A DNA stretch of 64,000 nucleotides. Source: an uncultured delta proteobacterium. GTDB lineage: Bacteria; Desulfobacterota; Binatia; UBA9968. Of this stretch, positions 1 to 64,000 are shown piece by piece (the stretch's first letter is position 1; each line of letters opens with the position of its first letter). A program made the position numbers and the translations under genes. Below the pieces are notes generated by a model. That model was not told the origin of the DNA. It searched no databases and worked only from the letters and a program-made list of their open reading frames with translations. The stretch lies in the NCBI GenBank assembly GCA_963816145.1, contig CAWFJP010000001.1, positions 32,001 through 96,000 on the forward strand, written 5' to 3'.

Positions 1-1
1 G

Positions 2-406
2 AAGATCGCCAGCACCGGTTTTCCCATGGCCAGCGTCGGCAAATTTCCCAACGAACTGAGCGGCGGCATGCGCCGGCGCGCCGCCCTGGCGCGCGCCATG
101 GCCTTGGATCCGGAAATCCTGTTTCTCGATGAGCCGACCTCGGGGCTCGATCCGCTCAGCGCCGCCGGCTTCGACGAACTGATCCTGCAGCTGCGCGAAT
201 GGTTTCGTCTGACCATCGTCATCATCACCCATGATTTAGATTCTCTCTGGCGGATTGCCGATCGCGTCGCCGTCCTGGGCAATGGCAAAGTGTTGGGTCT
301 CGGCAGCATGAGCGAACTTTCCGCGTCGACCGATCCGATGATTCATGAGTATTTTTATGGGCCGCGCGGCCGCGCGGCCAGGGAGCAAGCATGGAACCGA
401 AAGTAA
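2..406 (+). CDS. mlaF: MlaF/Ttg2A-type ABC transporter ATP-binding protein (5' truncated by window)
   Basis: LSGGM signature, ILFLDEPTSGLDP Walker B/D-loop and ITHD H-loop; overlaps the start of the MCE gene. Confidence 0.9.
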   Translation, partial: KIASTGFPMASVGKFPNELSGGMRRRAALARAMALDPEILFLDEPTSGLDPLSAAGFDELILQLREWFRLTIVIITHDLDSLWRIADRVAVLGNGKVLGLGSMSELSASTDPMIHEYFYGPRGRAAREQAWNRK

Positions 407-1353
407 ACTTCACCCTGGTGGGTCTCTTCATCGCGCTGCTCGGCGCCGGATTGCTGGCGGGAGTTCTGTGGCTGAGCCAAACCGACTATCGCGGCGTTTA
501 CGACCGCTACTACACCTATATGGATGAATCGGTCACCGGTTTGAGCAACGATTCGTCGGTCAAATACCGCGGTGTGGACGTCGGCCGGGTCAAAGAATCC
601 ATTCTCAATCCGGATAATCCCGAGCAAGTTCGTATCGCGCTCGATATCGTGCGCGGCACACCGATCAAGGAAGACACAGTCGCCGTGCTGGAAACTCAAG
701 GGTTAACCGGAATAACCACGGTGAATTTAACCGGCGGCACGCGTGCTGCGCCGCTATTAAAAGCCAAGCCCGGTGAAAATTTTCCGGTAATAAAGAGCCA
801 ACCTTCTTTCTATGCGCAATTGAGCCGCAGCCTCGCGCGCCTCACGGCCAACGAACAGTTGCCGCAGTTGCTGGTCAGTCTTAATAACTTGACTCAGGAA
901 GCGCGCAGCTTGCTCGATGCCCAAAGCCGGGCGGATTTGAAGCGCACTTTTGCCGACCTCGCGCAGATCACCAAAGTGATCGCCGGCCGCCGGACGGAGC
1001 TGGCGGACAGCATCGTCAAAGCCGATGCCGCGCTGGATCGCTTCGCCGCCGTCGGCAAGAGACTCGATGAACGGCTGCCGGAAGTGCTGGATCAAACCAC
1101 AGCCACCGTGCGCGCGCTGCGTGAAATGACCAATGAAATCACCCGCGCCGGCGCGTCGTTTGGTTCCACCGTCGACGGCAGCCGTGCCGATATCGCGCAG
1201 TTCACCGGCCAGACCTTGCCTGAGACGGGTGTCTTGATTACGGAAGTGCGCCAGCTCACGGCAACCTTACAGCGGCTGGCCAGCGAACTGGAGCGCGAGC
1301 CCAGCGCTTTGGTCTTTGGCCGCGCTCGTCCGGCGCGCGGTCCCGGGGAGTAA
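391..1353 (+). CDS. mlaD: MlaD/MCE family substrate-binding protein
   Basis: N-terminal TM; MCE motifs ESVTGL..DSSVKYRGVDVGRV and QGLTG; long helical tail. Confidence 0.9.
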   Translation: MEPKVNFTLVGLFIALLGAGLLAGVLWLSQTDYRGVYDRYYTYMDESVTGLSNDSSVKYRGVDVGRVKESILNPDNPEQVRIALDIVRGTPIKEDTVAVLETQGLTGITTVNLTGGTRAAPLLKAKPGENFPVIKSQPSFYAQLSRSLARLTANEQLPQLLVSLNNLTQEARSLLDAQSRADLKRTFADLAQITKVIAGRRTELADSIVKADAALDRFAAVGKRLDERLPEVLDQTTATVRALREMTNEITRAGASFGSTVDGSRADIAQFTGQTLPETGVLITEVRQLTATLQRLASELEREPSALVFGRARPARGPGE

Positions 1354-1357
1354 CAAC

Positions 1358-1990
1358 ATGATTCATCAACATAGAATCTTAGGGACCGTTAGCCTCACGC
1401 TGCTCTTGATGATCGCTGCTTGCAGCTTAGGACCGACGGAAACCACCGCGCCGCGCAGCTATTTTCTCAACCCGGAGATTTCCTGGAAAAACCCGCATGG
1501 TTCCGGTGCGCGAATAGGCGCCTCAGTTCTCTTGATCACCCAACCCAAAGCACAGGCCGGTTTTGACACCGCGCGCATGGCCTATCTGCTGCGGCCCTAC
1601 GAAGTCAACCATTATGCCTTCAACCAGTGGGCCGACACGCCGGCGCGTCTGTTACACCAGGTTTTGGTCGAGAATCTCGATAAGACCGGCTCATGGCGCG
1701 CCGTACTTCAAACGCCTGGCATAGTGACGGCGGAGTATCGCCTGGATTGCGACAATCTGATCTTGGAGCAGCAGTTTTTCGCCAACCCGAGCCGCATCCG
1801 TCTCGCCCTGCGCGCCCAGCTCATCGAAACCAAGAAGCAGTCGATTCTCGCCAGCCGATATTTTGAGCTTTTCGAGTCCGCGCCGAGTGAAGACGCCTAC
1901 GGCGGCGTGCTCGCGGCGAATCAAGCCAGCGCGAAACTTCTCACTCAGATGGCCGAATGGTTGGACAACGCTTTACGCGAAACGAAGTGA
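1358..1990 (+). CDS. PqiC-like ABC transport auxiliary lipoprotein
   Basis: Lipobox IAAC, QWADTP motif, follows the MCE gene. Confidence 0.85.
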   Translation: MIHQHRILGTVSLTLLLMIAACSLGPTETTAPRSYFLNPEISWKNPHGSGARIGASVLLITQPKAQAGFDTARMAYLLRPYEVNHYAFNQWADTPARLLHQVLVENLDKTGSWRAVLQTPGIVTAEYRLDCDNLILEQQFFANPSRIRLALRAQLIETKKQSILASRYFELFESAPSEDAYGGVLAANQASAKLLTQMAEWLDNALRETK

Positions 1991-2439
1991 CCGAGCAAGC
2001 TTTTCTGCAGCACTTCGGCCCGCGATTCGCTGGTAATTTTGCGAGCATTCCATAATACTAGCCCCTAGTTTTATCCCAGGAACTCAAGCGCAAAGTTCTG
2101 ATTCAGAAGTTCAAAAGCCGCTGACTATGAGCGCTTCCAGGGGAATTTTTTTCCTGACTCTCCAGTGATTCCGCCTCGAACACGAGTCCGCCGCCCTTGG
2201 GAGGTTCTGCCCTGGGCAGGCGAAAATAGCTGAAGCTGTCATGGAAAAGACGAAGTAACCGATATCCACGAGTGATACCCTGCGAGCTGCTACCGAGTCG
2301 TCTATTGACGAATGGGAAAATACCAAGGCGCGGATCGCGCTTTGCGAAGTTGAAGATCCGCCTATTCAGTCAGGTATCCGGAACCGACGCTTCCCGCGGC
2401 AGGCTGGAGTATGTCGAAGCTACGTCGACTGTTATTTCA

Positions 2440-2530
2440 TTCATCCCTGCGCAAGCCAAAAATCCCGGTTATTTCACAATCAGACTGGAAACCAACCCGA
2501 ATACCGGCCGCAGTGGGACCCGGCATGGCG
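2440..2530. repeat. Degenerate REP-like doublet (GTCAT...ATGAC family)
   Basis: TCATCCCTGCGCAAGCC...ATCC and CCGGCATGGCG resemble the intact doublets at 62644 and 63127. Confidence 0.4.
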
Positions 2531-2591
2531 AACTTTTACTTCGTCTTATGCCGGGAGATTCCGACCATCCCCGCCTGAGCCATTAACTCAT

Positions 2592-2798
2592 TTAATGTAC
2601 GGTTTGCGGTTCCGTTGCATGACTTAGTTTTCTATGAGATTTCCGCTTCAGCACCGGTTCGTGATCGCGAATCTGATCCAACCTGGTTTGAAACCAAGTT
2701 CCCTTTGGCCAATCCCAATTTTGCTGCGGTAGATCGACTTCTTCGTAGCAGCCATCATTGACGGGACTTTGTAAAAAAACCGACTCCCAAGCGTTCAT
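2592..2798 (-). CDS. Small uncharacterised protein, 68 aa (MNAWESVFLQSPVNDGCY family, copy 1)
   Basis: AAGGAGG RBS, own sigma-54 motif, clear paralog at 18607-18810. Confidence 0.8.
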   Translation of the reverse strand: MNAWESVFLQSPVNDGCYEEVDLPQQNWDWPKGTWFQTRLDQIRDHEPVLKRKSHRKLSHATEPQTVH

Positions 2799-2847
2799 GA
2801 AATGATCCTCCTTAGAATTACCAACTGGCGTTGCTGACAATTCATCC

Positions 2848-2862
2848 GCAAAGGTAATGCCA
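2848..2862 (-). promoter_or_regulatory. Sigma-54 -24/-12 promoter
   Basis: TGGCA-TTACCT-TTGC. Confidence 0.8.
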
Positions 2863-2934
2863 AGGAGTTGCTAAGATCGAGCCGCAAGCAGTGAGCGCTT
2901 TTACTTGAATTGTGAAACTGTAGCTACTTTGAGT

Positions 2935-2979
2935 TTTCAGAGTTGCGATAATCCGCCGCTCCGCTCGCCACTTTTGAGA
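2935..2979. promoter_or_regulatory. Putative tandem upstream activator sites
   Basis: TTTCA-GAGT-TGCGA (2935) and CGCCA-CTTT-TGAGA (2966), 31 bp apart. Confidence 0.55.
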
Positions 2980-3262
2980 ATAGGCAAGTTTTTTTGAACT
3001 TATTGCTTGGTCTGGATTTGCGGCGAAGCGAGCAAAGAAGCCATTGGCGGAGAGAGGGGGACACTACGGACGGCAACATTAGGAAGGCGATTAATCGCCT
3101 AGCGCCGCTTGGGATAACGGTAGAAGCGCCGGTTAGCGTGCCGTTGTCATATCAGAGATGGTCAACCACAAAACGGTAATTACAGTGAAATGACGGGGGC
3201 GGGGAATCCCACCAAACAGACCCGGGAATCTAATTACGGATACGAGAGTCGCCTCGCACGAC

Positions 3263-4543
3263 TTAGAGAACTCCCGGCGCTCTCTCCGCTAACCGTTCTC
3301 GATCACGCAACCAGCCGATGCTCTCATCACGTGCGCGCTTGAAACGTTCAAGGAGCTTACCGGTCAGGGGTTCGACGCGGGGAATCTTCAGGTTCAAAAA
3401 ATTGACCTTTTGACCGCCCTGAAGAAATTCAAAGTGCAGGTGGGGTCCTGTGGCATGGCCCGTCTGCCCGACAAAGCCAATGACATCACCGGCGCTGACT
3501 TCCGCGCCTCTACGAATCCCGGGCGCAATAGCTGAGAAATGGCCATATCGGGAAGCGTAACCGCCAGGATGAGAAATTTCGACGAAGTTGCCATACCCGA
3601 GGCGCCAGCCACTGAACGACACTATTCCGCGACCGATGGCAACCACCGGCGTGCCGCTCGGTGCCGCGTAGTCAATGGCCTGATGGGGTCTGATAACCCG
3701 AAAGATCGGATGCGATCTCGATAGGGTGTACGGCGACGATATCCGAATGTAACTTAGCGGCGCGCGGAGAAAGGATCGGCGTAACTGTTTTCCTTCGCTA
3801 TCATAGTAATTACCGCGCCCCGGCTCCGGCGAGAAATAAAATGCCCGATGAACCTGACCGTCCGCCGCCAATTCGGCGGCGCGTATTTTTCGCGGCACGC
3901 GCCGCCCGTTGGCATAATGGAGTTCGTCGACGACGACCGAGAATGCGTCGCCCGGTTGAAAGTCAGAGAAGAAATCGATGTCGTATTCGAAAATGGCTGC
4001 CAGTTCCAAGATCTGCTCGGGAGACAATCCGGCGGCAAGCCCGTTTTCATAAAGGCTGCTCGAAATAGTATTGCGAATCACTCGTGTTACAGGAGTCCAA
4101 GGGATTTCTTCTCGCTCGACCGCCCAACCTTGAGGCGTAGTCTTAGCGCGCACGATGTTGTCGTCAAACGGCACTTCCATTTCGCGTACCGTTCGATTCT
4201 CCGGATCAACGACCAAATCAATATGATTTCCCGGACGGAGTTTTCTCAGATTCAAGACAGGGCGAACCTTGGCGAGGAGATCGTGAGCGGACGGCGGCTG
4301 GACTCCGTGCCGCATTAAGACCGTCAACAGCGTATCGCCGCGCTTGAGCTTTATCGCCAGTCGTTCAAAAGCACCCGGCTTCAAAGGCTCTACGCTCAAC
4401 GAGACCTGGGGTCGTGGAGGGTTTTCCGACAAAGGAACGCACCAAAGCAGCACGGCGAGACCCACGGCGAAATGGATCGCGCTGGCGATCGACGAACGAA
4501 CTGTGGAAAAAAAAGAACGCACGAAATATCGGAGATGTCGCAT
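3263..4543 (-). CDS. M23 family peptidoglycan DD-endopeptidase (MepM-like)
   Basis: HQAID and HATGPHLHFE zinc motifs; OapA/LysM-like N-terminal region. Confidence 0.9.
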   Translation of the reverse strand: MRHLRYFVRSFFSTVRSSIASAIHFAVGLAVLLWCVPLSENPPRPQVSLSVEPLKPGAFERLAIKLKRGDTLLTVLMRHGVQPPSAHDLLAKVRPVLNLRKLRPGNHIDLVVDPENRTVREMEVPFDDNIVRAKTTPQGWAVEREEIPWTPVTRVIRNTISSSLYENGLAAGLSPEQILELAAIFEYDIDFFSDFQPGDAFSVVVDELHYANGRRVPRKIRAAELAADGQVHRAFYFSPEPGRGNYYDSEGKQLRRSFLRAPLSYIRISSPYTLSRSHPIFRVIRPHQAIDYAAPSGTPVVAIGRGIVSFSGWRLGYGNFVEISHPGGYASRYGHFSAIAPGIRRGAEVSAGDVIGFVGQTGHATGPHLHFEFLQGGQKVNFLNLKIPRVEPLTGKLLERFKRARDESIGWLRDRERLAERAPGVL

Positions 4544-4735
4544 CGCTTGAATGACAACCTTATTCCGTTGCTTCTACAGCTTTGAATTCTTCAGTCAAGA
4601 CGATCGAGAATAATTTTTCGCCGCGATTGTATCCCCTCTGCGCGCTACGTAGCTCATCGATGCGGATTTAGTATTCACAGATAATACTGAAGTAGCGAAG
4701 CACCAAGTCGAGGATCAAAAACCGGGGTAATATCG

Positions 4736-7700
4736 TCAGTAACGTTTGTGCCAGATGAGATCAATGCCGCTGGTCCCTTCGCTGGTCGTCGAGCTTTCGA
4801 CTTTCCATTCAGGCGACATCTGATATTCGACCGTGGCTTTCTGACCTCTTTCGCCGGCGAGCTCTTGACTCAATGACACATAGGTTCGGCGGCCGATATA
4901 GCGGCCGTAGCCGATGCGACCGCCGCTGAAATCAAAATCGCCGAGATCGAATCCCAACGTATCGAGCCCGATCGCCTCGGCCACCGCCGAACCGATTTTC
5001 GCCGCGGCAAACCCGCTGGTAACATCAAGCGCATTCTGTTTGAGCGATAGCTGCTCGCCGCGACCCAGATCCTTCGTCGTTTTTCCGAACACCAACAGCG
5101 CCAAAATATCCGATTGGTCGAGGACCGGATCGCTGCGCAAGACCAGCGATGGCTTCTGTGCCGTGCCGCCGACCACGGCATCGACGGTGTACTGCGGCAA
5201 ACGATATTGCGCCACGATGTCCAGCGCCGGATCAACCTTGGCGCCTCCGATAAATCGAATATCACCGCGGACGAAGTCGAAGCGCCGGCCCTGAAAGGCC
5301 GCCCAACCTCGGATGATTTCGGTCAAGCCGACCAGTTGCAGCTCTTGGCCGGAGATTTTGGTCGCGCGCACTTGACCTCTGAGTTCGGCCACGGCATCGG
5401 GATGCCTGACCCAAACATTGCGCGCCATGCGCACTTCAAGATCCAGCGCGAGCTTTTTGAAAAGCTCGTCATCGCCCTGGCCGTTATTCGCGCTGTTCGG
5501 GGTCGTTTCCGCGCGCCGGCTGCCGTCCCGGTTAACCACCACTATGGTTTCATCGCGCTTGACCGGCGTCGAGCTCTGCTTCAGAGAAGCCAGGTCGGGG
5601 CGCAAGTTGGCTTCAATGATGTCGACTCTGCCGACCAACTTGGGCGCGCTGAGCGGCCCGGTCAATTCCACGTTGCCGCCGATTTGCGCCTGGTAGCGGC
5701 GCGTCTGGATTGCCGGCCAGCGCCGCGCCTCCAGGGCGAATTTGAGATTTTCAATTTGATACCGTTTCAACGACAACACGCCGCTGCCGGTGAGCCGCCC
5801 CTCGTCGGCGCGCGCCGAAAAATTTGCCATCGTCAACCGCTGCTGATCGAAGCTCACCTCGGTGCCGATCTCAGTCACCTCGACGTTGAGCGCGGTCAAT
5901 TTCAACTTGCCGCCGGTCAGGCGCAGCGAGCCGCTCAATCTGGGTTCCAAAAGCGCGCCGCGCGCCGTCACATCGAGGCTCACTTCGCCGCCGATATCAC
6001 GGACCTCTTTCGCCGCGTAGGCGTTCAAGAACGCCGCGCTCAAACCCGCCGACTTGATGCGCATATCGAGAGCGCCGGTCACCTCCGAGCGCCAACCGTC
6101 TTGCCAACTCAACAGCAGCGGCAGCTTGCCGGTCGCGTTGAGCGAATGATTGCTGTCCTGCTGCAACGTTAAACTGACATCGGCTTGGCGCTCGCGATAA
6201 CTTATCTCGGCGACCAGCCCCTGGTACTTTTGGTCGCCGAGGGTCGAGTCGGTCAGTTTCAGGTCGGCGCTGATCAATGGTGCAGCGGCACTGCCGCCGA
6301 CCTTGGCTTGCAGGGACATGAGACCGGCCATTTTCGTTTGCTTCGGCAATAACGCGGCGAGGGATTCGAGCGGCACGCGGTCAGCGGTCAAATTCAACGC
6401 CTGCGTGCCGCGCAGCGACACTTGACCGTCAAGCGTGGCTTGGCGCTCCTGATTGCGCAGAGTGAATCGCTCCACCCAAAACGTTTCGCCACGCTGGGTC
6501 AGCGTCGCGGGCTGGGCGAGATTCCAGTTGCCATCCGGCAAATTGAGCGAGAGCTGGTTGATGCGCGCGACTTTATCGGGCGCGCCAAAGTCGAGGCTGC
6601 CTTTGAACCGGTGCTCGCGGCTGAAAGAATCTTGCGCCCGCGCTTCGATCTGCATCTCTCCATGGGAAATTAATTTGATCGTGGCATCGAGTTTTTGCAG
6701 CTCAGCACCGGCCCGGAGGTCCGCCAGTCGGGCGACGATGTTGCCGGTGGGAATGGCTTCGCCGCGTTTATGCGCCAGGTCGAAATCAATGGCGCCGCTG
6801 CCGGCGCTGAAGCCGTCCAATTGCAAGCGCGACGCTTTCACTAAACCGCGTGCCGTCAGTTCGGCGAGATTTCCCTGGGCCGAGCCGGTCAAAGTCAGTG
6901 CTCCCGCGCCCTTGCGCCCCGCGAGCGCCAGCCATGGCGTCAAGTTTTCGCTGCGCAGGTCGTAGTCAAGCTTGCCCTGATGGTCGAGCGCCGTGCCGAG
7001 ATCCCCCTTGACGGTGATCGTCGAATCGGCGCTGCGCAGCGAAGCGCGGGCGATGCGAATCCGGCCATCGCCGTAAGCGGCGTCGAGCTCGCCGGCACGC
7101 ACTTGCACCGGACCGACCGTCGACGGCAAGACTTCCAAGTGCGCTTGTACCTTCATCTTGTCCAGCGCTAGACCCGAGCCTTGGACCTTGCCTTTGAAAC
7201 TGACCGCGCCGCGCGGCGCCTGCGCATCCGCGCTAACCTTATTGATATCGAGATTGTTCACCGCCAAATCGAACTCATAGCTCGGCGCCTGGGTTAACCT
7301 GACCCGGCCGCGCCAATCGGCACTGCCCAGATTCCCGCTGAGCGCTCCGTCAAGACTGGCCACGCCATCGCGCAGCAGCGCGTTCAGCCGCAGATCGCCC
7401 AGCGCCCGATCCTTCACTTGCAGCGCGCGCACCGCGAACACGCCGCTGGCATTGATCTGCGCCACGTCGAAACCCGCGCCCTCAACCTTGGCGTCGCCGT
7501 CGAGTACGCCGGCCCATTGCTTGGCGCCAAGCAGCGCGCGCGCATCGAATCCGGCAAGTTTAATGGTTCCTCGGAAACTTGGCGTTGGTGTCAAAACATT
7601 GACCGTCAATTTGCTGTCGAGCTTCGTTCCCGACGCTGCCAACTCCGCGGTCAGCGCGAGGGCGTCAAAAAGCCCTTTGGCCTCGATCTGACCGGTCACG

Positions 7701-8521
7701 GCTTTTTGCACCGGCCAGTCGGGCAAGAGCCGCGCGACATCGGCGGGCGCGAGAGAGTCGAGCGCCAAACGCGCATCGATCCGACTCTTGTCGAAACCCA
7801 CGAGTTGTCCGGAAAGTTTCAGTCTTGACGCTGCGGTCGCGATGCGCAGATCGTCAACCTTTATAGTCGGAAGCGAGCCGGCGTCTTGATACGCGAGGCT
7901 GCCTCTCAGCCCGAGCTCGGGCAGTTTGCCGGATTCGAGCCGCGCGCTGACCGCGCCGGCTTCGAACTCGATGCCCGTGGGCAAGATCGCCAGACGGCTC
8001 GCCACCGATAGGTTCTTCAGATGATAACGTTGCGGTGCGTCGCCCTCGAGGCGAATCTCCAGATCGCCGCCGCGCAGCGCCAAGGACTTGAGCAGAACCG
8101 TCCACTGCGCTTGCGACTCCGTGTCCGACGCAAGCGCCTCGGCGATATTCCAATCGCCATGCCGGTCGCGGACCACGCGAACCGCCGGCTCGGACGCGTC
8201 GGCTCGGGTGACTTGCAGCCGGCCGCGAAACAGCGGCAGTAAGGCGTAAGAAAGCTCCAATTGCGGGATATGTACGATCTCCGCATTTTGATAACGCAGC
8301 CGAACTTGGTGCAGCGTCACATTACCCCAAATCGAACCCTCGATGCGCTCCAGCGTAATCGACCCACGGATCGACGAATTGATGGCGGCGACCACCTGCT
8401 CGCGCACCATCTGGCGAAACGCTTCGGTGTTGCTGTAAATCCCGAGGCCGATAGCGAGCAGCAGGAGCAATAGTCCCAGCGCCAGAACGATGCGTCGCAA
8501 ATATGTGAACGTTCGAGCCAT
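4736..8521 (-). CDS. tamB: Translocation and assembly module protein TamB
   Basis: 1261 aa, N-terminal anchor, beta-rich repeats, DUF490-type C-terminus; downstream of an Omp85 gene. Confidence 0.85.
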   Translation of the reverse strand: MARTFTYLRRIVLALGLLLLLLAIGLGIYSNTEAFRQMVREQVVAAINSSIRGSITLERIEGSIWGNVTLHQVRLRYQNAEIVHIPQLELSYALLPLFRGRLQVTRADASEPAVRVVRDRHGDWNIAEALASDTESQAQWTVLLKSLALRGGDLEIRLEGDAPQRYHLKNLSVASRLAILPTGIEFEAGAVSARLESGKLPELGLRGSLAYQDAGSLPTIKVDDLRIATAASRLKLSGQLVGFDKSRIDARLALDSLAPADVARLLPDWPVQKAVTGQIEAKGLFDALALTAELAASGTKLDSKLTVNVLTPTPSFRGTIKLAGFDARALLGAKQWAGVLDGDAKVEGAGFDVAQINASGVFAVRALQVKDRALGDLRLNALLRDGVASLDGALSGNLGSADWRGRVRLTQAPSYEFDLAVNNLDINKVSADAQAPRGAVSFKGKVQGSGLALDKMKVQAHLEVLPSTVGPVQVRAGELDAAYGDGRIRIARASLRSADSTITVKGDLGTALDHQGKLDYDLRSENLTPWLALAGRKGAGALTLTGSAQGNLAELTARGLVKASRLQLDGFSAGSGAIDFDLAHKRGEAIPTGNIVARLADLRAGAELQKLDATIKLISHGEMQIEARAQDSFSREHRFKGSLDFGAPDKVARINQLSLNLPDGNWNLAQPATLTQRGETFWVERFTLRNQERQATLDGQVSLRGTQALNLTADRVPLESLAALLPKQTKMAGLMSLQAKVGGSAAAPLISADLKLTDSTLGDQKYQGLVAEISYRERQADVSLTLQQDSNHSLNATGKLPLLLSWQDGWRSEVTGALDMRIKSAGLSAAFLNAYAAKEVRDIGGEVSLDVTARGALLEPRLSGSLRLTGGKLKLTALNVEVTEIGTEVSFDQQRLTMANFSARADEGRLTGSGVLSLKRYQIENLKFALEARRWPAIQTRRYQAQIGGNVELTGPLSAPKLVGRVDIIEANLRPDLASLKQSSTPVKRDETIVVVNRDGSRRAETTPNSANNGQGDDELFKKLALDLEVRMARNVWVRHPDAVAELRGQVRATKISGQELQLVGLTEIIRGWAAFQGRRFDFVRGDIRFIGGAKVDPALDIVAQYRLPQYTVDAVVGGTAQKPSLVLRSDPVLDQSDILALLVFGKTTKDLGRGEQLSLKQNALDVTSGFAAAKIGSAVAEAIGLDTLGFDLGDFDFSGGRIGYGRYIGRRTYVSLSQELAGERGQKATVEYQMSPEWKVESSTTSEGTSGIDLIWHKRY

Positions 8522-8524
8522 GAT

Positions 8525-10351
8525 CTAAAAGAACGCGCCGATGCTAAAATGAATCTGCCAGGGTTTATCCTTCGGCGGCTTTTGAAATGGAAAGCCAACA
8601 TCCAAGCGCACCGGCCCCACCGGCGTCTTGTAACTTAACCCGAATCCCGCAGAGAAATTAAGATTGAAGATATGCGCATCGAAGGGCCGCAGCGCCAATT
8701 GGCCAAAGTCGACAAACAGAGCGCCGCCGATTTCTTTCCAGATTGGCCGCCGCAGCTCAATGGAGCCTTCGAGTAAACTCAAGCCACCCAGCGGATCATC
8801 GCTGGCGCTCAAAGGACCGAGCCGGCGCCGGCCGTAACCGCGCACGCTGTTTGCGCCGCCGGCGTAGAACCGCTCGAAGATGGGAAAACGATCTTGAGCG
8901 CCGAGCGCGTCGCCAAGACCCAGTTTCAAACGGGCCGCGAACACCGTGTCCCAGCCGATCTCGTAGTACCGCTTCGCTTCGCCGGTGATCTTGAAGAATC
9001 GATAGGCACCGCCCCAAATGACGCCCGCTTGCTCAAGCAGCAACGAAAGAATCGCACCTTTCTTGGGGTCGAACGGACTATCGGTCGTATTCCAGACGAC
9101 TCCCATCGCCGGCCCGAATACCCCGCCTTCTTTGCGCACATCGCCCAGCGCGCGTTCAGTAGCCGGAGCGATGTCGAAGAGATTGTCGTACTCGGCTCGA
9201 AAACCGAGAAAGCCGCTCAGGGTCGGCGAGAACCGGTGATCGACTCTGGGAGCAAAACGGCTGAAATTCCGGTCAAAAGTTTCTTCTTTCTGCTGTTCAT
9301 ACTTAAACGGCAGCACCGCCTTGGTCAGGGGTGTGAGAAAATGCGGTTGAATCAGCTCCGCCGTGGCGCTGGCGGCGATCGAGGAATACGCGCCCTGCAA
9401 CACGACTTGCCTGCCGCCACCGAACCAATTGAGATGGCGCCATTGCAGCTGTCCGCGAAATTCCTCTTCAGTGTTGTAGCCCACGCCGATCCTGATTTCC
9501 CGGTAGGGTTTCTCCATGACCTCGACAGCGATCGGCACCGCCGTTGGTTTGCCGCTCGTGGGCGCGGGGCCGATAGTCACGCTGCTAAAAAGATCGAGGC
9601 TCAGGATCTTGGCCCGTGTCGCGGCGATCTTCTCGGATGAAAAGCGTTCACCGCTACGGTAGGCCAGCTCCCGTTCGATCAGGCTGCGATCGACGCGGTC
9701 CAAGCCGCGAATCTCGGTGTCGCCAAACACCGTCGTCGGGCCGGGTGCGATCGTATAGCCGATCTTAACCTTTCGCTCCTCAATATCGACCTCGGCCTTG
9801 CGCGTCGTTTCGACATAGGCGAATCCACCGCGCAAGAACACGTCGCGCAACCGTTCCTCGGCCAGTTGATAATCGGACTCGCGAAACACGCCGCCGCTTT
9901 TCACCGGCAGTGTCTCCGGCAATGCCGGCCGCTCGCTCGGCGCCAAATCGCCGACCACCGCCACATCGACCGCAGAAATGATTACCGGCTGGGTTTCCTT
10001 GATGCGAATCTCCAGGGTTACACGATCGTTGTCTTCGTCAACGGCGATATCATGGTCGATCGCGATATCGTAATAACCGCGCGCTTCGTAATAGCGCCGC
10101 AGCCGCTCGAGGTCGCTTTCAAAAGTCACCGGATCGAACGTCGGTCGCTCGCCCCAAAACAGGTACCAAGGCCGCTCTTTGGTCAAAAGCTCGGCGCGCA
10201 AGTCATCCCCAGTGATTAGTTTATTGCCCAACAGGTTGATTTTCTCGACCCGCCATTCCCTGTTGTAGTCGAGCGCATCGAGCGTAATGGCGTACACAGG
10301 ACTCACCCATCCGACCCACGCGGCTAAAATACCTATGACAAGTCGTGCCAA
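8525..10351 (-). CDS. tamA: Omp85 family outer membrane protein TamA/BamA-like
   Basis: POTRA-like repeats, FYAGGANSVRGY motif, TPVGPVRLD, C-terminal Phe. Confidence 0.85.
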   Translation of the reverse strand: MARLVIGILAAWVGWVSPVYAITLDALDYNREWRVEKINLLGNKLITGDDLRAELLTKERPWYLFWGERPTFDPVTFESDLERLRRYYEARGYYDIAIDHDIAVDEDNDRVTLEIRIKETQPVIISAVDVAVVGDLAPSERPALPETLPVKSGGVFRESDYQLAEERLRDVFLRGGFAYVETTRKAEVDIEERKVKIGYTIAPGPTTVFGDTEIRGLDRVDRSLIERELAYRSGERFSSEKIAATRAKILSLDLFSSVTIGPAPTSGKPTAVPIAVEVMEKPYREIRIGVGYNTEEEFRGQLQWRHLNWFGGGRQVVLQGAYSSIAASATAELIQPHFLTPLTKAVLPFKYEQQKEETFDRNFSRFAPRVDHRFSPTLSGFLGFRAEYDNLFDIAPATERALGDVRKEGGVFGPAMGVVWNTTDSPFDPKKGAILSLLLEQAGVIWGGAYRFFKITGEAKRYYEIGWDTVFAARLKLGLGDALGAQDRFPIFERFYAGGANSVRGYGRRRLGPLSASDDPLGGLSLLEGSIELRRPIWKEIGGALFVDFGQLALRPFDAHIFNLNFSAGFGLSYKTPVGPVRLDVGFPFQKPPKDKPWQIHFSIGAFF

Positions 10352-11018
10352 AAATCGTTTCGCTCCTTCAGACGTCGCCGCGGGCGTAAAACCTTCAACC
10401 CGACGATGCTAACGATCCTAGCAAGCGACTTTAGCAATTCCAACGACATATCGAATGACCTATTACGATGCGAGACGTCGATCGCGATCTGGTTCGCTTC
10501 TTGTAGAAACTCGGAGAAACTACTTCGTGCGAGCAAAGTTCTAACGACGGACGCGCTTATACGAATAGACTCCGAACGATTTTACGCCGTTCGATTTCAC
10601 AAATCTCGCTGCAGCCCTGGCTACAGCGCGGGAAAAACCCCATACGGTGAAAAAACCGACCAGGAGACCGCCCGCCCGCCGCATGAACAACCACGTCGGT
10701 ACCTGCCGCGTGTTTTAGACAACCTCGCCAGAGCCGTTGGCCAGACACGGATTAGATTTTGTCTAAAATAAATGGCGATCGTTACGGAGCTTGGTTCGAT
10801 GTTACGCAAAATCAGCCAGTGTCTTGGTTAACTTTTGATGTGAGATTCCAACCCACTCTGCAATACCTTCCTGGATGTTTTAGACGCAACAATCATGCCT
10901 CAGCCTCCTACCAAGCCTATTCTCAACTTCAACAGTTCGAAAGCTGCGTGTTCACAGCAGGGAGCATTGCCAAGCGAAATAAGTGTCTGCTCATTGCCCG
11001 TCGCGGTTCACACCGATG

Positions 11019-11053
11019 TTGCACACCTGCAAGGAACATTCTCACAGATGCAA
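11019..11053. promoter_or_regulatory. Putative tandem upstream activator sites
   Basis: TTGCA-CACC-TGCAA (11019) and TCTCA-CAGA-TGCAA (11040), 21 bp apart. Confidence 0.55.
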
Positions 11054-11136
11054 AAGGGTTTGGCACGGCAACCCGGACTGATGATATTTTCTTAGAGATT
11101 TCTGCGTTGAAACGTGAAAAGCCTATTGCATTCAAT

Positions 11137-11151
11137 TGGCACAAAGCTTGT
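11137..11151 (+). promoter_or_regulatory. Sigma-54 promoter (mlaC operon)
   Basis: TGGCA-CAAAGC-TTGT. Confidence 0.65.
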
Positions 11152-11244
11152 ACTTTAGTGACTTGAGATAAGATGGGCGTGGCGGAGAGGCATCGAGATC
11201 GCAAAGATCCAACGGCGAATTAACCGGTCTGGAGATTTCAGTGA

Positions 11245-11850
11245 ATGATAATGATAGGGAAGCATACAACGATACTCTGTGCGCTAATCGTGACGGTGGG
11301 TTTGGCACATCCTGACGCCACCTGCGCCGGCGTTCCGACCGATCAAGTTCGCGCCACCGTCGATCGCGTGCTCGCGATCCTCAGAGACCCGGCATTGAAT
11401 TCCGTTGGCGCCAAAGCGGCGCGACGCTCGGAGTTGAGCAAAGCAATATTGCCGCGATTCGATTTCGCGGAAATGGCGAAACGTTCATTGGGCGCCGAGT
11501 GGCGCCGCCGGACGCCTGCGGAACAAGAGGAATTCATCCGGCTGTTTACCGAGCTGCTGAAGAATTCCTATGTCGAGTCCATCGAATCCTACCGCGGCGA
11601 GAAGGTTATTTACCGCAGCGAGTCCCAGGACGGCGCTTACGCCGATGTCGGCACCAAAGTCATAAACGATCGAGGCGAAGAATTTACCATCGATTACCGG
11701 CTTAATCTCGAGGGCAGTGAATGGAAAGCTTATGACGTGATCATCGAGAATATCAGTATCGTTAATAACTATCGCTCGCAGTTCGTCCGCATTCTCGGCC
11801 GCTCATCCTTCGCGGAACTGCTGCAATCGATTCGCGACAAGCTTCGTTAA
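11245..11850 (+). CDS. mlaC: MlaC/Ttg2D phospholipid-binding periplasmic protein
   Basis: FDFAEMAKRSLG..W and WKAYDVIIENISIVNNYRSQF motifs. Confidence 0.9.
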   Translation: MIMIGKHTTILCALIVTVGLAHPDATCAGVPTDQVRATVDRVLAILRDPALNSVGAKAARRSELSKAILPRFDFAEMAKRSLGAEWRRRTPAEQEEFIRLFTELLKNSYVESIESYRGEKVIYRSESQDGAYADVGTKVINDRGEEFTIDYRLNLEGSEWKAYDVIIENISIVNNYRSQFVRILGRSSFAELLQSIRDKLR

Positions 11851-11878
11851 GCAAACCAACATTCCACTTGGAGGCCCC

Positions 11879-12391
11879 ATGTATCTACGGACCCTGTTGC
11901 TAATGCTTGCGCTCGGCGCGTTGGCGCTGTTTACCGCAGTCAACTGGAGCGCATTCACCACACCGACGACTCTTTCCGTCATCTTTGCCAGCGTCGAAGC
12001 GCCGCTGGGGTTGGTGTTGCTGGGCATGCTAGTCCTGTTGGCGGCTTTGTTTCTAGTCTATGTGGTCTATTTGCAATCTTCGGTGCTATTAGAGACCCGG
12101 CGCCACACCCGCGAGCTGGACTCCCAGCGCGAACTTGCCGAGCATGCCGAGATCTCACGCCTCCATGATTTGCGCTCGTTCCTCGAATCTCAGCTGCAAA
12201 TCCTCGGCAAGCAAAGCGAACAGTCCAAAGCAGAATTGTCGGCGCGTCTGGACCAGCTTGAAGGCGAGCTGCGTCAGTCCATAGAGCAGTGCCAAAATTC
12301 GCTGGCAGCGTCGCTGGCCGAGCTCGACGACCGGCTTGAACATGGCGCCGGCGAATCCCAACCTCGTAAGCTTCCCGAGCGATCGGTTTGA
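11879..12391 (+). CDS. LapA-like membrane protein with coiled-coil tail
   Basis: Two TM helices, F...NW and APLGLVLL pattern, GGAGG RBS. Confidence 0.7.
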   Translation: MYLRTLLLMLALGALALFTAVNWSAFTTPTTLSVIFASVEAPLGLVLLGMLVLLAALFLVYVVYLQSSVLLETRRHTRELDSQRELAEHAEISRLHDLRSFLESQLQILGKQSEQSKAELSARLDQLEGELRQSIEQCQNSLAASLAELDDRLEHGAGESQPRKLPERSV

Positions 12392-12426
12392 ATCGCTGCT
12401 TTTATTGACGATTGAAAGGAGAACCT

Positions 12427-12999
12427 ATGGTGACCAAGGAAGATTTTAAGGAAAAGATCGAGGAGCAGCTAGCCAAATGGAACAACAGCATCGACGGCTT
12501 GAAAGTAAAATTTGCCGACGCGGAAGTGGACGCTAAAGCAAAGCTGCAAGATCAACTGAAGTCGCTTCATGACAAACGCGTCAAAGCGGAAAAAATTCTC
12601 GAAGAAATTTCCGTGACCAGCCAGGAGGTTTGGGAGCAGGTCAGGTCTGGCGCTGAACAAAGCTGGAGCGACCTGACCCGGACGGCAAAAAGTACCATGG
12701 ACAAAATGCGTAAAGCGATGGCCAAGCCCAACCGCGATGAAGAGATTCGCCTGATCGCTTATAAACTCTGGCTCAATGAAGGTTGTCCCGACGGACGCCA
12801 GTCGGAACATTGGCTGAAAGCCGAGTCCATTTGGCATGCGCGGCAAGACCAAACCACGCGGCCGGTTGAGCAAACGCCGGCTAAAGCCAAACGGCCAGGT
12901 AAAAAATCTGCCGCTCCGGCCGCCAGCAAAAGCCGGACGACAAAACCCAAAGCCGTTGCCAAGAATGAGCGTCCGGCGCGGGATGAAAAAACCCCCTAG
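12427..12999 (+). CDS. Coiled-coil protein fused to DUF2934 domain with basic tail
   Basis: EEIRLIAYKLWLNEGCPDGRQSEHWLKAE matches the DUF2934 pattern; AAGGAG RBS. Confidence 0.75.
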   Translation: MVTKEDFKEKIEEQLAKWNNSIDGLKVKFADAEVDAKAKLQDQLKSLHDKRVKAEKILEEISVTSQEVWEQVRSGAEQSWSDLTRTAKSTMDKMRKAMAKPNRDEEIRLIAYKLWLNEGCPDGRQSEHWLKAESIWHARQDQTTRPVEQTPAKAKRPGKKSAAPAASKSRTTKPKAVAKNERPARDEKTP

Positions 13000-13025
13000 C
13001 CAGCAGCCCGCATTGGCGGTCGGTG

Positions 13026-13685
13026 ATGAGACGACGCGTAACGGTAATCGCTCTGTTGTTGATCCTCAGCCCGTCTGGCTGTGCCTGGATCCGTCAAAAC
13101 CGCTTGGCCGATTCCCGCGCTGAAGGACGTGTCGAGAACAACATCTACACCAGCCCGCGCCAATCCTTTCGGATTCGCCTTCCCTGGCTTTCATCCGACA
13201 GCACATTGCGTGACGAGCGACCCACGCCTAACACGATATTCGTGACCATCGAGGATAACCTGTGCCGTGAATTTCTTGTTTCCGAGCGGCCTGGTTTCCT
13301 GGGAAAGGAGTCGCTCCAATCATGGGTCGATGTGCATATCGTTGAGGATCTCAAGCGGCTGGGTCTTGAAGTACAGAGAAAGCCACTAACGACGCGCAAC
13401 GGCACGGCGATAGCGCTGCGCTATCGGGCACCCGCCGCTGCTCCTTGTAGCCAAACGACGGTAGCAGAGGGCAAACCGGTTGTCCGCAAGCTCGATGCCG
13501 ACGTCGGTTGGCATGTCTATCACCGCGATGGCGTGTTCTACCGGCTGATTTACATCGTCGGCATCGGCCCGGACGCGCCGAGCCTTTGGTATATCAATCG
13601 CGAGCCCGTCGATGCAGTGCTGGCCCAGTTCGCCGAGGGCTTCGAAATTCTTGACGTGAAAGAGCGTCAAGGTTTGCCAGAATAA
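13026..13685 (+). CDS. Hypothetical lipoprotein
   Basis: Signal peptide ending PSGC; about 220 aa. Confidence 0.6.
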   Translation: MRRRVTVIALLLILSPSGCAWIRQNRLADSRAEGRVENNIYTSPRQSFRIRLPWLSSDSTLRDERPTPNTIFVTIEDNLCREFLVSERPGFLGKESLQSWVDVHIVEDLKRLGLEVQRKPLTTRNGTAIALRYRAPAAAPCSQTTVAEGKPVVRKLDADVGWHVYHRDGVFYRLIYIVGIGPDAPSLWYINREPVDAVLAQFAEGFEILDVKERQGLPE

Positions 13686-13750
13686 AATGATCGAACAACG
13701 GCGCAACAAGTAGCCATTGAACAAGAGTTCGCGCTGGATTTTCAGGCGCG

Positions 13751-14080
13751 TCAATCGTTGTGCGAGGCGGCCGGATTACGCCAGCCGCCGATATCGGCAG
13801 CGATGGCTTCCGCTTCCCGCGGTCCCCAGCTGCCGGTTTCGTACTCATGAACAGGCGTTCTATTGCCGAGAATCGGATCGATGGCGCCGTGATCCTCCAG
13901 GCTTTGGCGCGCCCGCTGCCGCAGTTGATCGAGATTCCAGCCGGATTTGGCAACACCCACAACCGGCAAATCAAGCAGTCCCCGCTTGGCTAACGCTTGT
14001 AGTGCAGGAAAAATCTGTTTGTCGGCGAGATCACCGGTGGCGCCGAAAAAAACCAGCGCGTCTGATTTGCTTTCGTTCAT
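13751..14080 (-). pseudogene. zwf: Glucose-6-phosphate dehydrogenase with large in-frame internal deletion
   Basis: N-terminal FFGATGDLA NADP motif joined directly to C-terminal PVHEYETGSWGP..A...GGW.NP; only 109 aa. Confidence 0.85.
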
Positions 14081-14123
14081 ATTAAATTGGTTTGGCGATG
14101 GGACCTATAGTGCCTTACGATCA

Positions 14124-14138
14124 GCAACAACTGTACCG
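14124..14138 (-). promoter_or_regulatory. Sigma-54 promoter (zwf remnant)
   Basis: CGGTA-CAGTTG-TTGC. Confidence 0.6.
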
Positions 14139-14319
14139 TAAAAATACTTAACACGGGCTGCAAGGGATTGGCACGGCATTATTAAAAGCAACAGCAGCTC
14201 GAGCGCGGGTTGTTATTGTTGCAATGTTGTGGCGGCGAAAAGTTCTCACCAAGCCACGCATTATTGCCACATTGTCCCGTGGCGAAATTGCTATCGCCGA
14301 AAGAATCGCGCGAGGCGCT

Positions 14320-14364
14320 TTGCGTAACCGAAACTTTCCCGCCCGGTGTTTCGCAAGTGTGACA
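14320..14364. promoter_or_regulatory. Putative tandem upstream activator sites
   Basis: TTGCG-TAAC-CGAAA (14320) and TCGCA-AGTG-TGACA (14351), 31 bp apart. Confidence 0.55.
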
Positions 14365-14405
14365 AAATCGTTGCCTGGCCGCAGCGATAAACCGGCGATT
14401 ATTAC

Positions 14406-14420
14406 TGGCACCTGGATTGC
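14406..14420 (+). promoter_or_regulatory. Sigma-54 promoter (glgP)
   Basis: TGGCA-CCTGGA-TTGC. Confidence 0.8.
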
Positions 14421-14481
14421 TTTTTTGTCGAGGGATCACAATCCATGACAAGTTCGCAGTCACATCGGCATAGCTCCGGTA

Positions 14482-14613
14482 GAGACTGTGTCGCAACTGT
14501 CATTTCGAGGTGAAGCCGAGAAATCTCTTCTTCGTATGTGGCTGAAAACACGAGATCCCTCGCTGCGCTCGGGATGACAAATGTGGGGCATTTGCGCATT
14601 ACGACACAGCCTC
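14482..14613. mobile_element. 132-bp MITE, copy 1 (IS5/IS1031-like ends) carrying a REP-like doublet
   Basis: TIRs GAGACTGTGTCG/CGACACAGCCTC, 3-bp target duplication GTA; inverted copy at 61501-61632. Confidence 0.85.
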
Positions 14614-14651
14614 GTAGCGGGGAGAAGAACCGCTCGGGCAGCAGCAAGAAA

Positions 14652-17213
14652 TTGAATACGGAAAAAAGATTAGCCGATGGCAGATTTTTGCTCGGTGCCC
14701 GCAGCCTCTATCCGCTTGACGACATCGAAGGTCTCGACTCCTTGACGGAGCTCGCGCTGGACTTGCGCTGGTCTTGGAATCACGCGGCGGATGAATTGTG
14801 GCAACAACTCGATCCTGGCCTTTGGCAGGCGACCCGCAATCCTTGGCTGATCCTGCAAACGATTGCCCGAGACCGGCTGAAAAGCCTACTGGCCGACAGC
14901 GCCTTCAAGCACCGTGTTGACATTCTCGATCGCGAGCGGCGCGACTCACTCGCAGCGTCTTCCTGGTTTCAAGAAGCTTTTCCGCGGGCGCCGCTCACCT
15001 GTGTTGCCTACTTCAGCATGGAGTTCATGTTGAGCGAGGCGCTGCCGATTTACTCCGGCGGCTTGGGCAATGTCGCCGGCGATCAGCTCAAGGCGGCAAG
15101 CGATCTTGGCGTGCCGGTGATCGCCATCGGCTTGCTCTATCAGCAAGGCTATTTTCGCCAAGTAATCGACCACGACGGCGCGCAGCAAGCGCTCTACCCT
15201 TACAACGATCCAGGCCAGCTGCCGCTGACGCCGCTGCGCGAGGCCAACGGCGAATGGCTGCGCATCGAGCTATCCTTTCCGGGCTACAGCGTCTGGCTGC
15301 GCTGCTGGCAGGTTCAGGTCGGTCGTACCCATCTCTACCTGCTTGACAGCAATGACCCGGTAAATATTCCGGCGCACCGCGGCATCACCAGCGAGCTTTA
15401 CGGCGGCGGCCCTGAGTTGCGCCTGCAGCAGGAGTTGATTCTCGGCATCGGCGGCTGGCGGCTGTTGCGCGCCCTCGGCATCAAACCCGAAGTTTGTCAC
15501 CTCAACGAGGGGCATGCGGCGTTTGCAGTGGTCGAACGGGCGCGAGATTACATGGACGAGAGCCGACAGTCTTTCGAAATCGCGTTGACGGTTACGCGAG
15601 CGGGCAATCTTTTCACCACCCATACCCCGGTCGAGGCCGGATTCGATCGCTTCACGCCTAAGCTGGTCGAGCGTTACTTGCGCGGCTACAGCGAGGAGAA
15701 GCTGCAAATTCCGTTCGACGCATTGCTCGCCCTTGGCCGCCGGGACAGCAGGGATCGCGCCGAGCTTTTCAACATGGCCTACCTGGCCACGCGCGGCAGC
15801 GGCGCCGTCAACGGCGTCAGTCGGCTTCACGGCGCGGTCAGCCGGCGCATCTTTCAACCCCTCTATCCGCGCTGGCCGCAGGCCGAAGTGCCGATCAAGC
15901 ATGTCACCAACGGCGTGCACACGCCGAGTTGGGACTCGGCCGAGGCGGACGAATTCTGGACCGCTCGCTGCGGCAAGGACCGTTGGATAGGCGCCACCGA
16001 AGCGCTAGCGCAGGCCATCCGATGCGCCGCCGACGCCGACCTCTGGCAACTGCGCGCAGCGGTCAGAAAATCGCTCGTAGCGTATGTGCGCGACCGGCTT
16101 GCGCTCCAATTGATCGCTTCGGGCACGCCACCGGAACACCTGGCGGTGGTCCAACAGATTTTCGATCCGGACACGCTGACCCTCGGTTTTGCCCGCCGCT
16201 TCGCCACCTACAAACGGCCGAACCTATTGCTGCACGATCCCGACCGATTGCTGCGCATCCTGACCCATCCGACCCGTCCGGTGCAATTGGTCATTGCCGG
16301 CAAGGCGCATCCCGCGGACGGGCCGGGACAGCGGATGATCCAAGACTGGACCCGTTTTATCCGTCGTACCCAAGCGCGTAAATACGTCGCTCTTTTGAGC
16401 GATTACGACATGCTGATGGCCGAGCGTCTGGTCCAAGGAGTGGATGTCTGGATCAACACGCCGCGACGGCCCTGGGAAGCCAGCGGCACGAGCGGCATGA
16501 AAGTGCTGGTCAACGGCGGTCTTAATTTATCCGAGCTCGATGGCTGGTGGGCCGAGGCGTACGCGCCCGAGCTGGGTTGGGCCATCGGTGACGGCCAAGA
16601 GCATGGCGACGACCCTAGTTGGGACGCAGCCGAAGCCGAAACGCTCTATGCGCTGTTGGAGCAGCAAATCGTGCCGGAATTCTATAGCCGCAACGACCGT
16701 GGCATACCGATCGCATGGGTAGCTCGAACGCGCGAGAGCATGGCCCGGCTCACGCCCTATTTTTCCGCCAATCGAACCGTGCGCGAATACACCGAGAAGA
16801 ACTATTTGCCGGCCGCTGAAGCGTATCGCCGGCGCTCGGCCGATGGCGCTGCTCTGGGAAGTGAGCTGGTTCGGTGGCGCAACGCCATCGAACAACACTG
16901 GTCCAAAATACGCTTCGGCGAGCTCACTGTGAAAACTGAACCGCCATGGCATGATTTTCAGGTGCAGGTTTATCTCGACGACCTCGATCCGGAAGCGATT
17001 CAGGTGGAGCTTTATGCCGAAGCCGAAAACGGCCGCGAGGCGGCGGGTCAAAAAATGGCGCGCAGCGCACAACTCGTGGCGGCGCGCGGCTTCAGTTATA
17101 GCGCTCGCGTGTCGGCGTCGCGTCCCACGACCGACTACACGCCCCGGGTCGTGCCGTTTCATCCCGCCGCCCAAGTTCCCTTGGAACAACCTGCTATCCT
17201 TTGGCAACGGTAA
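14652..17213 (+). CDS. glgP: Alpha-glucan (glycogen) phosphorylase; start codon uncertain
   Basis: AYFSMEF, YSGGLG, HLNEGH, ARRFATYKR and the PLP motif EASGTSGMK. Confidence 0.95.
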   Translation: MNTEKRLADGRFLLGARSLYPLDDIEGLDSLTELALDLRWSWNHAADELWQQLDPGLWQATRNPWLILQTIARDRLKSLLADSAFKHRVDILDRERRDSLAASSWFQEAFPRAPLTCVAYFSMEFMLSEALPIYSGGLGNVAGDQLKAASDLGVPVIAIGLLYQQGYFRQVIDHDGAQQALYPYNDPGQLPLTPLREANGEWLRIELSFPGYSVWLRCWQVQVGRTHLYLLDSNDPVNIPAHRGITSELYGGGPELRLQQELILGIGGWRLLRALGIKPEVCHLNEGHAAFAVVERARDYMDESRQSFEIALTVTRAGNLFTTHTPVEAGFDRFTPKLVERYLRGYSEEKLQIPFDALLALGRRDSRDRAELFNMAYLATRGSGAVNGVSRLHGAVSRRIFQPLYPRWPQAEVPIKHVTNGVHTPSWDSAEADEFWTARCGKDRWIGATEALAQAIRCAADADLWQLRAAVRKSLVAYVRDRLALQLIASGTPPEHLAVVQQIFDPDTLTLGFARRFATYKRPNLLLHDPDRLLRILTHPTRPVQLVIAGKAHPADGPGQRMIQDWTRFIRRTQARKYVALLSDYDMLMAERLVQGVDVWINTPRRPWEASGTSGMKVLVNGGLNLSELDGWWAEAYAPELGWAIGDGQEHGDDPSWDAAEAETLYALLEQQIVPEFYSRNDRGIPIAWVARTRESMARLTPYFSANRTVREYTEKNYLPAAEAYRRRSADGAALGSELVRWRNAIEQHWSKIRFGELTVKTEPPWHDFQVQVYLDDLDPEAIQVELYAEAENGREAAGQKMARSAQLVAARGFSYSARVSASRPTTDYTPRVVPFHPAAQVPLEQPAILWQR

Positions 17214-17617
17214 GGTGATCGCCCCCACTGTAACCACCGGCAGCTCCACCAAACTCATCTCACCGATTTTCCGTTCCGCCATGTATCGACACAACATAAC
17301 GAAACCTCACCTCTAGGGGACGAGTTCCCCTATATTATGTTTGGATGTGGCAACCCACGTAATGCTGTTCGACGTGGCTACGCAGACATACGTTTATGAT
17401 AGGGTGTTTGTGTACTCAGGCGCCCAATTAGAATTGCAGCCGTATGAATTGCTCGTACCGTCGTCAACGACACCAGCGTCGGCCCGCGATCTGGAGGCCT
17501 ACTGCAGCGAAGGCGGCGGTGAAATACTGCGCGGAGACCTTTCAAACGCGCTAGATGCGACTGTCAATGGAATGCTTCAGGATTTGGGCTCGCGGATTGA
17601 TTGACCATCACGGGACC

Positions 17618-18535
17618 GTGCTGGCATACTCGGCTTTGTTTCGGTATTTGCGAGACATAGTTTCATTGGTTTGTCTGTTTAGCGCATGGTTCGCATCTGT
17701 CGCGGCCCACGCGCAGACGGACGGCAAAGAGCTGGTCGCGAAGGGACAGTATATTTTCTCCGTCGCCGGTGGATGCGCTTGTCACAGCGATCCGAAGGGG
17801 ACGCAGCACGCGGGGGGAAGAGCCTTTCCGATTCCCTTCGGCACCGTGTACAGCACCAACCTGACTGCGGACAAAGAGACTGGACTGGGCAGTTGGACGG
17901 ATCAACAGATCGCCGACGCCATCACCAAGGGAATTCGCCGCGACGGCAGTCGAATCATTCCGGTGATGCCCTTTGGGCTCTATTCGGGCATGGCCCAGGA
18001 GGATCTGCAGGCGCTGATCGCTTTCCTGCGCACGCTCAAGGCGGTGCGAAAGCCGACGCCCGAATTGCAGGCTTCCATTCCCCTGCTTCGAAGCGTTGCC
18101 ACCGAAGGATGGCTGAAGGCCTTTGGCCAGTTTTTTACGCCACCGGCAACGGCGCCGAAGGGCGGACTCGAACGAGGCAAGTACCTCACGGAGCACGTCG
18201 CGATCTGCGGCGACTGCCATACGCCGAGAAGCTCCATCGGCGTCCCGAACCGGGCGCTTTATCTGGCCGGCGCGAGCAAGGAGATCGGCCCACTGGGTGA
18301 GCTCGTTCCCAACATCACGCCGGACAAAGACACCGGCATTGGCAGTTGGACGCGCGACGATATCGCCGAGTTGCTTCGCAAAGGCACCAAGCCGGACTTG
18401 GATTACGTGCGCGGCCTGATGTTCGACGTCATCGAAGGCACATCGCACGGCTACCGCAACATGAGCCGAGAAGACGCCCTGGCGATCGCCGATTACCTCA
18501 AGTCAATCCCTGCGCTCAAACATAAAATCAAATAA
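17618..18535 (+). CDS. Di-heme c-type cytochrome (dehydrogenase cytochrome subunit-like); start uncertain
   Basis: Two heme motifs (GCACH, CGDCHTPR) and repeated N(L/I)T.D..TG.G.W.D motifs. Confidence 0.85.
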   Translation: MLAYSALFRYLRDIVSLVCLFSAWFASVAAHAQTDGKELVAKGQYIFSVAGGCACHSDPKGTQHAGGRAFPIPFGTVYSTNLTADKETGLGSWTDQQIADAITKGIRRDGSRIIPVMPFGLYSGMAQEDLQALIAFLRTLKAVRKPTPELQASIPLLRSVATEGWLKAFGQFFTPPATAPKGGLERGKYLTEHVAICGDCHTPRSSIGVPNRALYLAGASKEIGPLGELVPNITPDKDTGIGSWTRDDIAELLRKGTKPDLDYVRGLMFDVIEGTSHGYRNMSREDALAIADYLKSIPALKHKIK

Positions 18536-18606
18536 GATTTCCCACGAAAACGCGCAGACCCGTATTTGGGGTTCGCGCGACCGCGCCGGCGGGCCTCTCG
18601 CGGAAA

Positions 18607-18810
18607 CTACGCCGCTAGCCGATCCCCGCGGTGGTTAAGCTTTCGATAGGATTTCAGGCGCAGCGCCGGTTCGTATTCACGAACGTGATCTAAACGGGAT
18701 TGAAACCACGTGCCTTTTGGCCACGGCCAAATTGTCTGTGGCAGATCATCCTCATCGTAGCAGCCGTCGTTTACCGGACTCTGTAAAAACACCGACTCCC
18801 AAGCGTTCAT
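18607..18810 (-). CDS. Small uncharacterised protein, 67 aa (MNAWESVFLQSPVNDGCY family, copy 2)
   Basis: AAGGAGG RBS, own sigma-54 motif, paralog at 2592-2798. Confidence 0.8.
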   Translation of the reverse strand: MNAWESVFLQSPVNDGCYDEDDLPQTIWPWPKGTWFQSRLDHVREYEPALRLKSYRKLNHRGDRLAA

Positions 18811-18902
18811 GCGAATTAACCTCCTTCAAGTCCCGTAACTCAAGTGGGAGAGCTAGCACCCCGAGTTGCTGTGTTGATCGATGCGATTGCCAATGAGTAT
18901 CC

Positions 18903-18917
18903 GCAAACGTGATGCCA
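18903..18917 (-). promoter_or_regulatory. Sigma-54 promoter
   Basis: TGGCA-TCACGT-TTGC. Confidence 0.8.
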
Positions 18918-18988
18918 GCGAGATCGACGGACTCGATCGCTCGGGTAATGGATTTTCGTGTGACTTTTGACCAAAGCTTATTTTCCAT

Positions 18989-19033
18989 TCTCAATCTTGC
19001 CATCAACCGTAGCTTTGCTTCTCACTATCGAAA
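18989..19033. promoter_or_regulatory. Putative tandem upstream activator sites
   Basis: TCTCA-ATCT-TGCCA (18989) and TCTCA-CTAT-CGAAA (19020), 31 bp apart. Confidence 0.6.
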
Positions 19034-19163
19034 AAATCTACCTACCGATTAACCGGATTTAGGTAGGCTAAGCCGGCTGCGTAAGCACGGTAATTTCGCT
19101 AAGATCGAGAGAATCGCTGGGAGATTGGGCGCATGAACGAGTTGCTAAGCGCCGGAGACTGCC

Positions 19164-20319
19164 GTGACCCATAGAACCCATTTCGACATCATCGTGTCGC
19201 TGCTGCTGGCAAGCTTGTTGTTTGTCGGCGCCACCCGGTCAATGGCGGCCGAGCCAGCGCCGGCCGAGGAACTGCAAGTTTTTGTCCGTCCCGGTTGTCC
19301 CTATTGCGAAGCCGCCAAACGATTCTTGCCTGAGCTGCAGCGCTCCCGGCCCACGCTGCGGATTCGGATTCGCGACATAAGCGAAGATCGCCAAGCACTG
19401 GCGGATCTGCAAAATCTCGCCGATCGATTCGGCATGCGTCCCATCGGCGTGCCGGCGTTTTACTCTGCGCGGTAAGTTGATCATTGGTTTCGACAGCGGC
19501 GAAACCACCGGGCGGGAGCTGGCAGCGCTGCTCGATCAACCGGCAGCGCCGGGGATCACCGACGGCCCCGCCCCTGCTATTCAGTTGCCCCTGCTTGGCC
19601 CAGTCGACCTGCGCCGTTTGGGGCTGCCGCTGTTCACCATCGTCTTGGGTCTGCTCGACGGCTTCAATCCCTGCGCCATGTGGCTGTTGCTGTTTCTCTT
19701 GTCGATGCTGATCAATCTGCGCGATCGCAAGAAAATGTTTTTGATCGGCGGCGTTTTTGTCGCCGTCAGCGGCTTAGTCTACTTTGCCTTCATGGCCGCC
19801 TGGCTCAACATTTTTTTCTTGATCGGCATGTCACGCTTGACGCAACTATTACTCGGCGCCATCGCCCTGCTGGTCGGCAGCCTCAATGTCAAGGACTATT
19901 TCGCTTTCGGCGCCGGGCTTTCAGTCGGAATTCCCGAACGGGCCAAACCGCGCATCTATCGCCAAGTGCGCCAAATCATTCGCGCCGAGAACTTGACCGG
20001 AGCGCTGGCGGCGGTGAGCCTGCTCGCGCTGCTGGTCAATACCGTCGAACTGCTCTGTACCGCCGGCATTCCGGCGATCTACACCAGAGTGCTGACCGAG
20101 CAGGCTCTGCCCGGCTGGGCGTACTACGGCTACTTGGCTCTGTACAATCTCGCTTATATGGCCGACGACAGTTTGATGCTGGCGATCGCCGTGGTGACTC
20201 TCAGCGGGCGGAAACTCCAAGAACGCGGTGGCCGCTGGTTAAAGCTGGTAAGCGGCATGGTGATGCTGGCACTCGGTTTAATTCTGCTGCTCCGACCCGA
20301 GTGGCTGGGGAAGTTATAG
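19164..20319 (+). pseudogene. Glutaredoxin fused to DsbD/CcdA-like membrane domain, split by a frameshift near 19464
   Basis: CPYC redoxin ORF followed by a DGFNPCA...ELLCTAG membrane ORF; removing one base restores Y-L-R-G-K-L-I continuity; may be a sequencing error. Confidence 0.75.
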
Positions 20320-20385
20320 TGATATTACCGATGGGGGTGGCGCTCGCTGACGAGGGCGCTAAGGCGACCAGCGCCGGAGGTTAGC

Positions 20386-21126
20386 ATGTCTACCCTGTTT
20401 TGGATCATTGCCGGCGGCTTGCTAATGAGCGCCATTGCGTTAGTCGGCAGTGTCACACTCTTTTTGAACGAAGCAACGCTCAAAAAGTTACTCCTGCCGC
20501 TGGTCGCCCTGGCGGCGGGCTCCCTGCTCGGCGGCGCTCTCCTTCACATGATTCCCGCCGCCGTCGAAAAGGGCGGCAACCATTTGTCGGTTTATCTCTG
20601 GACTCTGCTCGGCTTCACGCTGTTCCTGGCTCTCGAACAGTTTCTGCACTGGCACCACTGCCACCGGACACCAAGCGAGCACCAGCCCTTGACCTATTTA
20701 ATCTTAATCGCGGACGGCGTGCATAATTTCATCGGCGGCCTCGCCGTCGCCGGAGCTTTTCTGATTGACGTCAGAGTCGGCATCAGCACTTGGCTCGCCG
20801 CCGCCGCCCATGAAGTGCCGCAAGAGCTGGGAGACTTCGGCATTCTCATCCACGGTGGTTGGAAGAAAGGCCCGGCACTGCTCTACAACTTCCTTTCAGC
20901 CCTGACTTTCCTGGTCGGCGGCATCGTCGCTTATGGCGCCTCGTTCACCTTTGATATGACTTTTCTGCTGCCCTTCGCCGCCGGCAACTTCATCTATATC
21001 GCTGCCGCCGATCTGATACCGGAAATCAAGCATGAAGAAAACGCCGGGCTTAACCTCGTCCACTTTTTGTCGTTCCTGATTGGGCTTGGGCTGCTCTGGC
21101 TGGTGCGATTCGTGTTCGAGGATTGA
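20386..21126 (+). CDS. ZIP family metal transporter
   Basis: DGVHNFIGG and HEVPQELGDFG motifs; HWHHCH loop. Confidence 0.9.
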   Translation: MSTLFWIIAGGLLMSAIALVGSVTLFLNEATLKKLLLPLVALAAGSLLGGALLHMIPAAVEKGGNHLSVYLWTLLGFTLFLALEQFLHWHHCHRTPSEHQPLTYLILIADGVHNFIGGLAVAGAFLIDVRVGISTWLAAAAHEVPQELGDFGILIHGGWKKGPALLYNFLSALTFLVGGIVAYGASFTFDMTFLLPFAAGNFIYIAAADLIPEIKHEENAGLNLVHFLSFLIGLGLLWLVRFVFED

Positions 21127-21247
21127 AGCGTCTGGGCATCCGCTTTGTTCTCATGTTGATCACGCCGCGCGCCGACCCGCCACGGTTTTGATGTTGTTGG
21201 GTTTCTTTTAGCTCATGTGATTGAACGCGCTGCCACGTCAACATGAT

Positions 21248-21292
21248 TCCCACGGCCGCGGTTATATGCGCCTTTATTTCTCAAGTTTGAAA
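21248..21292. promoter_or_regulatory. Putative tandem upstream activator sites
   Basis: TCCCA-CGGC-CGCGG (21248, weak) and TCTCA-AGTT-TGAAA (21279), 31 bp apart. Confidence 0.45.
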
Positions 21293-21342
21293 ATCGACTT
21301 CTGCTTCAGACCCTAAAAACTTGCGTTTTTGCCACCTAGAGC

Positions 21343-21357
21343 TGGCATAAATTCTGC
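21343..21357 (+). promoter_or_regulatory. Sigma-54 promoter
   Basis: TGGCA-TAAATT-CTGC. Confidence 0.65.
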
Positions 21358-21491
21358 CACATAGTAATTCGTGCCACACGAACCGCCGGCGTCAGCCATG
21401 CGCACCCAGCGCAGGTCGTGCGGCCGTAGGGCCAAACGCCGCGGGAGGAGCACAATGACGAGCCTGGTAGCGGCAAGGAGAAGCAATTGAG

Positions 21492-22100
21492 ATGTCCAGT
21501 GAAGAGGCAAGCAAATTAATTACCCTGCCCGTCGATCGCCCCATCTGGGAACGGGTCTTTTGCGTCGCGCCGTTGGTGATCGTCGGCAGCAAAGAGCCGA
21601 CCGGCGAGTACGATCTGGCGCCCAAGCATATGGCCATGCCTCTGGGGTGGGGTAATTATTTCTGTTTTGTTTGCAGTCCGCGCCACGCTACTTATCACAA
21701 CATCCGGCGCCACGGCGCATTTACGGTCAGCTACCCGCGCGTCGGTGAGGTTATTTACACATCTCTCGCTGCGGCGCCTCGCTCCGAAGACCAGTCAAAA
21801 CCGAGCTTGCTGGCCCTGCCCACGTTGGCCGCAAGCAAAGTCGACGGCGTCTTGGTCACGGGCTGTTATTTATATCTGGAGTGCAGCCTGCACAGCATGC
21901 TCGACGATTTCGACGGCTACAGCTTAATCATCGGCAAAATCGTGGCGGCAGCCGCGCATGAAGACGCCTTGCGCAAACAAGAGATCGACGACAGCGATCA
22001 GATCTTCCGCTTCCCTTTGCTGGCTTACTTGCAACCCGGCCGGATTGCGGAGATTCGCCAGAGCACGACATTTCCGCTGCCGGAGGGTTTTTCCCGTTGA
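21492..22100 (+). CDS. Flavin reductase-like (DIM6/NTAB) protein
   Basis: APLVIVGS, HATYHNI....AFTVS, LEC and LIIGKIV motifs. Confidence 0.8.
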   Translation: MSSEEASKLITLPVDRPIWERVFCVAPLVIVGSKEPTGEYDLAPKHMAMPLGWGNYFCFVCSPRHATYHNIRRHGAFTVSYPRVGEVIYTSLAAAPRSEDQSKPSLLALPTLAASKVDGVLVTGCYLYLECSLHSMLDDFDGYSLIIGKIVAAAAHEDALRKQEIDDSDQIFRFPLLAYLQPGRIAEIRQSTTFPLPEGFSR

Positions 22101-22190
22101 ACGAAGAGGCCGATCGTGAATCGCAGAGGATGTCATGCGTGATTTCGCGAAGCCAAAGAGTCATTCAATTCCATTACCGGGGTTAAGACC

Positions 22191-23420
22191 ATGACGGGAT
22201 TGGCGGACCTCGATGTTAGGCGCATCGTCGACTACTTGCAGCAACAGCGCGCGGGCATGATTGAGTTGCTGCAGCGCCTGGTCTTGACTGAATCTTCTTC
22301 CGAGGATCCAACCGGGCTGGATCAGGTGATGGCGATCTTGGCCGCGGAGCTCAAGTCGTCCGGAATGTCGGTGCGCCGCCTGCCTGGGCGCGCTTCAGGC
22401 GGTCTAGTGTACGCGCGCCAACTTCGGCAGCCGGCGAGATTCCCTTTCCAGTTGCTCATCGGCCATTGCGATACGGTCTGGCCCGCGGGGACTCTTGGCA
22501 GCATGCCCGTGCGCGCAGAAAGCGGTATTCTTTACGGGCCGGGCGTCTTCGACATGAAGGCGGGATTGGTGCAGATGATCTACGCTCTGCGCGCGCTCGG
22601 CGAGTTAAACCTCGACGCGCCGGCATCCTGCAAGGTCGTGATCAACTCCGACGAAGAAATCGGCAGCCCGGATTCCACGCCGCTGATCCGCAGCCTGGCA
22701 CGGCGCGCCCAACGCGCTTTCATCCTGGAGCCGGCCTTCGGCAAGTCAGGGAAGCTCAAAACGGCACGCAAAGCGGTGGGCAATTTCACGCTGACGATCA
22801 AGGGCCGAGCGGCTCATGCCGGCGTCAGCCCCGAGGAAGGCGCCAGCGCGATCCTTGAGCTGTCGCATCAAGTTCAGCGCCTTTTTGCGCTCAATGATCC
22901 GTCACGGGGCATCACGGTCAACGTCGGCACCATTGCCGGCGGCACTCGATCCAACGTGATCGCCGCCGAGGTTCGCGCCAACATCGATGTGCGCGTGCGC
23001 ACGCTTGACGATGCCCAAACGGTCGAATCGGCGATTCGCAGCTTATCCCCGGTCAATTCGGAAACGGTGCTTCACGTCAACGGCGGTTTCGATCATCCGC
23101 CGATGGAGCCGTCGGAACGTAACCAGGCGCTCTGGTGGCTGGCGCAAGAAACCGGAAGGCGCTTGGGATTGGAGCTCGAACAAGCCGCGGTGGGCGGAGC
23201 TTCGGACGGCAACACCACGAGCCAATACACGGCGACTCTCGATGGCTTGGGGGCGGTTGGAGACGGTGCGCACGCCGCCCATGAATATGTCGAACTACTT
23301 TGCCTGGCAGAACGCGCGGCGTTGCTTGCGCTTCTCCTTATGGCACCGATCTCCGTTTCCGACAAAACCGATCAAAGTCGCCGAGCCGGCAGGATTTCGT
23401 CATCAGGAGCGCAGTCATGA
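22191..23420 (+). CDS. M20 family metallopeptidase (carboxypeptidase G2-like)
   Basis: GHCDTVW, GPGVFDMKAG, SDEEIGS, GGASDGN and GAHAAHE motifs. Confidence 0.9.
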   Translation: MTGLADLDVRRIVDYLQQQRAGMIELLQRLVLTESSSEDPTGLDQVMAILAAELKSSGMSVRRLPGRASGGLVYARQLRQPARFPFQLLIGHCDTVWPAGTLGSMPVRAESGILYGPGVFDMKAGLVQMIYALRALGELNLDAPASCKVVINSDEEIGSPDSTPLIRSLARRAQRAFILEPAFGKSGKLKTARKAVGNFTLTIKGRAAHAGVSPEEGASAILELSHQVQRLFALNDPSRGITVNVGTIAGGTRSNVIAAEVRANIDVRVRTLDDAQTVESAIRSLSPVNSETVLHVNGGFDHPPMEPSERNQALWWLAQETGRRLGLELEQAAVGGASDGNTTSQYTATLDGLGAVGDGAHAAHEYVELLCLAERAALLALLLMAPISVSDKTDQSRRAGRISSSGAQS

Positions 23421-25060
23421 TCATCGCCCGGGAAGCCACCAGCGTCGATGTGCCGGCAATTACAGAGATCTTTCAAGCTTGTTACGGCACCGCTTATTCG
23501 GACTCGCGTTTCTATGATCCGACGGCGCTCAACAAAATGGTGATTTCCGATGACACACTGATGCTCGTCGCAGAGGACCAAGACACAGGTAAGATCTTGG
23601 GCACGGCATCGGTGATTCTCGAAGTGGGGGCCTACGCGGACCTGACGGGTGAATTCGGTCGTTTGGCGGTGCGCCCCGAAGCGCGCAACCGGGGCATTGG
23701 CAAGCTCCTCATGGAGGAACGGCTGCGGCGGGTCGAAGGTCGGCTGCAACTCGGAATCATCGAAGGGCGCACCGCTCATCCTTACACCTTGAAGATTGCC
23801 GAAGGCCATCAGTTCAACCCGGTCGGGTTCCTCCCCTTGAAGTGGCAGCTCCAAAGCCGCGAAAGCATCGCGCTGCTCGCGCGCCACTTCGGCAACGCTC
23901 TGGAGCTGCGCAAAAATCATCCGCGTCTCGTTCCCGAAGCTTATCCCCTCGCCTGCTTGGCACTGGAGAACTGCGGAATCAAGCCCGATGCCATTGTCGA
24001 TGAGGAAGCGGCGCCCTATCCTCCGGGCAGCGCCTATAGCCTGCAAGAGTTAACCACGGAAGGATACGCGGCTTTGCTGCGTATCGAGCGCGGGCGCGTG
24101 CGCAACCGTGAAATCTTTGGGCCGTTGCGGCTTCATTACGGTCTCTTTTTGGTTCAAGCGCGCAAATCACGCTATCTCATTGCTCGTGAAAACGGCGCAA
24201 TTGCCGGGGCCGTCGGGTTTATTCTCGACCCGGCGGAGAAAGTCGTGCGCGTATTCGAGTTGATTTCGCTGCACGACGACGTCGTTCGCTACTTGCTTGC
24301 GGAACTGGAGCGGCTGTGCCGCCAGGAGTGGCAGATCTGCTACGTTGAGATCGACGTGAGCGCCTATTCGCCGCGCATGCAGCGCACGCTGGTCGAGATC
24401 GGTTTCCTTCCCGCCGCCTATGTTCCCGCGCTGGTCTTTCACGAAGTCGAGCGCCTCGATACGATCAAGATGGTGCGTCTCTTGGCGCCACTGCAAGTAG
24501 ACACCCGGTACCTCACGCCGCGCGCGCGAGTCATCGCTGAAACCGTACTGCGTCTCTTCAAGAGTCGCAGTGTCTTGCCGCTGATTGCGCAAGCGGCACG
24601 GCAGCTACCGCTGTTCTGCGGCTTGAATACCGAACAGATCAGACGTCTGGCCCGCGTCTGCACGATCTCGACGTTCGAACCGGGAGCGATCATTTTCCGC
24701 GAGGGCGATGAGAGCGATCGACTTTACGTCGTGATCGAGGGCAACGCAGCTATTGCTATCGAAGCCGTTGGTGGCTCGGTCGGCATGGTCACCGGCGGGG
24801 AGTGCCTGGGTGAGATTTCACTGCTGACAGCCACCCCTCACTCGGCAACAGCCACGGCCCGGACAGTGGTCGAGACCGCGGTGCTCGATCGCCAAAACCT
24901 TGCGGAGCTTATACGGTTGCGGCCGGATATCGGCGTGCAGATTTACAAAAATCTTGCCGCGGGACTGGGGGAAAAACTCAAGCGCGCGGACCTTTCTGTA
25001 AATAGAGCCAGGCGCATGTCTCCACGCGCGCGAAGCTATCGCAGGAGCGATCGTCAATGA
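23417..25060 (+). CDS. GNAT acetyltransferase fused to C-terminal cyclic-nucleotide-binding domain
   Basis: AVRPEARNRGIGKLL acetyl-CoA motif; IFREGD..D.LYVV.EG and GECLGEISLL cNMP motifs. Confidence 0.85.
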   Translation: MIIAREATSVDVPAITEIFQACYGTAYSDSRFYDPTALNKMVISDDTLMLVAEDQDTGKILGTASVILEVGAYADLTGEFGRLAVRPEARNRGIGKLLMEERLRRVEGRLQLGIIEGRTAHPYTLKIAEGHQFNPVGFLPLKWQLQSRESIALLARHFGNALELRKNHPRLVPEAYPLACLALENCGIKPDAIVDEEAAPYPPGSAYSLQELTTEGYAALLRIERGRVRNREIFGPLRLHYGLFLVQARKSRYLIARENGAIAGAVGFILDPAEKVVRVFELISLHDDVVRYLLAELERLCRQEWQICYVEIDVSAYSPRMQRTLVEIGFLPAAYVPALVFHEVERLDTIKMVRLLAPLQVDTRYLTPRARVIAETVLRLFKSRSVLPLIAQAARQLPLFCGLNTEQIRRLARVCTISTFEPGAIIFREGDESDRLYVVIEGNAAIAIEAVGGSVGMVTGGECLGEISLLTATPHSATATARTVVETAVLDRQNLAELIRLRPDIGVQIYKNLAAGLGEKLKRADLSVNRARRMSPRARSYRRSDRQ

Positions 25061-25103
25061 AAATCACGATAGCGTAATCAAAGCGGACATCGGCTCCATC
25101 GGC
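25057..25103 (+). pseudogene. Remnant of class V FBP aldolase/phosphatase (first 16 codons)
   Basis: AGGAG RBS then MKIT(I)SVIKADIGSIG with one base missing; the rest of the gene is absent. Confidence 0.7.
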
Positions 25104-25267
25104 GTTTGGCGCGTCGCTGAGGAAAACTTGGGATACCGGTTAAGACGGTTAGTTCCGATCGCCAGCTTTTTGCGTAACATATGCGGTTGCGGCCGGATAT
25201 TGGCTTGCAGATCTTCAAGCATCTTACCGTGGTGCGGGGGAAAAGCTGAAGCGCGGGGACATCTCTT

Positions 25268-25621
25268 TCATCGCATCGGCCATAACGCCGTTCTTTCCAG
25301 AACGGACTCTGTCTCTAGCAACACTTGTCGGTCATCAAAGCGAATGACTTTCAATCCTTGCTCTTCCAGCTCCCTGGTCCGTTGAGCGTCGTAGTTTGCT
25401 TGTCCGCGTTCCAAATGCTGAGCGCCGTCCAGTTCGATGACTAGTATTGCCACCGGTGCATAAGAGTCAGCGCTGTAGTTGCCGATGGGCTTTTGCCTGT
25501 AGAATTGCCCGCCGCGAATTTGTTTTCGCCGCAGGCGGTACCACAAATGAAGTTCGGCATCGGTTGAATTGGTACGCAAGGAGCGAGCTTTGGCCTTGAG
25601 CCTTCGATTGTCGGTTAACAG
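25268..25621 (-). pseudogene. DUF559/Vsr-like endonuclease, decaying
   Basis: ARSLRTNST.AE..LW..LR, FYRQKPIG and IELDGAQH motifs; expected start is CTG and the usual IVDF reads SADS. Confidence 0.75.
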
Positions 25622-25626
25622 CTGAC

Positions 25627-25661
25627 AAATCCCCCCGGCCCCCCTTTTTCAAAGGGAGGTG
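25627..25661. repeat. CCCCCTTT..AAAGGG hairpin repeat flanking DUF559
   Basis: Same family as the doublet at 57700-57792. Confidence 0.65.
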
Positions 25662-25724
25662 AAACCCATAGCAACAGCGTTCCTTGCCAAATTCCACCGA
25701 TTCGATTACGCAAAAAACCGTAAT

Positions 25725-26210
25725 TCAAATATGGCCGCGCGCATCCTGTAATTTTTTGTACCAGTCGGGCACGCTGAATTCGTCGACCCGATAGGTCGGC
25801 CGGTAGCCTTTGATATCGAGGATCGGCGTGCCGTCGAAAAAGTCGAGCCCGCTGACTTTGAGAAATCGACCGTTACGTCCAAGCAAGCGAACGAGCGTGA
25901 GGCCGATCGGATTGGGCCGCGTCGGCGAATCCAAGGCGAAGACGCCGAGCAGCGGCAGTTCCTCTAGTTTGAAACCTCTATTGACCAGCCGTCTCGGCTT
26001 CACCTGCAACGGACCGATCTGATCGGACCTGAGCCGATCAAAATACGCAAGGACAAAAAGATGGGAGTAACCGTCGATGCCTTCCAGCGCCGGTTCAAAC
26101 TCGGCGTAGATTTCCAATTCTCCTGCCAGATCTTTGCCCTCCCCGCGAATGTCGGCTTCGGAAGACTGTGTTTTGACCTGACCAATCGGCTTAAAAATAA
26201 TTTCAGGCAT
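25725..26210 (-). CDS. tsaA: TsaA/TrmO-family SAM-dependent methyltransferase (tRNA m6t6A37)
   Basis: FKPIG, GVFALDSPTRPNPIGLT and GLD..DGTPILDIK motifs. Confidence 0.85.
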   Translation of the reverse strand: MPEIIFKPIGQVKTQSSEADIRGEGKDLAGELEIYAEFEPALEGIDGYSHLFVLAYFDRLRSDQIGPLQVKPRRLVNRGFKLEELPLLGVFALDSPTRPNPIGLTLVRLLGRNGRFLKVSGLDFFDGTPILDIKGYRPTYRVDEFSVPDWYKKLQDARGHI

Positions 26211-26268
26211 AAAGAACTCCGTTCCGGCGGCACTGAGAGATCCGCAAGACTTACCGATCTCGCCGCGG

Positions 26269-26709
26269 TTATTTGGCCGGCGTCGTGGCGTCGTGCTTAA
26301 GAAATGCCACCAAGTCGATCAGCTCTTGCACCGTCAAGAAGTAATTATAATTGCCCATGGCGGCTTTCCCGTCTTTGACCGTGTATCCGGGAGCGGCTAC
26401 TGCCGTATGTGCTTTGATGATCGACGAAGCCAGGTACTCTTTGGGCAGAACCGCGTATCCGGTCAGCTCCGGTCCGATGTTGCCGGGTCGTGCGGCGAAC
26501 GATTCCTTCGGCAGTTTGATCGTGTGGCACGCGTGGCATTCCAATTTGGTGAAAAGCTGCTTGCCGGTTTCGTGGTTGCCATCGGGGAATGAAAAGCTCC
26601 AGCCTTTGGGCAGGCTCGGTTTAGCCGGACTTGCCTTTTGCGCCAGCGCCATACCAGACAGCGATAGTGCCAGCGTCAATGTTAATGCATATGGTATGAT
26701 TCGTTTCAC
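26269..26709 (-). CDS. Mono-heme c-type cytochrome (SoxX-like fold)
   Basis: Signal peptide, CHACH, GNIGPELT, distal Met, LIDLVAFL. Confidence 0.8.
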   Translation of the reverse strand: MKRIIPYALTLTLALSLSGMALAQKASPAKPSLPKGWSFSFPDGNHETGKQLFTKLECHACHTIKLPKESFAARPGNIGPELTGYAVLPKEYLASSIIKAHTAVAAPGYTVKDGKAAMGNYNYFLTVQELIDLVAFLKHDATTPAK

Positions 26710-27280
26710 AACTCGATCTCCTTTAGTTGCGCATAATGATCAGCAGTCTTTCACAGAAGGCATGATAAACTTTTTCTATGCATGCCAGAGAATCGCGAGG
26801 CACGGCCGTTCACGGCACCCCGGGAAAGGTAACTACTTTATGCCATCTTCGCCATAGGCAATCCCAGCCATGTTCACTTTCCTTTACAAAGTTGTGTTTG
26901 AATCCGTCTCATAAAATTTTCCTAATCTTCCACCGGTTCGCGAACCTGGTTCAACTTACCCAATCCTCAAAGGTCTCCGCGCCGCCGCACTTGATAGCGA
27001 TCCACCGCCGGGACTAATTGAGCAATTGATATGCCGCGAAAGATTCAATCGATGTCGTAGCCTTTTCACGCGTCCTTTCGCAGATCTGGCAATATCGCGA
27101 GTCACTTCTCTCAGGGATGCAGAAATTACCGCAGACATGATCTTCCGTGGACGGCAATACAATGCCATCAGAGACGTCGTTTTTGGATTTCGACTGAGAC
27201 TCTTTCAGCGTCCTCTTGGTTTCATCCATACAGCGCGCCAAGGACGCCATCCGCCGCGCTCCGGCCAACGCAACTAATGA

Positions 27281-27590
27281 TTATTTTTCTAAACCCCGGA
27301 CGAAACCTTGCTGAACCATCTTGTCTCTCGTCACCCCAAGCGCTTTGATCTGCCTAGTCTCGCCTTTGAAGGTCGCGCTAACGGAATAATTTCCCGGCGG
27401 CAGCTGGATGTGGAACAGGGGCCGTCGGTTGCGAGAGAAGCGATCTCAGCGCCTTTTGCGGTCGCGATCCGCACCGTCTGACCTGAGATAAATGATCCGT
27501 CCTTGGCCGCGAAGACGAGCTTGATGTTATAGCGTTTGGCACACTCTTCGATTGTTGCGCGCTCACCCTTGCTCAGCCAACGGAAAAGCA
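27281..27590 (-). pseudogene. Carboxypeptidase-regulatory-like domain exported protein, frameshifted and N-terminally truncated
   Basis: Manual translation KGERATIEECAKRYNIKLVFAAKDG...TDGP / FHIQLPPGNYSVSATFKGE across a frameshift near 27419. Confidence 0.6.
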
Positions 27591-27636
27591 GAACCAGAGT
27601 ATTTTATGAATCAAATCGGAGGGTAGAATCAGCCTG

Positions 27637-27987
27637 TTATCTTTCTTCCAACTCTTTCTTGAGCTCTTCCAACTTGTCGCTCTGGCGCTGTATTTCGAGG
27701 TCGCATTGTTGGATCTTTTGATCGATATCGTTGCGTTTTTTTTCTAGTGCCTCGACCTGGCCACCGATGACAAACCCGGCGCACCAGCCAAGAGCTGCTC
27801 CGGCGATGCCTCCGGTCCAGGTATATCCAGACACACTACCGATACCTGCACCTACAGTAGAACCGACTACTGCGCCAGAGCCGGCGGTCTTTTGTCGCGT
27901 CGTTAACGGATCAGAGCAGGCAAAAACAACCGCCAGTAAAAACACGCTAGTAATTGCCAGAACGCGATGTCTCATACACGCTTCCAT
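27637..27987 (-). CDS. Glycine-zipper lipoprotein with coiled-coil tail
   Basis: Lipobox VFAC and GxxxG repeats. Confidence 0.75.
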   Translation of the reverse strand: MEACMRHRVLAITSVFLLAVVFACSDPLTTRQKTAGSGAVVGSTVGAGIGSVSGYTWTGGIAGAALGWCAGFVIGGQVEALEKKRNDIDQKIQQCDLEIQRQSDKLEELKKELEER

Positions 27988-28012
27988 CCATCAACCACAT
28001 GACAAGCCAAGC

Positions 28013-28027
28013 GCAAACTTCATGCCG
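28013..28027 (-). promoter_or_regulatory. Sigma-54 promoter
   Basis: CGGCA-TGAAGT-TTGC. Confidence 0.7.
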
Positions 28028-28124
28028 CCGGTTCTCGTTACTGGGCGCCGTCCAAGACCACAACACAAAAGATCTGACCTAGAAGAGTCTCACTCGCGGT
28101 CTGAACTTGAATCCCTGAGGCTTC

Positions 28125-28305
28125 ACTCCCCGCAGCTTGGCGCGTGAAATAGCTGGCCAAACCGAAGTCCGTCATTGCCGCATGTTTTAAGCGGGAATCC
28201 AGGCGAATCCGGTTCTGGACCCCCGATAAAAACATTCGCGGGTGACGAGATCCGGGAACGTTCGCAGGCTGAGCTTTCGATACCCGTGAGCTCGCTGCGG
28301 GGTGG
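28125..28305. mobile_element. Non-autonomous element with IS200/IS605-like palindromic ends around a REP-like doublet
   Basis: CCCCGCAGCTTG left end, GCTCGCTGCGGGG right end, internal CGTCATT...ATCCAG / CTGGACCCCCG...GTGACG. Confidence 0.5.
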
Positions 28306-28416
28306 GTCATTTTAAGTTGCTTTTCGGCCGGTCTATTTACGCAGCACAAGCCAGTCGTGCAGCGATCCCGGTTTGGCGCCTGAGGGTTGGCTACTCGCCG
28401 GTTATCATTGGTGCGG

Positions 28417-30195
28417 TTAGCTCACCGCTTGCCGGCGAAAACCTAACAACCGGCCGATCAGCAAAAAACCACAGATCAAAAACACCAAAAAGACGCCGAG
28501 CACCGCGGCTTTTTCCTGGTCAGCCTCGGCGATGTAGTCCAACATCAGCAGCGACAGCGTGCGCGATTCGTGGGTCGACAGAAAAACCACGGTTGGGATA
28601 TCGCGCGCCGCGGAGATAAAGATAATAATCGCCACCGACACCATCGTCGGCTTCAGCAGCGGCAAAAGAATTCGCCGAAAGTAGTCCAGCCGGTTGGCAC
28701 CCGAGGCATTGGATGCCTCTTCCAACTCGGGACTGATCTGCTGCACGGCGGCTTTGATGATTTGCGTGCCGAGCGGCATTTCTTTGACAATGATCGCTAG
28801 CACCAAGAGCGAAACGGTGCCGTAGAGAAGCTTGATATAGTCGCCCGAGCCGAGCACGCTCCAGAGCAGCGCTAGACTGATCAAGACTCCGGGCAACGCC
28901 CAAGGCAACCAGGAAAGAATGTCGATAAAACCTCGGCCGGGGAGCTGGGTGCGGACAATCAAATAACTGATTAGCGCATAGGCCAATGTGCCGACCAGCG
29001 CCGCGCCCAGTCCCAGCACAATAGTGTTTTGCACCGAGCGTAAAAACACCGGATCGGTAAAGGTACCGCTCCAGTGGCGCGTTGTCCAAGTGGTTTCCAG
29101 ATCGAAGTGGCCGAACAGTTCCATAAACGTGCCGATCCCCAGCATCAGCAACGGCAGAATAATCGTCACGAAGATGAAAAGCAGCGACACGCCGCAAGTG
29201 AGCCAGCGCCAGCGGCCGAGCGTCTGGCTCTCGGCGATATGGCTGCGGCCGGTTACCGTCGTGAACTCGCGGCCGCGCAGAAAGTTTCGATGCAACCAGA
29301 CCAGCAGAAAGATCAACAGCAGAAAGATGCTGCACAAGGCGGTCGCCCTCTCGTAAAGCGGCGGCTCCCAGTGGAGGTAGTCCCAGATCTTCGTCGAGAC
29401 CACGAAGATGCCGGCGGGAATGCCAAGCACCATTTCAATCTCGAACGATTCCAGGCTCCTGATGAAACCCAGGGCTGTGGAGGCTAGAACTGCCGGCGCC
29501 AGCGCTGGAATCGTTACCCGAAAAAGAACGCCAGCCCGACTACTGCCACACACCAGCCCGGCCTCTTCCATAGCCGCATCCATGGCGCCAAACGCCGGGG
29601 TCATCAGCATGAAACGGACCGATGTACTGAATGCCAGATGGCACCAGACAATGCCCCAATAGGAGTAAATATTGAATGGCGCCTCGGCGAGCCCAAAGAG
29701 ACCGACGAGCCATCGGTTGATCAGGCCGTATTGTGGATCCAAGAGAAGAATCCAACCCATCGTCACCGGCAACAGCGGCAAGAAAAAACCGAGCCACAGC
29801 GCCAGCTCGATGAAGCCCTTGAACGGTGTGTCGGTGCGGGTCACCACCCAGGCAAAGAAAATCGCCAGCGCGGTGGTCACCACCACTCGCAGCGAAGCGA
29901 GCAGAAAAGTATTGCCGAGCGCGATCGGCAATTTGGCATCGCTAAAGGCTTCGATCCAACCCTGAATCGTCCAAACCGCCGGCTGGCCCGGCCGGCTGAC
30001 GACAAAACTTTTTAGAAACAGCACGACGACGGGGTATGCCAAAAGCACGACCAGCAGCCCGATCAACAAAAATGCCGCGATCGATGGCCAAAAGAGTTGC
30101 GGGTTGCGAAGTTTCTTAAACGCCAGCGGCTGACGGAGCGCCGTCCATGATGTTTCGAGCAGAGAGTTCACAATGATGCATACCTCAGCGACCAA
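28417..30195 (-). CDS. Fe3+/thiamine-type ABC transporter permease (FbpB-like)
   Basis: Two BPD transport domains with EEA motifs. Confidence 0.9.
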   Translation of the reverse strand: MVAEVCIIVNSLLETSWTALRQPLAFKKLRNPQLFWPSIAAFLLIGLLVVLLAYPVVVLFLKSFVVSRPGQPAVWTIQGWIEAFSDAKLPIALGNTFLLASLRVVVTTALAIFFAWVVTRTDTPFKGFIELALWLGFFLPLLPVTMGWILLLDPQYGLINRWLVGLFGLAEAPFNIYSYWGIVWCHLAFSTSVRFMLMTPAFGAMDAAMEEAGLVCGSSRAGVLFRVTIPALAPAVLASTALGFIRSLESFEIEMVLGIPAGIFVVSTKIWDYLHWEPPLYERATALCSIFLLLIFLLVWLHRNFLRGREFTTVTGRSHIAESQTLGRWRWLTCGVSLLFIFVTIILPLLMLGIGTFMELFGHFDLETTWTTRHWSGTFTDPVFLRSVQNTIVLGLGAALVGTLAYALISYLIVRTQLPGRGFIDILSWLPWALPGVLISLALLWSVLGSGDYIKLLYGTVSLLVLAIIVKEMPLGTQIIKAAVQQISPELEEASNASGANRLDYFRRILLPLLKPTMVSVAIIIFISAARDIPTVVFLSTHESRTLSLLMLDYIAEADQEKAAVLGVFLVFLICGFLLIGRLLGFRRQAVS

Positions 30196-31309
30196 AGAGT
30201 TCTTTGATCACTGCCTCCTCTTGGCCAGATCTGACAGCGTCCTTTTCATAGTAGCTGATCCAGTATTTGACGCCGGGTTTGAACCGCAGATAGGGCGGGA
30301 TATGATCCAAGGAAACATCGACCCGGCGTGATTGCAGATCCAAAGCTTTGCTCCACGTCGTCTGGCCGTCGCGACTGAGAAACCAATTGATAAACGCCAC
30401 CGCTGCATTGGGCCGCGGCGCGCGATTCAGCAGCGCGATGCAGCCCGACCCGGTGCCGATGTGGGTACCGAAGTCTTTGAATTCCGGCAATATGCCGAAC
30501 TTGAGACCGCGCCGCGCCAGCTGATACAGCATGCTGCTGTTGGGCGCGAGTAGCCAGGCGTACTTGCCCTGCGCTACCCACTCGATTTGGCGGCGCTGAT
30601 CCCGGTCCACCGCCCCCGCTTGGGCGCGCATTCTGCGCATAAAATCTGTCGCTCGATCGCTACCGAGAGTTCGCCACAACCATCGAAACATACTCGCGCT
30701 CGCTCCCGCAGGTAGCGGATCGTTGAGAACGATTTTGCCCTTCCACTTAGGATCGAGAAGCTTGTAAAGCTCGTCGATTTCTCTGACATTCGCCTGCTTC
30801 GGATCGTAAATCACCGGCGGGTTGGGCTGGCTGGTAAACACCAACGTATAACGCGTCGAGGAATTGGTGAACTCATGCCGGCCATCGCGCCAATATTTAG
30901 CATCCTTGACCTCCGGCAGGATCAGCGCCGAATCGATCCGCTCCAAAGCCCCCATGCCACCCAGGTCCATCATCGTCACCGCGCCGCCGATAAATACATC
31001 CACGCTGTACACTCCGCCGTCGCGTTCGGCTTTGATTCTCGTCTCCTGCTCGACCGCCCGTCCACCCGCGTATTCGAGCGTGATCTCAGGAAACGATTTT
31101 TTGAATGAATCCCGCAAGGCGTTACGGAGGGTTTCGCCCGCCGGACCAAAGACCACCACCTTGCCTTCCGCTTGGGCTGCCCTAACGGTCGTCTGCCAGG
31201 ATTGCTTCGGCGCGGTCTGAGATTGAGCGAACGCCAACGAAGGACTAACGCAATACGCAAACGCGCAGGCGAGAATAATCCCGATAAGACCATTGCAGAT
31301 AGCGCGCAT
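30185..31309 (-). CDS. ABC transporter extracellular solute-binding protein
   Basis: Signal peptide, AAQAEGKVVV, LLDPKWKGKI and APRPNAAVAFINWFLSRDGQ motifs. Confidence 0.85.
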   Translation of the reverse strand: MRAICNGLIGIILACAFAYCVSPSLAFAQSQTAPKQSWQTTVRAAQAEGKVVVFGPAGETLRNALRDSFKKSFPEITLEYAGGRAVEQETRIKAERDGGVYSVDVFIGGAVTMMDLGGMGALERIDSALILPEVKDAKYWRDGRHEFTNSSTRYTLVFTSQPNPPVIYDPKQANVREIDELYKLLDPKWKGKIVLNDPLPAGASASMFRWLWRTLGSDRATDFMRRMRAQAGAVDRDQRRQIEWVAQGKYAWLLAPNSSMLYQLARRGLKFGILPEFKDFGTHIGTGSGCIALLNRAPRPNAAVAFINWFLSRDGQTTWSKALDLQSRRVDVSLDHIPPYLRFKPGVKYWISYYEKDAVRSGQEEAVIKELFGR

Positions 31310-31411
31310 ATCGAATTTTCGTTGTTGGACCGTGTATGGCGCCTGCCACAGCCCGGACAGCGGACAATCCCGGCTCAGGTTTGCCCGCCAGCCAGGGCGG
31401 CGCGTTTAATC

Positions 31412-33286
31412 TCAGCTTTTGCCGCCGGTTTCTTCATACTCGGCATCGACGACATTTTCTTTCGGCCCGCCGCCCTCTGTGGGCTTTTCCGATGCTTGGC
31501 CTTGTGCGGTCTGCCGATAGATCGCCTCCGCCAGCTTGTGCGAAGCTTTGGTCAGCTCCTCCATCTTGGTTTTAATCCGCTCGATCTGTTTGTCTTTGAC
31601 CGCCTGCTTCAAGTCGTTGATCGCGCCTTCAATCGCGCCGCGCTCCTGCTGGCTGATTTTATCACCGTAATCGCCAAGCGATTTCTCGGTGCTGTAAATC
31701 AGCGTATCGGCGCGATTGATCGCCTCGACTTCTTCCTTCTTCTTGGCATCCTGGGCGGCAAATTTCTCCGCCTCGCGCACCATGCGGTCGATATCGTCCT
31801 TGCCGAGTTTTTTCGGCGCGGTGATTTGGATCGATTGTGCTTTTCCCGTGCCCAGATCTTTGGCTGAGACATGGACAATGCCGTTGGCGTCAATGTCGAA
31901 GGAAACCTCGATTTGCGGCAGGCCGCGCGGCGCCAGCGGGATGCCGAGCAGATCGAACCGGCCCAATTCGACATTGTCGCTCGCCATCGACCGCTCGCCT
32001 TGTAAAACGCGAATCGTCACCGCTGTCTGATTGTCCGCGGCGGTGGAGAAAACCTGGCTCTTCTTAGCCGGGATCGTCGTGTTGCGCTCGATCAGCGTGG
32101 TGTTGACGCCGCCCAGCGTCTCGATGCCCAAAGACAACGGTGTCACGTCGAGCAACAAGACATCTTTCACTTCGCCTTTGATGATCGCCGCTTGAATCGC
32201 CGCGCCCATGGCGACGCAATCCATCGGATCGACGCCGCGCTCGATCTTCTTGCCGAAATAATCCTCGACAAATTTCTGCACGATCGGCATGCGCGTCGGG
32301 CCGCCGACCATGATGATCTTGTCGATATCCGAGTTGGCAGAACTCGTGCCTTCTTTGGCCAAGCTCTCTTTGGCGTCTTTCAACGCTTGTTCGAGCGGCC
32401 CGCGGCAGCGCTCGACGATCGGCGAGATCAATTCTTCAAGTTTGGCGCGGTTGATCGATAGCGTTAAGTGTTTCGCGCCGCTGGCATCGGCCGTGATGAA
32501 AGGTAAATTGATATCCGTGCTCAGCGCGCTGGAGAGCTCGACCTTGGCCTTCTCCGCCGCCTCGCGCAGCCGCTGTGTCGCCATCTTGTCGTCGGTGAGA
32601 TCGATGCCGCTCTGGCGCTTGAACTCCTTGATTATGTATTCGATCATCACCCGGTCCATATCGGTGCCGCCCAGTTGGGTATCGCCGCTGGTCGCGACGA
32701 CTTTAAAGCCGCCCTCTTTCCACATCTCCATGATCGTCACGTCGAGGGTGCCGCCGCCGAAATCGAAGACGAGAATCTTGAGTTCCTTGCCGGCTTTCTC
32801 CAAGCCGTAGGCCAGACAAGCGGCGGTGGGTTCATTGATCACGCGCAGAACTTTCAGGCCGGCGATTTCGCCGGCGTCCTTGGTGGCGGTGCGCTGGTTG
32901 TCATCGAAATAAGCCGGACAGGTGATCACCGCTTCGTCGACTTGATCGCCCAGATACGCTTCGGCATCTTGTTTGATCTTTTGCAGGATGAAAGCGGAAA
33001 TCTGCTGCGGCGTGTACTCTTTGCCGAAGACTTTGAATTTGAAGTCGCTGCCCATCTTGCGCTTGGCCGCTTGGATGGTGCCCTCGGCATTGATCGCCGA
33101 TTGGCGTTTAGCCGGTTCGCCAACCAAACGCTGGCCGTCCTTGGTGAAGGCCACGTAGGAGGGAAATGCCTTCCCGGACGCAACCCCCGCGCCCTCCGCC
33201 GAAGGAATGATCACCGGCCGGCCGCCTTCGACGACCGCGGCGGCAGAATTAGAAGTCCCCAAATCGATCCCGATTACTTTCGCCAT
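31412..33286 (-). CDS. dnaK: Molecular chaperone DnaK (Hsp70), archaeal-like short form
   Basis: [30 protein letters not shown] linker and VDAEYEE tail. Confidence 0.97.
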
Positions 33287-33318
33287 CGCTCACCTCCTGG
33301 ATTCAAGATAACCCTAGA

Positions 33319-33333
33319 GCAATTGGCATACCT
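33319..33333 (-). promoter_or_regulatory. Sigma-54 promoter (dnaK)
   Basis: AGGTA-TGCCAA-TTGC. Confidence 0.55.
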
Positions 33334-33396
33334 CGATGGAGATTCAACGTTGTTTGGCGTGTACGCCCAATAATCATAGCGACACCGGCGCCTCGC

Positions 33397-33441
33397 TGTC
33401 ATTGACGGGAATCGGCGACCGCGCTTTTGTCAGTTATGAAA
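33397..33441. promoter_or_regulatory. Putative tandem upstream activator sites between divergent promoters
   Basis: TGTCA-TTGA-CGGGA (33397) and TGTCA-GTTA-TGAAA (33428), 31 bp apart. Confidence 0.6.
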
Positions 33442-33471
33442 AGTTTTTACCGTTCCACGTGGCTGTGCTGC

Positions 33472-33486
33472 TGGCACGACGCTTGC
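33472..33486 (+). promoter_or_regulatory. Sigma-54 promoter
   Basis: TGGCA-CGACGC-TTGC, full consensus. Confidence 0.85.
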
Positions 33487-33578
33487 GCTCTTATTGAATT
33501 GACGGGAGGGCCATCGAGCAGCCGGCGCTGGTTCCCGCCCAAGCTTTTGCAGCGAACCGGCTGGAAAAGGAACTGAAC

Positions 33579-33899
33579 ATGCTAGGTTTATTTCTACTCA
33601 TCGCCGGGGTTATCGCTCTGGGACTCTACTTCATGGTCGCGCCTGCGGTTCTCAACACCTACCGCCGCTACCGCGGACGTCGGACCATCATCTGTCCGGA
33701 AACCGATCAAATCGTCGAAATGGAATTGAAAGCTGGCCGTGCCGGCGTCATGGCGGCACTTGGCAAGCAAGATCTGCGGGTTAAATGGTGCAGCCTGTGG
33801 CCGCGCCGAAAGGGTTGCGCCGAGGAATGTGCAAAATCTGACTGGCCCACGGCCGGGGAGCGCCGCGACCACGACAAGGGCCATGCCAACGGCGTATAG
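33579..33899 (+). CDS. Membrane-anchored Cys-rich hypothetical protein
   Basis: N-terminal TM; CPET...CSLWP...GCAEEC; AAGGA RBS and own promoter. Confidence 0.75.
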   Translation: MLGLFLLIAGVIALGLYFMVAPAVLNTYRRYRGRRTIICPETDQIVEMELKAGRAGVMAALGKQDLRVKWCSLWPRRKGCAEECAKSDWPTAGERRDHDKGHANGV

Positions 33900-33989
33900 A
33901 AACAGCGAAAGCCGAAACCTTCGGGACCTTCGTATGACTGTAGCTTACAATTTGCCCGGCTTGGGCAAATGATTCGGAAGTTGAAGACA

Positions 33990-34182
33990 CTCGGATTCAG
34001 AAATTCCTCCCGCCAAGGCGCAAAGTCGCCAAGTGACGGGGCGAGCCCCGTCATCCCGAACGAATGTGAGGGATCTGAGAAAGATTTCTCCCTTCGGTCG
34101 AAATGACAAAACTCCCCCCTTTGTGCCTTGGCGCCTTTGCCGGAGATATTCCGAGTTTCGCTTGCGGCTGTGCCGCGCTAGG
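33990..34182. repeat. Composite inverted repeat enclosing a REP-like doublet
   Basis: CTCGGA..CGCCAAGGCGCAAAG / CTTTGTGCCTTGGCG..TCCGAG arms around GTCATCCCGAAC...GAAATGACA. Confidence 0.65.
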
Positions 34183-34226
34183 TTCTTTGCAGTTAATGAT
34201 CCGATTCTTAGTTTTGTCTTTGGTGG

Positions 34227-35549
34227 CTAGGCAGAAGCATCGACCAGCGCCGCGACTCGGCAACCTTCTGCGACATCGACGCGTCGTAACAGCAGTGCAC
34301 CGGCGGCAAACAGCAGGGTGATCGAGACGATACCCCAGCGGCTGCTGCCGGTGAGCTGGCCGACCAAGCCAAAAATCGCCGGGCCGATAATGCCGGCGAC
34401 CTTCTCGCCGGTGCTAAAAAAGCCGAAGAACTCGGCGCTATGGGTTCTCGGCACCATGGCGGCAAACAGCGAGCGGCTGAGCGCCTGGGTGCCGCCCTGG
34501 ACCACGCCGACCATGATCGCCAACGCGTAAAAATCCGCGCTGCTGCGAATGAAAAAGCCGGCCACGGAAATCGCCGCATAGACCGCCAGCCCGGCAAAAA
34601 TGGCCCGCTTCGCGCTCCAACGATGGGCCAGCGCGCCAAAAGCGATGGAACAAGGGAAGCCGATAAATTGCGTGAGAATGAGCGCACCGAGCATGTCGTT
34701 GTGATCGACGCCGATTTCGTCGCCATAGGCGGCCGCAAGCTTGATGATTGTGCCGATGCCATCGTTGTAGAGCCAAAATGACGCGAGAAACAGCGTCAGC
34801 TCGCGGTAGCGGCGAATCTGCCGAAAAGTTTGCAGCAAGCGCGTCAAGCTATCGGCGAAAGCAAGAAACACGGGCGGTCGACTGTGCACCAGGGGCTCGA
34901 CCACGGTGCGAAATAGCGGCACGGCGAAAATCAACCACCAACCAGCCACGCTAATAAAACAGGCGCGCAGTGCCACAGTTCGATCCGCCATCCAGAACCA
35001 ATCGGGACGATAGAGCCAAAGCGCATCGATGACGAGTAACAAACCGCCGCCAAGGTAACCGAGCGCATAGCCGCGCGCCGAGACCCGATCCAAATCGTTC
35101 GCCCGCGCCACCTGGGGCAACAGCGCCTCGTAAAAGATATTGCCGCCGGCAAAGCCGAGGTTGGCGAGGGCAAATAACAGCGAGGCCAGCCGATACTCGC
35201 TTGTGCTGACAAACGCCAAACTCGCCGTACCGAGCGCGCCAAGCCATAGTGCCACCGCCAGGAAGCGCTTCTTAGCGCCCAAAAGATCCGCCGCCGCGCC
35301 GGCCGCTGGACCGAGCGCCGCGACCAACAGCAGTGACAGAGAAGTCGTGTACGCCCAGTACGCCGTCGCAGTTTCCGGCGCCGCGCCGGCGTCCATCACC
35401 AGCGCCCGGTAGTAGACTGGAAAAATCGCCGTAAGGATCACGACAGCGAACGCAGAGTTCGCCCAATCGTACATCGCCCAAGCATGGACGACACGCTGAT
35501 AATCCCATTCGGCGATCTGCGACGGCGACTTCGCTTTGCCATCGTCCAT
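34227..35549 (-). CDS. MFS transporter, UMF1/Atg22-like
   Basis: WAMYDWANSAF, ALGYLGG, YNDGIGT and QALSRSL motifs. Confidence 0.9.
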   Translation of the reverse strand: MDDGKAKSPSQIAEWDYQRVVHAWAMYDWANSAFAVVILTAIFPVYYRALVMDAGAAPETATAYWAYTTSLSLLLVAALGPAAGAAADLLGAKKRFLAVALWLGALGTASLAFVSTSEYRLASLLFALANLGFAGGNIFYEALLPQVARANDLDRVSARGYALGYLGGGLLLVIDALWLYRPDWFWMADRTVALRACFISVAGWWLIFAVPLFRTVVEPLVHSRPPVFLAFADSLTRLLQTFRQIRRYRELTLFLASFWLYNDGIGTIIKLAAAYGDEIGVDHNDMLGALILTQFIGFPCSIAFGALAHRWSAKRAIFAGLAVYAAISVAGFFIRSSADFYALAIMVGVVQGGTQALSRSLFAAMVPRTHSAEFFGFFSTGEKVAGIIGPAIFGLVGQLTGSSRWGIVSITLLFAAGALLLRRVDVAEGCRVAALVDASA

Positions 35550-35550
35550 A

Positions 35551-36426
35551 TCAGCGCGGCCGGATCACCAGCACCGGGCCCGAAGTGTGACGCACGACTC
35601 GCTCGGTCACACTCCCCAACGGCCATTTGCCGATCCCCGACGCGCCAAGGGTACACATGGCGACCAAACTATCCGGAGTCCTCTTGACCAGGTCGACGAT
35701 CGCGGCTGCGGCGCCGTCGGCGCCGCTTTCGAGCACCAGCGAGTCGACCTGCGAAAGCCCTTGGCGCCGGAGTTGGCTTGCGGTGTCGATCAAGTAACGA
35801 TTCGCCTCGTCGTGCGCCTCGTCCCAGAGTTTCTTAAGATTTGGCGCATTGGCGCCGAACACCGGCAGGAAGGCCTCCGGCGGCGCGCTGTAAATACGTC
35901 TGGCGACGCGAACCAAATCGACTCGGAGCGTCAAGCGCAAAGCCAATTCACTTACTGTCGGTAAAACCGTTTCGGCGAGTTTGGAGCCGTCGAGCGGGAC
36001 GACGACGGCTGTAAATTTCGCCTCAGGGAGAGCTTGGCCGTTTGCCGGGTGCACGAGCAGAACATGATTGGCCGCCGCGTGCAGCACTTTTTCGGCGACA
36101 CTGCCCAAAAGCCAGCGTTTGGTCCCGGAATACCCATGAGTCGCCATGGCGATCAGCATCTCCGGCTCGGCCGCGGCGCACTCGACAATCGTCGCCGCCG
36201 TGTGGCCGGATTCGACAATCAAGCCGGCGGATCCGCCAAAGGACGCGCCGATGGTCGCCAAATATTCGTTCACCATGTAAGGCGCGCATGCCGTGGTGTC
36301 GTGTGGATCGTTGACGCACAAAAGGTCAACCGGGATATTGAGATCCTGCGCCAACAGGCGCGCATAGGGCAGAACCGCTTCGGCAAATTTCGAACCGTCG
36401 AGTGGGATCAAGATCTTGCTATACAT
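35551..36426 (-). CDS. Tandem universal stress protein
   Basis: Two (I/V)PLDGS..AE domains with LGSV(A/T)E(K/R)V motifs. Confidence 0.92.
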   Translation of the reverse strand: MYSKILIPLDGSKFAEAVLPYARLLAQDLNIPVDLLCVNDPHDTTACAPYMVNEYLATIGASFGGSAGLIVESGHTAATIVECAAAEPEMLIAMATHGYSGTKRWLLGSVAEKVLHAAANHVLLVHPANGQALPEAKFTAVVVPLDGSKLAETVLPTVSELALRLTLRVDLVRVARRIYSAPPEAFLPVFGANAPNLKKLWDEAHDEANRYLIDTASQLRRQGLSQVDSLVLESGADGAAAAIVDLVKRTPDSLVAMCTLGASGIGKWPLGSVTERVVRHTSGPVLVIRPR

Positions 36427-36515
36427 AGAGCCTCGCAGTCTTAATGCGTCAGACAATTCTGGATCGGCCGAAGGAATTGGCGCTCCAGCGCACTGCCATC
36501 TACGTGAACACCAGA

Positions 36516-36530
36516 GCGATAACCGTGCCG
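36516..36530 (-). promoter_or_regulatory. Sigma-54 promoter (usp-MFS)
   Basis: CGGCA-CGGTTA-TCGC. Confidence 0.55.
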
Positions 36531-36636
36531 ACAACCCGTGAGGCTAAATCCCCAGCCGAGTTGGCGCGGGCGACAAAATAGCCTGGCCAGTTGGGGATTT
36601 GCCTTCGAGCCGATGGGCTGCCGAGCTTTTCGCTGA

Positions 36637-36681
36637 TTTCATCCTTGCGAATTTTTTCGCCTGTTTCTGTCAGATATGAAA
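36637..36681. promoter_or_regulatory. Putative tandem upstream activator sites between divergent promoters
   Basis: TTTCA-TCCT-TGCGA (36637) and TGTCA-GATA-TGAAA (36668), 31 bp apart. Confidence 0.65.
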
Positions 36682-36711
36682 AAGCTTCCAGCGCCTGCCG
36701 GTGCGATGGTC

Positions 36712-36726
36712 TGGTATGTCGATTGC
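36712..36726 (+). promoter_or_regulatory. Sigma-54 promoter
   Basis: TGGTA-TGTCGA-TTGC. Confidence 0.75.
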
Positions 36727-36762
36727 TCGATTGTTCAATCGCAGCCAAGGAGATCTGACAAA

Positions 36763-37191
36763 ATGGTATCAAACATCTTTAAAGCCACCGGTACGATTCT
36801 CGGTTTGGTCTGGTTATTGTCGCTGCCGTCATCTTTAGCGAGAGCGCAGGAAAGCGAAGTGATCGCCGGCGGTGAACTGGAGTATCAGAACGCGTGCGCG
36901 GTCTGCCATGGCGTCGAAGCCCGAGGCAACGGCATCATGAGCAAGTTCTTAACCGTAAAGCCCGCCAACCTACGTCAGCTCCGGCTGACCCCCGGCGGCA
37001 ACTTTCCCTTTTGGGAAGTTTATCGAAAGATCGACGGGCAGTTCGAGATCAGAGGCCACGGCACGAGAGACATGCCGATCTGGGGCGATCGCTTTCGCGC
37101 TCAAGCTGGCGGCGATGGCAAGAGCGCCCAAACTCAGGCCGCCGGACGCATTCTCAGCTTGGTTTTCTACCTGCAATATATTCAGGAGTAG
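36763..37191 (+). CDS. Mono-heme c-type cytochrome
   Basis: Signal peptide, CAVCHG, HGTRDMPIWG; paralog at 46221. Confidence 0.88.
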   Translation: MVSNIFKATGTILGLVWLLSLPSSLARAQESEVIAGGELEYQNACAVCHGVEARGNGIMSKFLTVKPANLRQLRLTPGGNFPFWEVYRKIDGQFEIRGHGTRDMPIWGDRFRAQAGGDGKSAQTQAAGRILSLVFYLQYIQE

Positions 37192-37484
37192 CCACAGGAA
37201 ACTGAAGTAAAATTCCGCTGACTGGTCTACTACCAGACTGCGGCAGAGAACCGGCTCATATACTAGAAGCCGTAAAAAACACTAAGCACAATCAGCGAGT
37301 TCGGGTTAAGCGAGCGGTTCTCAAAAAATGCCGATGGTAGGAGTCTACTCTTAGCCTCGTTCGCTGAGGAGTTATTGCCGTCAATGCTTAAATAACCGCA
37401 TGCGAGCAATGCACCGCTACAGCCATGTGAAACCCGAATTTGAGAAATCGCCGCGGTCCTCGCAGGCGGGATGAGCCGTTCGGA

Positions 37485-38027
37485 CTAGAATGTCTCGGAA
37501 CAGACCGGCTGCGCGGTATTAGATCGGCTGGTATCGACGAGAAAAGTTCCGCTCAGGGCACTGCGGCCAACCAGGAACGGATACATCATTTCCGAGCGGT
37601 CTTTCAAAGTCACCGGGGTGCGAAAGAGTTTTGAACCTAAGCAGATTGAAATTGCCACGACAGGTCTTTTCTCGACGCCCATCGAAGTCTGGATATGACG
37701 CCAGTCGACGACTGGAAGTTGCAGCTGCCGACCACCCCAGCGTTTTCCGAGTTTGAAGTGGGCAACATTATTCTGCACCACTATTTCGCGCGCATCGAGC
37801 GAGGACAGGTCGGCGCCGGTATCGATCCGAGCCGGAAAGCTAATGCCCCAGGGACTGAGGACGACATCTTCAACTACGCCAAGCGTCACCTTGACCGGTT
37901 CGCGACTTGGAGAATATAAAGCTTCGCCCTCTTTTATTTCCTGCGCGTGGAGGATCTGCCCAATCGCATTCGGTCCGGCCAATAAGACCACGAGACAGAC
38001 GAGCCTGCTAAATGTTGATTTGCTCAT
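37485..38027 (-). CDS. RimK-associated retropepsin-like protease (putative ATP-dependent zinc protease family), exported
   Basis: ARIDTGA..SSL, E.RPVV and TLKDRSEM.YP.LVGR motifs. Confidence 0.85.
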   Translation of the reverse strand: MSKSTFSRLVCLVVLLAGPNAIGQILHAQEIKEGEALYSPSREPVKVTLGVVEDVVLSPWGISFPARIDTGADLSSLDAREIVVQNNVAHFKLGKRWGGRQLQLPVVDWRHIQTSMGVEKRPVVAISICLGSKLFRTPVTLKDRSEMMYPFLVGRSALSGTFLVDTSRSNTAQPVCSETF

Positions 38028-38083
38028 GCACGCAGGCTACTCAAAGGGGAAGGGAAATTCAATATCAATCTTTCACGTAGAAA

Positions 38084-38117
38084 TAGGAGTGGAGGGAGAC
38101 AGTTCTCCCTCCGCCTA
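38084..38117 (-). terminator. Hairpin, probable terminator after the small lipoprotein gene
   Basis: GGAGGGAGA-CAGT-TCTCCCTCC stem-loop with short T run on the minus strand. Confidence 0.5.
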
Positions 38118-38168
38118 CATTATCGGCTAGATCTCGTCGTCGTCTCCGCCGCCGATATATTCATTCGC

Positions 38169-38360
38169 CTAATATTCGTTCCAGTTGATCTTCTCTCGTT
38201 CCTGTTGGGCCTTTTCGAACTCCGCCCTATCCTGTGGGCTCATCTGCTCCACTCGAGCCTGCTCCTCTTCGTATTCCGCATTGAGGCGACTCACAGTGGC
38301 GCAACTTGAACCTAACACGCCAACCAAGAGCAGCAACGTCAACAGACTTGCGGTCTTCAT
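38169..38360 (-). CDS. Small lipoprotein
   Basis: GGAGGTG RBS, signal peptide ending GSSC, own sigma-54 motif. Confidence 0.7.
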   Translation of the reverse strand: MKTASLLTLLLLVGVLGSSCATVSRLNAEYEEEQARVEQMSPQDRAEFEKAQQEREKINWNEY

Positions 38361-38413
38361 ACAGGTTCACCTCCTCCCTGTTCAGATTCCGCTCCCCTTG
38401 CTCTTTGAATAAA

Positions 38414-38428
38414 GCAAACGTTGTACCA
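38414..38428 (-). promoter_or_regulatory. Sigma-54 promoter
   Basis: TGGTA-CAACGT-TTGC. Confidence 0.75.
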
Positions 38429-38654
38429 ATTCACTATCGCTTGCTGATATTGCCACTGAATTGAAAACTCAAATAATCCGGGTGACTAGAACAAACCATC
38501 CCCAGTCCGTCGATGCCGCCGCAGAGCAGTTAGCAGAAGCGACAATATGTCAGCGTAAGATTTCTCATCGCTCGGACTGACGGCCGAATGCCTCACCGCA
38601 AGTTCGGCAAACCCTAATGGCCGCTGTGCAGTCGGAGGAGTCCATCGGACTCCG

Positions 38655-38669
38655 TGGCACGACCTTTGC
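38655..38669 (+). promoter_or_regulatory. Sigma-54 promoter (archease-rtcB operon)
   Basis: TGGCA-CGACCT-TTGC, full consensus. Confidence 0.85.
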
Positions 38670-38701
38670 CATAAAAACTCACCTGTAGGAAATCGTCTCG
38701 G

Positions 38702-39124
38702 ATGTGCGAACCAAGTTGGCAACACTTCCCCCACGGCGCCGACATGGGCGTTCGTGGTATTGGCAAATCGAAAGCGCAAGCCTTTGAACAGGCGGCGATG
38801 GCGCTGACCGCGTTGGTGACCGATCCGCAGTCGGTCTGTGCGGAGATTTTGGTCAAGATCGAATGCAACGCGCCTGACGACGAACTACTCCTGGTCGAAT
38901 GGCTTAATGGCATAATCTTCGAGATGGCAATCAGAAAAATGCTCTTCGCGCGCTTCGCGGTTAACCTCGATGGCAACCGCCTGAACGGAATGGCTTGGGG
39001 CGAAGCCATCGATTTGACCAAGCATGATGCCGCAGTGGAGCCCAAAGGCGCGACTTGCACTAGTTTAGAGGTGTGCCAAGACGAGTCGGGATGTTGGCGG
39101 GCGCAGTGCATCGTCGATGTTTGA
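38702..39124 (+). CDS. Archease
   Basis: HFPHGADMGV, EPKGAT and C-terminal IVDV motifs. Confidence 0.92.
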   Translation: MCEPSWQHFPHGADMGVRGIGKSKAQAFEQAAMALTALVTDPQSVCAEILVKIECNAPDDELLLVEWLNGIIFEMAIRKMLFARFAVNLDGNRLNGMAWGEAIDLTKHDAAVEPKGATCTSLEVCQDESGCWRAQCIVDV

Positions 39125-39134
39125 GGCATACGAA

Positions 39135-40565
39135 ATGGAATTGTCGCGATTACAACAGCAAGCGGAAAACCAGTGGCGCATCGCTCCCTACGGCAAGATG
39201 CGCGTGCCGGCGATTATTTACGCAAGTGAGGCGTTGATCCGCGACATGGATGACAAGGTCTACGAGCAAGTTACCAACGTCGCCAAACTGCCGGGAATCG
39301 TCAAAGCTTCCTACGCCATGCCCGACGCCCACTGGGGCTATGGCTTTCCCATCGGCGGCGTCGCAGCCTTCGATCCGGCAAAAGGCGGCGTGATTTCCGC
39401 CGGCGGCGTCGGCTTCGATATTTCCTGCGGCGTGCGCACCCTGCATACCGGACTGACGCTGGATCAGGTCGAGCCGGTCAAAGAGCGTTTGGCGGATACG
39501 TTATTCGGTAAAATCCCCGCCGGTGTCGGTAGCACGGGACAGTTGAGTCTCAACGAGAAAGAAATGGACGCCATGCTCACCGGCGGAGCGAAGTGGGCGG
39601 TCGCCATCGGCTACGGCCGCCGAGAAGATTTGCAGCGCGTCGAAGAAGACGGCTGCATCCCTGGTGCGGTACCGGAGGATGTCTCGGACCGCGCCAAGAA
39701 GCGCCAGCGCGAAGAGATGGGCACCCTCGGTTCCGGCAATCATTATCTGGAAATCCAGCATGTGCGAAAGATTTTCGACCCGACAATCGCCGCGGCTTTT
39801 GGCTTGAGCCAGGGCGATATTGTGGTCAGCATTCATTGCGGCTCGCGCGGCCTCGGCCATCAGATCGGCACGGAATTTCTCACCCGCATGGTGGCGTCGG
39901 CGGCAACCTATGGAATTGACCTGCCCGACCGCGAGCTGGCCTGCGCGCCGATCGACTCACCGCTGGGACAAGCCTATCTCGGCGCCATGCGCGCGGCGGT
40001 GAATTGCGCGCTCGCCAATCGGCAAATCATCACGCACCTGGTGCGCCAGGCGATTCGCGAAGTCATTCCCCAAGCCGATCTGCCGTTACTCTATGACGTC
40101 TCGCACAATACCTGTAAGGTGGAAGAACATGTCGTCGACGACCGGAAGATGGAGCTTTTTGTCCACCGCAAAGGGGCGACGCGGGCGTTTGGGCCAGGAC
40201 ATCCGGCGCTCCCCGAGTCGTTGCGCGAGATCGGCCAGCCCGTGCTGATCGGCGGCACCATGGGCACCGCATCCTACATACTCGCCGGCACCCGTGAAGG
40301 AATGAATTTATCTTTTGGCTCCGCATGCCACGGCGCGGGCCGAAGCATGAGCCGCCATCAGGCGCTGCGCCAGTGGCGCGGCCGTGAAATCGTTGACAAT
40401 CTGGCGCACCACGGCGTATTGATCCGTAGCCGCTCCATGCGCGGCGTTGCCGAAGAGGCGCCCGGCGCCTATAAAGACGTGAGCGAGGTTGTCGACGCCG
40501 CCGATCGCGCCGGTCTGGCGCGCACCGTGGCACGGCTCGAACCGGTGGTTTGTATCAAGGGATAG
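39135..40565 (+). CDS. rtcB: RNA ligase RtcB (archaeal/eukaryotic-like long type)
   Basis: MPDAHWGYGFPIGG, GVGFDISCG, LGSGNHYLE, SHN, HGAGR and EEAPGAYK motifs. Confidence 0.96.
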   Translation: MELSRLQQQAENQWRIAPYGKMRVPAIIYASEALIRDMDDKVYEQVTNVAKLPGIVKASYAMPDAHWGYGFPIGGVAAFDPAKGGVISAGGVGFDISCGVRTLHTGLTLDQVEPVKERLADTLFGKIPAGVGSTGQLSLNEKEMDAMLTGGAKWAVAIGYGRREDLQRVEEDGCIPGAVPEDVSDRAKKRQREEMGTLGSGNHYLEIQHVRKIFDPTIAAAFGLSQGDIVVSIHCGSRGLGHQIGTEFLTRMVASAATYGIDLPDRELACAPIDSPLGQAYLGAMRAAVNCALANRQIITHLVRQAIREVIPQADLPLLYDVSHNTCKVEEHVVDDRKMELFVHRKGATRAFGPGHPALPESLREIGQPVLIGGTMGTASYILAGTREGMNLSFGSACHGAGRSMSRHQALRQWRGREIVDNLAHHGVLIRSRSMRGVAEEAPGAYKDVSEVVDAADRAGLARTVARLEPVVCIKG

Positions 40566-40643
40566 CGGCCGTTGGTCCGAGCCAAATCGATTTGCACCGC
40601 TTGATCGTTGTGAACGATTGGAACCACGAAAGAAGGTGAATTC

Positions 40644-41424
40644 ATGCTAGAGTTCATTCGGCAAATTTTCGGACCGGCCGGCACTGTCTTCGTCATCGTC
40701 TTGATCGTTCTCGTCAGCGGCATCAAGATCCTCAAGGAATACCAGCGCGCCGTGGTCTTTCGCTTGGGACGGATGGTCCGGCCGCGCGGGCCCGGGATCA
40801 TTTTCGTGATTCCGCTGATTGAACGGATGGTGCGCGTCGATCTGCGCACCGTCACCATGGACGTGCCGCCGCAGGATGTCATCACTCGGGATAACGTCTC
40901 GGTCAAAGTCAGCGCGGTGCTCTATTTCCGCGTCCTCGACCCGGCGCGCGCCATTCGTGAGGTCGAAAACTATCTATTTGCCACCTCGCAACTCGCCCAG
41001 GTGACTTTGCGCAGCGTTTGCGGCCAGGGCGAACTCGACGACCTGCTCGCCGAAAGAGAGAAAATCAATGCGCGCATTCAGAGCATCCTCGATGCCCAAA
41101 CCGAGCCCTGGGGCGTGAAAGTCGTCCTGGTCGAGCTCAAGCATATCGATCTGCCGCAAGAAATGCAGCGCGCCATGGCCAAGCAAGCGGAAGCCGAACG
41201 CGAACGGCGCGCCAAGATCATTCATGCCGAAGGTGAATTTCAGGCGGCGCAGAAGCTCGCCGACGCGGCCGAAGTCATCGCTCAGACAGCCCACGGCGAT
41301 TCATCTGCGCTATTTGCAGAGCTTGATGGAGGTCGCGGCGGAAAATAACCAAACCGTGGTTGTGCCGCTTCCCGTCGATATCGTCACCCAGATGTTCGGC
41401 AAAGCTGACAAGCAGACGAAATAG
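40644..41424 (+). CDS. SPFH/slipin (stomatin-like) protein with a frameshift near 41286
   Basis: [18 protein letters not shown] and [12 protein letters not shown] motifs; the LRYLQSL tail continues in another frame. Confidence 0.85.
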
Positions 41425-41450
41425 CTGCAGCCCAACGGGAGGATGACACA

Positions 41451-41759
41451 ATGACCGTCGAATTTACTCCGGACGAATCTTACCAGCAGCACCGGCGCAG
41501 CGTCGTTTGGTTTGGCGCCGTCGACGATGACAAGGTGATCGACTGCGCGATTTCGCTCGACGCCCTAACCGACCACTTCGGCGCCTATGCCGACGATCCC
41601 CTGCCCGCCTTTAGAAAACACCGCCAACAGATCTGGGATCTCGCCGCCAAGCTGATCGCCCAGCGGCGCTTTGAAGATGACGGCACGATCTTGATTCACA
41701 GCGCCGATATCAAGCTGACGCCAAGCGGCGCAACGACGCCGCCCGTATCAGCGCGCTAA
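41451..41759 (+). CDS. DUF1488 family protein
   Basis: CAISLDALTDHFGA...AF..HR..I...A pattern; GGAGG RBS. Confidence 0.75.
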   Translation: MTVEFTPDESYQQHRRSVVWFGAVDDDKVIDCAISLDALTDHFGAYADDPLPAFRKHRQQIWDLAAKLIAQRRFEDDGTILIHSADIKLTPSGATTPPVSAR

Positions 41760-41903
41760 AGAGATAGGAAGCCGCTGTCGCATCATTTCTATGAGATGAC
41801 AATCCGACTTAGAGTTTTCCCTGTTGTGCGAAACGCGTTTCTCCGATTTTGCCCACCGCTTTCGATTTAAAGCCGCTCACACAAAATAGGCCCCCAATAC
41901 CCT

Positions 41904-41918
41904 TGGCGTCTCTATTGC
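41904..41918 (+). promoter_or_regulatory. Sigma-54 promoter
   Basis: TGGCG-TCTCTA-TTGC. Confidence 0.7.
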
Positions 41919-41963
41919 GTAATTACAGGGCTGTAAGGCTCATGAGCGTTTATGGGGGCAGCG

Positions 41964-44900
41964 ATGAAATACATCGGCATAAATATCGGCGCCTTGACCG
42001 TCAAGCTCGCGGTTTTGAACGGCGCAGAAACCGCCTCGACGGTTGTGCCGCATTTGGGCCGGCCGCTCGCGGTGCTGGAAAAACTGCTCACCGAGAAGGA
42101 ATATGCTGGGGCCGACTATTTCGGTGTTTCCGGCCATCTCGGCCATATTACCGAGGCCGCGGCGATTCAGCGCGCCCTAGTCGAGCTTAAACGTGATTTT
42201 GATGCGGTGGTTTCCCTCGGCGGCGAGTCATTCCTGGTTTACATTGTTGCCGGCGGCAGGATCAGCAATGTCCTGTCACATAACAAATGCGCTGCCGGCA
42301 GCGGCGAATTCTTCGTCCAACAGATTGGCCGCATGGGGCTGGGTATAGAGGAAGCGATCGAGACTTCGTTCGACGGCAAAGTCGTGCCGCTGGCAGCGCG
42401 CTGCTCGGTGCACTGCAAGTCGGACATCACCCATAAACTCAACCGCAACGAGGCGAGCGCCAAAGACATTCTGCACACCCTCCATGACAGCATGGCGAGT
42501 AAGGTCATTGCCCTGCTCGAAAAAGGCCAGAGCGAGTTGCGTCGCGTGCTTTTGATCGGCGGCGTCACACGCAACGCGGCGATGCTCGCGGCGCTGCGCG
42601 AGAAGCTGCCGTCGACAGAATTCGTCGTGCTGCCCGAGAGCGCGTGGTTCGAGGCCTGGGGCAGCGCATTGCTGACCCGCGACCAGCCGCTTTACTCATC
42701 TCCACAATTCGCGGCGCAGGCAACCCTGAGCCATCTGCCGGCGCTCAGCCTCTACGACGACCGGGTTCAAGTCATTGCCGCGCCGCCGCTACAAGCTCCA
42801 CCCGATGGCGCCATGGTACTGGGCGTCGACGCCGGGTCGACGACGACCAAGGCGATTCTTCTCGATCCAGCCAGCCGCGGCGTCGTGGCGTCCTATTACA
42901 CCCGCACCAAAGGTGATCCGGTCGCGGCGACCCGCGAATGTCTGCGCGCGTTGGTCGATCACGTCGGTAATCGGAGTGTCGGCCTAGTCGGCACCACCGG
43001 ATCGGCGCGCGAACTCGCCGGCGCCTATCTCGGCACCGAGCATGTTTACAATGAGATCTCAGCCCACGCCGCCGGCACCGCCCACTACGATGCCGATGTC
43101 GACACGATCTTCGAGATCGGCGGCCAGGATTCCAAGTACATTTACTTGCGCAACGGCGTTCCCATCGACTATGCGATGAACAATGCCTGTTCCGCGGGCA
43201 CCGGCTCGTTTCTCGAAGAAAGCGCCCACGGCGATCTTGGCATGAACGTCTCGGAGATCGCCGATCTCGCATTGGCTGCCGCCGCGCCGGTGCAGTTCAA
43301 GGCGACCTGCGCGGCATTCATCAACTCCGATATCCGCATCGCGCTGCAAGAAGGACAATCCCGCGAGAACATCGTCGCCGGCCTGGTTTACGCCATCGCC
43401 GGCAATTATCTCAACCGAGTGAAGGGCGCGCGCTGCGTCGGCAAGAAAGTTTTCCTGCAAGGCGGCGTCGCTCTCAATCGCGCCGTCGGCCATGCTTTCG
43501 CCCATAGCGTCGGCCGGCAGGTGGTGATTCCACCCAGCCCGGAGCTGCTCGGCGCCCTGGGCGTCGGCTTGCTGGCGCTGCAAAGAGCGCATGGAGTGCT
43601 AAAAACCCCGACGGATCTTTTGACCTTGGCCGCGCCGGAGATGAAACGCACCAGTCGCTTCACCTGCGGCGCCTGCACGATGTATTGCAGCATCGACCAT
43701 TTCGAAGTCTCCGGGCGGCGCTTTCCCTTCGGCGGTCGCTGCAGCCTCTACGAGAATGTCTGGAAACGAAAAACCCGCATCGCCGCCGCGCCGGATCTGG
43801 TCGAGCAGCGCAGCAAGCTGATCTTTGGCTCGCCCAACGGCGCTAGAGCAGCTAAAGGCGTGCGCATCGGTATTCCCAAGGCGCTGACCATGCATTCGCT
43901 GTTTCCGCTCTACTCGACGTTTTTCACCGGTTTGGGCATGGACGTGGTGTTGTCGGACATCGACCCGCGCGGCGAACTCAAGTCGAATGCCGGTTTTTGT
44001 TTTCCTGCGCAGATCGCCCACGGCGCGGTCTTGGATTTGGTCCAACGCGGGATCGAACTGATATTTTTGCCCCACCTATTGCGCATGCCGGCGCGCGAGG
44101 CTTGGAAAGAAACTTACTTATGTCCGATCACACAAGCGAGTCCCTATTTCCTCGCCAAGGCTTACCCGCAGGTTCATCTGCTCTCACCGTTGCTCGACTT
44201 TAGCGACGGTTACACCGCCAGCTCGGCGTTGGTGGATATGGCCGTCAACGAACTGGGACAAACGCGCGAGCTCGCCGCGCAGCAGTGGACAAAGGCGGTA
44301 GGGGCGCAAACGCAAGCCGAAACCGCAATGCAGCAATTAGGGCAAAGCGCACTGGCGCAAGCGCTCGCAACCAACCAGCCGGCGATCGTCCTGGCGGGTC
44401 ATAGCTACAACGCCTTTACCCCCGAAGGGTCGCAGTCCGTCGGCAAGAAGCTCTCGAGCATGGGCGTGGCGGCGATTCCCGCCGACTGTCTTATCGCAGC
44501 CGGCGCCGGTCCGACCTCGTGGCATTTCGCCAACCAGGTGATGAATGCGGTAAATGTCGTCAAACAGCATGCCAATCTGTTTCTCCTCTGCGTGAGCAAT
44601 TTTAGTTGCACCATTGACGCCTTCACTCAATCGATGCTGGCATCCGAGATGGGCTCCAAGCCCTATCTGATTCTCGAAATCGACGCCCACACCGCCGACG
44701 CCGGTGTGCAAACCCGGTTGGAGGCCTTCCTCGACATCGTCAGAAACTTTCGTGCCGGCCAGAGCGGCCGCGCCGAGCGATTCAACCCGGCTCACCTCAT
44801 CGCCGGCGGTCAACTCCGCCGCGGCAATGGCGAGCAAGTCGCGCTCACCGACCCGCGGGTCAAACTCTATTTCCCCAACTTTTCACAGTACCACTCGGAA

Positions 44901-46130
44901 TCTCTGGCGATGTCGGTGGGCTGGTTGGGCTTGCACGCGGGCCCGGTGACGCCGCTTGAGCGCCGCCAACTTAGCAGAGGTTTGCAATACACCTCGGGAC
45001 GGGAGTGCCTGCCCCTGCCGATTTGCATCGGCCAGCTGCTGGAAATTCACGAGCGGCGCGCGCCCGGCGAGATCGCCGGTTTCTACATGCTGGAGGGCGG
45101 CGCGCCTTGCGTTATCGATGCCTACCTGGGCTATCTGGACCGGTTCATCGTCGAACAGCGCTTGGAGGATCTATTCTTACTCATCCCCGGCGCCGACAAT
45201 GATCACTGCGGCTACGACCAGATGACTCTGGCAAAGTATACCCTGCCAGCCGTGCTGTTGGCCGACATCATGGTCGAGATTGAACAGGTCATCCATGTGG
45301 TCGGCGCTGGCGACGCCAGCGCTCGGCTCAAACAGGAATGGCAGCGCTTCAGCGCCAGCGCAACTTCACTGGAACGATTTCATGCCGCACTCCCCGGCTT
45401 TGTCGAGCGCCTGGCAGCGCTGCCGCGCAAACGCAATCCGCTGGATTGCCCGCGGGTTTTGGTGACCGGCGATTTCTTCACCCGCTTCAGCCCGTTTTTC
45501 ATGGAAGGCGTGCGTGAACTTTATAACGATCGCGGTATCATTCTTAAACCGGTCGATCTGAACGGCCTGCTGCTTTACGGCGCTTACAACATGGTCCATG
45601 ACGCGGCGAACCATTGGGGATTGAAACCGGGCGGCGCGGCGCTGGCCAAAGCTTGCACGAGAATTTTTCAGCCGGACGGCAAAGAGTATCTGCGTCGTTG
45701 GCTCGCCTATCAGACGGAGAAAAGATCTGAAGAATATTACCGCCGGATTTTTCACCGGAGCGGCTATCTGCTGACACCGCACGGCGATGCGTCGGCGACA
45801 TTCATCGACGCGGCTGAGCATATCTCACCGAAAATCTATGGCGAGGTGATTCCGACCGTGGGTGACGGTGTGCGCGCGGAAGTCGAGGGCTATGACGGTA
45901 TCATCCTGATCGGGCCGTTTAACTGTCTGCCGTTCCGCATCGCCGAAGCGATCTTAAAACCGCTCAGCATCCGACGCGGCATGCCGATCCTCACCTACGA
46001 AAGCGACGGCTACGCGGTGTCGCCGTCCTTCTTACGGCAAGTCGAAGTTCATACGCAACAGATTCTTGATCACCATATGCGGCCATTGTCGCGCCTCACT
46101 GAACGACCTGCAGCAGTCGTGCAATCGTAG
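41964..46130 (+). CDS. Multidomain 2-hydroxyacyl-CoA dehydratase activase (two ASKHA/BadF domains plus DUF2229/dehydratase-like domains)
   Basis: KCAAGSGEF, GVDAGSTTTK, EIGGQDSK, CSAGTGSFL, CFPAQIAHG and PFNCLP motifs. Confidence 0.9.
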   Translation: MKYIGINIGALTVKLAVLNGAETASTVVPHLGRPLAVLEKLLTEKEYAGADYFGVSGHLGHITEAAAIQRALVELKRDFDAVVSLGGESFLVYIVAGGRISNVLSHNKCAAGSGEFFVQQIGRMGLGIEEAIETSFDGKVVPLAARCSVHCKSDITHKLNRNEASAKDILHTLHDSMASKVIALLEKGQSELRRVLLIGGVTRNAAMLAALREKLPSTEFVVLPESAWFEAWGSALLTRDQPLYSSPQFAAQATLSHLPALSLYDDRVQVIAAPPLQAPPDGAMVLGVDAGSTTTKAILLDPASRGVVASYYTRTKGDPVAATRECLRALVDHVGNRSVGLVGTTGSARELAGAYLGTEHVYNEISAHAAGTAHYDADVDTIFEIGGQDSKYIYLRNGVPIDYAMNNACSAGTGSFLEESAHGDLGMNVSEIADLALAAAAPVQFKATCAAFINSDIRIALQEGQSRENIVAGLVYAIAGNYLNRVKGARCVGKKVFLQGGVALNRAVGHAFAHSVGRQVVIPPSPELLGALGVGLLALQRAHGVLKTPTDLLTLAAPEMKRTSRFTCGACTMYCSIDHFEVSGRRFPFGGRCSLYENVWKRKTRIAAAPDLVEQRSKLIFGSPNGARAAKGVRIGIPKALTMHSLFPLYSTFFTGLGMDVVLSDIDPRGELKSNAGFCFPAQIAHGAVLDLVQRGIELIFLPHLLRMPAREAWKETYLCPITQASPYFLAKAYPQVHLLSPLLDFSDGYTASSALVDMAVNELGQTRELAAQQWTKAVGAQTQAETAMQQLGQSALAQALATNQPAIVLAGHSYNAFTPEGSQSVGKKLSSMGVAAIPADCLIAAGAGPTSWHFANQVMNAVNVVKQHANLFLLCVSNFSCTIDAFTQSMLASEMGSKPYLILEIDAHTADAGVQTRLEAFLDIVRNFRAGQSGRAERFNPAHLIAGGQLRRGNGEQVALTDPRVKLYFPNFSQYHSESLAMSVGWLGLHAGPVTPLERRQLSRGLQYTSGRECLPLPICIGQLLEIHERRAPGEIAGFYMLEGGAPCVIDAYLGYLDRFIVEQRLEDLFLLIPGADNDHCGYDQMTLAKYTLPAVLLADIMVEIEQVIHVVGAGDASARLKQEWQRFSASATSLERFHAALPGFVERLAALPRKRNPLDCPRVLVTGDFFTRFSPFFMEGVRELYNDRGIILKPVDLNGLLLYGAYNMVHDAANHWGLKPGGAALAKACTRIFQPDGKEYLRRWLAYQTEKRSEEYYRRIFHRSGYLLTPHGDASATFIDAAEHISPKIYGEVIPTVGDGVRAEVEGYDGIILIGPFNCLPFRIAEAILKPLSIRRGMPILTYESDGYAVSPSFLRQVEVHTQQILDHHMRPLSRLTERPAAVVQS

Positions 46131-46154
46131 GATAGTGCAAATGTTTTACTACGT

Positions 46155-46169
46155 CGGCATAGAGATTGC
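46155..46169 (+). promoter_or_regulatory. Sigma-54 promoter
   Basis: CGGCA-TAGAGA-TTGC. Confidence 0.7.
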
Positions 46170-46220
46170 TCGCTCGCTTGGAGCAGGATTACTTTACGCA
46201 TCTAAGAACAGAGGTGTGAA

Positions 46221-46661
46221 ATGAGAGCAAGCAAGATGGCAGCGGCAATACTCGGCGCGGTAGTAATCTGCGGTGCAGGGAGCCTTGCGTACCCAGCGGA
46301 GACGCAAGCACCGGCGAAATTTGATTTAGGCAAACGTGAATACGATTCAAAATGCGCAGTATGTCACGGCAGTACAGGCAAGGGCGATGGACCTTACGCT
46401 GGATTACTCGACACCAAGGTGCCGGACTTGACGACTCTTGCTCAACGCAACCACGGCATGTTTCCGGTCCTGTGGGTGCAGGAAGTCATCGATGGCCGGC
46501 AAAACTTCAAAGCTCACGGTCCAAGCGAAATGCCGATTTGGGGTCTCGATTACCTGGCGAAGGCCAGGGAATCTTATATGGACCCCTACGAAGCCGAAGC
46601 GTATGTCCGCATGCGCATCCTGGCGCTGACAGAGTACCTATACCGCTTGCAGGCCAAGTAG
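46221..46661 (+). CDS. Mono-heme c-type cytochrome
   Basis: Signal peptide, CAVCHG, HGPSEMPIWG; paralog at 36763. Confidence 0.88.
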   Translation: MRASKMAAAILGAVVICGAGSLAYPAETQAPAKFDLGKREYDSKCAVCHGSTGKGDGPYAGLLDTKVPDLTTLAQRNHGMFPVLWVQEVIDGRQNFKAHGPSEMPIWGLDYLAKARESYMDPYEAEAYVRMRILALTEYLYRLQAK

Positions 46662-46700
46662 GCTCCGCGCCCGGTCCGAAGGTTCCCGCCCTTTTCGCGG

Positions 46701-48110
46701 CTAATCGGACCGTCCGTGCCCCAATTGGTTCGTGCCGTTAACCGCGTCCTTGACGTAGTGAGAATGAGTAAGCACCCCAGCCAGCGACTCGTCGGACTCA
46801 TACCAATCATGCCGCGTCAGAGGCAAGCCGCTCTGTCCGCCGTTGGGTTTGACCAGCAACGATTGATGCAGATTCACCCGCCCGCATTGGAACTCGTAAG
46901 CCGTCCCGGCGAGATAGAGCCTAAACACGCGGCAGCTGACCTCGTCGGCCAGCCTCTTGAGTTCATCCTCGGCGGCCTCGAAACGTTGCAGCCAATGTCT
47001 TAGGGTCAGCGCATAATGTTCGCGCAAACTCTCGACGTCGCGGATTTCAAAACCCACGGTTTCCGCCGCGCTCAAAGTCTGGCCGATCGTGGCAAGAAAA
47101 TGATCGGGAAAAACATAGCGATGGTTGAATGAACGACCGGGTCGTTCTGACGCGCTCGGCGTATGGCTGATCGCATGATGGAGAAATTGGCCGCCGGGAC
47201 GCAGCGACGCAAAGGCTAACTTGAAATATTCTTCGAAGCGGCTTTCCGGCACATGTTCGGCAGCGCCGACGCTGGTCACACGGTCGAAACCCTCCGGCTC
47301 AAGCCAGGCAAAAAAATCATTGACTTCGACGCGACAGCGGTCTTCCAGGCCGGCTTGGCGAATCCGTTGGCGCGCCACCTCGGCTTGCTCCGGGCTTACC
47401 GTCAGACCAACCGCTTCGACGCCGTAATGCTTGGCGGCATGTACGATCAGGGCGCCCCAGCCGCAACCCATGTCGAGCAATCGCAGCCCCGGCCGCAGCC
47501 GCAGCTTGCGGCAGATGTAATCGAGCTTGGCTTTCTGCGCCGCACCGAGCGAATCGTCCGCCGAGCGAAAATAGGCACAGCTGTAGACCAACGATTCATC
47601 CAGCCATAAGCGCCAGAACTGCACCGGATGATCGTAGTGGTAATTAACTGCGGCGCGCGTCCGCGCCGCCGACCCCCGACTACCGGCAGCGCCAAAGCCG
47701 CCGAACAGACCCGTCCGGGAATAACGAGGCGCGGGTATCGACAGGAGCTGTGGGAGCAACTGGCATTTTTCAGCTAAAGACCAAGGGATATTGATCAAAC
47801 GATCGGCGGGCGCGAAGATATCCAAGAGCGAACCGTTGATATCCACCTGATTGTAAACAAACGCTTCGCCAAAACTCAGCGAATCAGCGCGGCCGAACAG
47901 GCCGCGCACCGCGCTCGGCGTCCGCACGACCAGTTCAAAGCGCGCCGGTTCAGCCGTCTGCGCCGGCCACTTCTCACCATCCCAAAGCTGCACGGCAAAT
48001 GCGCGCGGCCCGTAGCGTTCGAGGACAATTCGAAGCAATGAGCGCGCCGCCGCCGCGCCCGGATATTCGTGGGTTGAGCCATTGCTGACCGCCAGGTTCT
48101 CTTGTCTCAT
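46701..48110 (-). CDS. cfa: Cyclopropane-fatty-acyl-phospholipid synthase family methyltransferase
   Basis: YHYD, YSCAYF, LLDMGCGWG and HYALTLRHW motifs. Confidence 0.92.
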   Translation of the reverse strand: MRQENLAVSNGSTHEYPGAAAARSLLRIVLERYGPRAFAVQLWDGEKWPAQTAEPARFELVVRTPSAVRGLFGRADSLSFGEAFVYNQVDINGSLLDIFAPADRLINIPWSLAEKCQLLPQLLSIPAPRYSRTGLFGGFGAAGSRGSAARTRAAVNYHYDHPVQFWRLWLDESLVYSCAYFRSADDSLGAAQKAKLDYICRKLRLRPGLRLLDMGCGWGALIVHAAKHYGVEAVGLTVSPEQAEVARQRIRQAGLEDRCRVEVNDFFAWLEPEGFDRVTSVGAAEHVPESRFEEYFKLAFASLRPGGQFLHHAISHTPSASERPGRSFNHRYVFPDHFLATIGQTLSAAETVGFEIRDVESLREHYALTLRHWLQRFEAAEDELKRLADEVSCRVFRLYLAGTAYEFQCGRVNLHQSLLVKPNGGQSGLPLTRHDWYESDESLAGVLTHSHYVKDAVNGTNQLGHGRSD

Positions 48111-48213
48111 GCGTCTTACTCCTTTCGTCTGTCCTGATGTTCGCTGAAGCTGGCTAAATAGATTACGACGAGCAAAGTAAAATGCCAGACCGACGCCATC
48201 TCGGTGCGCGGCT

Positions 48214-48228
48214 TGGCATGCGGTCTGC
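48214..48228 (+). promoter_or_regulatory. Sigma-54 promoter
   Basis: TGGCA-TGCGGT-CTGC. Confidence 0.65.
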
Positions 48229-48286
48229 GTAATAAAGTCCTACCAGGCGAACGATCCGGCGGTCAAACTGAAAGCGGTAAGCCATC

Positions 48287-48457
48287 ATGGCAACTTACGA
48301 ATTTCATTGTCGGAAATGCGATTTCAACTTCGAGCTGATGTTCTCATTTGGCAAGTATCGGAAAAACATCAGACCGATCCGTTGTCCCAACTGTAACAGC
48401 ACCCGGGTGTTGCGGCGCATTTCTTCCTTCGAGGTAAAAACCTCGAAGAAGAGCTGA
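48287..48457 (+). CDS. FmdB-family zinc ribbon protein, 56 aa (not in ORF track)
   Basis: MATYEFHCRKC...CPNC...KTSKKS; paralog at 58728. Confidence 0.85.
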   Translation: MATYEFHCRKCDFNFELMFSFGKYRKNIRPIRCPNCNSTRVLRRISSFEVKTSKKS

Positions 48458-48485
48458 AGCGCAGTAAACTCGTATGGCAACCCGT

Positions 48486-49133
48486 TTATCCGACAGCTGA
48501 GACTTTTTCGACATCATGTTTCAAGATCGCAATGACTTCCTCATCGGTAACCTGCGCGAAGTCGTCAAAGAACTGGCCAACCGCGTAGAACTCTGCCGGC
48601 ACGTTCAAACAAACCATGGAGTCGCACTCGTGCAGCATCGCCCGCGCCGCGTCCGGCGACGCCACCGCCACCGCGCCGACGAGTTTCTTGGGTTTGTGCC
48701 CGCGCAATGCCCGCAACGCCGCGGTCATCGTCGATCCAGTAGCGATACCGTCGTCGACGACGATGACGATGCGCCCCTTGGGATCGATCGATTGGCGCGC
48801 CGGCGTGTAGGTCGCCCGCCGCTTCGCCAGGACGGCGAGCTGCCGTTTCTTTTCCGCTTCGAGATAAGTTGGGTCTAAATCGGCCGCCCAATCGGAGATG
48901 AACGCATTGCCCTGTTCATCGATGGCGCCGATGGCCAGCTCCGGTTGCTCGGGGTGGGTCAGCTTGTGCACCAGCACGACGTCCAATTCACCGCCAAGCG
49001 CGTCGGCGATAAATTTCGCCATCGGCACCGCGCCGCGCGGCACGCCGAGAACCAATGGATTTTTGTTTTTGTAGCTCACTCGCAGTCTTTCGGCGAGCAG
49101 CTCCGCGGCATGTTGTCGATTTCTGAATCGCAT
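48486..49133 (-). CDS. Phosphoribosyltransferase family protein (Rv0571c/Rv2030c N-domain-like)
   Basis: FRNR..A, PRGAVP, VVDDGIATGST and AVGQFF.DF.QV.D.EV motifs. Confidence 0.9.
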   Translation of the reverse strand: MRFRNRQHAAELLAERLRVSYKNKNPLVLGVPRGAVPMAKFIADALGGELDVVLVHKLTHPEQPELAIGAIDEQGNAFISDWAADLDPTYLEAEKKRQLAVLAKRRATYTPARQSIDPKGRIVIVVDDGIATGSTMTAALRALRGHKPKKLVGAVAVASPDAARAMLHECDSMVCLNVPAEFYAVGQFFDDFAQVTDEEVIAILKHDVEKVSAVG

Positions 49134-49156
49134 GGTTCACCTCGTAAATCAGCAGT

Positions 49157-49693
49157 TTAACCAGGGCCACCGGCATCGATTAAGTCGCTCCGGTGGTTCA
49201 CATCAAGAGAATCCGACGGCGTTGGTCGCTGCCTCATAGCCGGTGCACTGGGCGGGTTATTTTGTGACGATTGGGCGCTAATCACGGCGCTAAAGAAGCC
49301 TAACGCCTGGCGCAATTTCTCCGCGTCCTCGCTGGCGATAGCGGCGAGATCCGACAGCGAGACGATGCCCAACAGCATGCCGTTCTTGGCGATCGGCAGC
49401 CGCTTGATGCGCCTCGCGCGCATGACTTCGGCCGCAACCGCGACATCCTCTTCAGGTTTGAGGACGATCACCGGCCGATGCATATGCGCGCCAACTTTGC
49501 ACTGATAAGGATCGTGCGCCGCGGCCAGACAAGCCAAGAGATCGCGATCGCTGATGATTCCTTTGACCGCCCCGGCGCTCGTCACAACCAGGCAACCGAC
49601 GGCCTTCTCGCGCATACGCCGCGCCGCCATCGCCACGGTCTCGTCAGGCGTCGCTTGGACCACGGTTTCGATCATCCGCTCTAGCAGTTTCAT
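49157..49693 (-). CDS. CBS domain protein
   Basis: GIISDRD and RLPI...LLGIVSLSD CBS pair. Confidence 0.88.
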   Translation of the reverse strand: MKLLERMIETVVQATPDETVAMAARRMREKAVGCLVVTSAGAVKGIISDRDLLACLAAAHDPYQCKVGAHMHRPVIVLKPEEDVAVAAEVMRARRIKRLPIAKNGMLLGIVSLSDLAAIASEDAEKLRQALGFFSAVISAQSSQNNPPSAPAMRQRPTPSDSLDVNHRSDLIDAGGPG

Positions 49694-50133
49694 GCGGCCA
49701 TCTCCGTGTTTTGCGCGACAAACACGCGCAGCAAATCGTTTACCGAAAGCATGCCGACGACCCGTAAGTCCGCTACCACCGGCAACGTACTGATGCGATA
49801 GGTTTCGAGAATCTTCGCGGCCTCGACCAACGGCGTCTCCGGAGAAACGGTCATCGGATCGGCGGTCATCGCCGCCGTGACGGTGAGATTTTCGGTGTAG
49901 CGGCGAATTTCGTCCTCATCGCGAAACAAAGGATAGGCCGGCGCCACTTGGCGCACATCGCGGTCGGTGACGATGCCGACAAGCTTGCCGGCTTCGACCA
50001 CCGGTACCGTGCGAATATCGCGCCGGCGCAGCAGCTCGATCACCCGCTGCAAAGAATCCTTCGGCGCCACCGTCGCCGGATCGACGGTCATGCAGTCGCC
50101 GACTGTCAGCATCTTTTTCGTTTTCGCCATCAT
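49690..50133 (-). CDS. CBS domain protein (AcuB-like)
   Basis: LVGIVTDRDVR CBS pair. Confidence 0.88.
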   Translation of the reverse strand: MMAKTKKMLTVGDCMTVDPATVAPKDSLQRVIELLRRRDIRTVPVVEAGKLVGIVTDRDVRQVAPAYPLFRDEDEIRRYTENLTVTAAMTADPMTVSPETPLVEAAKILETYRISTLPVVADLRVVGMLSVNDLLRVFVAQNTEMAA

Positions 50134-50143
50134 TCACCCCGCG

Positions 50144-50398
50144 TCATTGTTTCCGCGTCGGCTCGCTGCCCAGCCACTCGGGATCGATCGCCTGGATCGC
50201 TTCCTCCCTGAGCGCGGCATAGGACTTGGCGAAGTCGGGATGGTAGCGCTCCATGTAGGTCTTCAATATCTCCAACTCAATTTTGATCGAGCCGAGCGCC
50301 GAAGTGAGATCGATCTTCGCATCCTTCAACAAAGATGCCGTCGCTTCAATTTCCGTCTGCATCAGGTGAAAACGATGCTTGAGATCGGAATCTTCCAC
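50144..50398 (-). CDS. Small helical hypothetical protein
   Basis: GGAGGTG RBS, GTG start, inside an operon. Confidence 0.7.
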   Translation of the reverse strand: MEDSDLKHRFHLMQTEIEATASLLKDAKIDLTSALGSIKIELEILKTYMERYHPDFAKSYAALREEAIQAIDPEWLGSEPTRKQ

Positions 50399-50436
50399 TG
50401 GACACCTCCCATTCGTTGGCGCTTGCGCAAGCGCGC

Positions 50437-50751
50437 TTACGTCAGTTCGCGTTTCTTGGTCTCGAATTCATCTTTGTCGATCTCGCCGCGGGCAAATCTT
50501 TCTCGCAAGATTTCCATGGCCGAATCTGCGCGCGGCAGTTTACTCTGGCCGATAAACCAGCGGATACCTGCGACACCGGCAAAAATCACCACGCCCCAGA
50601 ACAGCAGCATCATCGCCATCATGCCGACGCCCCATCCCCAACCCCACATCGGATGCATGCGCCAACCCCATTCATAAGGCCCCTGCACGGTGAGCAGCGC
50701 GAAAAAGACCTCATCGAGACGTGAGATCACTGACCATTCGCTGGCAAGCAT
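50437..50751 (-). CDS. SHOCT domain membrane protein
   Basis: GW/M-rich TM region; AMEILRERFARGEIDKDEF. Confidence 0.85.
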   Translation of the reverse strand: MLASEWSVISRLDEVFFALLTVQGPYEWGWRMHPMWGWGWGVGMMAMMLLFWGVVIFAGVAGIRWFIGQSKLPRADSAMEILRERFARGEIDKDEFETKKRELT

Positions 50752-50805
50752 AACCACCTCCGCCGGTTATGTCGGAAAATTGGAGATCCGACATTTACGA
50801 GAAAC

Positions 50806-50820
50806 GCATAGAGCGTGCCA
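50806..50820 (-). promoter_or_regulatory. Sigma-54 promoter (SHOCT-CBS-PRT operon)
   Basis: TGGCA-CGCTCT-ATGC. Confidence 0.75.
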
Positions 50821-50870
50821 CGGACCCGGACTGAAAAATCGACGCAGAATGGCAGGGGGAACGAAAAACT

Positions 50871-50915
50871 TCGCAGCGGCGGGAATTTTCCCGACGAAGC
50901 CTGTTAGGATTGCGA
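50871..50915. promoter_or_regulatory. Putative tandem upstream activator sites
   Basis: TCGCA-GCGG-CGGGA (50871) and TGTTA-GGAT-TGCGA (50902), 31 bp apart. Confidence 0.55.
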
Positions 50916-50942
50916 AAAAAACCGCGGCGCTGGGGGATCGAT

Positions 50943-50976
50943 CGGAACGTTTTGAACCATTGGAACGTTTGGAACT
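50943..50976. repeat. Short 9-bp tandem repeat
   Basis: About four copies of (T/G)GAAC(G/C)(T/A)TT. Confidence 0.5.
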
Positions 50977-50994
50977 CGCGGCGCCAGCCGCGCT

Positions 50995-52353
50995 TTATCC
51001 TTCCACGCCCAATTTTTCGATTTTGCGATAAAGTGTCGACAAGCTCAGCCCGAGCAACTCCGCGGCGCGGATCTTATCTCCGGCGGTCTTGCCCAGGGTC
51101 CGCTCGATGTGGGTTTTCTCGTAGAGTTCGATCGCCTTGGTCAAATTATCTTCCAAACTATAATCGCCGTCGGCCGCAGCGTAACTATGGCCTGGCAGAT
51201 CCGCCGGCGCGATCCATTCACCGTTGCCGAGAATCATCGCGCGCTCGAGCACGTTGTCGAGCTCGCGAATGTTACCCTTCCAGGGCAACGACATGAGGAT
51301 GCGCATGGTCGCGCTGTCGACGCCCTTGTAAGCGGTTTTCATCTCGATATTATGGCGGTGGATCAGATGTTCGACCAGCGCCGGCAGATCTTCGAGCCGC
51401 TTGCGCAGCGGCGGGATGTCGATTTCAAAAACACAGAGCCGGTAGTAGAGATCTTCGCGAAAGCGCCCCGCCTCCACTTCTGCTTTCAAATCGCGGTTGG
51501 ACGCCGCCAAGATGCGCACGTTGACCTTCACCGGATTGGTCGAGCCCACCGGCAAGACAGTCTTTTCTTCCAGCACGCGCAGAAGTTTCGGTTGCAGGCT
51601 CATCGGCATCTCGCCGATCTCGTCGAGAAAAATCGTCCCGCCGCGGGCGCGCTGAAATAAACCTTCTTGAGAATTGACCGCGCCGGTGAACGAGCCTTTC
51701 ATATGGCCGAACAGTTGGCTTTCCAATAAGTTCTCGGGAATCGCGCTACAGTTGATCGGCAGAAAGACATTGTCCTTGCCCAAGCTATTGGCGTGGATGG
51801 TGCGGGCGACGACTTCCTTGCCGACGCCGCTCTCGCCGCTGATCAAAACAGTGGTCGGCGTCGGCGCCACCTTCATGATCATCTTGACGATTTCCTGCAT
51901 CGCCGGACTGCGCCCGAGCGGCCGGTCGGGAGCAAAATGGCCGCTGACTTCGCGCCGCAAAAGCTGGTTCTCCCAAGCCAGTTGCCGATGGCTCATGAGG
52001 TTTTGAATTTTGCGCAGGACATCGTCGAAGACCAACGGCTTGAGCATGTAATCCTGGGCGCCGGCGCGGATCGCCTCGACGGCGGTTTCCACCGAGGCGT
52101 GGGCGGTCATCAGCACGACCAAGGTCTGCGGCGAGACTTCACGGACATGCTTGAGCACGGCCAAGCCGTCCGCCCCCGGCATCATCAGGTCGGTCAAGAC
52201 CACATCGAGATCGAGCTGATTGATTTTGCTGATCCCCTCTTGCCCGTCGGCGGCCTCATGCACGTCGTAGCCTTCACCGCGGAGCAGCTCAACGAGGCTT
52301 TCGCGAGCGCTCTCCTGATCTTCGACCACAAGTATGTTGCCGTTTGAGCTCAT
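50995..52353 (-). CDS. Sigma-54-dependent response regulator (NtrC/AtoC family)
   Basis: Receiver DLMMP; AAA+ GESGVGKE, GSFTGA, FLDEIGE, FREDLYYRL, WKGNIREL; Fis-type HTH. Confidence 0.95.
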   Translation of the reverse strand: MSSNGNILVVEDQESARESLVELLRGEGYDVHEAADGQEGISKINQLDLDVVLTDLMMPGADGLAVLKHVREVSPQTLVVLMTAHASVETAVEAIRAGAQDYMLKPLVFDDVLRKIQNLMSHRQLAWENQLLRREVSGHFAPDRPLGRSPAMQEIVKMIMKVAPTPTTVLISGESGVGKEVVARTIHANSLGKDNVFLPINCSAIPENLLESQLFGHMKGSFTGAVNSQEGLFQRARGGTIFLDEIGEMPMSLQPKLLRVLEEKTVLPVGSTNPVKVNVRILAASNRDLKAEVEAGRFREDLYYRLCVFEIDIPPLRKRLEDLPALVEHLIHRHNIEMKTAYKGVDSATMRILMSLPWKGNIRELDNVLERAMILGNGEWIAPADLPGHSYAAADGDYSLEDNLTKAIELYEKTHIERTLGKTAGDKIRAAELLGLSLSTLYRKIEKLGVEG

Positions 52354-52364
52354 CGGGTTGCTAT

Positions 52365-52408
52365 TTGCACTTGTGCAAAATCGCCCTTCGCCTTTCGCAA
52401 ATTTGCAA
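52365..52408. promoter_or_regulatory. Putative tandem binding sites immediately upstream of the activator gene
   Basis: TTGCA-CTTG-TGCAA (52365) and TCGCA-AATT-TGCAA (52395), 30 bp apart. Confidence 0.6.
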
Positions 52409-52487
52409 AGAAATAGCCATTCGCCTGCGTGATACTTTCTTGAGCGGGTAATTCAGCAATTAACAGGCCAGCAGGCTTTGGGTCATC

Positions 52488-54867
52488 TCATAAGATGGCC
52501 GGCAATTGGATCGAAAATGTCGTCCCCTTGCCCGCTTGGCTGCTGTAGCCGATGCTGCCGCCATGGGCCGCGAGGATTTGCCGGACAATGGTCATACCGA
52601 TGCCGGTGCCAAAGGATTTCGTTGTAAAGAACGGTTCGAAGATGTCAACCTCGGACGGTATCCCCGCGCCGGTGTCGGTAACTTGCAAAGTCACCGCCGC
52701 CTTGTCGGTCGATCCGGCAAACATGAGACGGCCGCCCGTCGGCATCGCCTCGACGGCGTTCTTAGCTAGGTTCAAGATCACTTGTTTCATCTTGTCGATA
52801 TCGACGCGTACTTTCGGCAGGTCCGGGGCGAATCGCGTTTCGATCTTCACGCCGCGCTCTGCATATTCGGGTATTTCGATCTCGATCGCTTCCGCGACAA
52901 GCTCGGCCAAACTGACAGTTTGAAAATGGTAAGTCTCCTTGCGCGACAGCGAGCGAAAATCTTGCAGCAGCGAATTGAGCCGGGAGATTTCGCTCTTCAG
53001 CCGCATCAATGTCGATGACACCTGGTCGTCCAGCGCCGGCAACTGCTTTCTCAGACGTTGCTCCAGCAGCTGGATTGTCAATGACATGCCGTTCAGTGGA
53101 TTGCCCAGTTCATGGCCAAATTTTGCCGCCATAGTGCCGATGGTCGCCAAGCGCTCGCTCTCCACCGCCAGTTGCTGCAAGTGGCTCTTGTCGGAAATAT
53201 CGCGGATAAATGCGCCGTATTGAACTTCCTCAACCGTGGGAATTTTCGCCACTGACAACTCGATCGGAAAGGTCTCGCCGTTCTTGCGCTTGGCGGTTAC
53301 CGTACGGATACGGCCGATGGCATGAGCTTCGCCGGTCCGTTCGTACCGTTCGATGTAGCCGTCATGCTCCGAGGTATAGGGCTCGGGCATGAGCATGTTG
53401 ACTTTCTGACCGACTACCTCTTCCGGCTGGTAGCCGAAGATCCGTTGCGCCGCTGGATTGAACAGGACGATTCGCGCCTGCCGATCGATGGACACCACCG
53501 CATCTTGGGTCGTTTCGATCAGACTGCGCACCCAGGCTTCGGCGCGCCGCTGCTCGGTCACGTCGCGCATGACCACTTGGACCGCTGTGCCGTCATCCCA
53601 TGCCAGCGGCGCGGCAACGGTCTCGGCATAGACAAACGAACCGTCGAGACGGACTCGGCGTTGAATACTCGGCGGGTTGGGCTGGCCCGACGCCAGCGCG
53701 CGCTCGTAGCGCTGCTCGACTTCGGCTTTTCGTTCCGGTTCGACGAACTCGAACGGCGAGCAGCCGAGTAGATCTTCCGGCGAAGCCGCGCCGAGAATAC
53801 GGGCCGCCGCGTTGTTGACGTAGACGATTTTCTTTTTGAAAACAACCAACACCGCGTCCGGGTTGACCTCGACCAGAGTTTGATAGCGCGACTGCGCCGC
53901 TCTGAGTTCCGCTTCAACGGTTGTGCGGTGCTGGAGTTCCGTCGAAAGCTCGCGGGTTCCCTGCTGCCACGCGCAAGGCCAAGCGCGCATCGCGAAACGA
54001 CACCAGATAGCCGATCGCGCTGAGGAACAGCGCACTGGCGAGCATACCGATATCGAAGATCACCAAGTCGCGGCGGATCGCGCCGTTCCAACCCTTGACC
54101 GGAATTGCGGCAAGCTCCCAGTGCCCGTCCGGCAGATTGATGCGGTGGACAACCGGACTAGAATCGAAGACCATCTGATTACCGAAGAACACGCGTCCGC
54201 GTCCGTCCCTAAGCGCCAGTTGCGTGCGTTGCTGATTTGTTATTCCGACCTCAGCCAAGATCGGCGGTAAGTCGAGCGCTACATTGACGAAACCCCAGAA
54301 ACTATTCTTGGTGAAATATCGCTAATCGAGCGATCGCGCCGAATCCACCTACCAGCAACTCATAGGGGCCGCTAATAACGATCTTACGCGTTTTGATCGC
54401 ACGTGCGACATCTTCGATCGCACTTCAGCATGGGATGGTTGAAGACATTGCGCCCCAGGATCGCCTCGTTGCCGACCCGCGGATAGACGAGCCCAACCAT
54501 CCCGCCGGCGCGAAGAGAAATTACGTACACCAACAACGCTTTCGGTAAGTCGACGGGCAAACGGTACGAAGTTGTTGGCAATCTCCGTCTTTGAGGAAAT
54601 GGTAGCGACCCAGCCGCGCAAAACCGTAAGATCAGATCGAAACGCCGCGTAGGTCGATTGTCAGCGCGTTGCCGTAGGGATCAAGTTCAGCGGCCAGGTC
54701 GCTGCGCAGTTCGATCAGCAGAAGTTGCGATACCAGACATGAACGCCCCACGAGAGTATCGCCAAAAGCGCGACGAAGATGAGAAGCGCAACTGCCAGAG
54801 CCTTGCGCCTCGGCGGCGCCAAGTAGCTGGAAACTGGACCAGTATCAATTGGGATGGAATCCGCCAC
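52488..54867 (-). CDS. CHASE-PAS-PAS histidine kinase with FixL-type heme PAS; N-terminal part broken by several frameshifts
   Basis: HELGNPL H-box, NLAKNA, DTGAGI, FEPFFTTK..GTGIG; PAS LMPEPYTSEHDGYIERY..TG..HAIGRIR; CHASE/TM fragments in shifting frames 53960-54867. Confidence 0.8.
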
Positions 54868-54960
54868 GCGATATATTTCGCATTGTCGCGAAATGAATTC
54901 AAACTCGCTCCTGGCAGCGTCAACACAAAGCACAGCCGATCGGCGTGGAAGCCAAATCTG

Positions 54961-55094
54961 GGTAGTGGTTCAGTTAGATAGAGATCTCTCACTTTGTTCG
55001 AGATGACAAGGCGACTATTCTGCTGTCATTTCGAGCGAAGCGAGAAATCTTTCTCAGGCCGAAAACTTCTGCCCACTCAAACGGAACCATTAGC
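54961..55094. mobile_element. 134-bp MITE with IS1-like ends carrying a REP-like doublet
   Basis: Imperfect TIRs GGTAGTGGTTCAGTTAGA / TCAAACGGAACCATTAGC; 8-bp target duplication CAAATCTG. Confidence 0.75.
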
Positions 55095-55105
55095 CAAATC
55101 TGCGG

Positions 55106-55537
55106 TCACTTGCTACCATGGCAAGAGTCGCACGCCCCACGCACTAGCGCGGCGAGCAAAAAATTTGGCGGATCACGCTCGATGCCTTCCCTGGCAAGCT
55201 TTAGATCGCTGCGGAACTTCGGTAGATTCATATCAACCTTCGGATGGTTGGTCGAAAAGCCGGACTGGTCGAGTTTCACTGCCAACGATTCCATGGCGCG
55301 CAGGTGCTCGATTATTTCGCGTCGATGCTTCTCCGGCGCTTCGTCTTGCAGCATTAACTCATCCAGCTGGCGCGAATGAAGCGCCAATTGGCGCATGGTC
55401 GCGCGCACTTCATCGCGCTGAACGTAACGAAACTCCGAAGGATAGGTGTACTGGCGCACCCACCGAGCCATATCCGAGCAGCCTGACAACTGCACGGCAA
55501 TCACCATTGCCAACATCAAACGGTAACCCACTGCCAC
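55106..55537 (-). CDS. Class II (helical, C-terminal heme) c-type cytochrome lipoprotein
   Basis: Lipobox LSGC, helical body, C-terminal ACDSCH. Confidence 0.75.
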   Translation of the reverse strand: MAVGYRLMLAMVIAVQLSGCSDMARWVRQYTYPSEFRYVQRDEVRATMRQLALHSRQLDELMLQDEAPEKHRREIIEHLRAMESLAVKLDQSGFSTNHPKVDMNLPKFRSDLKLAREGIERDPPNFLLAALVRGACDSCHGSK

Positions 55538-55579
55538 CTCCCGGATTTCATCAGATAACCAACTGCAGCAATTGACTAC

Positions 55580-55594
55580 GCATTCTTCTTGCCA
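55580..55594 (-). promoter_or_regulatory. Sigma-54 promoter
   Basis: TGGCA-AGAAGA-ATGC. Confidence 0.55.
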
Positions 55595-55718
55595 AAGTCA
55601 CTGGACCCGCCTGCTCGCGATGGACTCAATCTTGCTCGGTTGGAGCATCAGCGGTCTACGACAGTCTATTCTTAGAAGAAATGGGAAAACACGACCGATA
55701 TTGTTCCCAAACTCGGGA

Positions 55719-56126
55719 ATGGACGATGACAGAGTGATAACCCAAACGCTAACCCCGGGGATCCTGGTTGCCGAAAGAGAAGCGACGGCGCGCACCAGTT
55801 TAAGCGAACTCTTGCGCGAAGAAGGTTACCGGGTGGTCGAAGCTGCCGACAGCGCTACGGCAGTCAATGAGCTCGGCCGTGATTCAAGCATCAAGGTAGT
55901 CCTTGCAGATCTGGAAATGCCATCGTGGCCCAGCATTATTCAACATGCCCGCAGCCAACTGCCCGAATCGTTCATTCTCGGCATGCTACGTTACGGCGCT
56001 CTCGCCAATGCTCTCGAAGCCCAACGCCTCGGTGCTCAAGCTTATTTAGTTAAGCCTTTGGACTTTGCCGAGGTGAACCAGTGGATTCGACGCTACCTCA
56101 CCGGCCAGTCGTCGATCAAAATCTGA
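55719..56126 (+). CDS. Stand-alone response regulator receiver domain
   Basis: VVLADLEMP and YLVKP motifs; atypical acidic pocket ILVAERE. Confidence 0.8.
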   Translation: MDDDRVITQTLTPGILVAEREATARTSLSELLREEGYRVVEAADSATAVNELGRDSSIKVVLADLEMPSWPSIIQHARSQLPESFILGMLRYGALANALEAQRLGAQAYLVKPLDFAEVNQWIRRYLTGQSSIKI

Positions 56127-56133
56127 TCGCAAC

Positions 56134-56148
56134 TGGCATCTTCTTTGC
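56134..56148 (+). promoter_or_regulatory. Sigma-54 promoter
   Basis: TGGCA-TCTTCT-TTGC. Confidence 0.75.
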
Positions 56149-56197
56149 TCATGTTATCTAGCAGGTTAATACCGGTGGGCTTAAACCCGAGGTAGTT

Positions 56198-56308
56198 ATG
56201 GCAAACGAAAATGAACTCTTTTTTCTAGTTCTGATCATCGTCTTAACCATGATCATGCACTTCATTCTCGCGTGGAAGGGATCGGGCCCTCATAGCAAGA
56301 CTAAGTAG
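56198..56308 (+). CDS. 36-aa single-pass membrane peptide (not in ORF track)
   Basis: GAGGT RBS; MANENELFFLVLIIVLTMIMHFILAWKGSGPHSKTK. Confidence 0.6.
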   Translation: MANENELFFLVLIIVLTMIMHFILAWKGSGPHSKTK

Positions 56309-56332
56309 ACGAATTACTTACCAGCGCGAGGG

Positions 56333-57469
56333 TCAGCGGCTGGATTTGCGCTGCGGCGCAGTGAGAGATTTGCCGGCGACGAAAGCTTGGCAATCCCTTT
56401 CGTCGGTGAGCGGGCAATAGCGTCTGAGCAACGTATCGTGACAGCTGTAGCGGTACGGAAAGCGATGCAGGTAGGCGGATCGCACCACGCTGCCAAGCTC
56501 CTCGGCGGACAATTCGATGCGGTTTTTGCCGTTCCATTCGCGCAACTTGTTTTCGCACTCCGCAGCGCTCAATCCGAGCAACCGCAGCTCCGAAGCCAGG
56601 CGAATCGCGCAGTTATTGCGGTAGCCCGGCTCGATATGGCGCTGCCAGATCGCTTGGGCGCCGGCGCAAGGGAATTGCATCTCGGTTAGATTCATTGGCC
56701 GGCTGAAGCGATAGTCGAAAGGCCGCCGCGTTAGCTTTTTGAACTGGCGCTGAATGCGCCCGAGCAATTCACCGGCGGCAAGATTTTCCGCGACCGCCGC
56801 TTGCGACAGCAATCCGGTTTCATCCGTCAACAGCAGAGGAATGGCCTGCTTTGCCCGTTGACGAATCTGGTCGGCATTGAGCTTTAGCAAATCCGCCGGC
56901 GCAAGCAGCGTTTTGTAAAGCTGCGATTTCTCATGAACCGTATTGGGCAAGCGCAAAAGGCGCATGCGGTCTTTTATCGATAGGTCGACGACATCGCGCA
57001 GTCGCTCGGGCAGCTGCTGGGCGACATGACGCCGCAGCGCGTCGAAGATCATGGGCCAGTTGCGCGCCGGCGCCATTTTACCGAACAGCCGGGTGTCCAG
57101 CATGAAATGAAAACCCTTGGCGCCGCTGAAATAGATCTGCAAGCCATTGGGATCGATGCGCCAGCGGTCAAGGAATAGGTCGCCGAGCAAGCGCGCGCAT
57201 TCCAGCGCCGGCAGCAAATCCGGATGATCTATATCGATCGGCAGATAGGGCGCCCAGACCTTGCCTTGGTAGCCGGAAACGCTCGGCGCCGCGGCGGTTT
57301 GCGCGCTCATGTATGTCAGCAGCTCGTCGGAAAAGAAAAAATAGCTGCTGTAGCAGCCGAAGTATTTGAACTTTTCCAGCAGCCCCGGCACATCGGTAAC
57401 CGGCACGACATGGTTGCGAAAACCCTTCTGGTAATGGGCGGCAAAATCGACCAAGCGATAGCGGCTCAT
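56333..57469 (-). CDS. Archaeo-eukaryotic primase (AEP)/primase-polymerase with PriCT-like Cys-rich C-terminal domain
   Basis: Motif I PIDID, motif II FSGAKGFH, motif III VDLSIKDRMRLLRLPNT.HEKS.LYK; GYRNN...LAS helical domain. Confidence 0.85.
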   Translation of the reverse strand: MSRYRLVDFAAHYQKGFRNHVVPVTDVPGLLEKFKYFGCYSSYFFFSDELLTYMSAQTAAAPSVSGYQGKVWAPYLPIDIDHPDLLPALECARLLGDLFLDRWRIDPNGLQIYFSGAKGFHFMLDTRLFGKMAPARNWPMIFDALRRHVAQQLPERLRDVVDLSIKDRMRLLRLPNTVHEKSQLYKTLLAPADLLKLNADQIRQRAKQAIPLLLTDETGLLSQAAVAENLAAGELLGRIQRQFKKLTRRPFDYRFSRPMNLTEMQFPCAGAQAIWQRHIEPGYRNNCAIRLASELRLLGLSAAECENKLREWNGKNRIELSAEELGSVVRSAYLHRFPYRYSCHDTLLRRYCPLTDERDCQAFVAGKSLTAPQRKSSR

Positions 57470-57475
57470 GGAGCG

Positions 57476-57481
57476 ATTATA
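57476..57481 (-). promoter_or_regulatory. Sigma-70 -10 box, probable leaderless transcript of the AEP gene
   Basis: TATAAT separated from the ATG by 6 nt; no RBS. Confidence 0.5.
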
Positions 57482-57602
57482 ACGCGCTGATTGCCGACCG
57501 CGAAGCGGCGGCAGCCAAAGCATCGCCGCCGACCCGGCTGGTTTTACTGAAGCCATGTTATCTAGAAAATGCAAAATACGCGCCCTCGATTCACAAGCAA
57601 TT

Positions 57603-57648
57603 TCTCACCGGCGCAAAGCGATCATGGCGAATATTCTCAGTTCTGACG
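57603..57648. promoter_or_regulatory. Putative tandem upstream activator sites
   Basis: TCTCA-CCGG-CGCAA (57603) and TCTCA-GTTC-TGACG (57635), 32 bp apart. Confidence 0.55.
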
Positions 57649-57652
57649 ACCG

Positions 57653-57792
57653 GTGTTCTAATTCAGAAATTCGTTGATCAAAAACTGTGTTGATTCAGAA
57701 AATCCCCCCTTTGGAAAAGGGGGGAAAGGGGGGATTTTCTTGAGCGTACCGACTGCAAATCCCCCTCAGTCCCCCTTTTTCCAAGGGGGAGG
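57653..57792. repeat. CCCCCTTT..AAGGGGG hairpin doublet with an IS630-like left end
   Basis: Two inverted hairpins 57700-57792; GTGTTCTAATTCAGAAATTCG resembles the end at 63081. Confidence 0.7.
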
Positions 57793-57892
57793 TTTGGAAC
57801 GATTTAGCCAAGGTAATTATCGGCCAGGCCAATCGTCGGATCGGAGAGCGGCGAAGCGCAAAATCAATCGAACAGCTCGGGCCAAAATTACG

Positions 57893-57907
57893 TGGCATAG
57901 CTCCTGC
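57893..57907 (+). promoter_or_regulatory. Sigma-54 promoter (BON-FmdB-CBS operon)
   Basis: TGGCA-TAGCTC-CTGC. Confidence 0.7.
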
Positions 57908-57935
57908 AAAGTCTCTACTCGGAGGCCATGGGTCA

Positions 57936-58709
57936 ATGCTCCACAACCAGAAAGAAGCAGCGCGCCGGCAAACCACCAAGCGACAAGTTGGCCACGGCGC
58001 AATTATTAACCGGATCGGCGCGGCGCTGGAAAAGGAAACCAGGGTCAATCTGCATCGTCATGCGATCAAGCTGGAGTTCACCGGTGACGATCTCGCGCTA
58101 ACCGGCGAGCTGGAGGATGTCGCTGCGAAAAAGATCGCCCTAGAATTGGCCGCGACGGTCGCGCCGGGAGTGGGCCTCGTCGATCGGCTGAGAGTAACGC
58201 CGGCACAGTCCATGAGCGACGCGGAATTGCGTGATCATCTGCTCAAAATATTGCTCGACGAGCCGGCGTTGGAACATTGCTTGTTGCACAGCCGGCTACC
58301 GCAACAATTACAAACCCATCGTAATGACGTCCCAGAGCCCGTCGGCACCATTGTGGTCGAAGTCCGCGACGGTGTGGTCACACTCAACGGCGAAGTACCG
58401 AGCCTGTCGCACAAGCGCCTCGCCGGCCTGCTCGCTTGGTGGGTTCCCGGCTGCCGTGACGTGATCAACGGTTTAGCCGAGGTGCCGGCGCAGAAAGACA
58501 ACGACGACGAGCTCACCGACGCGGTGCGTCTGGCTCTCAAAAAGGATCCTTTCGTCAATGCCACGAAGATGCAGGTCAGGAGCAAAAATGGCGTTGTCAC
58601 CTTAAACGGATTAGTCCCAAGCGAGACCATGCAACGAATCGCCGTGCGCGATGCTTGGTTCATATTCGGGGTCAGGGATGTCGTCAACAAGATTCAGGCC
58701 AAATGGTGA
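57936..58709 (+). CDS. Multi-BON domain protein
   Basis: Three BON repeats, e.g. DGVVTLNGEV and GVRDVVNKI. Confidence 0.88.
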   Translation: MLHNQKEAARRQTTKRQVGHGAIINRIGAALEKETRVNLHRHAIKLEFTGDDLALTGELEDVAAKKIALELAATVAPGVGLVDRLRVTPAQSMSDAELRDHLLKILLDEPALEHCLLHSRLPQQLQTHRNDVPEPVGTIVVEVRDGVVTLNGEVPSLSHKRLAGLLAWWVPGCRDVINGLAEVPAQKDNDDELTDAVRLALKKDPFVNATKMQVRSKNGVVTLNGLVPSETMQRIAVRDAWFIFGVRDVVNKIQAKW

Positions 58710-58727
58710 GGCACAGGAGAAACGGCC

Positions 58728-58901
58728 ATGCCAACCTATGAGTTCCGCTGCGAGAAGTGCGGCAAAGTATTCGAGCAAGTTTGGTCGCTGTCGGACTATG
58801 ACCGCAAGCTGAAAGAAAAACAGAAATGTCCGTCCTGCCACAGCACCCGCGTGGTCAAGACGATTTCCATGGTGCAGGTAAAAACCTCGAAGAAAAGTTG
58901 A
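58728..58901 (+). CDS. FmdB-family zinc ribbon protein, 57 aa (not in ORF track)
   Basis: AGGAG RBS; MPTYEFRCEKC...CPSC...KTSKKS. Confidence 0.88.
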   Translation: MPTYEFRCEKCGKVFEQVWSLSDYDRKLKEKQKCPSCHSTRVVKTISMVQVKTSKKS

Positions 58902-58914
58902 TGAGGGTAAGAGT

Positions 58915-59343
58915 ATGAACGCCGCCGCCCAAGCCTTCCTTGAAAAAACCGTCGCCGAAGTCATGAGCACCGATTTGATAACCTTGAAGCTCAACGACAC
59001 CCTGCGTTTGGCCGACGACATGTTCAACTTGGCGCAGGTCCGCCATTTTCCAGTTCTCGACGGCGACATGGTCGCCGGCATCGTCAATCAAGACGATCTG
59101 CTGCATGCCTCGATGGTTTCCTTGGCGCGACATCCTAACGATTCGCCGCGCGAAGCCCTCGGCGCCGTCGTGGTCAAGGACATCATGAAAACGGCGATCA
59201 CCATCAGCCCGGACCTGCCGATCCGCGCCGCCGCCAAAACCATGATCGAAAATGGTATCGAAGCTTTGTTGGTGGTGAGCGGTGAAAAGTTACTCGGCTT
59301 GGTGACGCGGACCGATTTGCTCCGCGAACTGGCCAAAGCCTGA
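58915..59343 (+). CDS. CBS domain protein
   Basis: VRHFPV and LLGLVTRTDLL CBS pair. Confidence 0.88.
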   Translation: MNAAAQAFLEKTVAEVMSTDLITLKLNDTLRLADDMFNLAQVRHFPVLDGDMVAGIVNQDDLLHASMVSLARHPNDSPREALGAVVVKDIMKTAITISPDLPIRAAAKTMIENGIEALLVVSGEKLLGLVTRTDLLRELAKA

Positions 59344-59362
59344 GACGAGAGAGGAGCAGAGT

Positions 59363-59974
59363 ATGATCGTTGGCAACCGCATGACCCAAGAACCGATCAC
59401 CGTAGACCCCGAAGATTTATCGATCCGCGCTTCGCTTAAGATGCAAGCAGGCGGGTTTCGCCGCCTGCCGGTGGTGAGCGACGGCAAGCTCGTCGGCATC
59501 ATTAGTGAGCGCGACCTGCGCGAACACCGCGGCCATCTGGAACAGATCAAAATCAACGGCATCATGACCGAAAACCCGATTACCGTAACCCCGACGACTA
59601 CCGTCGAGGAAGCCGCGCAGATCATGCTGGAACGGCGGGTCGGCGGCCTGCCGGTGGTCGCCGACGGGCGCGTGGTCGGCATCGTTACGGCAAGCGATAT
59701 TTTGCGCGCCTTCCTCGATGTAATGGGCGCATCGCATGGCGGCAGCAGCCGGATCGATTTTCTCCTCGAGGGTGAAGAGCATGGCTTCGTCGAGGCCACA
59801 CGCTTAGTCGCTCGTGAAGGCGGCGAAGTCCTAGGCGTCGGCACCTATCGGGAAAAACTTGGCGACAATCCAGTTTGCTACCTGCGCCTAGTCGGCGGCA
59901 CGCCGGATGATTTCGCCAAAGCCCTGCGCAGCAGGGGCTTCACTGTATTGGGTGTTCATAAAATCGGCGGCTAA
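59363..59974 (+). CDS. CBS plus ACT-like domain protein (AcuB-like)
   Basis: LVGIISERDL and GIVTASDILRAF followed by a GSSRID.. ACT-like domain. Confidence 0.85.
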   Translation: MIVGNRMTQEPITVDPEDLSIRASLKMQAGGFRRLPVVSDGKLVGIISERDLREHRGHLEQIKINGIMTENPITVTPTTTVEEAAQIMLERRVGGLPVVADGRVVGIVTASDILRAFLDVMGASHGGSSRIDFLLEGEEHGFVEATRLVAREGGEVLGVGTYREKLGDNPVCYLRLVGGTPDDFAKALRSRGFTVLGVHKIGG

Positions 59975-60038
59975 AGATCTAAGCGCAAACGACTTTAACT
60001 TTTTAAAGGCTTGAACCCAGCTGAGCGAGGAGGTCACG

Positions 60039-60467
60039 ATGTCACTACAACCCTACTGCCGCAAACCAGTGATCAAGATTTCACCCGAAACCAGCATCAC
60101 CGAAGCCTGCCATTTGATGGAGCAAAACAACGTCGGCTCTCTGGTCGCTGAGAAAAACGGCAAACTTTGCGGCATCGTCACCGACCGCGATATCGCCCTG
60201 CGTGTCGCCGGGGCCAAGCGCGATCCGGACAAGACCACCGTCAAAGACATCATGACACCGGATCCGATCCGCATCTCGGTCGACAAGGACCTGCATCATT
60301 TGACCGCGCTGATGCATGCCTACCATGTCCGGCGCGTGCCGATCGTCAACGGCTTCGACACCACGCTCGGCATCGTTACACTGGACGACTTGATCGCCCA
60401 GTTGGGCGATCAAATGGCGGATATCGGCAAAGCGATCTCCGAAGAGTTTCTCCAGGGCAATGCTTAG
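60039..60467 (+). CDS. CBS domain protein (Hrp1/Rv2626c-like)
   Basis: GIVTDRDIALRV, VRRVPIV and GIVTLDDL motifs. Confidence 0.88.
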   Translation: MSLQPYCRKPVIKISPETSITEACHLMEQNNVGSLVAEKNGKLCGIVTDRDIALRVAGAKRDPDKTTVKDIMTPDPIRISVDKDLHHLTALMHAYHVRRVPIVNGFDTTLGIVTLDDLIAQLGDQMADIGKAISEEFLQGNA

Positions 60468-60512
60468 CTTCCATGCGATCGAAGCACGGCGGCACGAACC
60501 AAGGAGCCGATT

Positions 60513-60788
60513 ATGTCGGAAGTCATCCAAGCACTGCGCGACGAGCATCAGCTCTTGCGGCCGGAGATCGAGAAGCTGCTTTTGGTCGCGGATGGCATCG
60601 GCGAATTGTCGCGCGACCGCCTGCTTGAACTGAATAGGCAGGTTTATGAAAATCTCAAAGCTGAAAAACATCTGGCGATCGTCGAGGGAGCGACCGATCT
60701 GTTTGCGGAGCGCGGGACTTTGCGCCAAGTGGCGCGACTGGCTGCGAATTGGTTCACGCGCCGCCTCGGCAACAAAACAGACCGCTAA
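60513..60788 (+). pseudogene. Chimeric remnant: hemerythrin-like N-terminus fused to dienelactone-hydrolase-like C-terminus
   Basis: LRDEHQLL.P.IE followed by ELNRQ...L..EK.LAIVEGATDLF.E.GTL.QVARLAA.WF. Confidence 0.6.
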
Positions 60789-60818
60789 CACAACCCGTAA
60801 GACCTCGGCGCCGCACCG

Positions 60819-61304
60819 TTAAGCCGCCCACAGCGGCCGCGTTTCGTCGCTCAACAGAGCACGAATCTCCTCGCGATGCTTCGTTGCGTCCGCCTCGATA
60901 CGATCAAGCAAGGCGACGAGCGCCGGGAATTCGGCGCCGATCGCAAGCTTGTCTTCGGCGATTTCCGCGATACAGCGGCGCTCGTCATCAAGATCGCTGC
61001 GCAGATACTCCCAAGGATTATCATGGCTACAATAAAAAGCGGTTACCGTCGGCGGCGTGCCGCCGAGGCCAACGATGTTTTCCTCGATGACACGGACGTG
61101 ATCGGCTTCTTTGGCCGCCATACGCAGTAAGGCCCAGCGGATCTGGTCATCAGCGATTCTCCCGGCGTGCTGGCGAAAGCGCATCACATGCTGCTTCTCG
61201 CGGACGTAGCGATGACACAGCACATCGAGAACCCTATCCCGGGCGTCACCGGTGGCGTTATTCGAGTCCGGGTGAACCGCGAACCCTGTGTTTTGCAGCA
61301 ACAT
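60819..61304 (-). CDS. Ferritin-like di-iron protein
   Basis: RYVREKQH, EADH, DERRC and DATKH four-helix ligand pattern; paralog at 61906. Confidence 0.8.
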   Translation of the reverse strand: MLLQNTGFAVHPDSNNATGDARDRVLDVLCHRYVREKQHVMRFRQHAGRIADDQIRWALLRMAAKEADHVRVIEENIVGLGGTPPTVTAFYCSHDNPWEYLRSDLDDERRCIAEIAEDKLAIGAEFPALVALLDRIEADATKHREEIRALLSDETRPLWAA

Positions 61305-61360
61305 ACCCGACTCCTTTCCGGCAGCTTCCAGACCGCCCTACTTAGCTACCAAAGGATTGA

Positions 61361-61375
61361 GCAAGGACGACACCA
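61361..61375 (-). promoter_or_regulatory. Sigma-54 promoter
   Basis: TGGTG-TCGTCC-TTGC. Confidence 0.65.
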
Positions 61376-61436
61376 AACCGGAATTGATGCCGTCGGGAAG
61401 CTGAAGGGACATCAGTCAATTTGGCGGAGCGACGAT

Positions 61437-61481
61437 TCGCAGAGCCGAGAATAACCCCGGCGTCCGGTATCAGTTCTGCTA
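61437..61481. promoter_or_regulatory. Putative tandem upstream activator sites
   Basis: TCGCA-GAGC-CGAGA (61437) and TATCA-GTTC-TGCTA (61468), 31 bp apart. Confidence 0.55.
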
Positions 61482-61500
61482 ACCCTTCCGCCGTCCACAA

Positions 61501-61632
61501 GAGGCTGTGTCGTAATGCGCAAATGCCCCACATTTGTCATCCCGAGCGCAGCGAGGGATCTCGTGTTTTCAGCCACATACGAAGAAGAGATTTCTCGGCT
61601 TCACCTCGAAATGACAGTTGCGACACAGTCTC
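61501..61632. mobile_element. 132-bp MITE, copy 2 (inverted relative to 14482-14613)
   Basis: Appears identical to the reverse complement of copy 1; 3-bp target duplication CAA. Confidence 0.85.
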
Positions 61633-61786
61633 CAAGTGGAGACAGAGTTGTAAGCGGTTTTCTTCTTGCCCCGTTGCGGCGTATCCCGCTCCCGCTTGAG
61701 GGGGAGGATGAAGCTGGGAGTGCGGTCCTTACCTTACAATGCTATCCGCAATCGTTTGCGCAACCTGCGCAAATCTTCAGAGGACT

Positions 61787-61871
61787 CACCGCGGAGACGC
61801 CGAGCACGCGGAGTAAAGAGATTTTTGATGAAGATCATTCCGAACTCTGCGAACTCTGTGCCTCTGCGGTG
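61787..61871. repeat. Inverted nonamer-type repeat (CACCGCGGAGACGCCGAG...CTCTGTGCCTCTGCGGTG)
   Basis: Imperfect long inverted repeat downstream of the ferritin-like gene. Confidence 0.65.
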
Positions 61872-61905
61872 CCATTCCGTTTTTTTTCGGCGCTGCGACG
61901 TGTTC

Positions 61906-62427
61906 TCACGCCGGCCAGACCGACTGCGGGTCGCTGCGCGCCGCCATATCGCGAATCTCGCTGCGGTGTCTTTCGCCGTCTTCGTAGATCCGTTCGAGCA
62001 TCGCGGCGATATCCGGAAGCTCGTTGCGTACCGTCTGCATTATTTCGATCAAATCGTCCGAGCAGTGTTTTTCTTCCTCAAGATCAGCGAGTAAGTACTG
62101 CCAGCTATTCCTACTCGTCGGCGGCTGCTTCGGCACGTTGGGGATAGTCCCGCCAAACAGCGTGATCTTCTCCGCCAGCCACTCGGCGTGACGCGCCTCA
62201 TCCGCCGCGATACGCAACAGCTTCTCGCGGAACTGCGGATACTGCATCTGTTCGGCGTGCGCGGTATAGCGTCGCACATGCTGCATCTCTTCGACATAAC
62301 GGGAACTGAGAATTTTGATTACATCCCGGTAGCCGCCCGGTGAAACGCCAAGAAACTGCCGCCACCAATCCGACCAGCTTTTCTCATAAGTCATAAGCGC
62401 GACCCTTCCCTCATTAGTTTTCATCAT
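61906..62427 (-). CDS. Ferritin-like di-iron protein (start 62427 or 62394)
   Basis: RYVEEMQH, EARH, EEEKH and DGERH four-helix ligand pattern. Confidence 0.85.
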   Translation of the reverse strand: MMKTNEGRVALMTYEKSWSDWWRQFLGVSPGGYRDVIKILSSRYVEEMQHVRRYTAHAEQMQYPQFREKLLRIAADEARHAEWLAEKITLFGGTIPNVPKQPPTSRNSWQYLLADLEEEKHCSDDLIEIMQTVRNELPDIAAMLERIYEDGERHRSEIRDMAARSDPQSVWPA

Positions 62428-62452
62428 CCTACCCTTCCTACAAATAGCTATA

Positions 62453-62467
62453 GCAAAGGTCGATCCA
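62453..62467 (-). promoter_or_regulatory. Sigma-54 promoter
   Basis: TGGAT-CGACCT-TTGC. Confidence 0.6.
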
Positions 62468-62530
62468 CTCAGCGATATCGAGAATTTCCGGCAAGCAGGC
62501 AGCGGGGCCATCAAAAAGAGTTTAGCTGAT

Positions 62531-62575
62531 TTGCAGAACTGAGAGGCGTTCGGAGTGCTTGTCGCAAAACTGACA
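62531..62575. promoter_or_regulatory. Putative tandem upstream activator sites
   Basis: TTGCA-GAAC-TGAGA (62531) and TCGCA-AAAC-TGACA (62562), 31 bp apart. Confidence 0.65.
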
Positions 62576-62643
62576 AGCACTGTGATTTCCGCTCGTGCCA
62601 GTTTAAATTTTGAATTCGTCGACTGGAAGTCGACTCTTCCTTT

Positions 62644-62752
62644 CGTCATCCCGGCGCAGCGCCTGCCCCGGCCTGATCCCGGGCCGGAATCCAGGTTTTC
62701 TTTGGCCTTCCAACGAAACCGAAGATGGCTGCCGGCCTTCGCCGGCATGACG
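62644..62752. repeat. REP-like doublet
   Basis: CGTCATCCCGGCG...CCGGAATCCAG and GCCGGCCTTCGCCGGCATGACG. Confidence 0.75.
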
Positions 62753-63079
62753 ACTCAAGGGAGGAACCATGGCGTGCTGGGGAGATGCAATCTCATATTC
62801 TCTAGACGAGATTCAGCTCATGGACACTTGTGGTGAGAATATTTCCCCCGTTTGGTTGCGGCGGCGACGAAGCAGGATACTCGTCCCTTCGCGGAACTTG
62901 ATTTCGTTAATTCGATGCTGACCCAAGTGCGTCCGGAATAGTTCGAGTTCTTGGGGTGAGCCGACCAACTGGGTGGCGCCATACAAAACTCTCTGTTTTT
63001 CTTCCGCGCGATCTCCACGCGCTCTTCTTGCCAAGAATGAGAATTCTTGAGTAAAGTAAATATTTAGAATCACCTAATC

Positions 63080-63251
63080 AGTGTGCTGGCCCAGAAGTTC
63101 GCAAAATAAGTCGGAGGTCTTCACATCGTCATGCCGGCGAAAGCCGGCATCCAGGGGCGAGATTGTTCTGGATTCCGGGTCGCGCCAGCTATCGCCAGCT
63201 TGCCCGGAATGACGGATGAATTATGCAGTGAACTTCTGGGTCGGGACGCTA
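63080..63251. mobile_element. MITE with IS630-like TIRs carrying a REP-like doublet
   Basis: AGTGTGCTGGCCCAGAAGTTC / GAACTTCTGGGTCGGGACGCTA around CGTCATGCCGGCGAAAGCCGGCATCCAG...GGAATGACG. Confidence 0.65.
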
Positions 63252-63415
63252 GTTCCGGCAATAAACTATCACGGTAACGCTTTGTCTTAGCGATCCGGCG
63301 CTGTCAGACAGAGATCAACGGTTTTTCTGTTAACCTAACGATCGATGATCTCTCAATTTGCAACGATGACGGTAATCTATTTGAACTATACGCAAACCGA
63401 GCCTATGTGGTGTCT

Positions 63416-64000
63416 ATGACCAAGAAGAAAAAACCGACCGCACGGCCGGCTCAAAAAAAACCCCGGATATCTTCTCGGCATAGAATCTCGACTTCGCCTG
63501 TTGAGAGCAAAAGCCCTCTCATCGTCGGCATCGGCGCTTCCGCGGGCGGATTGAGAGCGTTCGAGCAATTCTTCACCCAGATGCCGCCTGACGGCGGCAT
63601 GGCTTTCATTCTGGTTCTTCATCTGGACCCGACCCATGTCAGCATGCTCCCTGAGCTATTGAGAAAATTTACCCAGATGCCAATCCGGCAGGCCGAGGAT
63701 GGCGCGAAGGTTGAGGCCAACACGATCCACATCATTCCGCCAAACAAGAAGATGGCCATAAAGCATGGCACGCTGGTTATCACCGAGCCCACCGAGCCGC
63801 GCGGTTTGCGGCTGCCCATCGATACATTTTTCCGCTCACTGGCCGAAGACCAAGGCAGTAACGCGATTGGCATTATCCTTTCCGGAACCGGTACCGATGG
63901 GACACTGGGATTGAAAGCAATTAAGCACGCCGGCGGTCTGGTCATCGCCCAGGACTTGGCATCGGCCGAATTCGACGGCATGCCAAGAAGCGCCATCGGG
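63416..64000 (+). CDS. cheB: CheB methylesterase domain, probably the N-terminus of a CheB/CheR-PAS fusion (3' truncated by window)
   Basis: Manual translation gives IVGIGASAGGL, VLHLDP, PIDTFFRSLA and GIILSGTGTDG. Confidence 0.85.
   Translation, partial: MTKKKKPTARPAQKKPRISSRHRISTSPVESKSPLIVGIGASAGGLRAFEQFFTQMPPDGGMAFILVLHLDPTHVSMLPELLRKFTQMPIRQAEDGAKVEANTIHIIPPNKKMAIKHGTLVITEPTEPRGLRLPIDTFFRSLAEDQGSNAIGIILSGTGTDGTLGLKAIKHAGGLVIAQDLASAEFDGMPRSAIG

What the first reader, a model, noticed from the sequence alone, without database searches (positions are those of the whole stretch)
2592..62575. A ~60-kb sigma-54 regulon with a DosR-like dormancy gene set
Seen: 22 intergenic, correctly oriented GG-N10-GC-type motifs at 2848, 11137, 14124, 14406, 18903, 21343, 28013, 33319, 33472, 36516, 36712, 38414, 38655, 41904, 46155, 48214, 50806, 55580, 56134, 57893, 61361 and 62453, each just upstream of a gene or operon. 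Known: archease-RtcB (Rv2630/Rv2631), the CBS protein Hrp1 (Rv2626c), USPs and the Rv0571c/Rv2030c phosphoribosyltransferase belong to the M. tuberculosis DosR hypoxia regulon. Inference: this is a physically clustered hypoxia/dormancy programme run by sigma-54 and an enhancer-binding protein instead of DosR, FNR or FixK. I do not know a description of this wiring.
Basis: partly seen in the sequence, partly recalled or inferred. Interest (0 to 1): 0.9.

Follow-up and report, generated by a model that had tools for sequence, protein, structure and literature searches.

The report
Oxygen-sensor-linked sigma-54 stress-gene island
An uncultured soil or sediment bacterium packs about twenty sigma-54 promoters, many sharing one enhancer sequence, into an island of stress and dormancy-type genes next to a FixL-like haem oxygen-sensor kinase and its sigma-54 activator, which resembles the tuberculosis dormancy regulon in gene content but uses different wiring.

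Summary
All 22 motifs are present. With a sigma-54 matrix trained without the window, 16 of 22 score at least 12 bits, and the window has 22 such sites against a genome mean of 5.6 per 64 kb.

New findings:
- An 18-bp palindrome, TTTCnCA-N4-TGnGAAA, lies upstream of 11 of 19 promoter regions (leave-one-out p<0.05).
- The palindrome recurs before sigma-54 sites elsewhere in the genome and in four relatives. It forms tandems 30-31 bp apart and is phased at about 10.5 bp from the -24 GG.
- The only activator gene on the contig (50995-52353) follows a kinase whose second PAS domain matches the FixL haem domain, with the haem His and both Arg conserved.
- Palindrome/promoter pairs outside the window precede Hsp20, universal stress proteins (USPs), a ribosome hibernation factor, pyruvate:ferredoxin oxidoreductases and glycogen enzymes.

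Best reading (0.6): a low-oxygen switch from a haem-PAS kinase through an NtrC-type activator to sigma-54, driving about 41 promoters, 16 of them in this island.

Oxygen response, DNA binding and transcription starts are inferred, not shown.

The closest published system is Myxococcus NmpRSTU. I rate this a new variant of a known kind.

The parts
52488..54035 (-). Cytoplasmic sensor histidine kinase: PAS1, FixL-type haem PAS2 (residues about 163-288), HisKA, HATPase
   Evidence: Pfam. PAS2 matches FixL haem domains 1d06 and 1dp6 at E 4e-30 and 9e-30. His224, Arg230 and Arg244 align with the FixL proximal His and two Arg; the FixL residue numbers are recalled. The motif is kept in 4 of 4 relatives.
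50995..52353 (-). NtrC-type enhancer-binding response regulator (EBP1): REC, AAA+ with GSFTGA, HTH_8
   Evidence: Pfam PF00072, PF00158 (231.6 bits), PF02954. Sequence. It is the only strong PF00158 match on the 431-kb contig, out of 34 in the genome.
52455..52470 (-). Sigma-54 site before the activator gene, 16.7 bits
   Evidence: A site at the same place, 102-106 bp before the start codon, occurs in 4 of 4 relatives at 14.4-17.2 bits.
52362..52411 (.). Two tandem palindromes, 30 bp apart (18.0 and 20.3 bits), in the activator's leader, downstream of its sigma-54 site
   Evidence: Their distances of -67.5 and -97.5 from the GG are in the same helical phase as the upstream sites. They are conserved in G003, G019, G017 and G014.
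2847..2862 (-). Sigma-54 site, 18.4 bits; palindromes at 2932-2951 (16.2) and 2963 (10.9); drives the 68-aa ORF 2592-2798(-)
   Evidence: Orthologous sites of 15.0 and 18.1 bits in G003 and G014.
11137..11152 (+). Weak sigma-54-like site, 5.2 bits; palindrome at 11037-11056 (14.5); before MlaC 11245-11850 and three further genes
14123..14138 (-). Sigma-54 site, 13.7 bits, before the 109-aa G6PD_N-like ORF 13751-14080(-)
14348..14367 (.). Palindrome, 20.2 bits, between the divergent promoters 14123(-) and 14406(+)
   Evidence: Leave-one-out score 18.4, null fraction 0.002.
14406..14421 (+). Sigma-54 site, 19.2 bits, before alpha-glucan phosphorylase 14583-17213 and cytochrome c 17666-18535
18902..18917 (-). 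Sigma-54 site, 18.9 bits; palindromes at 19017-19036 (17.4) and 18986 (13.3); drives the 67-aa paralogue 18607-18810(-)
21343..21358 (+). Weak sigma-54 site, 9.9 bits, with a strong palindrome at 21276-21295 (21.2); before flavin reductase 21492-22100, M20 peptidase and GNAT-cNMP protein
27021..27036 (-).
28012..28027 (-). Sigma-54 site, 17.3 bits, no palindrome; before the 65-aa ORF 27637-27834(-)
   Evidence: Leave-one-out null fraction 0.88.
33318..33333 (-). Sigma-54 site, 15.5 bits, before Hsp70/DnaK 31412-33286(-)
   Evidence: Not kept before the G014 orthologue, which scores 5.4 bits.
33425..33444 (.). Palindrome, 18.7 bits, shared by 33318(-) and 33472(+)
   Evidence: Leave-one-out null fraction 0.007.
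33472..33487 (+). Sigma-54 site, 19.9 bits, before the 106-aa ORF 33579-33899
36515..36530 (-). Weak sigma-54 site, 10.7 bits, before tandem USP 35551-36426(-) and MFS/Atg22 transporter 34227-35549(-)
36665..36684 (.). Palindrome, 17.1 bits (partner at 36634, 10.8), between 36515(-) and 36712(+)
36712..36727 (+). Sigma-54 site, 17.1 bits, before the cytochrome-c-like gene 36763-37191
   Evidence: The G014 orthologue has a 13.6-bit site and a 15.6-bit palindrome.
38413..38428 (-). Sigma-54 site, 16.1 bits, before the 63-aa putative lipoprotein ORF 38169-38360(-); Zn_protease 37485-37991(-) lies further on
   Evidence: RNA-library contigs cover 38016-38387 and 37845-38252.
38655..38670 (+). Sigma-54 site, 16.3 bits, before archease 38702-39124, RtcB 39117-40565, Band7/SPFH 40644-41348 and DUF1488 41451-41759; only a weak palindrome at 38528 (12.4)
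   Evidence: The G014 orthologue has a 17.1-bit site and a 16.3-bit palindrome.
41904..41919 (+). Sigma-54 site, 15.2 bits; palindrome at 41815-41834 (16.6); before BcrAD/BadFG-type activase 41952-46130
   Evidence: G019 15.8 bits, G014 11.6 bits.
46155..46170 (+). Sigma-54 site, 15.9 bits, no palindrome; before cytochrome c 46236-46661
48214..48229 (+). Sigma-54 site, 14.8 bits, no palindrome; before the 56-aa FmdB-type zinc-ribbon ORF 48287-48457
50805..50820 (-). Sigma-54 site, 13.8 bits; palindrome at 51012-31 (18.4) inside the activator gene's 3' end; before SHOCT 50437-50751, 50144-50398, CBS 49690-50133, CBS 49157-49693 and phosphoribosyltransferase 48486-49133
   Evidence: G003 11.8 bits, G019 13.2 bits.
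55579..55594 (-). Weak sigma-54-like site, 8.7 bits; palindrome at 55702 (13.7); before the 141-aa ORF 55106-55531(-)
   Evidence: G003 has an 8.6-bit site with a 17.4-bit palindrome.
56134..56149 (+). Sigma-54 site, 19.0 bits, no significant palindrome; before the 36-aa membrane-peptide ORF 56198-56308
   Evidence: G019 15.1 bits.
57893..57908 (+). Weak sigma-54 site, 10.7 bits; before BON protein 57936-58709 and three CBS-pair genes 58915-59343, 59363-59974 and 60039-60467
   Evidence: In relatives that lack the BON gene, the first CBS gene has its own site: G003 20.3, G017 13.3, G014 12.4 bits.
61360..61375 (-). Sigma-54 site, 13.6 bits; palindrome at 61434-61453 (17.4); before the ferritin-like gene 60819-61304(-)
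62452..62467 (-). Weak sigma-54-like site, 7.9 bits; tandem palindromes at 62559 (15.4) and 62528 (14.0); before the 173-aa ORF 61906-62427(-)
   Evidence: G019 has a 12.5-bit site with a 16.9-bit palindrome.
54875..54894 (.). Palindrome, 15.0 bits, about 840 bp upstream of the kinase gene, with no sigma-54 site of 6 bits or more nearby
   Evidence: Counterparts in G003 (16.7) and G019 (15.7).

Best explanation
The window is the core of an 86-kb island (C1:7-93 kb) of sigma-54 promoters belonging to one large enhancer-dependent regulon.

Proposed mechanism:
1. The cytoplasmic kinase at 52488-54035 binds haem in a FixL-type PAS domain.
2. When O2 leaves the haem, the kinase phosphorylates the NtrC-type activator at 50995-52353.
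3. Activator dimers sit on the 18-bp palindrome TTTCnCA-N4-TGnGAAA. Sites occur singly or as tandems 30-31 bp apart, on one face of the helix 38-110 bp upstream of the -24 GG.
4. The dimers assemble into the ATPase ring and open the sigma-54 holoenzyme complex.

Targets in the island and at about 25 scattered promoters:
- Chaperones and stress proteins: USPs, CBS-pair proteins, Hsp20, DnaK/DnaJ.
- RNA and ribosome functions: archease-RtcB, a ribosome hibernation factor.
- Envelope and storage proteins: BON, SPFH and ferritin-like proteins.
- Metabolism: a phosphoribosyltransferase, glycogen-degrading enzymes, pyruvate:ferredoxin oxidoreductases, a 2-hydroxyacyl-CoA-dehydratase-type enzyme with its activase, and a formate/nitrite transporter.
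Together this looks like a switch to oxygen-poor, slow-growth physiology.

The activator's own gene has a sigma-54 site with two in-phase palindromes in its leader, which suggests autoregulation. A receiver-less paralogue (EBP2, C29:112455-113399) is itself a target and may amplify the response.

Shown here: the motifs, their enrichment, spacing, phasing and conservation, and the domain content.
Inferred: haem and O2 sensing, who binds the palindrome, the direction of regulation, and transcription starts.
For: Promoter density:
- With the window left out of training, the window has 22 sites of 12 bits or more, against a mean of 5.63 (sd 3.03) per 64 kb. It has 13 oriented intergenic sites against 1.59.
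- Across the genome, 176 of 425 near-consensus sites lie in the 16.4% of DNA that is intergenic.
- The genome has one rpoN gene.

Shared palindrome:
- EM on 19 upstream regions gives log-likelihood 70.5, against 29-37 for six shuffled sets.
- Leave-one-out testing gives 11 of 19 regions with p<0.05 and 7 of 19 with p<0.02.
- The matrix was trained only in the window. Outside it, 14 of the 23 sites of 16 bits or more with a sigma-54 site 15-260 bp downstream are found.
- A matrix-free pattern test gives 20 palindrome/promoter matches, against 2 with the promoter half reversed.

Enhancer grammar:
- 25 of 35 partner sites within 21-60 bp of a strong site lie at 30-31 bp.
- Centre-to-GG distances are phased at 10.5 bp. 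G000 alone: n=30, R=0.83, p about 1e-9. Outside the window: n=21, R=0.82, p about 7e-7. With four relatives: n=60, R=0.72.
- Promoter regions share no extended similarity, so this is not a repeat family.

Link to the local two-component pair:
- It holds the only strong PF00158 gene on the contig.
- A sigma-54 site plus palindromes in the activator leader are conserved in 4 of 4 relatives.

Oxygen link:
- The kinase's PAS2 matches FixL haem domains at E 4e-30 and DosP haem PAS at E 3.5e-16, with the His and two Arg aligned.
- The motif is conserved in the kinases of 4 of 4 relatives.
- The best NCBIfam match is FixL, at 241 bits, below the 850-bit cut-off.

Conservation: 14 of 22 first-gene orthologues in four relatives keep a sigma-54 site of 12 bits or more.

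Gene content.

Precedent: in NmpRSTU a haem kinase and an NtrC-like regulator drive sigma-54 promoters of CBS and USP genes under hypoxia (PMC11841059).
Against: - No experiment or usable transcript map. The RNA data are assembled contigs that cannot show starts, strand or level. One X7 contig (41785-42085) runs straight across the promoter at 41904.
- 8 of 19 promoter regions lack a significant palindrome: 28012, 46155, 48214, 56134, 57893, upstream of 52455, and weakly 38413/38655 and 55579. The archease-RtcB promoter itself has only a 12.4-bit site.
- Within-window palindrome scores are circular, because the matrix was trained there.
- Palindrome/promoter pairs persist in five same-genus genomes that lack an EBP1 orthologue: 7 hits with 1 control hit, against 20 hits with 0 control hits in five genomes that have it. 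EBP2 or another of the 34 activators may therefore read the site.
- The DNA-binding helices of EBP1 and EBP2 are too alike to separate them.
- The palindromes at the activator gene lie downstream of its promoter. This could equally mean repression.
- No sigma-54 site precedes the kinase gene.
- FixL-type haem domains can also bind CO and NO (recalled).
- DnaK, FmdB, the 106-aa ORF and cytochrome c 46236 lack the site before their single orthologue examined.
- Gene calls are from my own simple caller.
- Relatives are not independent samples.
Confidence: 0.6

Rival explanations
1. The sigma-54 promoters and the palindrome are real, but the palindrome is read mainly by the receiver-less paralogue EBP2 (C29:112455-113399) or another of the 34 activators. 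The FixL-like kinase and EBP1 then control only a few local promoters, and the island is a mosaic of several regulons answering to different signals.
For: - Five same-genus genomes without an EBP1 orthologue still have 7 palindrome/promoter matches against 1 control hit. One lies directly beside their EBP2 gene, at G021:C67:27848.
- EBP2 is 55% identical to EBP1 over the AAA+ and HTH domains. It sits between two of the best pairs, C29:111181/111279 and C29:115384/115440.
- 8 of 19 window promoter regions lack the palindrome.
- The genome has 34 activators.
Against: - EBP1 is the only activator on the contig that holds 16 of 41 pairs.
- Its own leader carries the two best-conserved palindromes in 4 of 4 relatives.
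- Genomes with EBP1 have about twice the pair density: 20 per 33.5 Mb against 7 per 27.1 Mb. This is a weak comparison, because the genomes are related.
- EBP2's operon is itself behind a palindrome/sigma-54 pair, which fits a cascade rather than independence.
Confidence: 0.22
2. The system is a general stress, stationary-phase or energy-starvation programme, or a CO, NO or redox response. In that case oxygen is not the signal, and the likeness to the DosR set reflects generic stress genes.
For: - USP, CBS, Hsp20, DnaK, BON, ferritin-like proteins and the hibernation factor are general stress genes.
- The FixL NCBIfam match is far below its cut-off: 241 against 850 bits.
- The kinase has a second, uncharacterised PAS domain.
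- Haem PAS domains bind other gases (recalled).
Against: - The haem pocket His and both Arg are conserved, including the Arg that aligns with the residue changed in entry 1y28, which I recall as the O2-contacting Arg220.
- Targets include oxygen-sensitive or anaerobic-type enzymes: two pyruvate:ferredoxin oxidoreductase sets, a 2-hydroxyglutaryl-CoA-dehydratase-like enzyme with its activase, a radical SAM protein and a formate/nitrite transporter.
- In the Myxococcus precedent, CBS and USP genes are hypoxia-induced through a haem kinase.
Confidence: 0.13
3. The motif cluster is a chance or compositional effect of AT-richer intergenic DNA.
For: The plain consensus count is only marginally above shuffles: 43 against 32.1 +/- 5.7.
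Against: - The window is at the genome maximum with a matrix trained elsewhere.
- Sites point at gene starts.
- A second independent motif is phased with the sites at p about 7e-7 outside the training region.
- Sites are conserved before orthologues.
Confidence: 0.02

Closest known systems
NmpRSTU of Myxococcus xanthus (PMC11841059; abstract, Results parts 1-2 and Discussion section 22 read)
   Same: - A haem-based sensor kinase feeds an NtrC-like response regulator that activates sigma-54 promoters through an inverted repeat with a CGCA/TGCG core.
- The regulator controls its own operon.
- The regulon contains CBS-domain and USP genes and is hypoxia-induced.
   Different: - The sensor there is a globin-coupled kinase (NmpU) acting through a hybrid kinase relay (NmpS). 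Here a FixL-type haem PAS kinase lies directly beside the regulator.
- The site there is GCGCA-N5-TGCGC, with tandems mostly 14-15 bp apart edge to edge. Here it is TTTCnCA-N4-TGnGAAA with a 30-31 bp centre-to-centre spacing.
- That regulon has 7 promoters and 23 genes, including cbb3 oxidase and hemN. Here there are about 41 promoters, 16 of them in one island, with RtcB, Hsp20, a hibernation factor, PFOR and glycogen enzymes.
- EBP1 is about 40-45% identical to any named hit. Orthology to NmpR was not tested, because no NmpR sequence was available to me.
FixL-FixJ oxygen-sensing two-component systems
   Same: The kinase's PAS2 is homologous to the FixL haem domain, with the proximal His and two Arg conserved, and is followed by a HisKA/HATPase core.
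   Different: The partner is an NtrC-type sigma-54 activator, not a FixJ/LuxR-type regulator. Among 17 of 301 phylum genomes with such a PAS domain, an activator gene directly downstream was seen only in G000 and one same-family genome.
DosS/DosT-DosR dormancy regulon of Mycobacterium tuberculosis (PMC5309233, passages read)
   Same: - Overlapping gene content: USPs, CBS-pair protein, archease/RtcB, phosphoribosyltransferase.
- Off-window additions: Hsp20 and a ribosome hibernation factor. The mycobacterial counterparts HspX and Rv0079 are recalled.
- Genes sit in blocks.
- Possibly two haem kinases, given a second orphan FixL-like kinase on C23.
   Different: - The sensors there are GAF-haem kinases, and the regulator is a NarL-type DosR acting at sigma-70-type promoters with a different box (recalled).
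- Here the elements are a PAS-haem kinase, an AAA+ activator, sigma-54 and an unrelated palindrome.
- The two organisms belong to different phyla.
lxa (low-oxygen-activated) locus of Burkholderia cenocepacia (PMC3721108, passages read)
   Same: A roughly 50-kb physical cluster of about 50 low-oxygen-induced genes with several USPs. One inverted-repeat motif is repeated at 17 intergenic points and at a few loci elsewhere.
   Different: The motif there is TGA-N6-TCA, Anr/FNR-like, and the authors propose CRP/FNR-family regulators. No sigma-54 is involved.
RtcR-sigma-54 control of rtcBA in Escherichia coli (recalled; PMC4591121 seen in a search listing only)
   Same: RtcB is transcribed from a sigma-54 promoter under an enhancer-binding protein.
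   Different: RtcR has a CARF-type sensor domain and is specific to rtcBA. Here the activator has a receiver domain. Its RtcR NCBIfam score is 303.6 against a cut-off of 650. It appears to serve dozens of promoters.

Membership tests
Sigma-54 (-24/-12) promoter class | GG and GC elements 10 bp apart within a TGGCAC-N5-TTGCW-like consensus | tested here: met
   16 of 22 claimed sites score at least 12 bits with a matrix trained outside the window. 3 are below 9 bits.
Sigma-54 (-24/-12) promoter class | The genome encodes sigma-54 (rpoN) and enhancer-binding ATPases | tested here: met
   One PF04552 match at 212.6 bits. 34 PF00158 matches above 218 bits.
Sigma-54 (-24/-12) promoter class | Transcription starts about 12 nt downstream of the GC and depends on rpoN | not testable with these tools
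   Only assembled RNA contigs were available, and these cannot show starts.
NtrC-family response-regulator enhancer-binding protein | Receiver domain with phospho-acceptor Asp, AAA+ sigma-54 interaction domain with a GAFTGA-type loop, and a C-terminal Fis-type HTH | tested here: met
   PF00072, PF00158 and PF02954. The loop reads GSFTGA, and the receiver has the DLMMPG motif. No NCBIfam equivalog reaches its cut-off; the best is AtoC at 429 against 714.
NtrC-family response-regulator enhancer-binding protein | Binds upstream dyad sites and activates from them | tested here: inconclusive
   The palindrome is enriched, tandem at 30-31 bp and helically phased with the promoters. Which protein binds it is not shown.
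FixL-type haem-PAS oxygen sensor kinase | PAS domain homologous to the FixL haem domain, with the proximal His and the haem-pocket Arg residues | tested here: met
   E 4e-30 to 1d06 and 9e-30 to 1dp6. His224, Arg230 and Arg244 are aligned. The motif is conserved in 4 of 4 relatives.
FixL-type haem-PAS oxygen sensor kinase | Binds haem, and kinase activity is inhibited by O2 | not testable with these tools
   Needs protein spectroscopy and a kinase assay.
FixL-FixJ system | The cognate regulator is a FixJ (LuxR/NarL-type HTH) protein | tested here: not met
   The adjacent regulator is NtrC-type. The whole-protein FixL model scores 241 against a cut-off of 850.
DosR (DevR) dormancy regulon | DosR-type NarL-family regulator with GAF-haem kinases DosS/DosT and the DosR box | tested here: not met
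   The regulator and kinase here have other domain types. The shared motif is TTTCnCA-N4-TGnGAAA, unlike the DosR box as I recall it.
DosR (DevR) dormancy regulon | Gene content: USPs, alpha-crystallin, CBS protein, archease/RtcB, phosphoribosyltransferase, ribosome-silencing factor | tested here: met
   Pfam families. The match is by domain family only. Orthology to the mycobacterial genes was not tested.
NmpRSTU | Globin-coupled kinase NmpU, hybrid kinase NmpS, and NmpR site GCGCA-N5-TGCGC | tested here: not met
   The kinase is PAS-haem, with no globin match in the Pfam table and no hybrid kinase next to it. The palindrome has N4 spacing and TTTC/GAAA arms. Paper text.
RtcR-rtcBA module | CARF-domain RtcR activator divergent from rtcBA | tested here: not met
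   The RtcR model scores 303.6 against a cut-off of 650, and only over the AAA+ part. The gene divergent from archease-RtcB is a small lipoprotein ORF.

The most novel reading that the evidence does not exclude
A so far uncultured soil or sediment lineage has independently assembled a DosR-like dormancy and low-oxygen regulon of about 40 promoters. The nearest named records are labelled Thermodesulfobacteriota and Binatia.

The regulon would run under a direct FixL-haem-PAS kinase to NtrC-type activator to sigma-54 switch. This pairing was seen only in this family among 301 phylum genomes sampled.

It would also have an unusually strict enhancer grammar:
- 18-bp palindromes in 31-bp tandems.
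- 10.5-bp phasing with the -24 element.
- An in-phase enhancer downstream of the activator's own promoter.
- A receiver-less activator paralogue as a feed-forward amplifier.
- A second orphan haem kinase, as DosT is to DosS.
Probability: 0.4. Interest if true: 0.75.

Novelty: new variant of a known kind. Interest (0 to 1): 0.62.

Why it matters
- If right, the same survival kit has been recruited at least three times under unrelated oxygen-sensing circuits: DosR, FNR/Anr-like and sigma-54/NtrC-like. The kit comprises USPs, CBS proteins, small heat-shock protein, RtcB RNA repair, ribosome hibernation and a phosphoribosyltransferase. That argues the kit is a functional unit for surviving oxygen loss, not a mycobacterial peculiarity.
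- It gives unexplained members, such as archease-RtcB and the Rv0571c-type phosphoribosyltransferase, a second and non-pathogenic system in which to study them.
- It offers a compact sigma-54 enhancer set with about 40 natural variants of distance and tandem number, useful for testing face-of-helix rules of enhancer-binding proteins.
- It predicts how an abundant uncultured soil lineage meets fluctuating oxygen.

Tried and rejected
Approaches that found nothing or were unusable:
- Plain consensus count over the window: 43 against 32 expected, too blunt to decide.
- Exact 6-8-mer enrichment: inflated by divergent promoter pairs that share one region, so not used.
- Exact dyads and gapped 4-mer pairs: none was shared by 3 or more regions. 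The site is too degenerate for exact words.
- My first regex assumed six central bases and found nothing. The matrix shows four. I corrected this, and notebook entries 1-2 carry the wrong spacing.
- Rfam over the whole window at gathering thresholds and over 37950-38450 at E up to 1: no match.
Several off-window operon members and the neighbours of the second kinase were named only from PDB sequence matches or not at all.

RNA runs:
- Only assembled contigs at a 6-16% share of sampled words were available, with many pieces at 90-95% identity. They probably come from relatives.
- They give no starts, strand or levels.
- Stretches without cover, such as 38390-38706 between the divergent promoters, are not used as evidence.
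- The X3 contig ending at 38387 with adapter-like letters is about 15 nt short of the predicted start. It stands alone, so it is not a finding.

Other regulators considered for the palindrome:
- Rex, FNR/CRP, DosR, CIRCE and IHF. Their consensus sequences as I recall them do not fit TTTCnCA-N4-TGnGAAA. This comparison rests on memory, not on a tool.

Repeat family: rejected, because promoter regions share no extended similarity.

Comparison of genomes with and without EBP1: too confounded by relatedness and assembly quality to assign the binding protein.

Supplementary files of the papers were not seen. The NmpR site tables and the lxa motif tables there could sharpen the comparisons.

Full report
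**What the window is.** The window is G000:C1:32001-96000, from a 7.82-Mb, 31-contig, 57% G+C genome. The genome is 99.5% complete with 6.7% contamination by marker genes. The activator gene's nearest named records are a MAG labelled Thermodesulfobacteriota bacterium (95% identity) and a Candidatus Binatia MAG (62%). Orthologues of at least 80% identity occur in 15 of 24 other genomes of the genus. One of them, G005, is unpublished; without it the count is 14 of 23.

**Checking the observation.**
- A plain consensus search is not decisive: 43 matches at up to 2 mismatches against 32.1 +/- 5.7 in shuffles.
- I therefore called genes with a simple dicodon model (7171 genes, 83.7% coding) and built an organism-specific sigma-54 matrix.
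- Across the genome, 176 of 425 near-consensus sites lie in the 16.4% of DNA that is intergenic, and 129 of those point at a gene start within 300 bp. Sigma-54 promoters are therefore common here.
- The genome has one rpoN and 34 strong PF00158 activators.
- With the window left out of training (210 sites), the window holds 22 sites of 12 bits or more, against 5.63 +/- 3.03 per 64 kb (796 windows, maximum 23). Only overlapping windows on C1 match it.
- It holds 13 oriented intergenic sites against 1.59 +/- 2.13. At 14 bits the lead shrinks: 10 sites, and 10 windows on C1, C2 and C30 reach that.
- Of the 22 claimed sites, 16 score at least 12 bits, 3 score 9.9-10.7 and 3 score below 9.
- The dense zone begins 25 kb left of the window, at C1:7099.

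**Genes.** Pfam gives the following, each group behind a sigma-54 site:
- Alpha-glucan phosphorylase and several c-type cytochromes.
- Flavin reductase, M20 peptidase and a GNAT-cNMP protein.
- Hsp70.
- A tandem USP and an MFS transporter.
- Archease, RtcB, SPFH and DUF1488.
- A BcrAD/BadFG-type activase.
- SHOCT, two CBS proteins and a phosphoribosyltransferase.
- BON and three CBS proteins.
- A ferritin-like protein.
- Several short ORFs, found.

At 52488-54035 and 50995-52353 lie a PAS-PAS histidine kinase and a REC-AAA+-HTH_8 activator. The activator is the only strong PF00158 gene on the 431-kb contig.

**A shared enhancer.** Exact words and dyads found nothing. EM on 19 promoter-upstream regions found a palindrome with log-likelihood 70.5, against 29-37 for shuffled sets. 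Its core is TTTCnCA-N4-TGnGAAA. I first miscounted the spacer as six bases and corrected this.

Within-window scores are circular, so I used four independent tests:
1. Leave-one-out EM: 11 of 19 regions have p<0.05 and 7 have p<0.02 against 2515 random intergenic windows. 8 regions show nothing significant.
2. Genome scan with the matrix trained only in the window: 118 sites of 16 bits or more, 13 of them in the window (0.97 expected). 23 have a sigma-54 site 15-260 bp downstream, and 14 of those lie outside the window.
3. Matrix-free pattern: 20 palindrome-then-promoter matches, against 2 with the promoter half reversed.
4. Four relatives show the same pairs.

**Enhancer grammar.**
- Around 156 strong sites (G000 plus four relatives), 25 of 35 partner sites within 21-60 bp lie exactly 30-31 bp away.
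- Distances from palindrome centre to the -24 GG cluster at 38.5, 48-50, 58-59, 69.5, 79-80, 89.5, 101.5 and 108-110.
- A Rayleigh test at 10.5 bp gives R=0.83, p about 1e-9 (n=30, G000), and R=0.82, p about 7e-7 for the 21 pairs outside the window. With relatives, n=60 and R=0.72. Orthologous promoters are not independent, so the G000-only figures are the safer ones.
- Promoter regions share no other similarity.
- This geometry is what one expects of dimers of an enhancer-binding protein that must face the sigma-54 holoenzyme. That reading is an inference.

**Which protein?** The activator gene itself has a 16.7-bit sigma-54 site 102 bp before its start. Two tandem palindromes (18.0 and 20.3 bits) lie between that site and the start codon. 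The layout is kept in 4 of 4 relatives with activators 83-97% identical. These downstream sites are in the same helical phase as the upstream ones.

A receiver-less paralogue, EBP2 on C29, is 55% identical over the AAA+ and HTH domains. It lies behind one of the best pairs. Five same-genus genomes without an EBP1 orthologue still show 7 pattern matches (1 control hit), against 20 (0 control hits) in five genomes with it. EBP2 may therefore read the same site. I put EBP1 binding at about 0.7.

**The signal.** The kinase's second PAS domain matches FixL haem domains (1d06 at E 4e-30, 1dp6 at 9e-30) and DosP haem PAS (E 3.5e-16).
- The stretch EHDGYIERY...AIGRIRTV aligns His224, Arg230 and Arg244 with the FixL proximal His and two pocket Arg. 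The second Arg aligns with the one residue that differs between entries 1dp6 and 1y28. The FixL residue numbers are recalled.
- The motif is kept in the kinases beside the activator in 4 of 4 relatives, and G017 has two such domains.
- Among 301 sampled genomes of the phylum, 17 have such a domain. An activator gene directly downstream was found only in G000 and one same-family genome.
- A second, orphan FixL-like kinase lies on C23.
- By analogy with FixL (recalled: O2 turns the kinase off), low oxygen would switch the regulon on.

**The wider regulon.** Requiring a sigma-54 site of 12 bits or more and a palindrome of 14 bits or more 20-260 bp upstream gives 41 promoters. 12 lie in the window and 16 in C1:7-96 kb, which is 1.1% of the genome. 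There are smaller groups on C2 (5), C29 (3) and C1:133-150 kb (3).

Off-window targets by Pfam:
- Stress and chaperones: Hsp20 with four tandem-USP genes, DUF2267 with DnaJ, a ribosome hibernation factor fused to a cold-shock domain with a USP, HtrA, further CBS and USP genes, a ferritin/Dps-like protein.
- Oxygen-poor metabolism: two pyruvate:ferredoxin oxidoreductase sets, malic enzyme with an acyl-CoA synthetase, 2-hydroxyglutaryl-CoA-dehydratase-like subunits, a formate/nitrite transporter, a radical SAM protein.
- Carbohydrate use: isoamylase and a second glucan phosphorylase.
- Other: nicotinate phosphoribosyltransferase and EBP2.

This strengthens both the low-oxygen reading and the likeness to the DosR set.

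**Conservation.** In four relatives, 14 of 22 orthologues of first genes keep a sigma-54 site of 12 bits or more.
- Kept: activator 4 of 4, small protein 2 of 2, archease 1 of 1.
- Not kept: DnaK, FmdB, the 106-aa ORF and cytochrome c 46236, each 0 of 1.
- The comparison class is not a clean negative. It has 13 of 55 hits, of which 7 are genes in sigma-54 operons of the off-window island and 3 are the CBS gene, which has its own promoter where BON is absent.

**RNA.** Soil and sediment metatranscriptome contigs from four studies, at 90-100% identity, cover the USP, MFS, RtcB, SPFH and DUF1488 genes and the start of the activase gene. Two contigs of much greater depth (336 and 98, against 1-25 for neighbours) cover the small lipoprotein ORF behind the 38413(-) site. 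One contig crosses the 41904 promoter. Contigs cannot show starts, strand or level, and DNA carry-over is possible. This shows only that relatives' versions of these genes occur in RNA libraries.

**Comparison with known systems.**
- Closest is Myxococcus NmpRSTU. A globin-haem kinase acts via a hybrid kinase on the NtrC-like NmpR, which binds GCGCA-N5-TGCGC and activates 7 sigma-54 promoters (23 genes). These include a CBS gene, a USP, cbb3 oxidase and hemN, with hypoxic induction. Sigma-54-run low-oxygen control of CBS and USP genes is therefore in print.
- Different here: the FixL-type sensor wired directly to the activator, the site and its grammar, the size and clustering of the regulon, and the RtcB, Hsp20 and hibernation content.
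- The Burkholderia lxa locus is a 50-gene low-oxygen island with an Anr-like motif at 17 points.
- A 2025 survey predicts sigma-54 sites before UspA genes in Planctomycetia but mentions neither hypoxia nor RtcB.
- My searches found no description of a FixL-type kinase paired with a sigma-54 activator, nor of this regulon.

**Verdict.** Oxygen sensing, DNA binding and transcription starts remain to be shown. I rate it a new variant of a known kind, with interest 0.62.

Noticed in passing
window 2592-2798(-) and 18607-18810(-): Two paralogous 67-68-aa proteins of no known family. Each lies behind a near-identical strong sigma-54 site (18.4 and 18.9 bits) with tandem palindromes. Orthologues with the same promoter occur in G003 and G014.
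   Followed up: partly
window 38169-38360(-): A 63-aa ORF with a signal-peptide and lipobox-like start, behind the sigma-54 site 38413(-). RNA-library contigs over it have depth 336 (X3) and 98 (X4), against 1-25 for neighbouring genes. There is no Rfam match, and similar DNA lies at C18:107999-108213.
   Followed up: partly
G000:C29:112455-113399 (L145:1155-2099): A receiver-less sigma-54 activator, 55% identical to the window's activator. It is third in an operon behind a 20.4-bit sigma-54 site and a 20.7-bit palindrome. Homologues occur across the genus, also in genomes without the window's activator.
   Followed up: partly
G000:C23:78593-78961 (L166): A second FixL-like haem-PAS kinase, 65% identical in the PAS domain and 368 aa long, with no response regulator next to it. 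Its neighbours resemble a PolX-family polymerase and an aminopeptidase.
   Followed up: partly
window 56333-57574(-): A 378-413-aa protein with a PriCT_1 primase C-terminal domain in the middle of the island. It is conserved at 61-71% in relatives. It may be a remnant of a mobile element.
   Followed up: no
window about 57740-57830: Runs of C and G forming a hairpin-like inverted repeat upstream of the BON gene promoter, seen in the text printed.
   Followed up: no
window 13751-14080(-): A 109-aa ORF that matches only the N-terminal NAD-binding part of glucose-6-phosphate dehydrogenase, behind its own sigma-54 site. It is either a truncated gene or a stand-alone domain.
   Followed up: no
G000:C1:134390-134782 (L132:990-1382): A ThsB-like TIR-domain gene, second in an operon behind a palindrome/sigma-54 pair.
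   Followed up: no
window 55719-56126(+): A stand-alone receiver-domain protein between the kinase region and the 56134 promoter. It could be a phosphate sink or a second output of the kinase.
   Followed up: no
G000:C30:120000-216000 and C2:16000-100000: Two other stretches with many oriented sigma-54 sites (10-12 per 64 kb). The C2 stretch holds five palindrome pairs of the same regulon. The C30 stretch holds three other activator genes and was not examined.
   Followed up: partly
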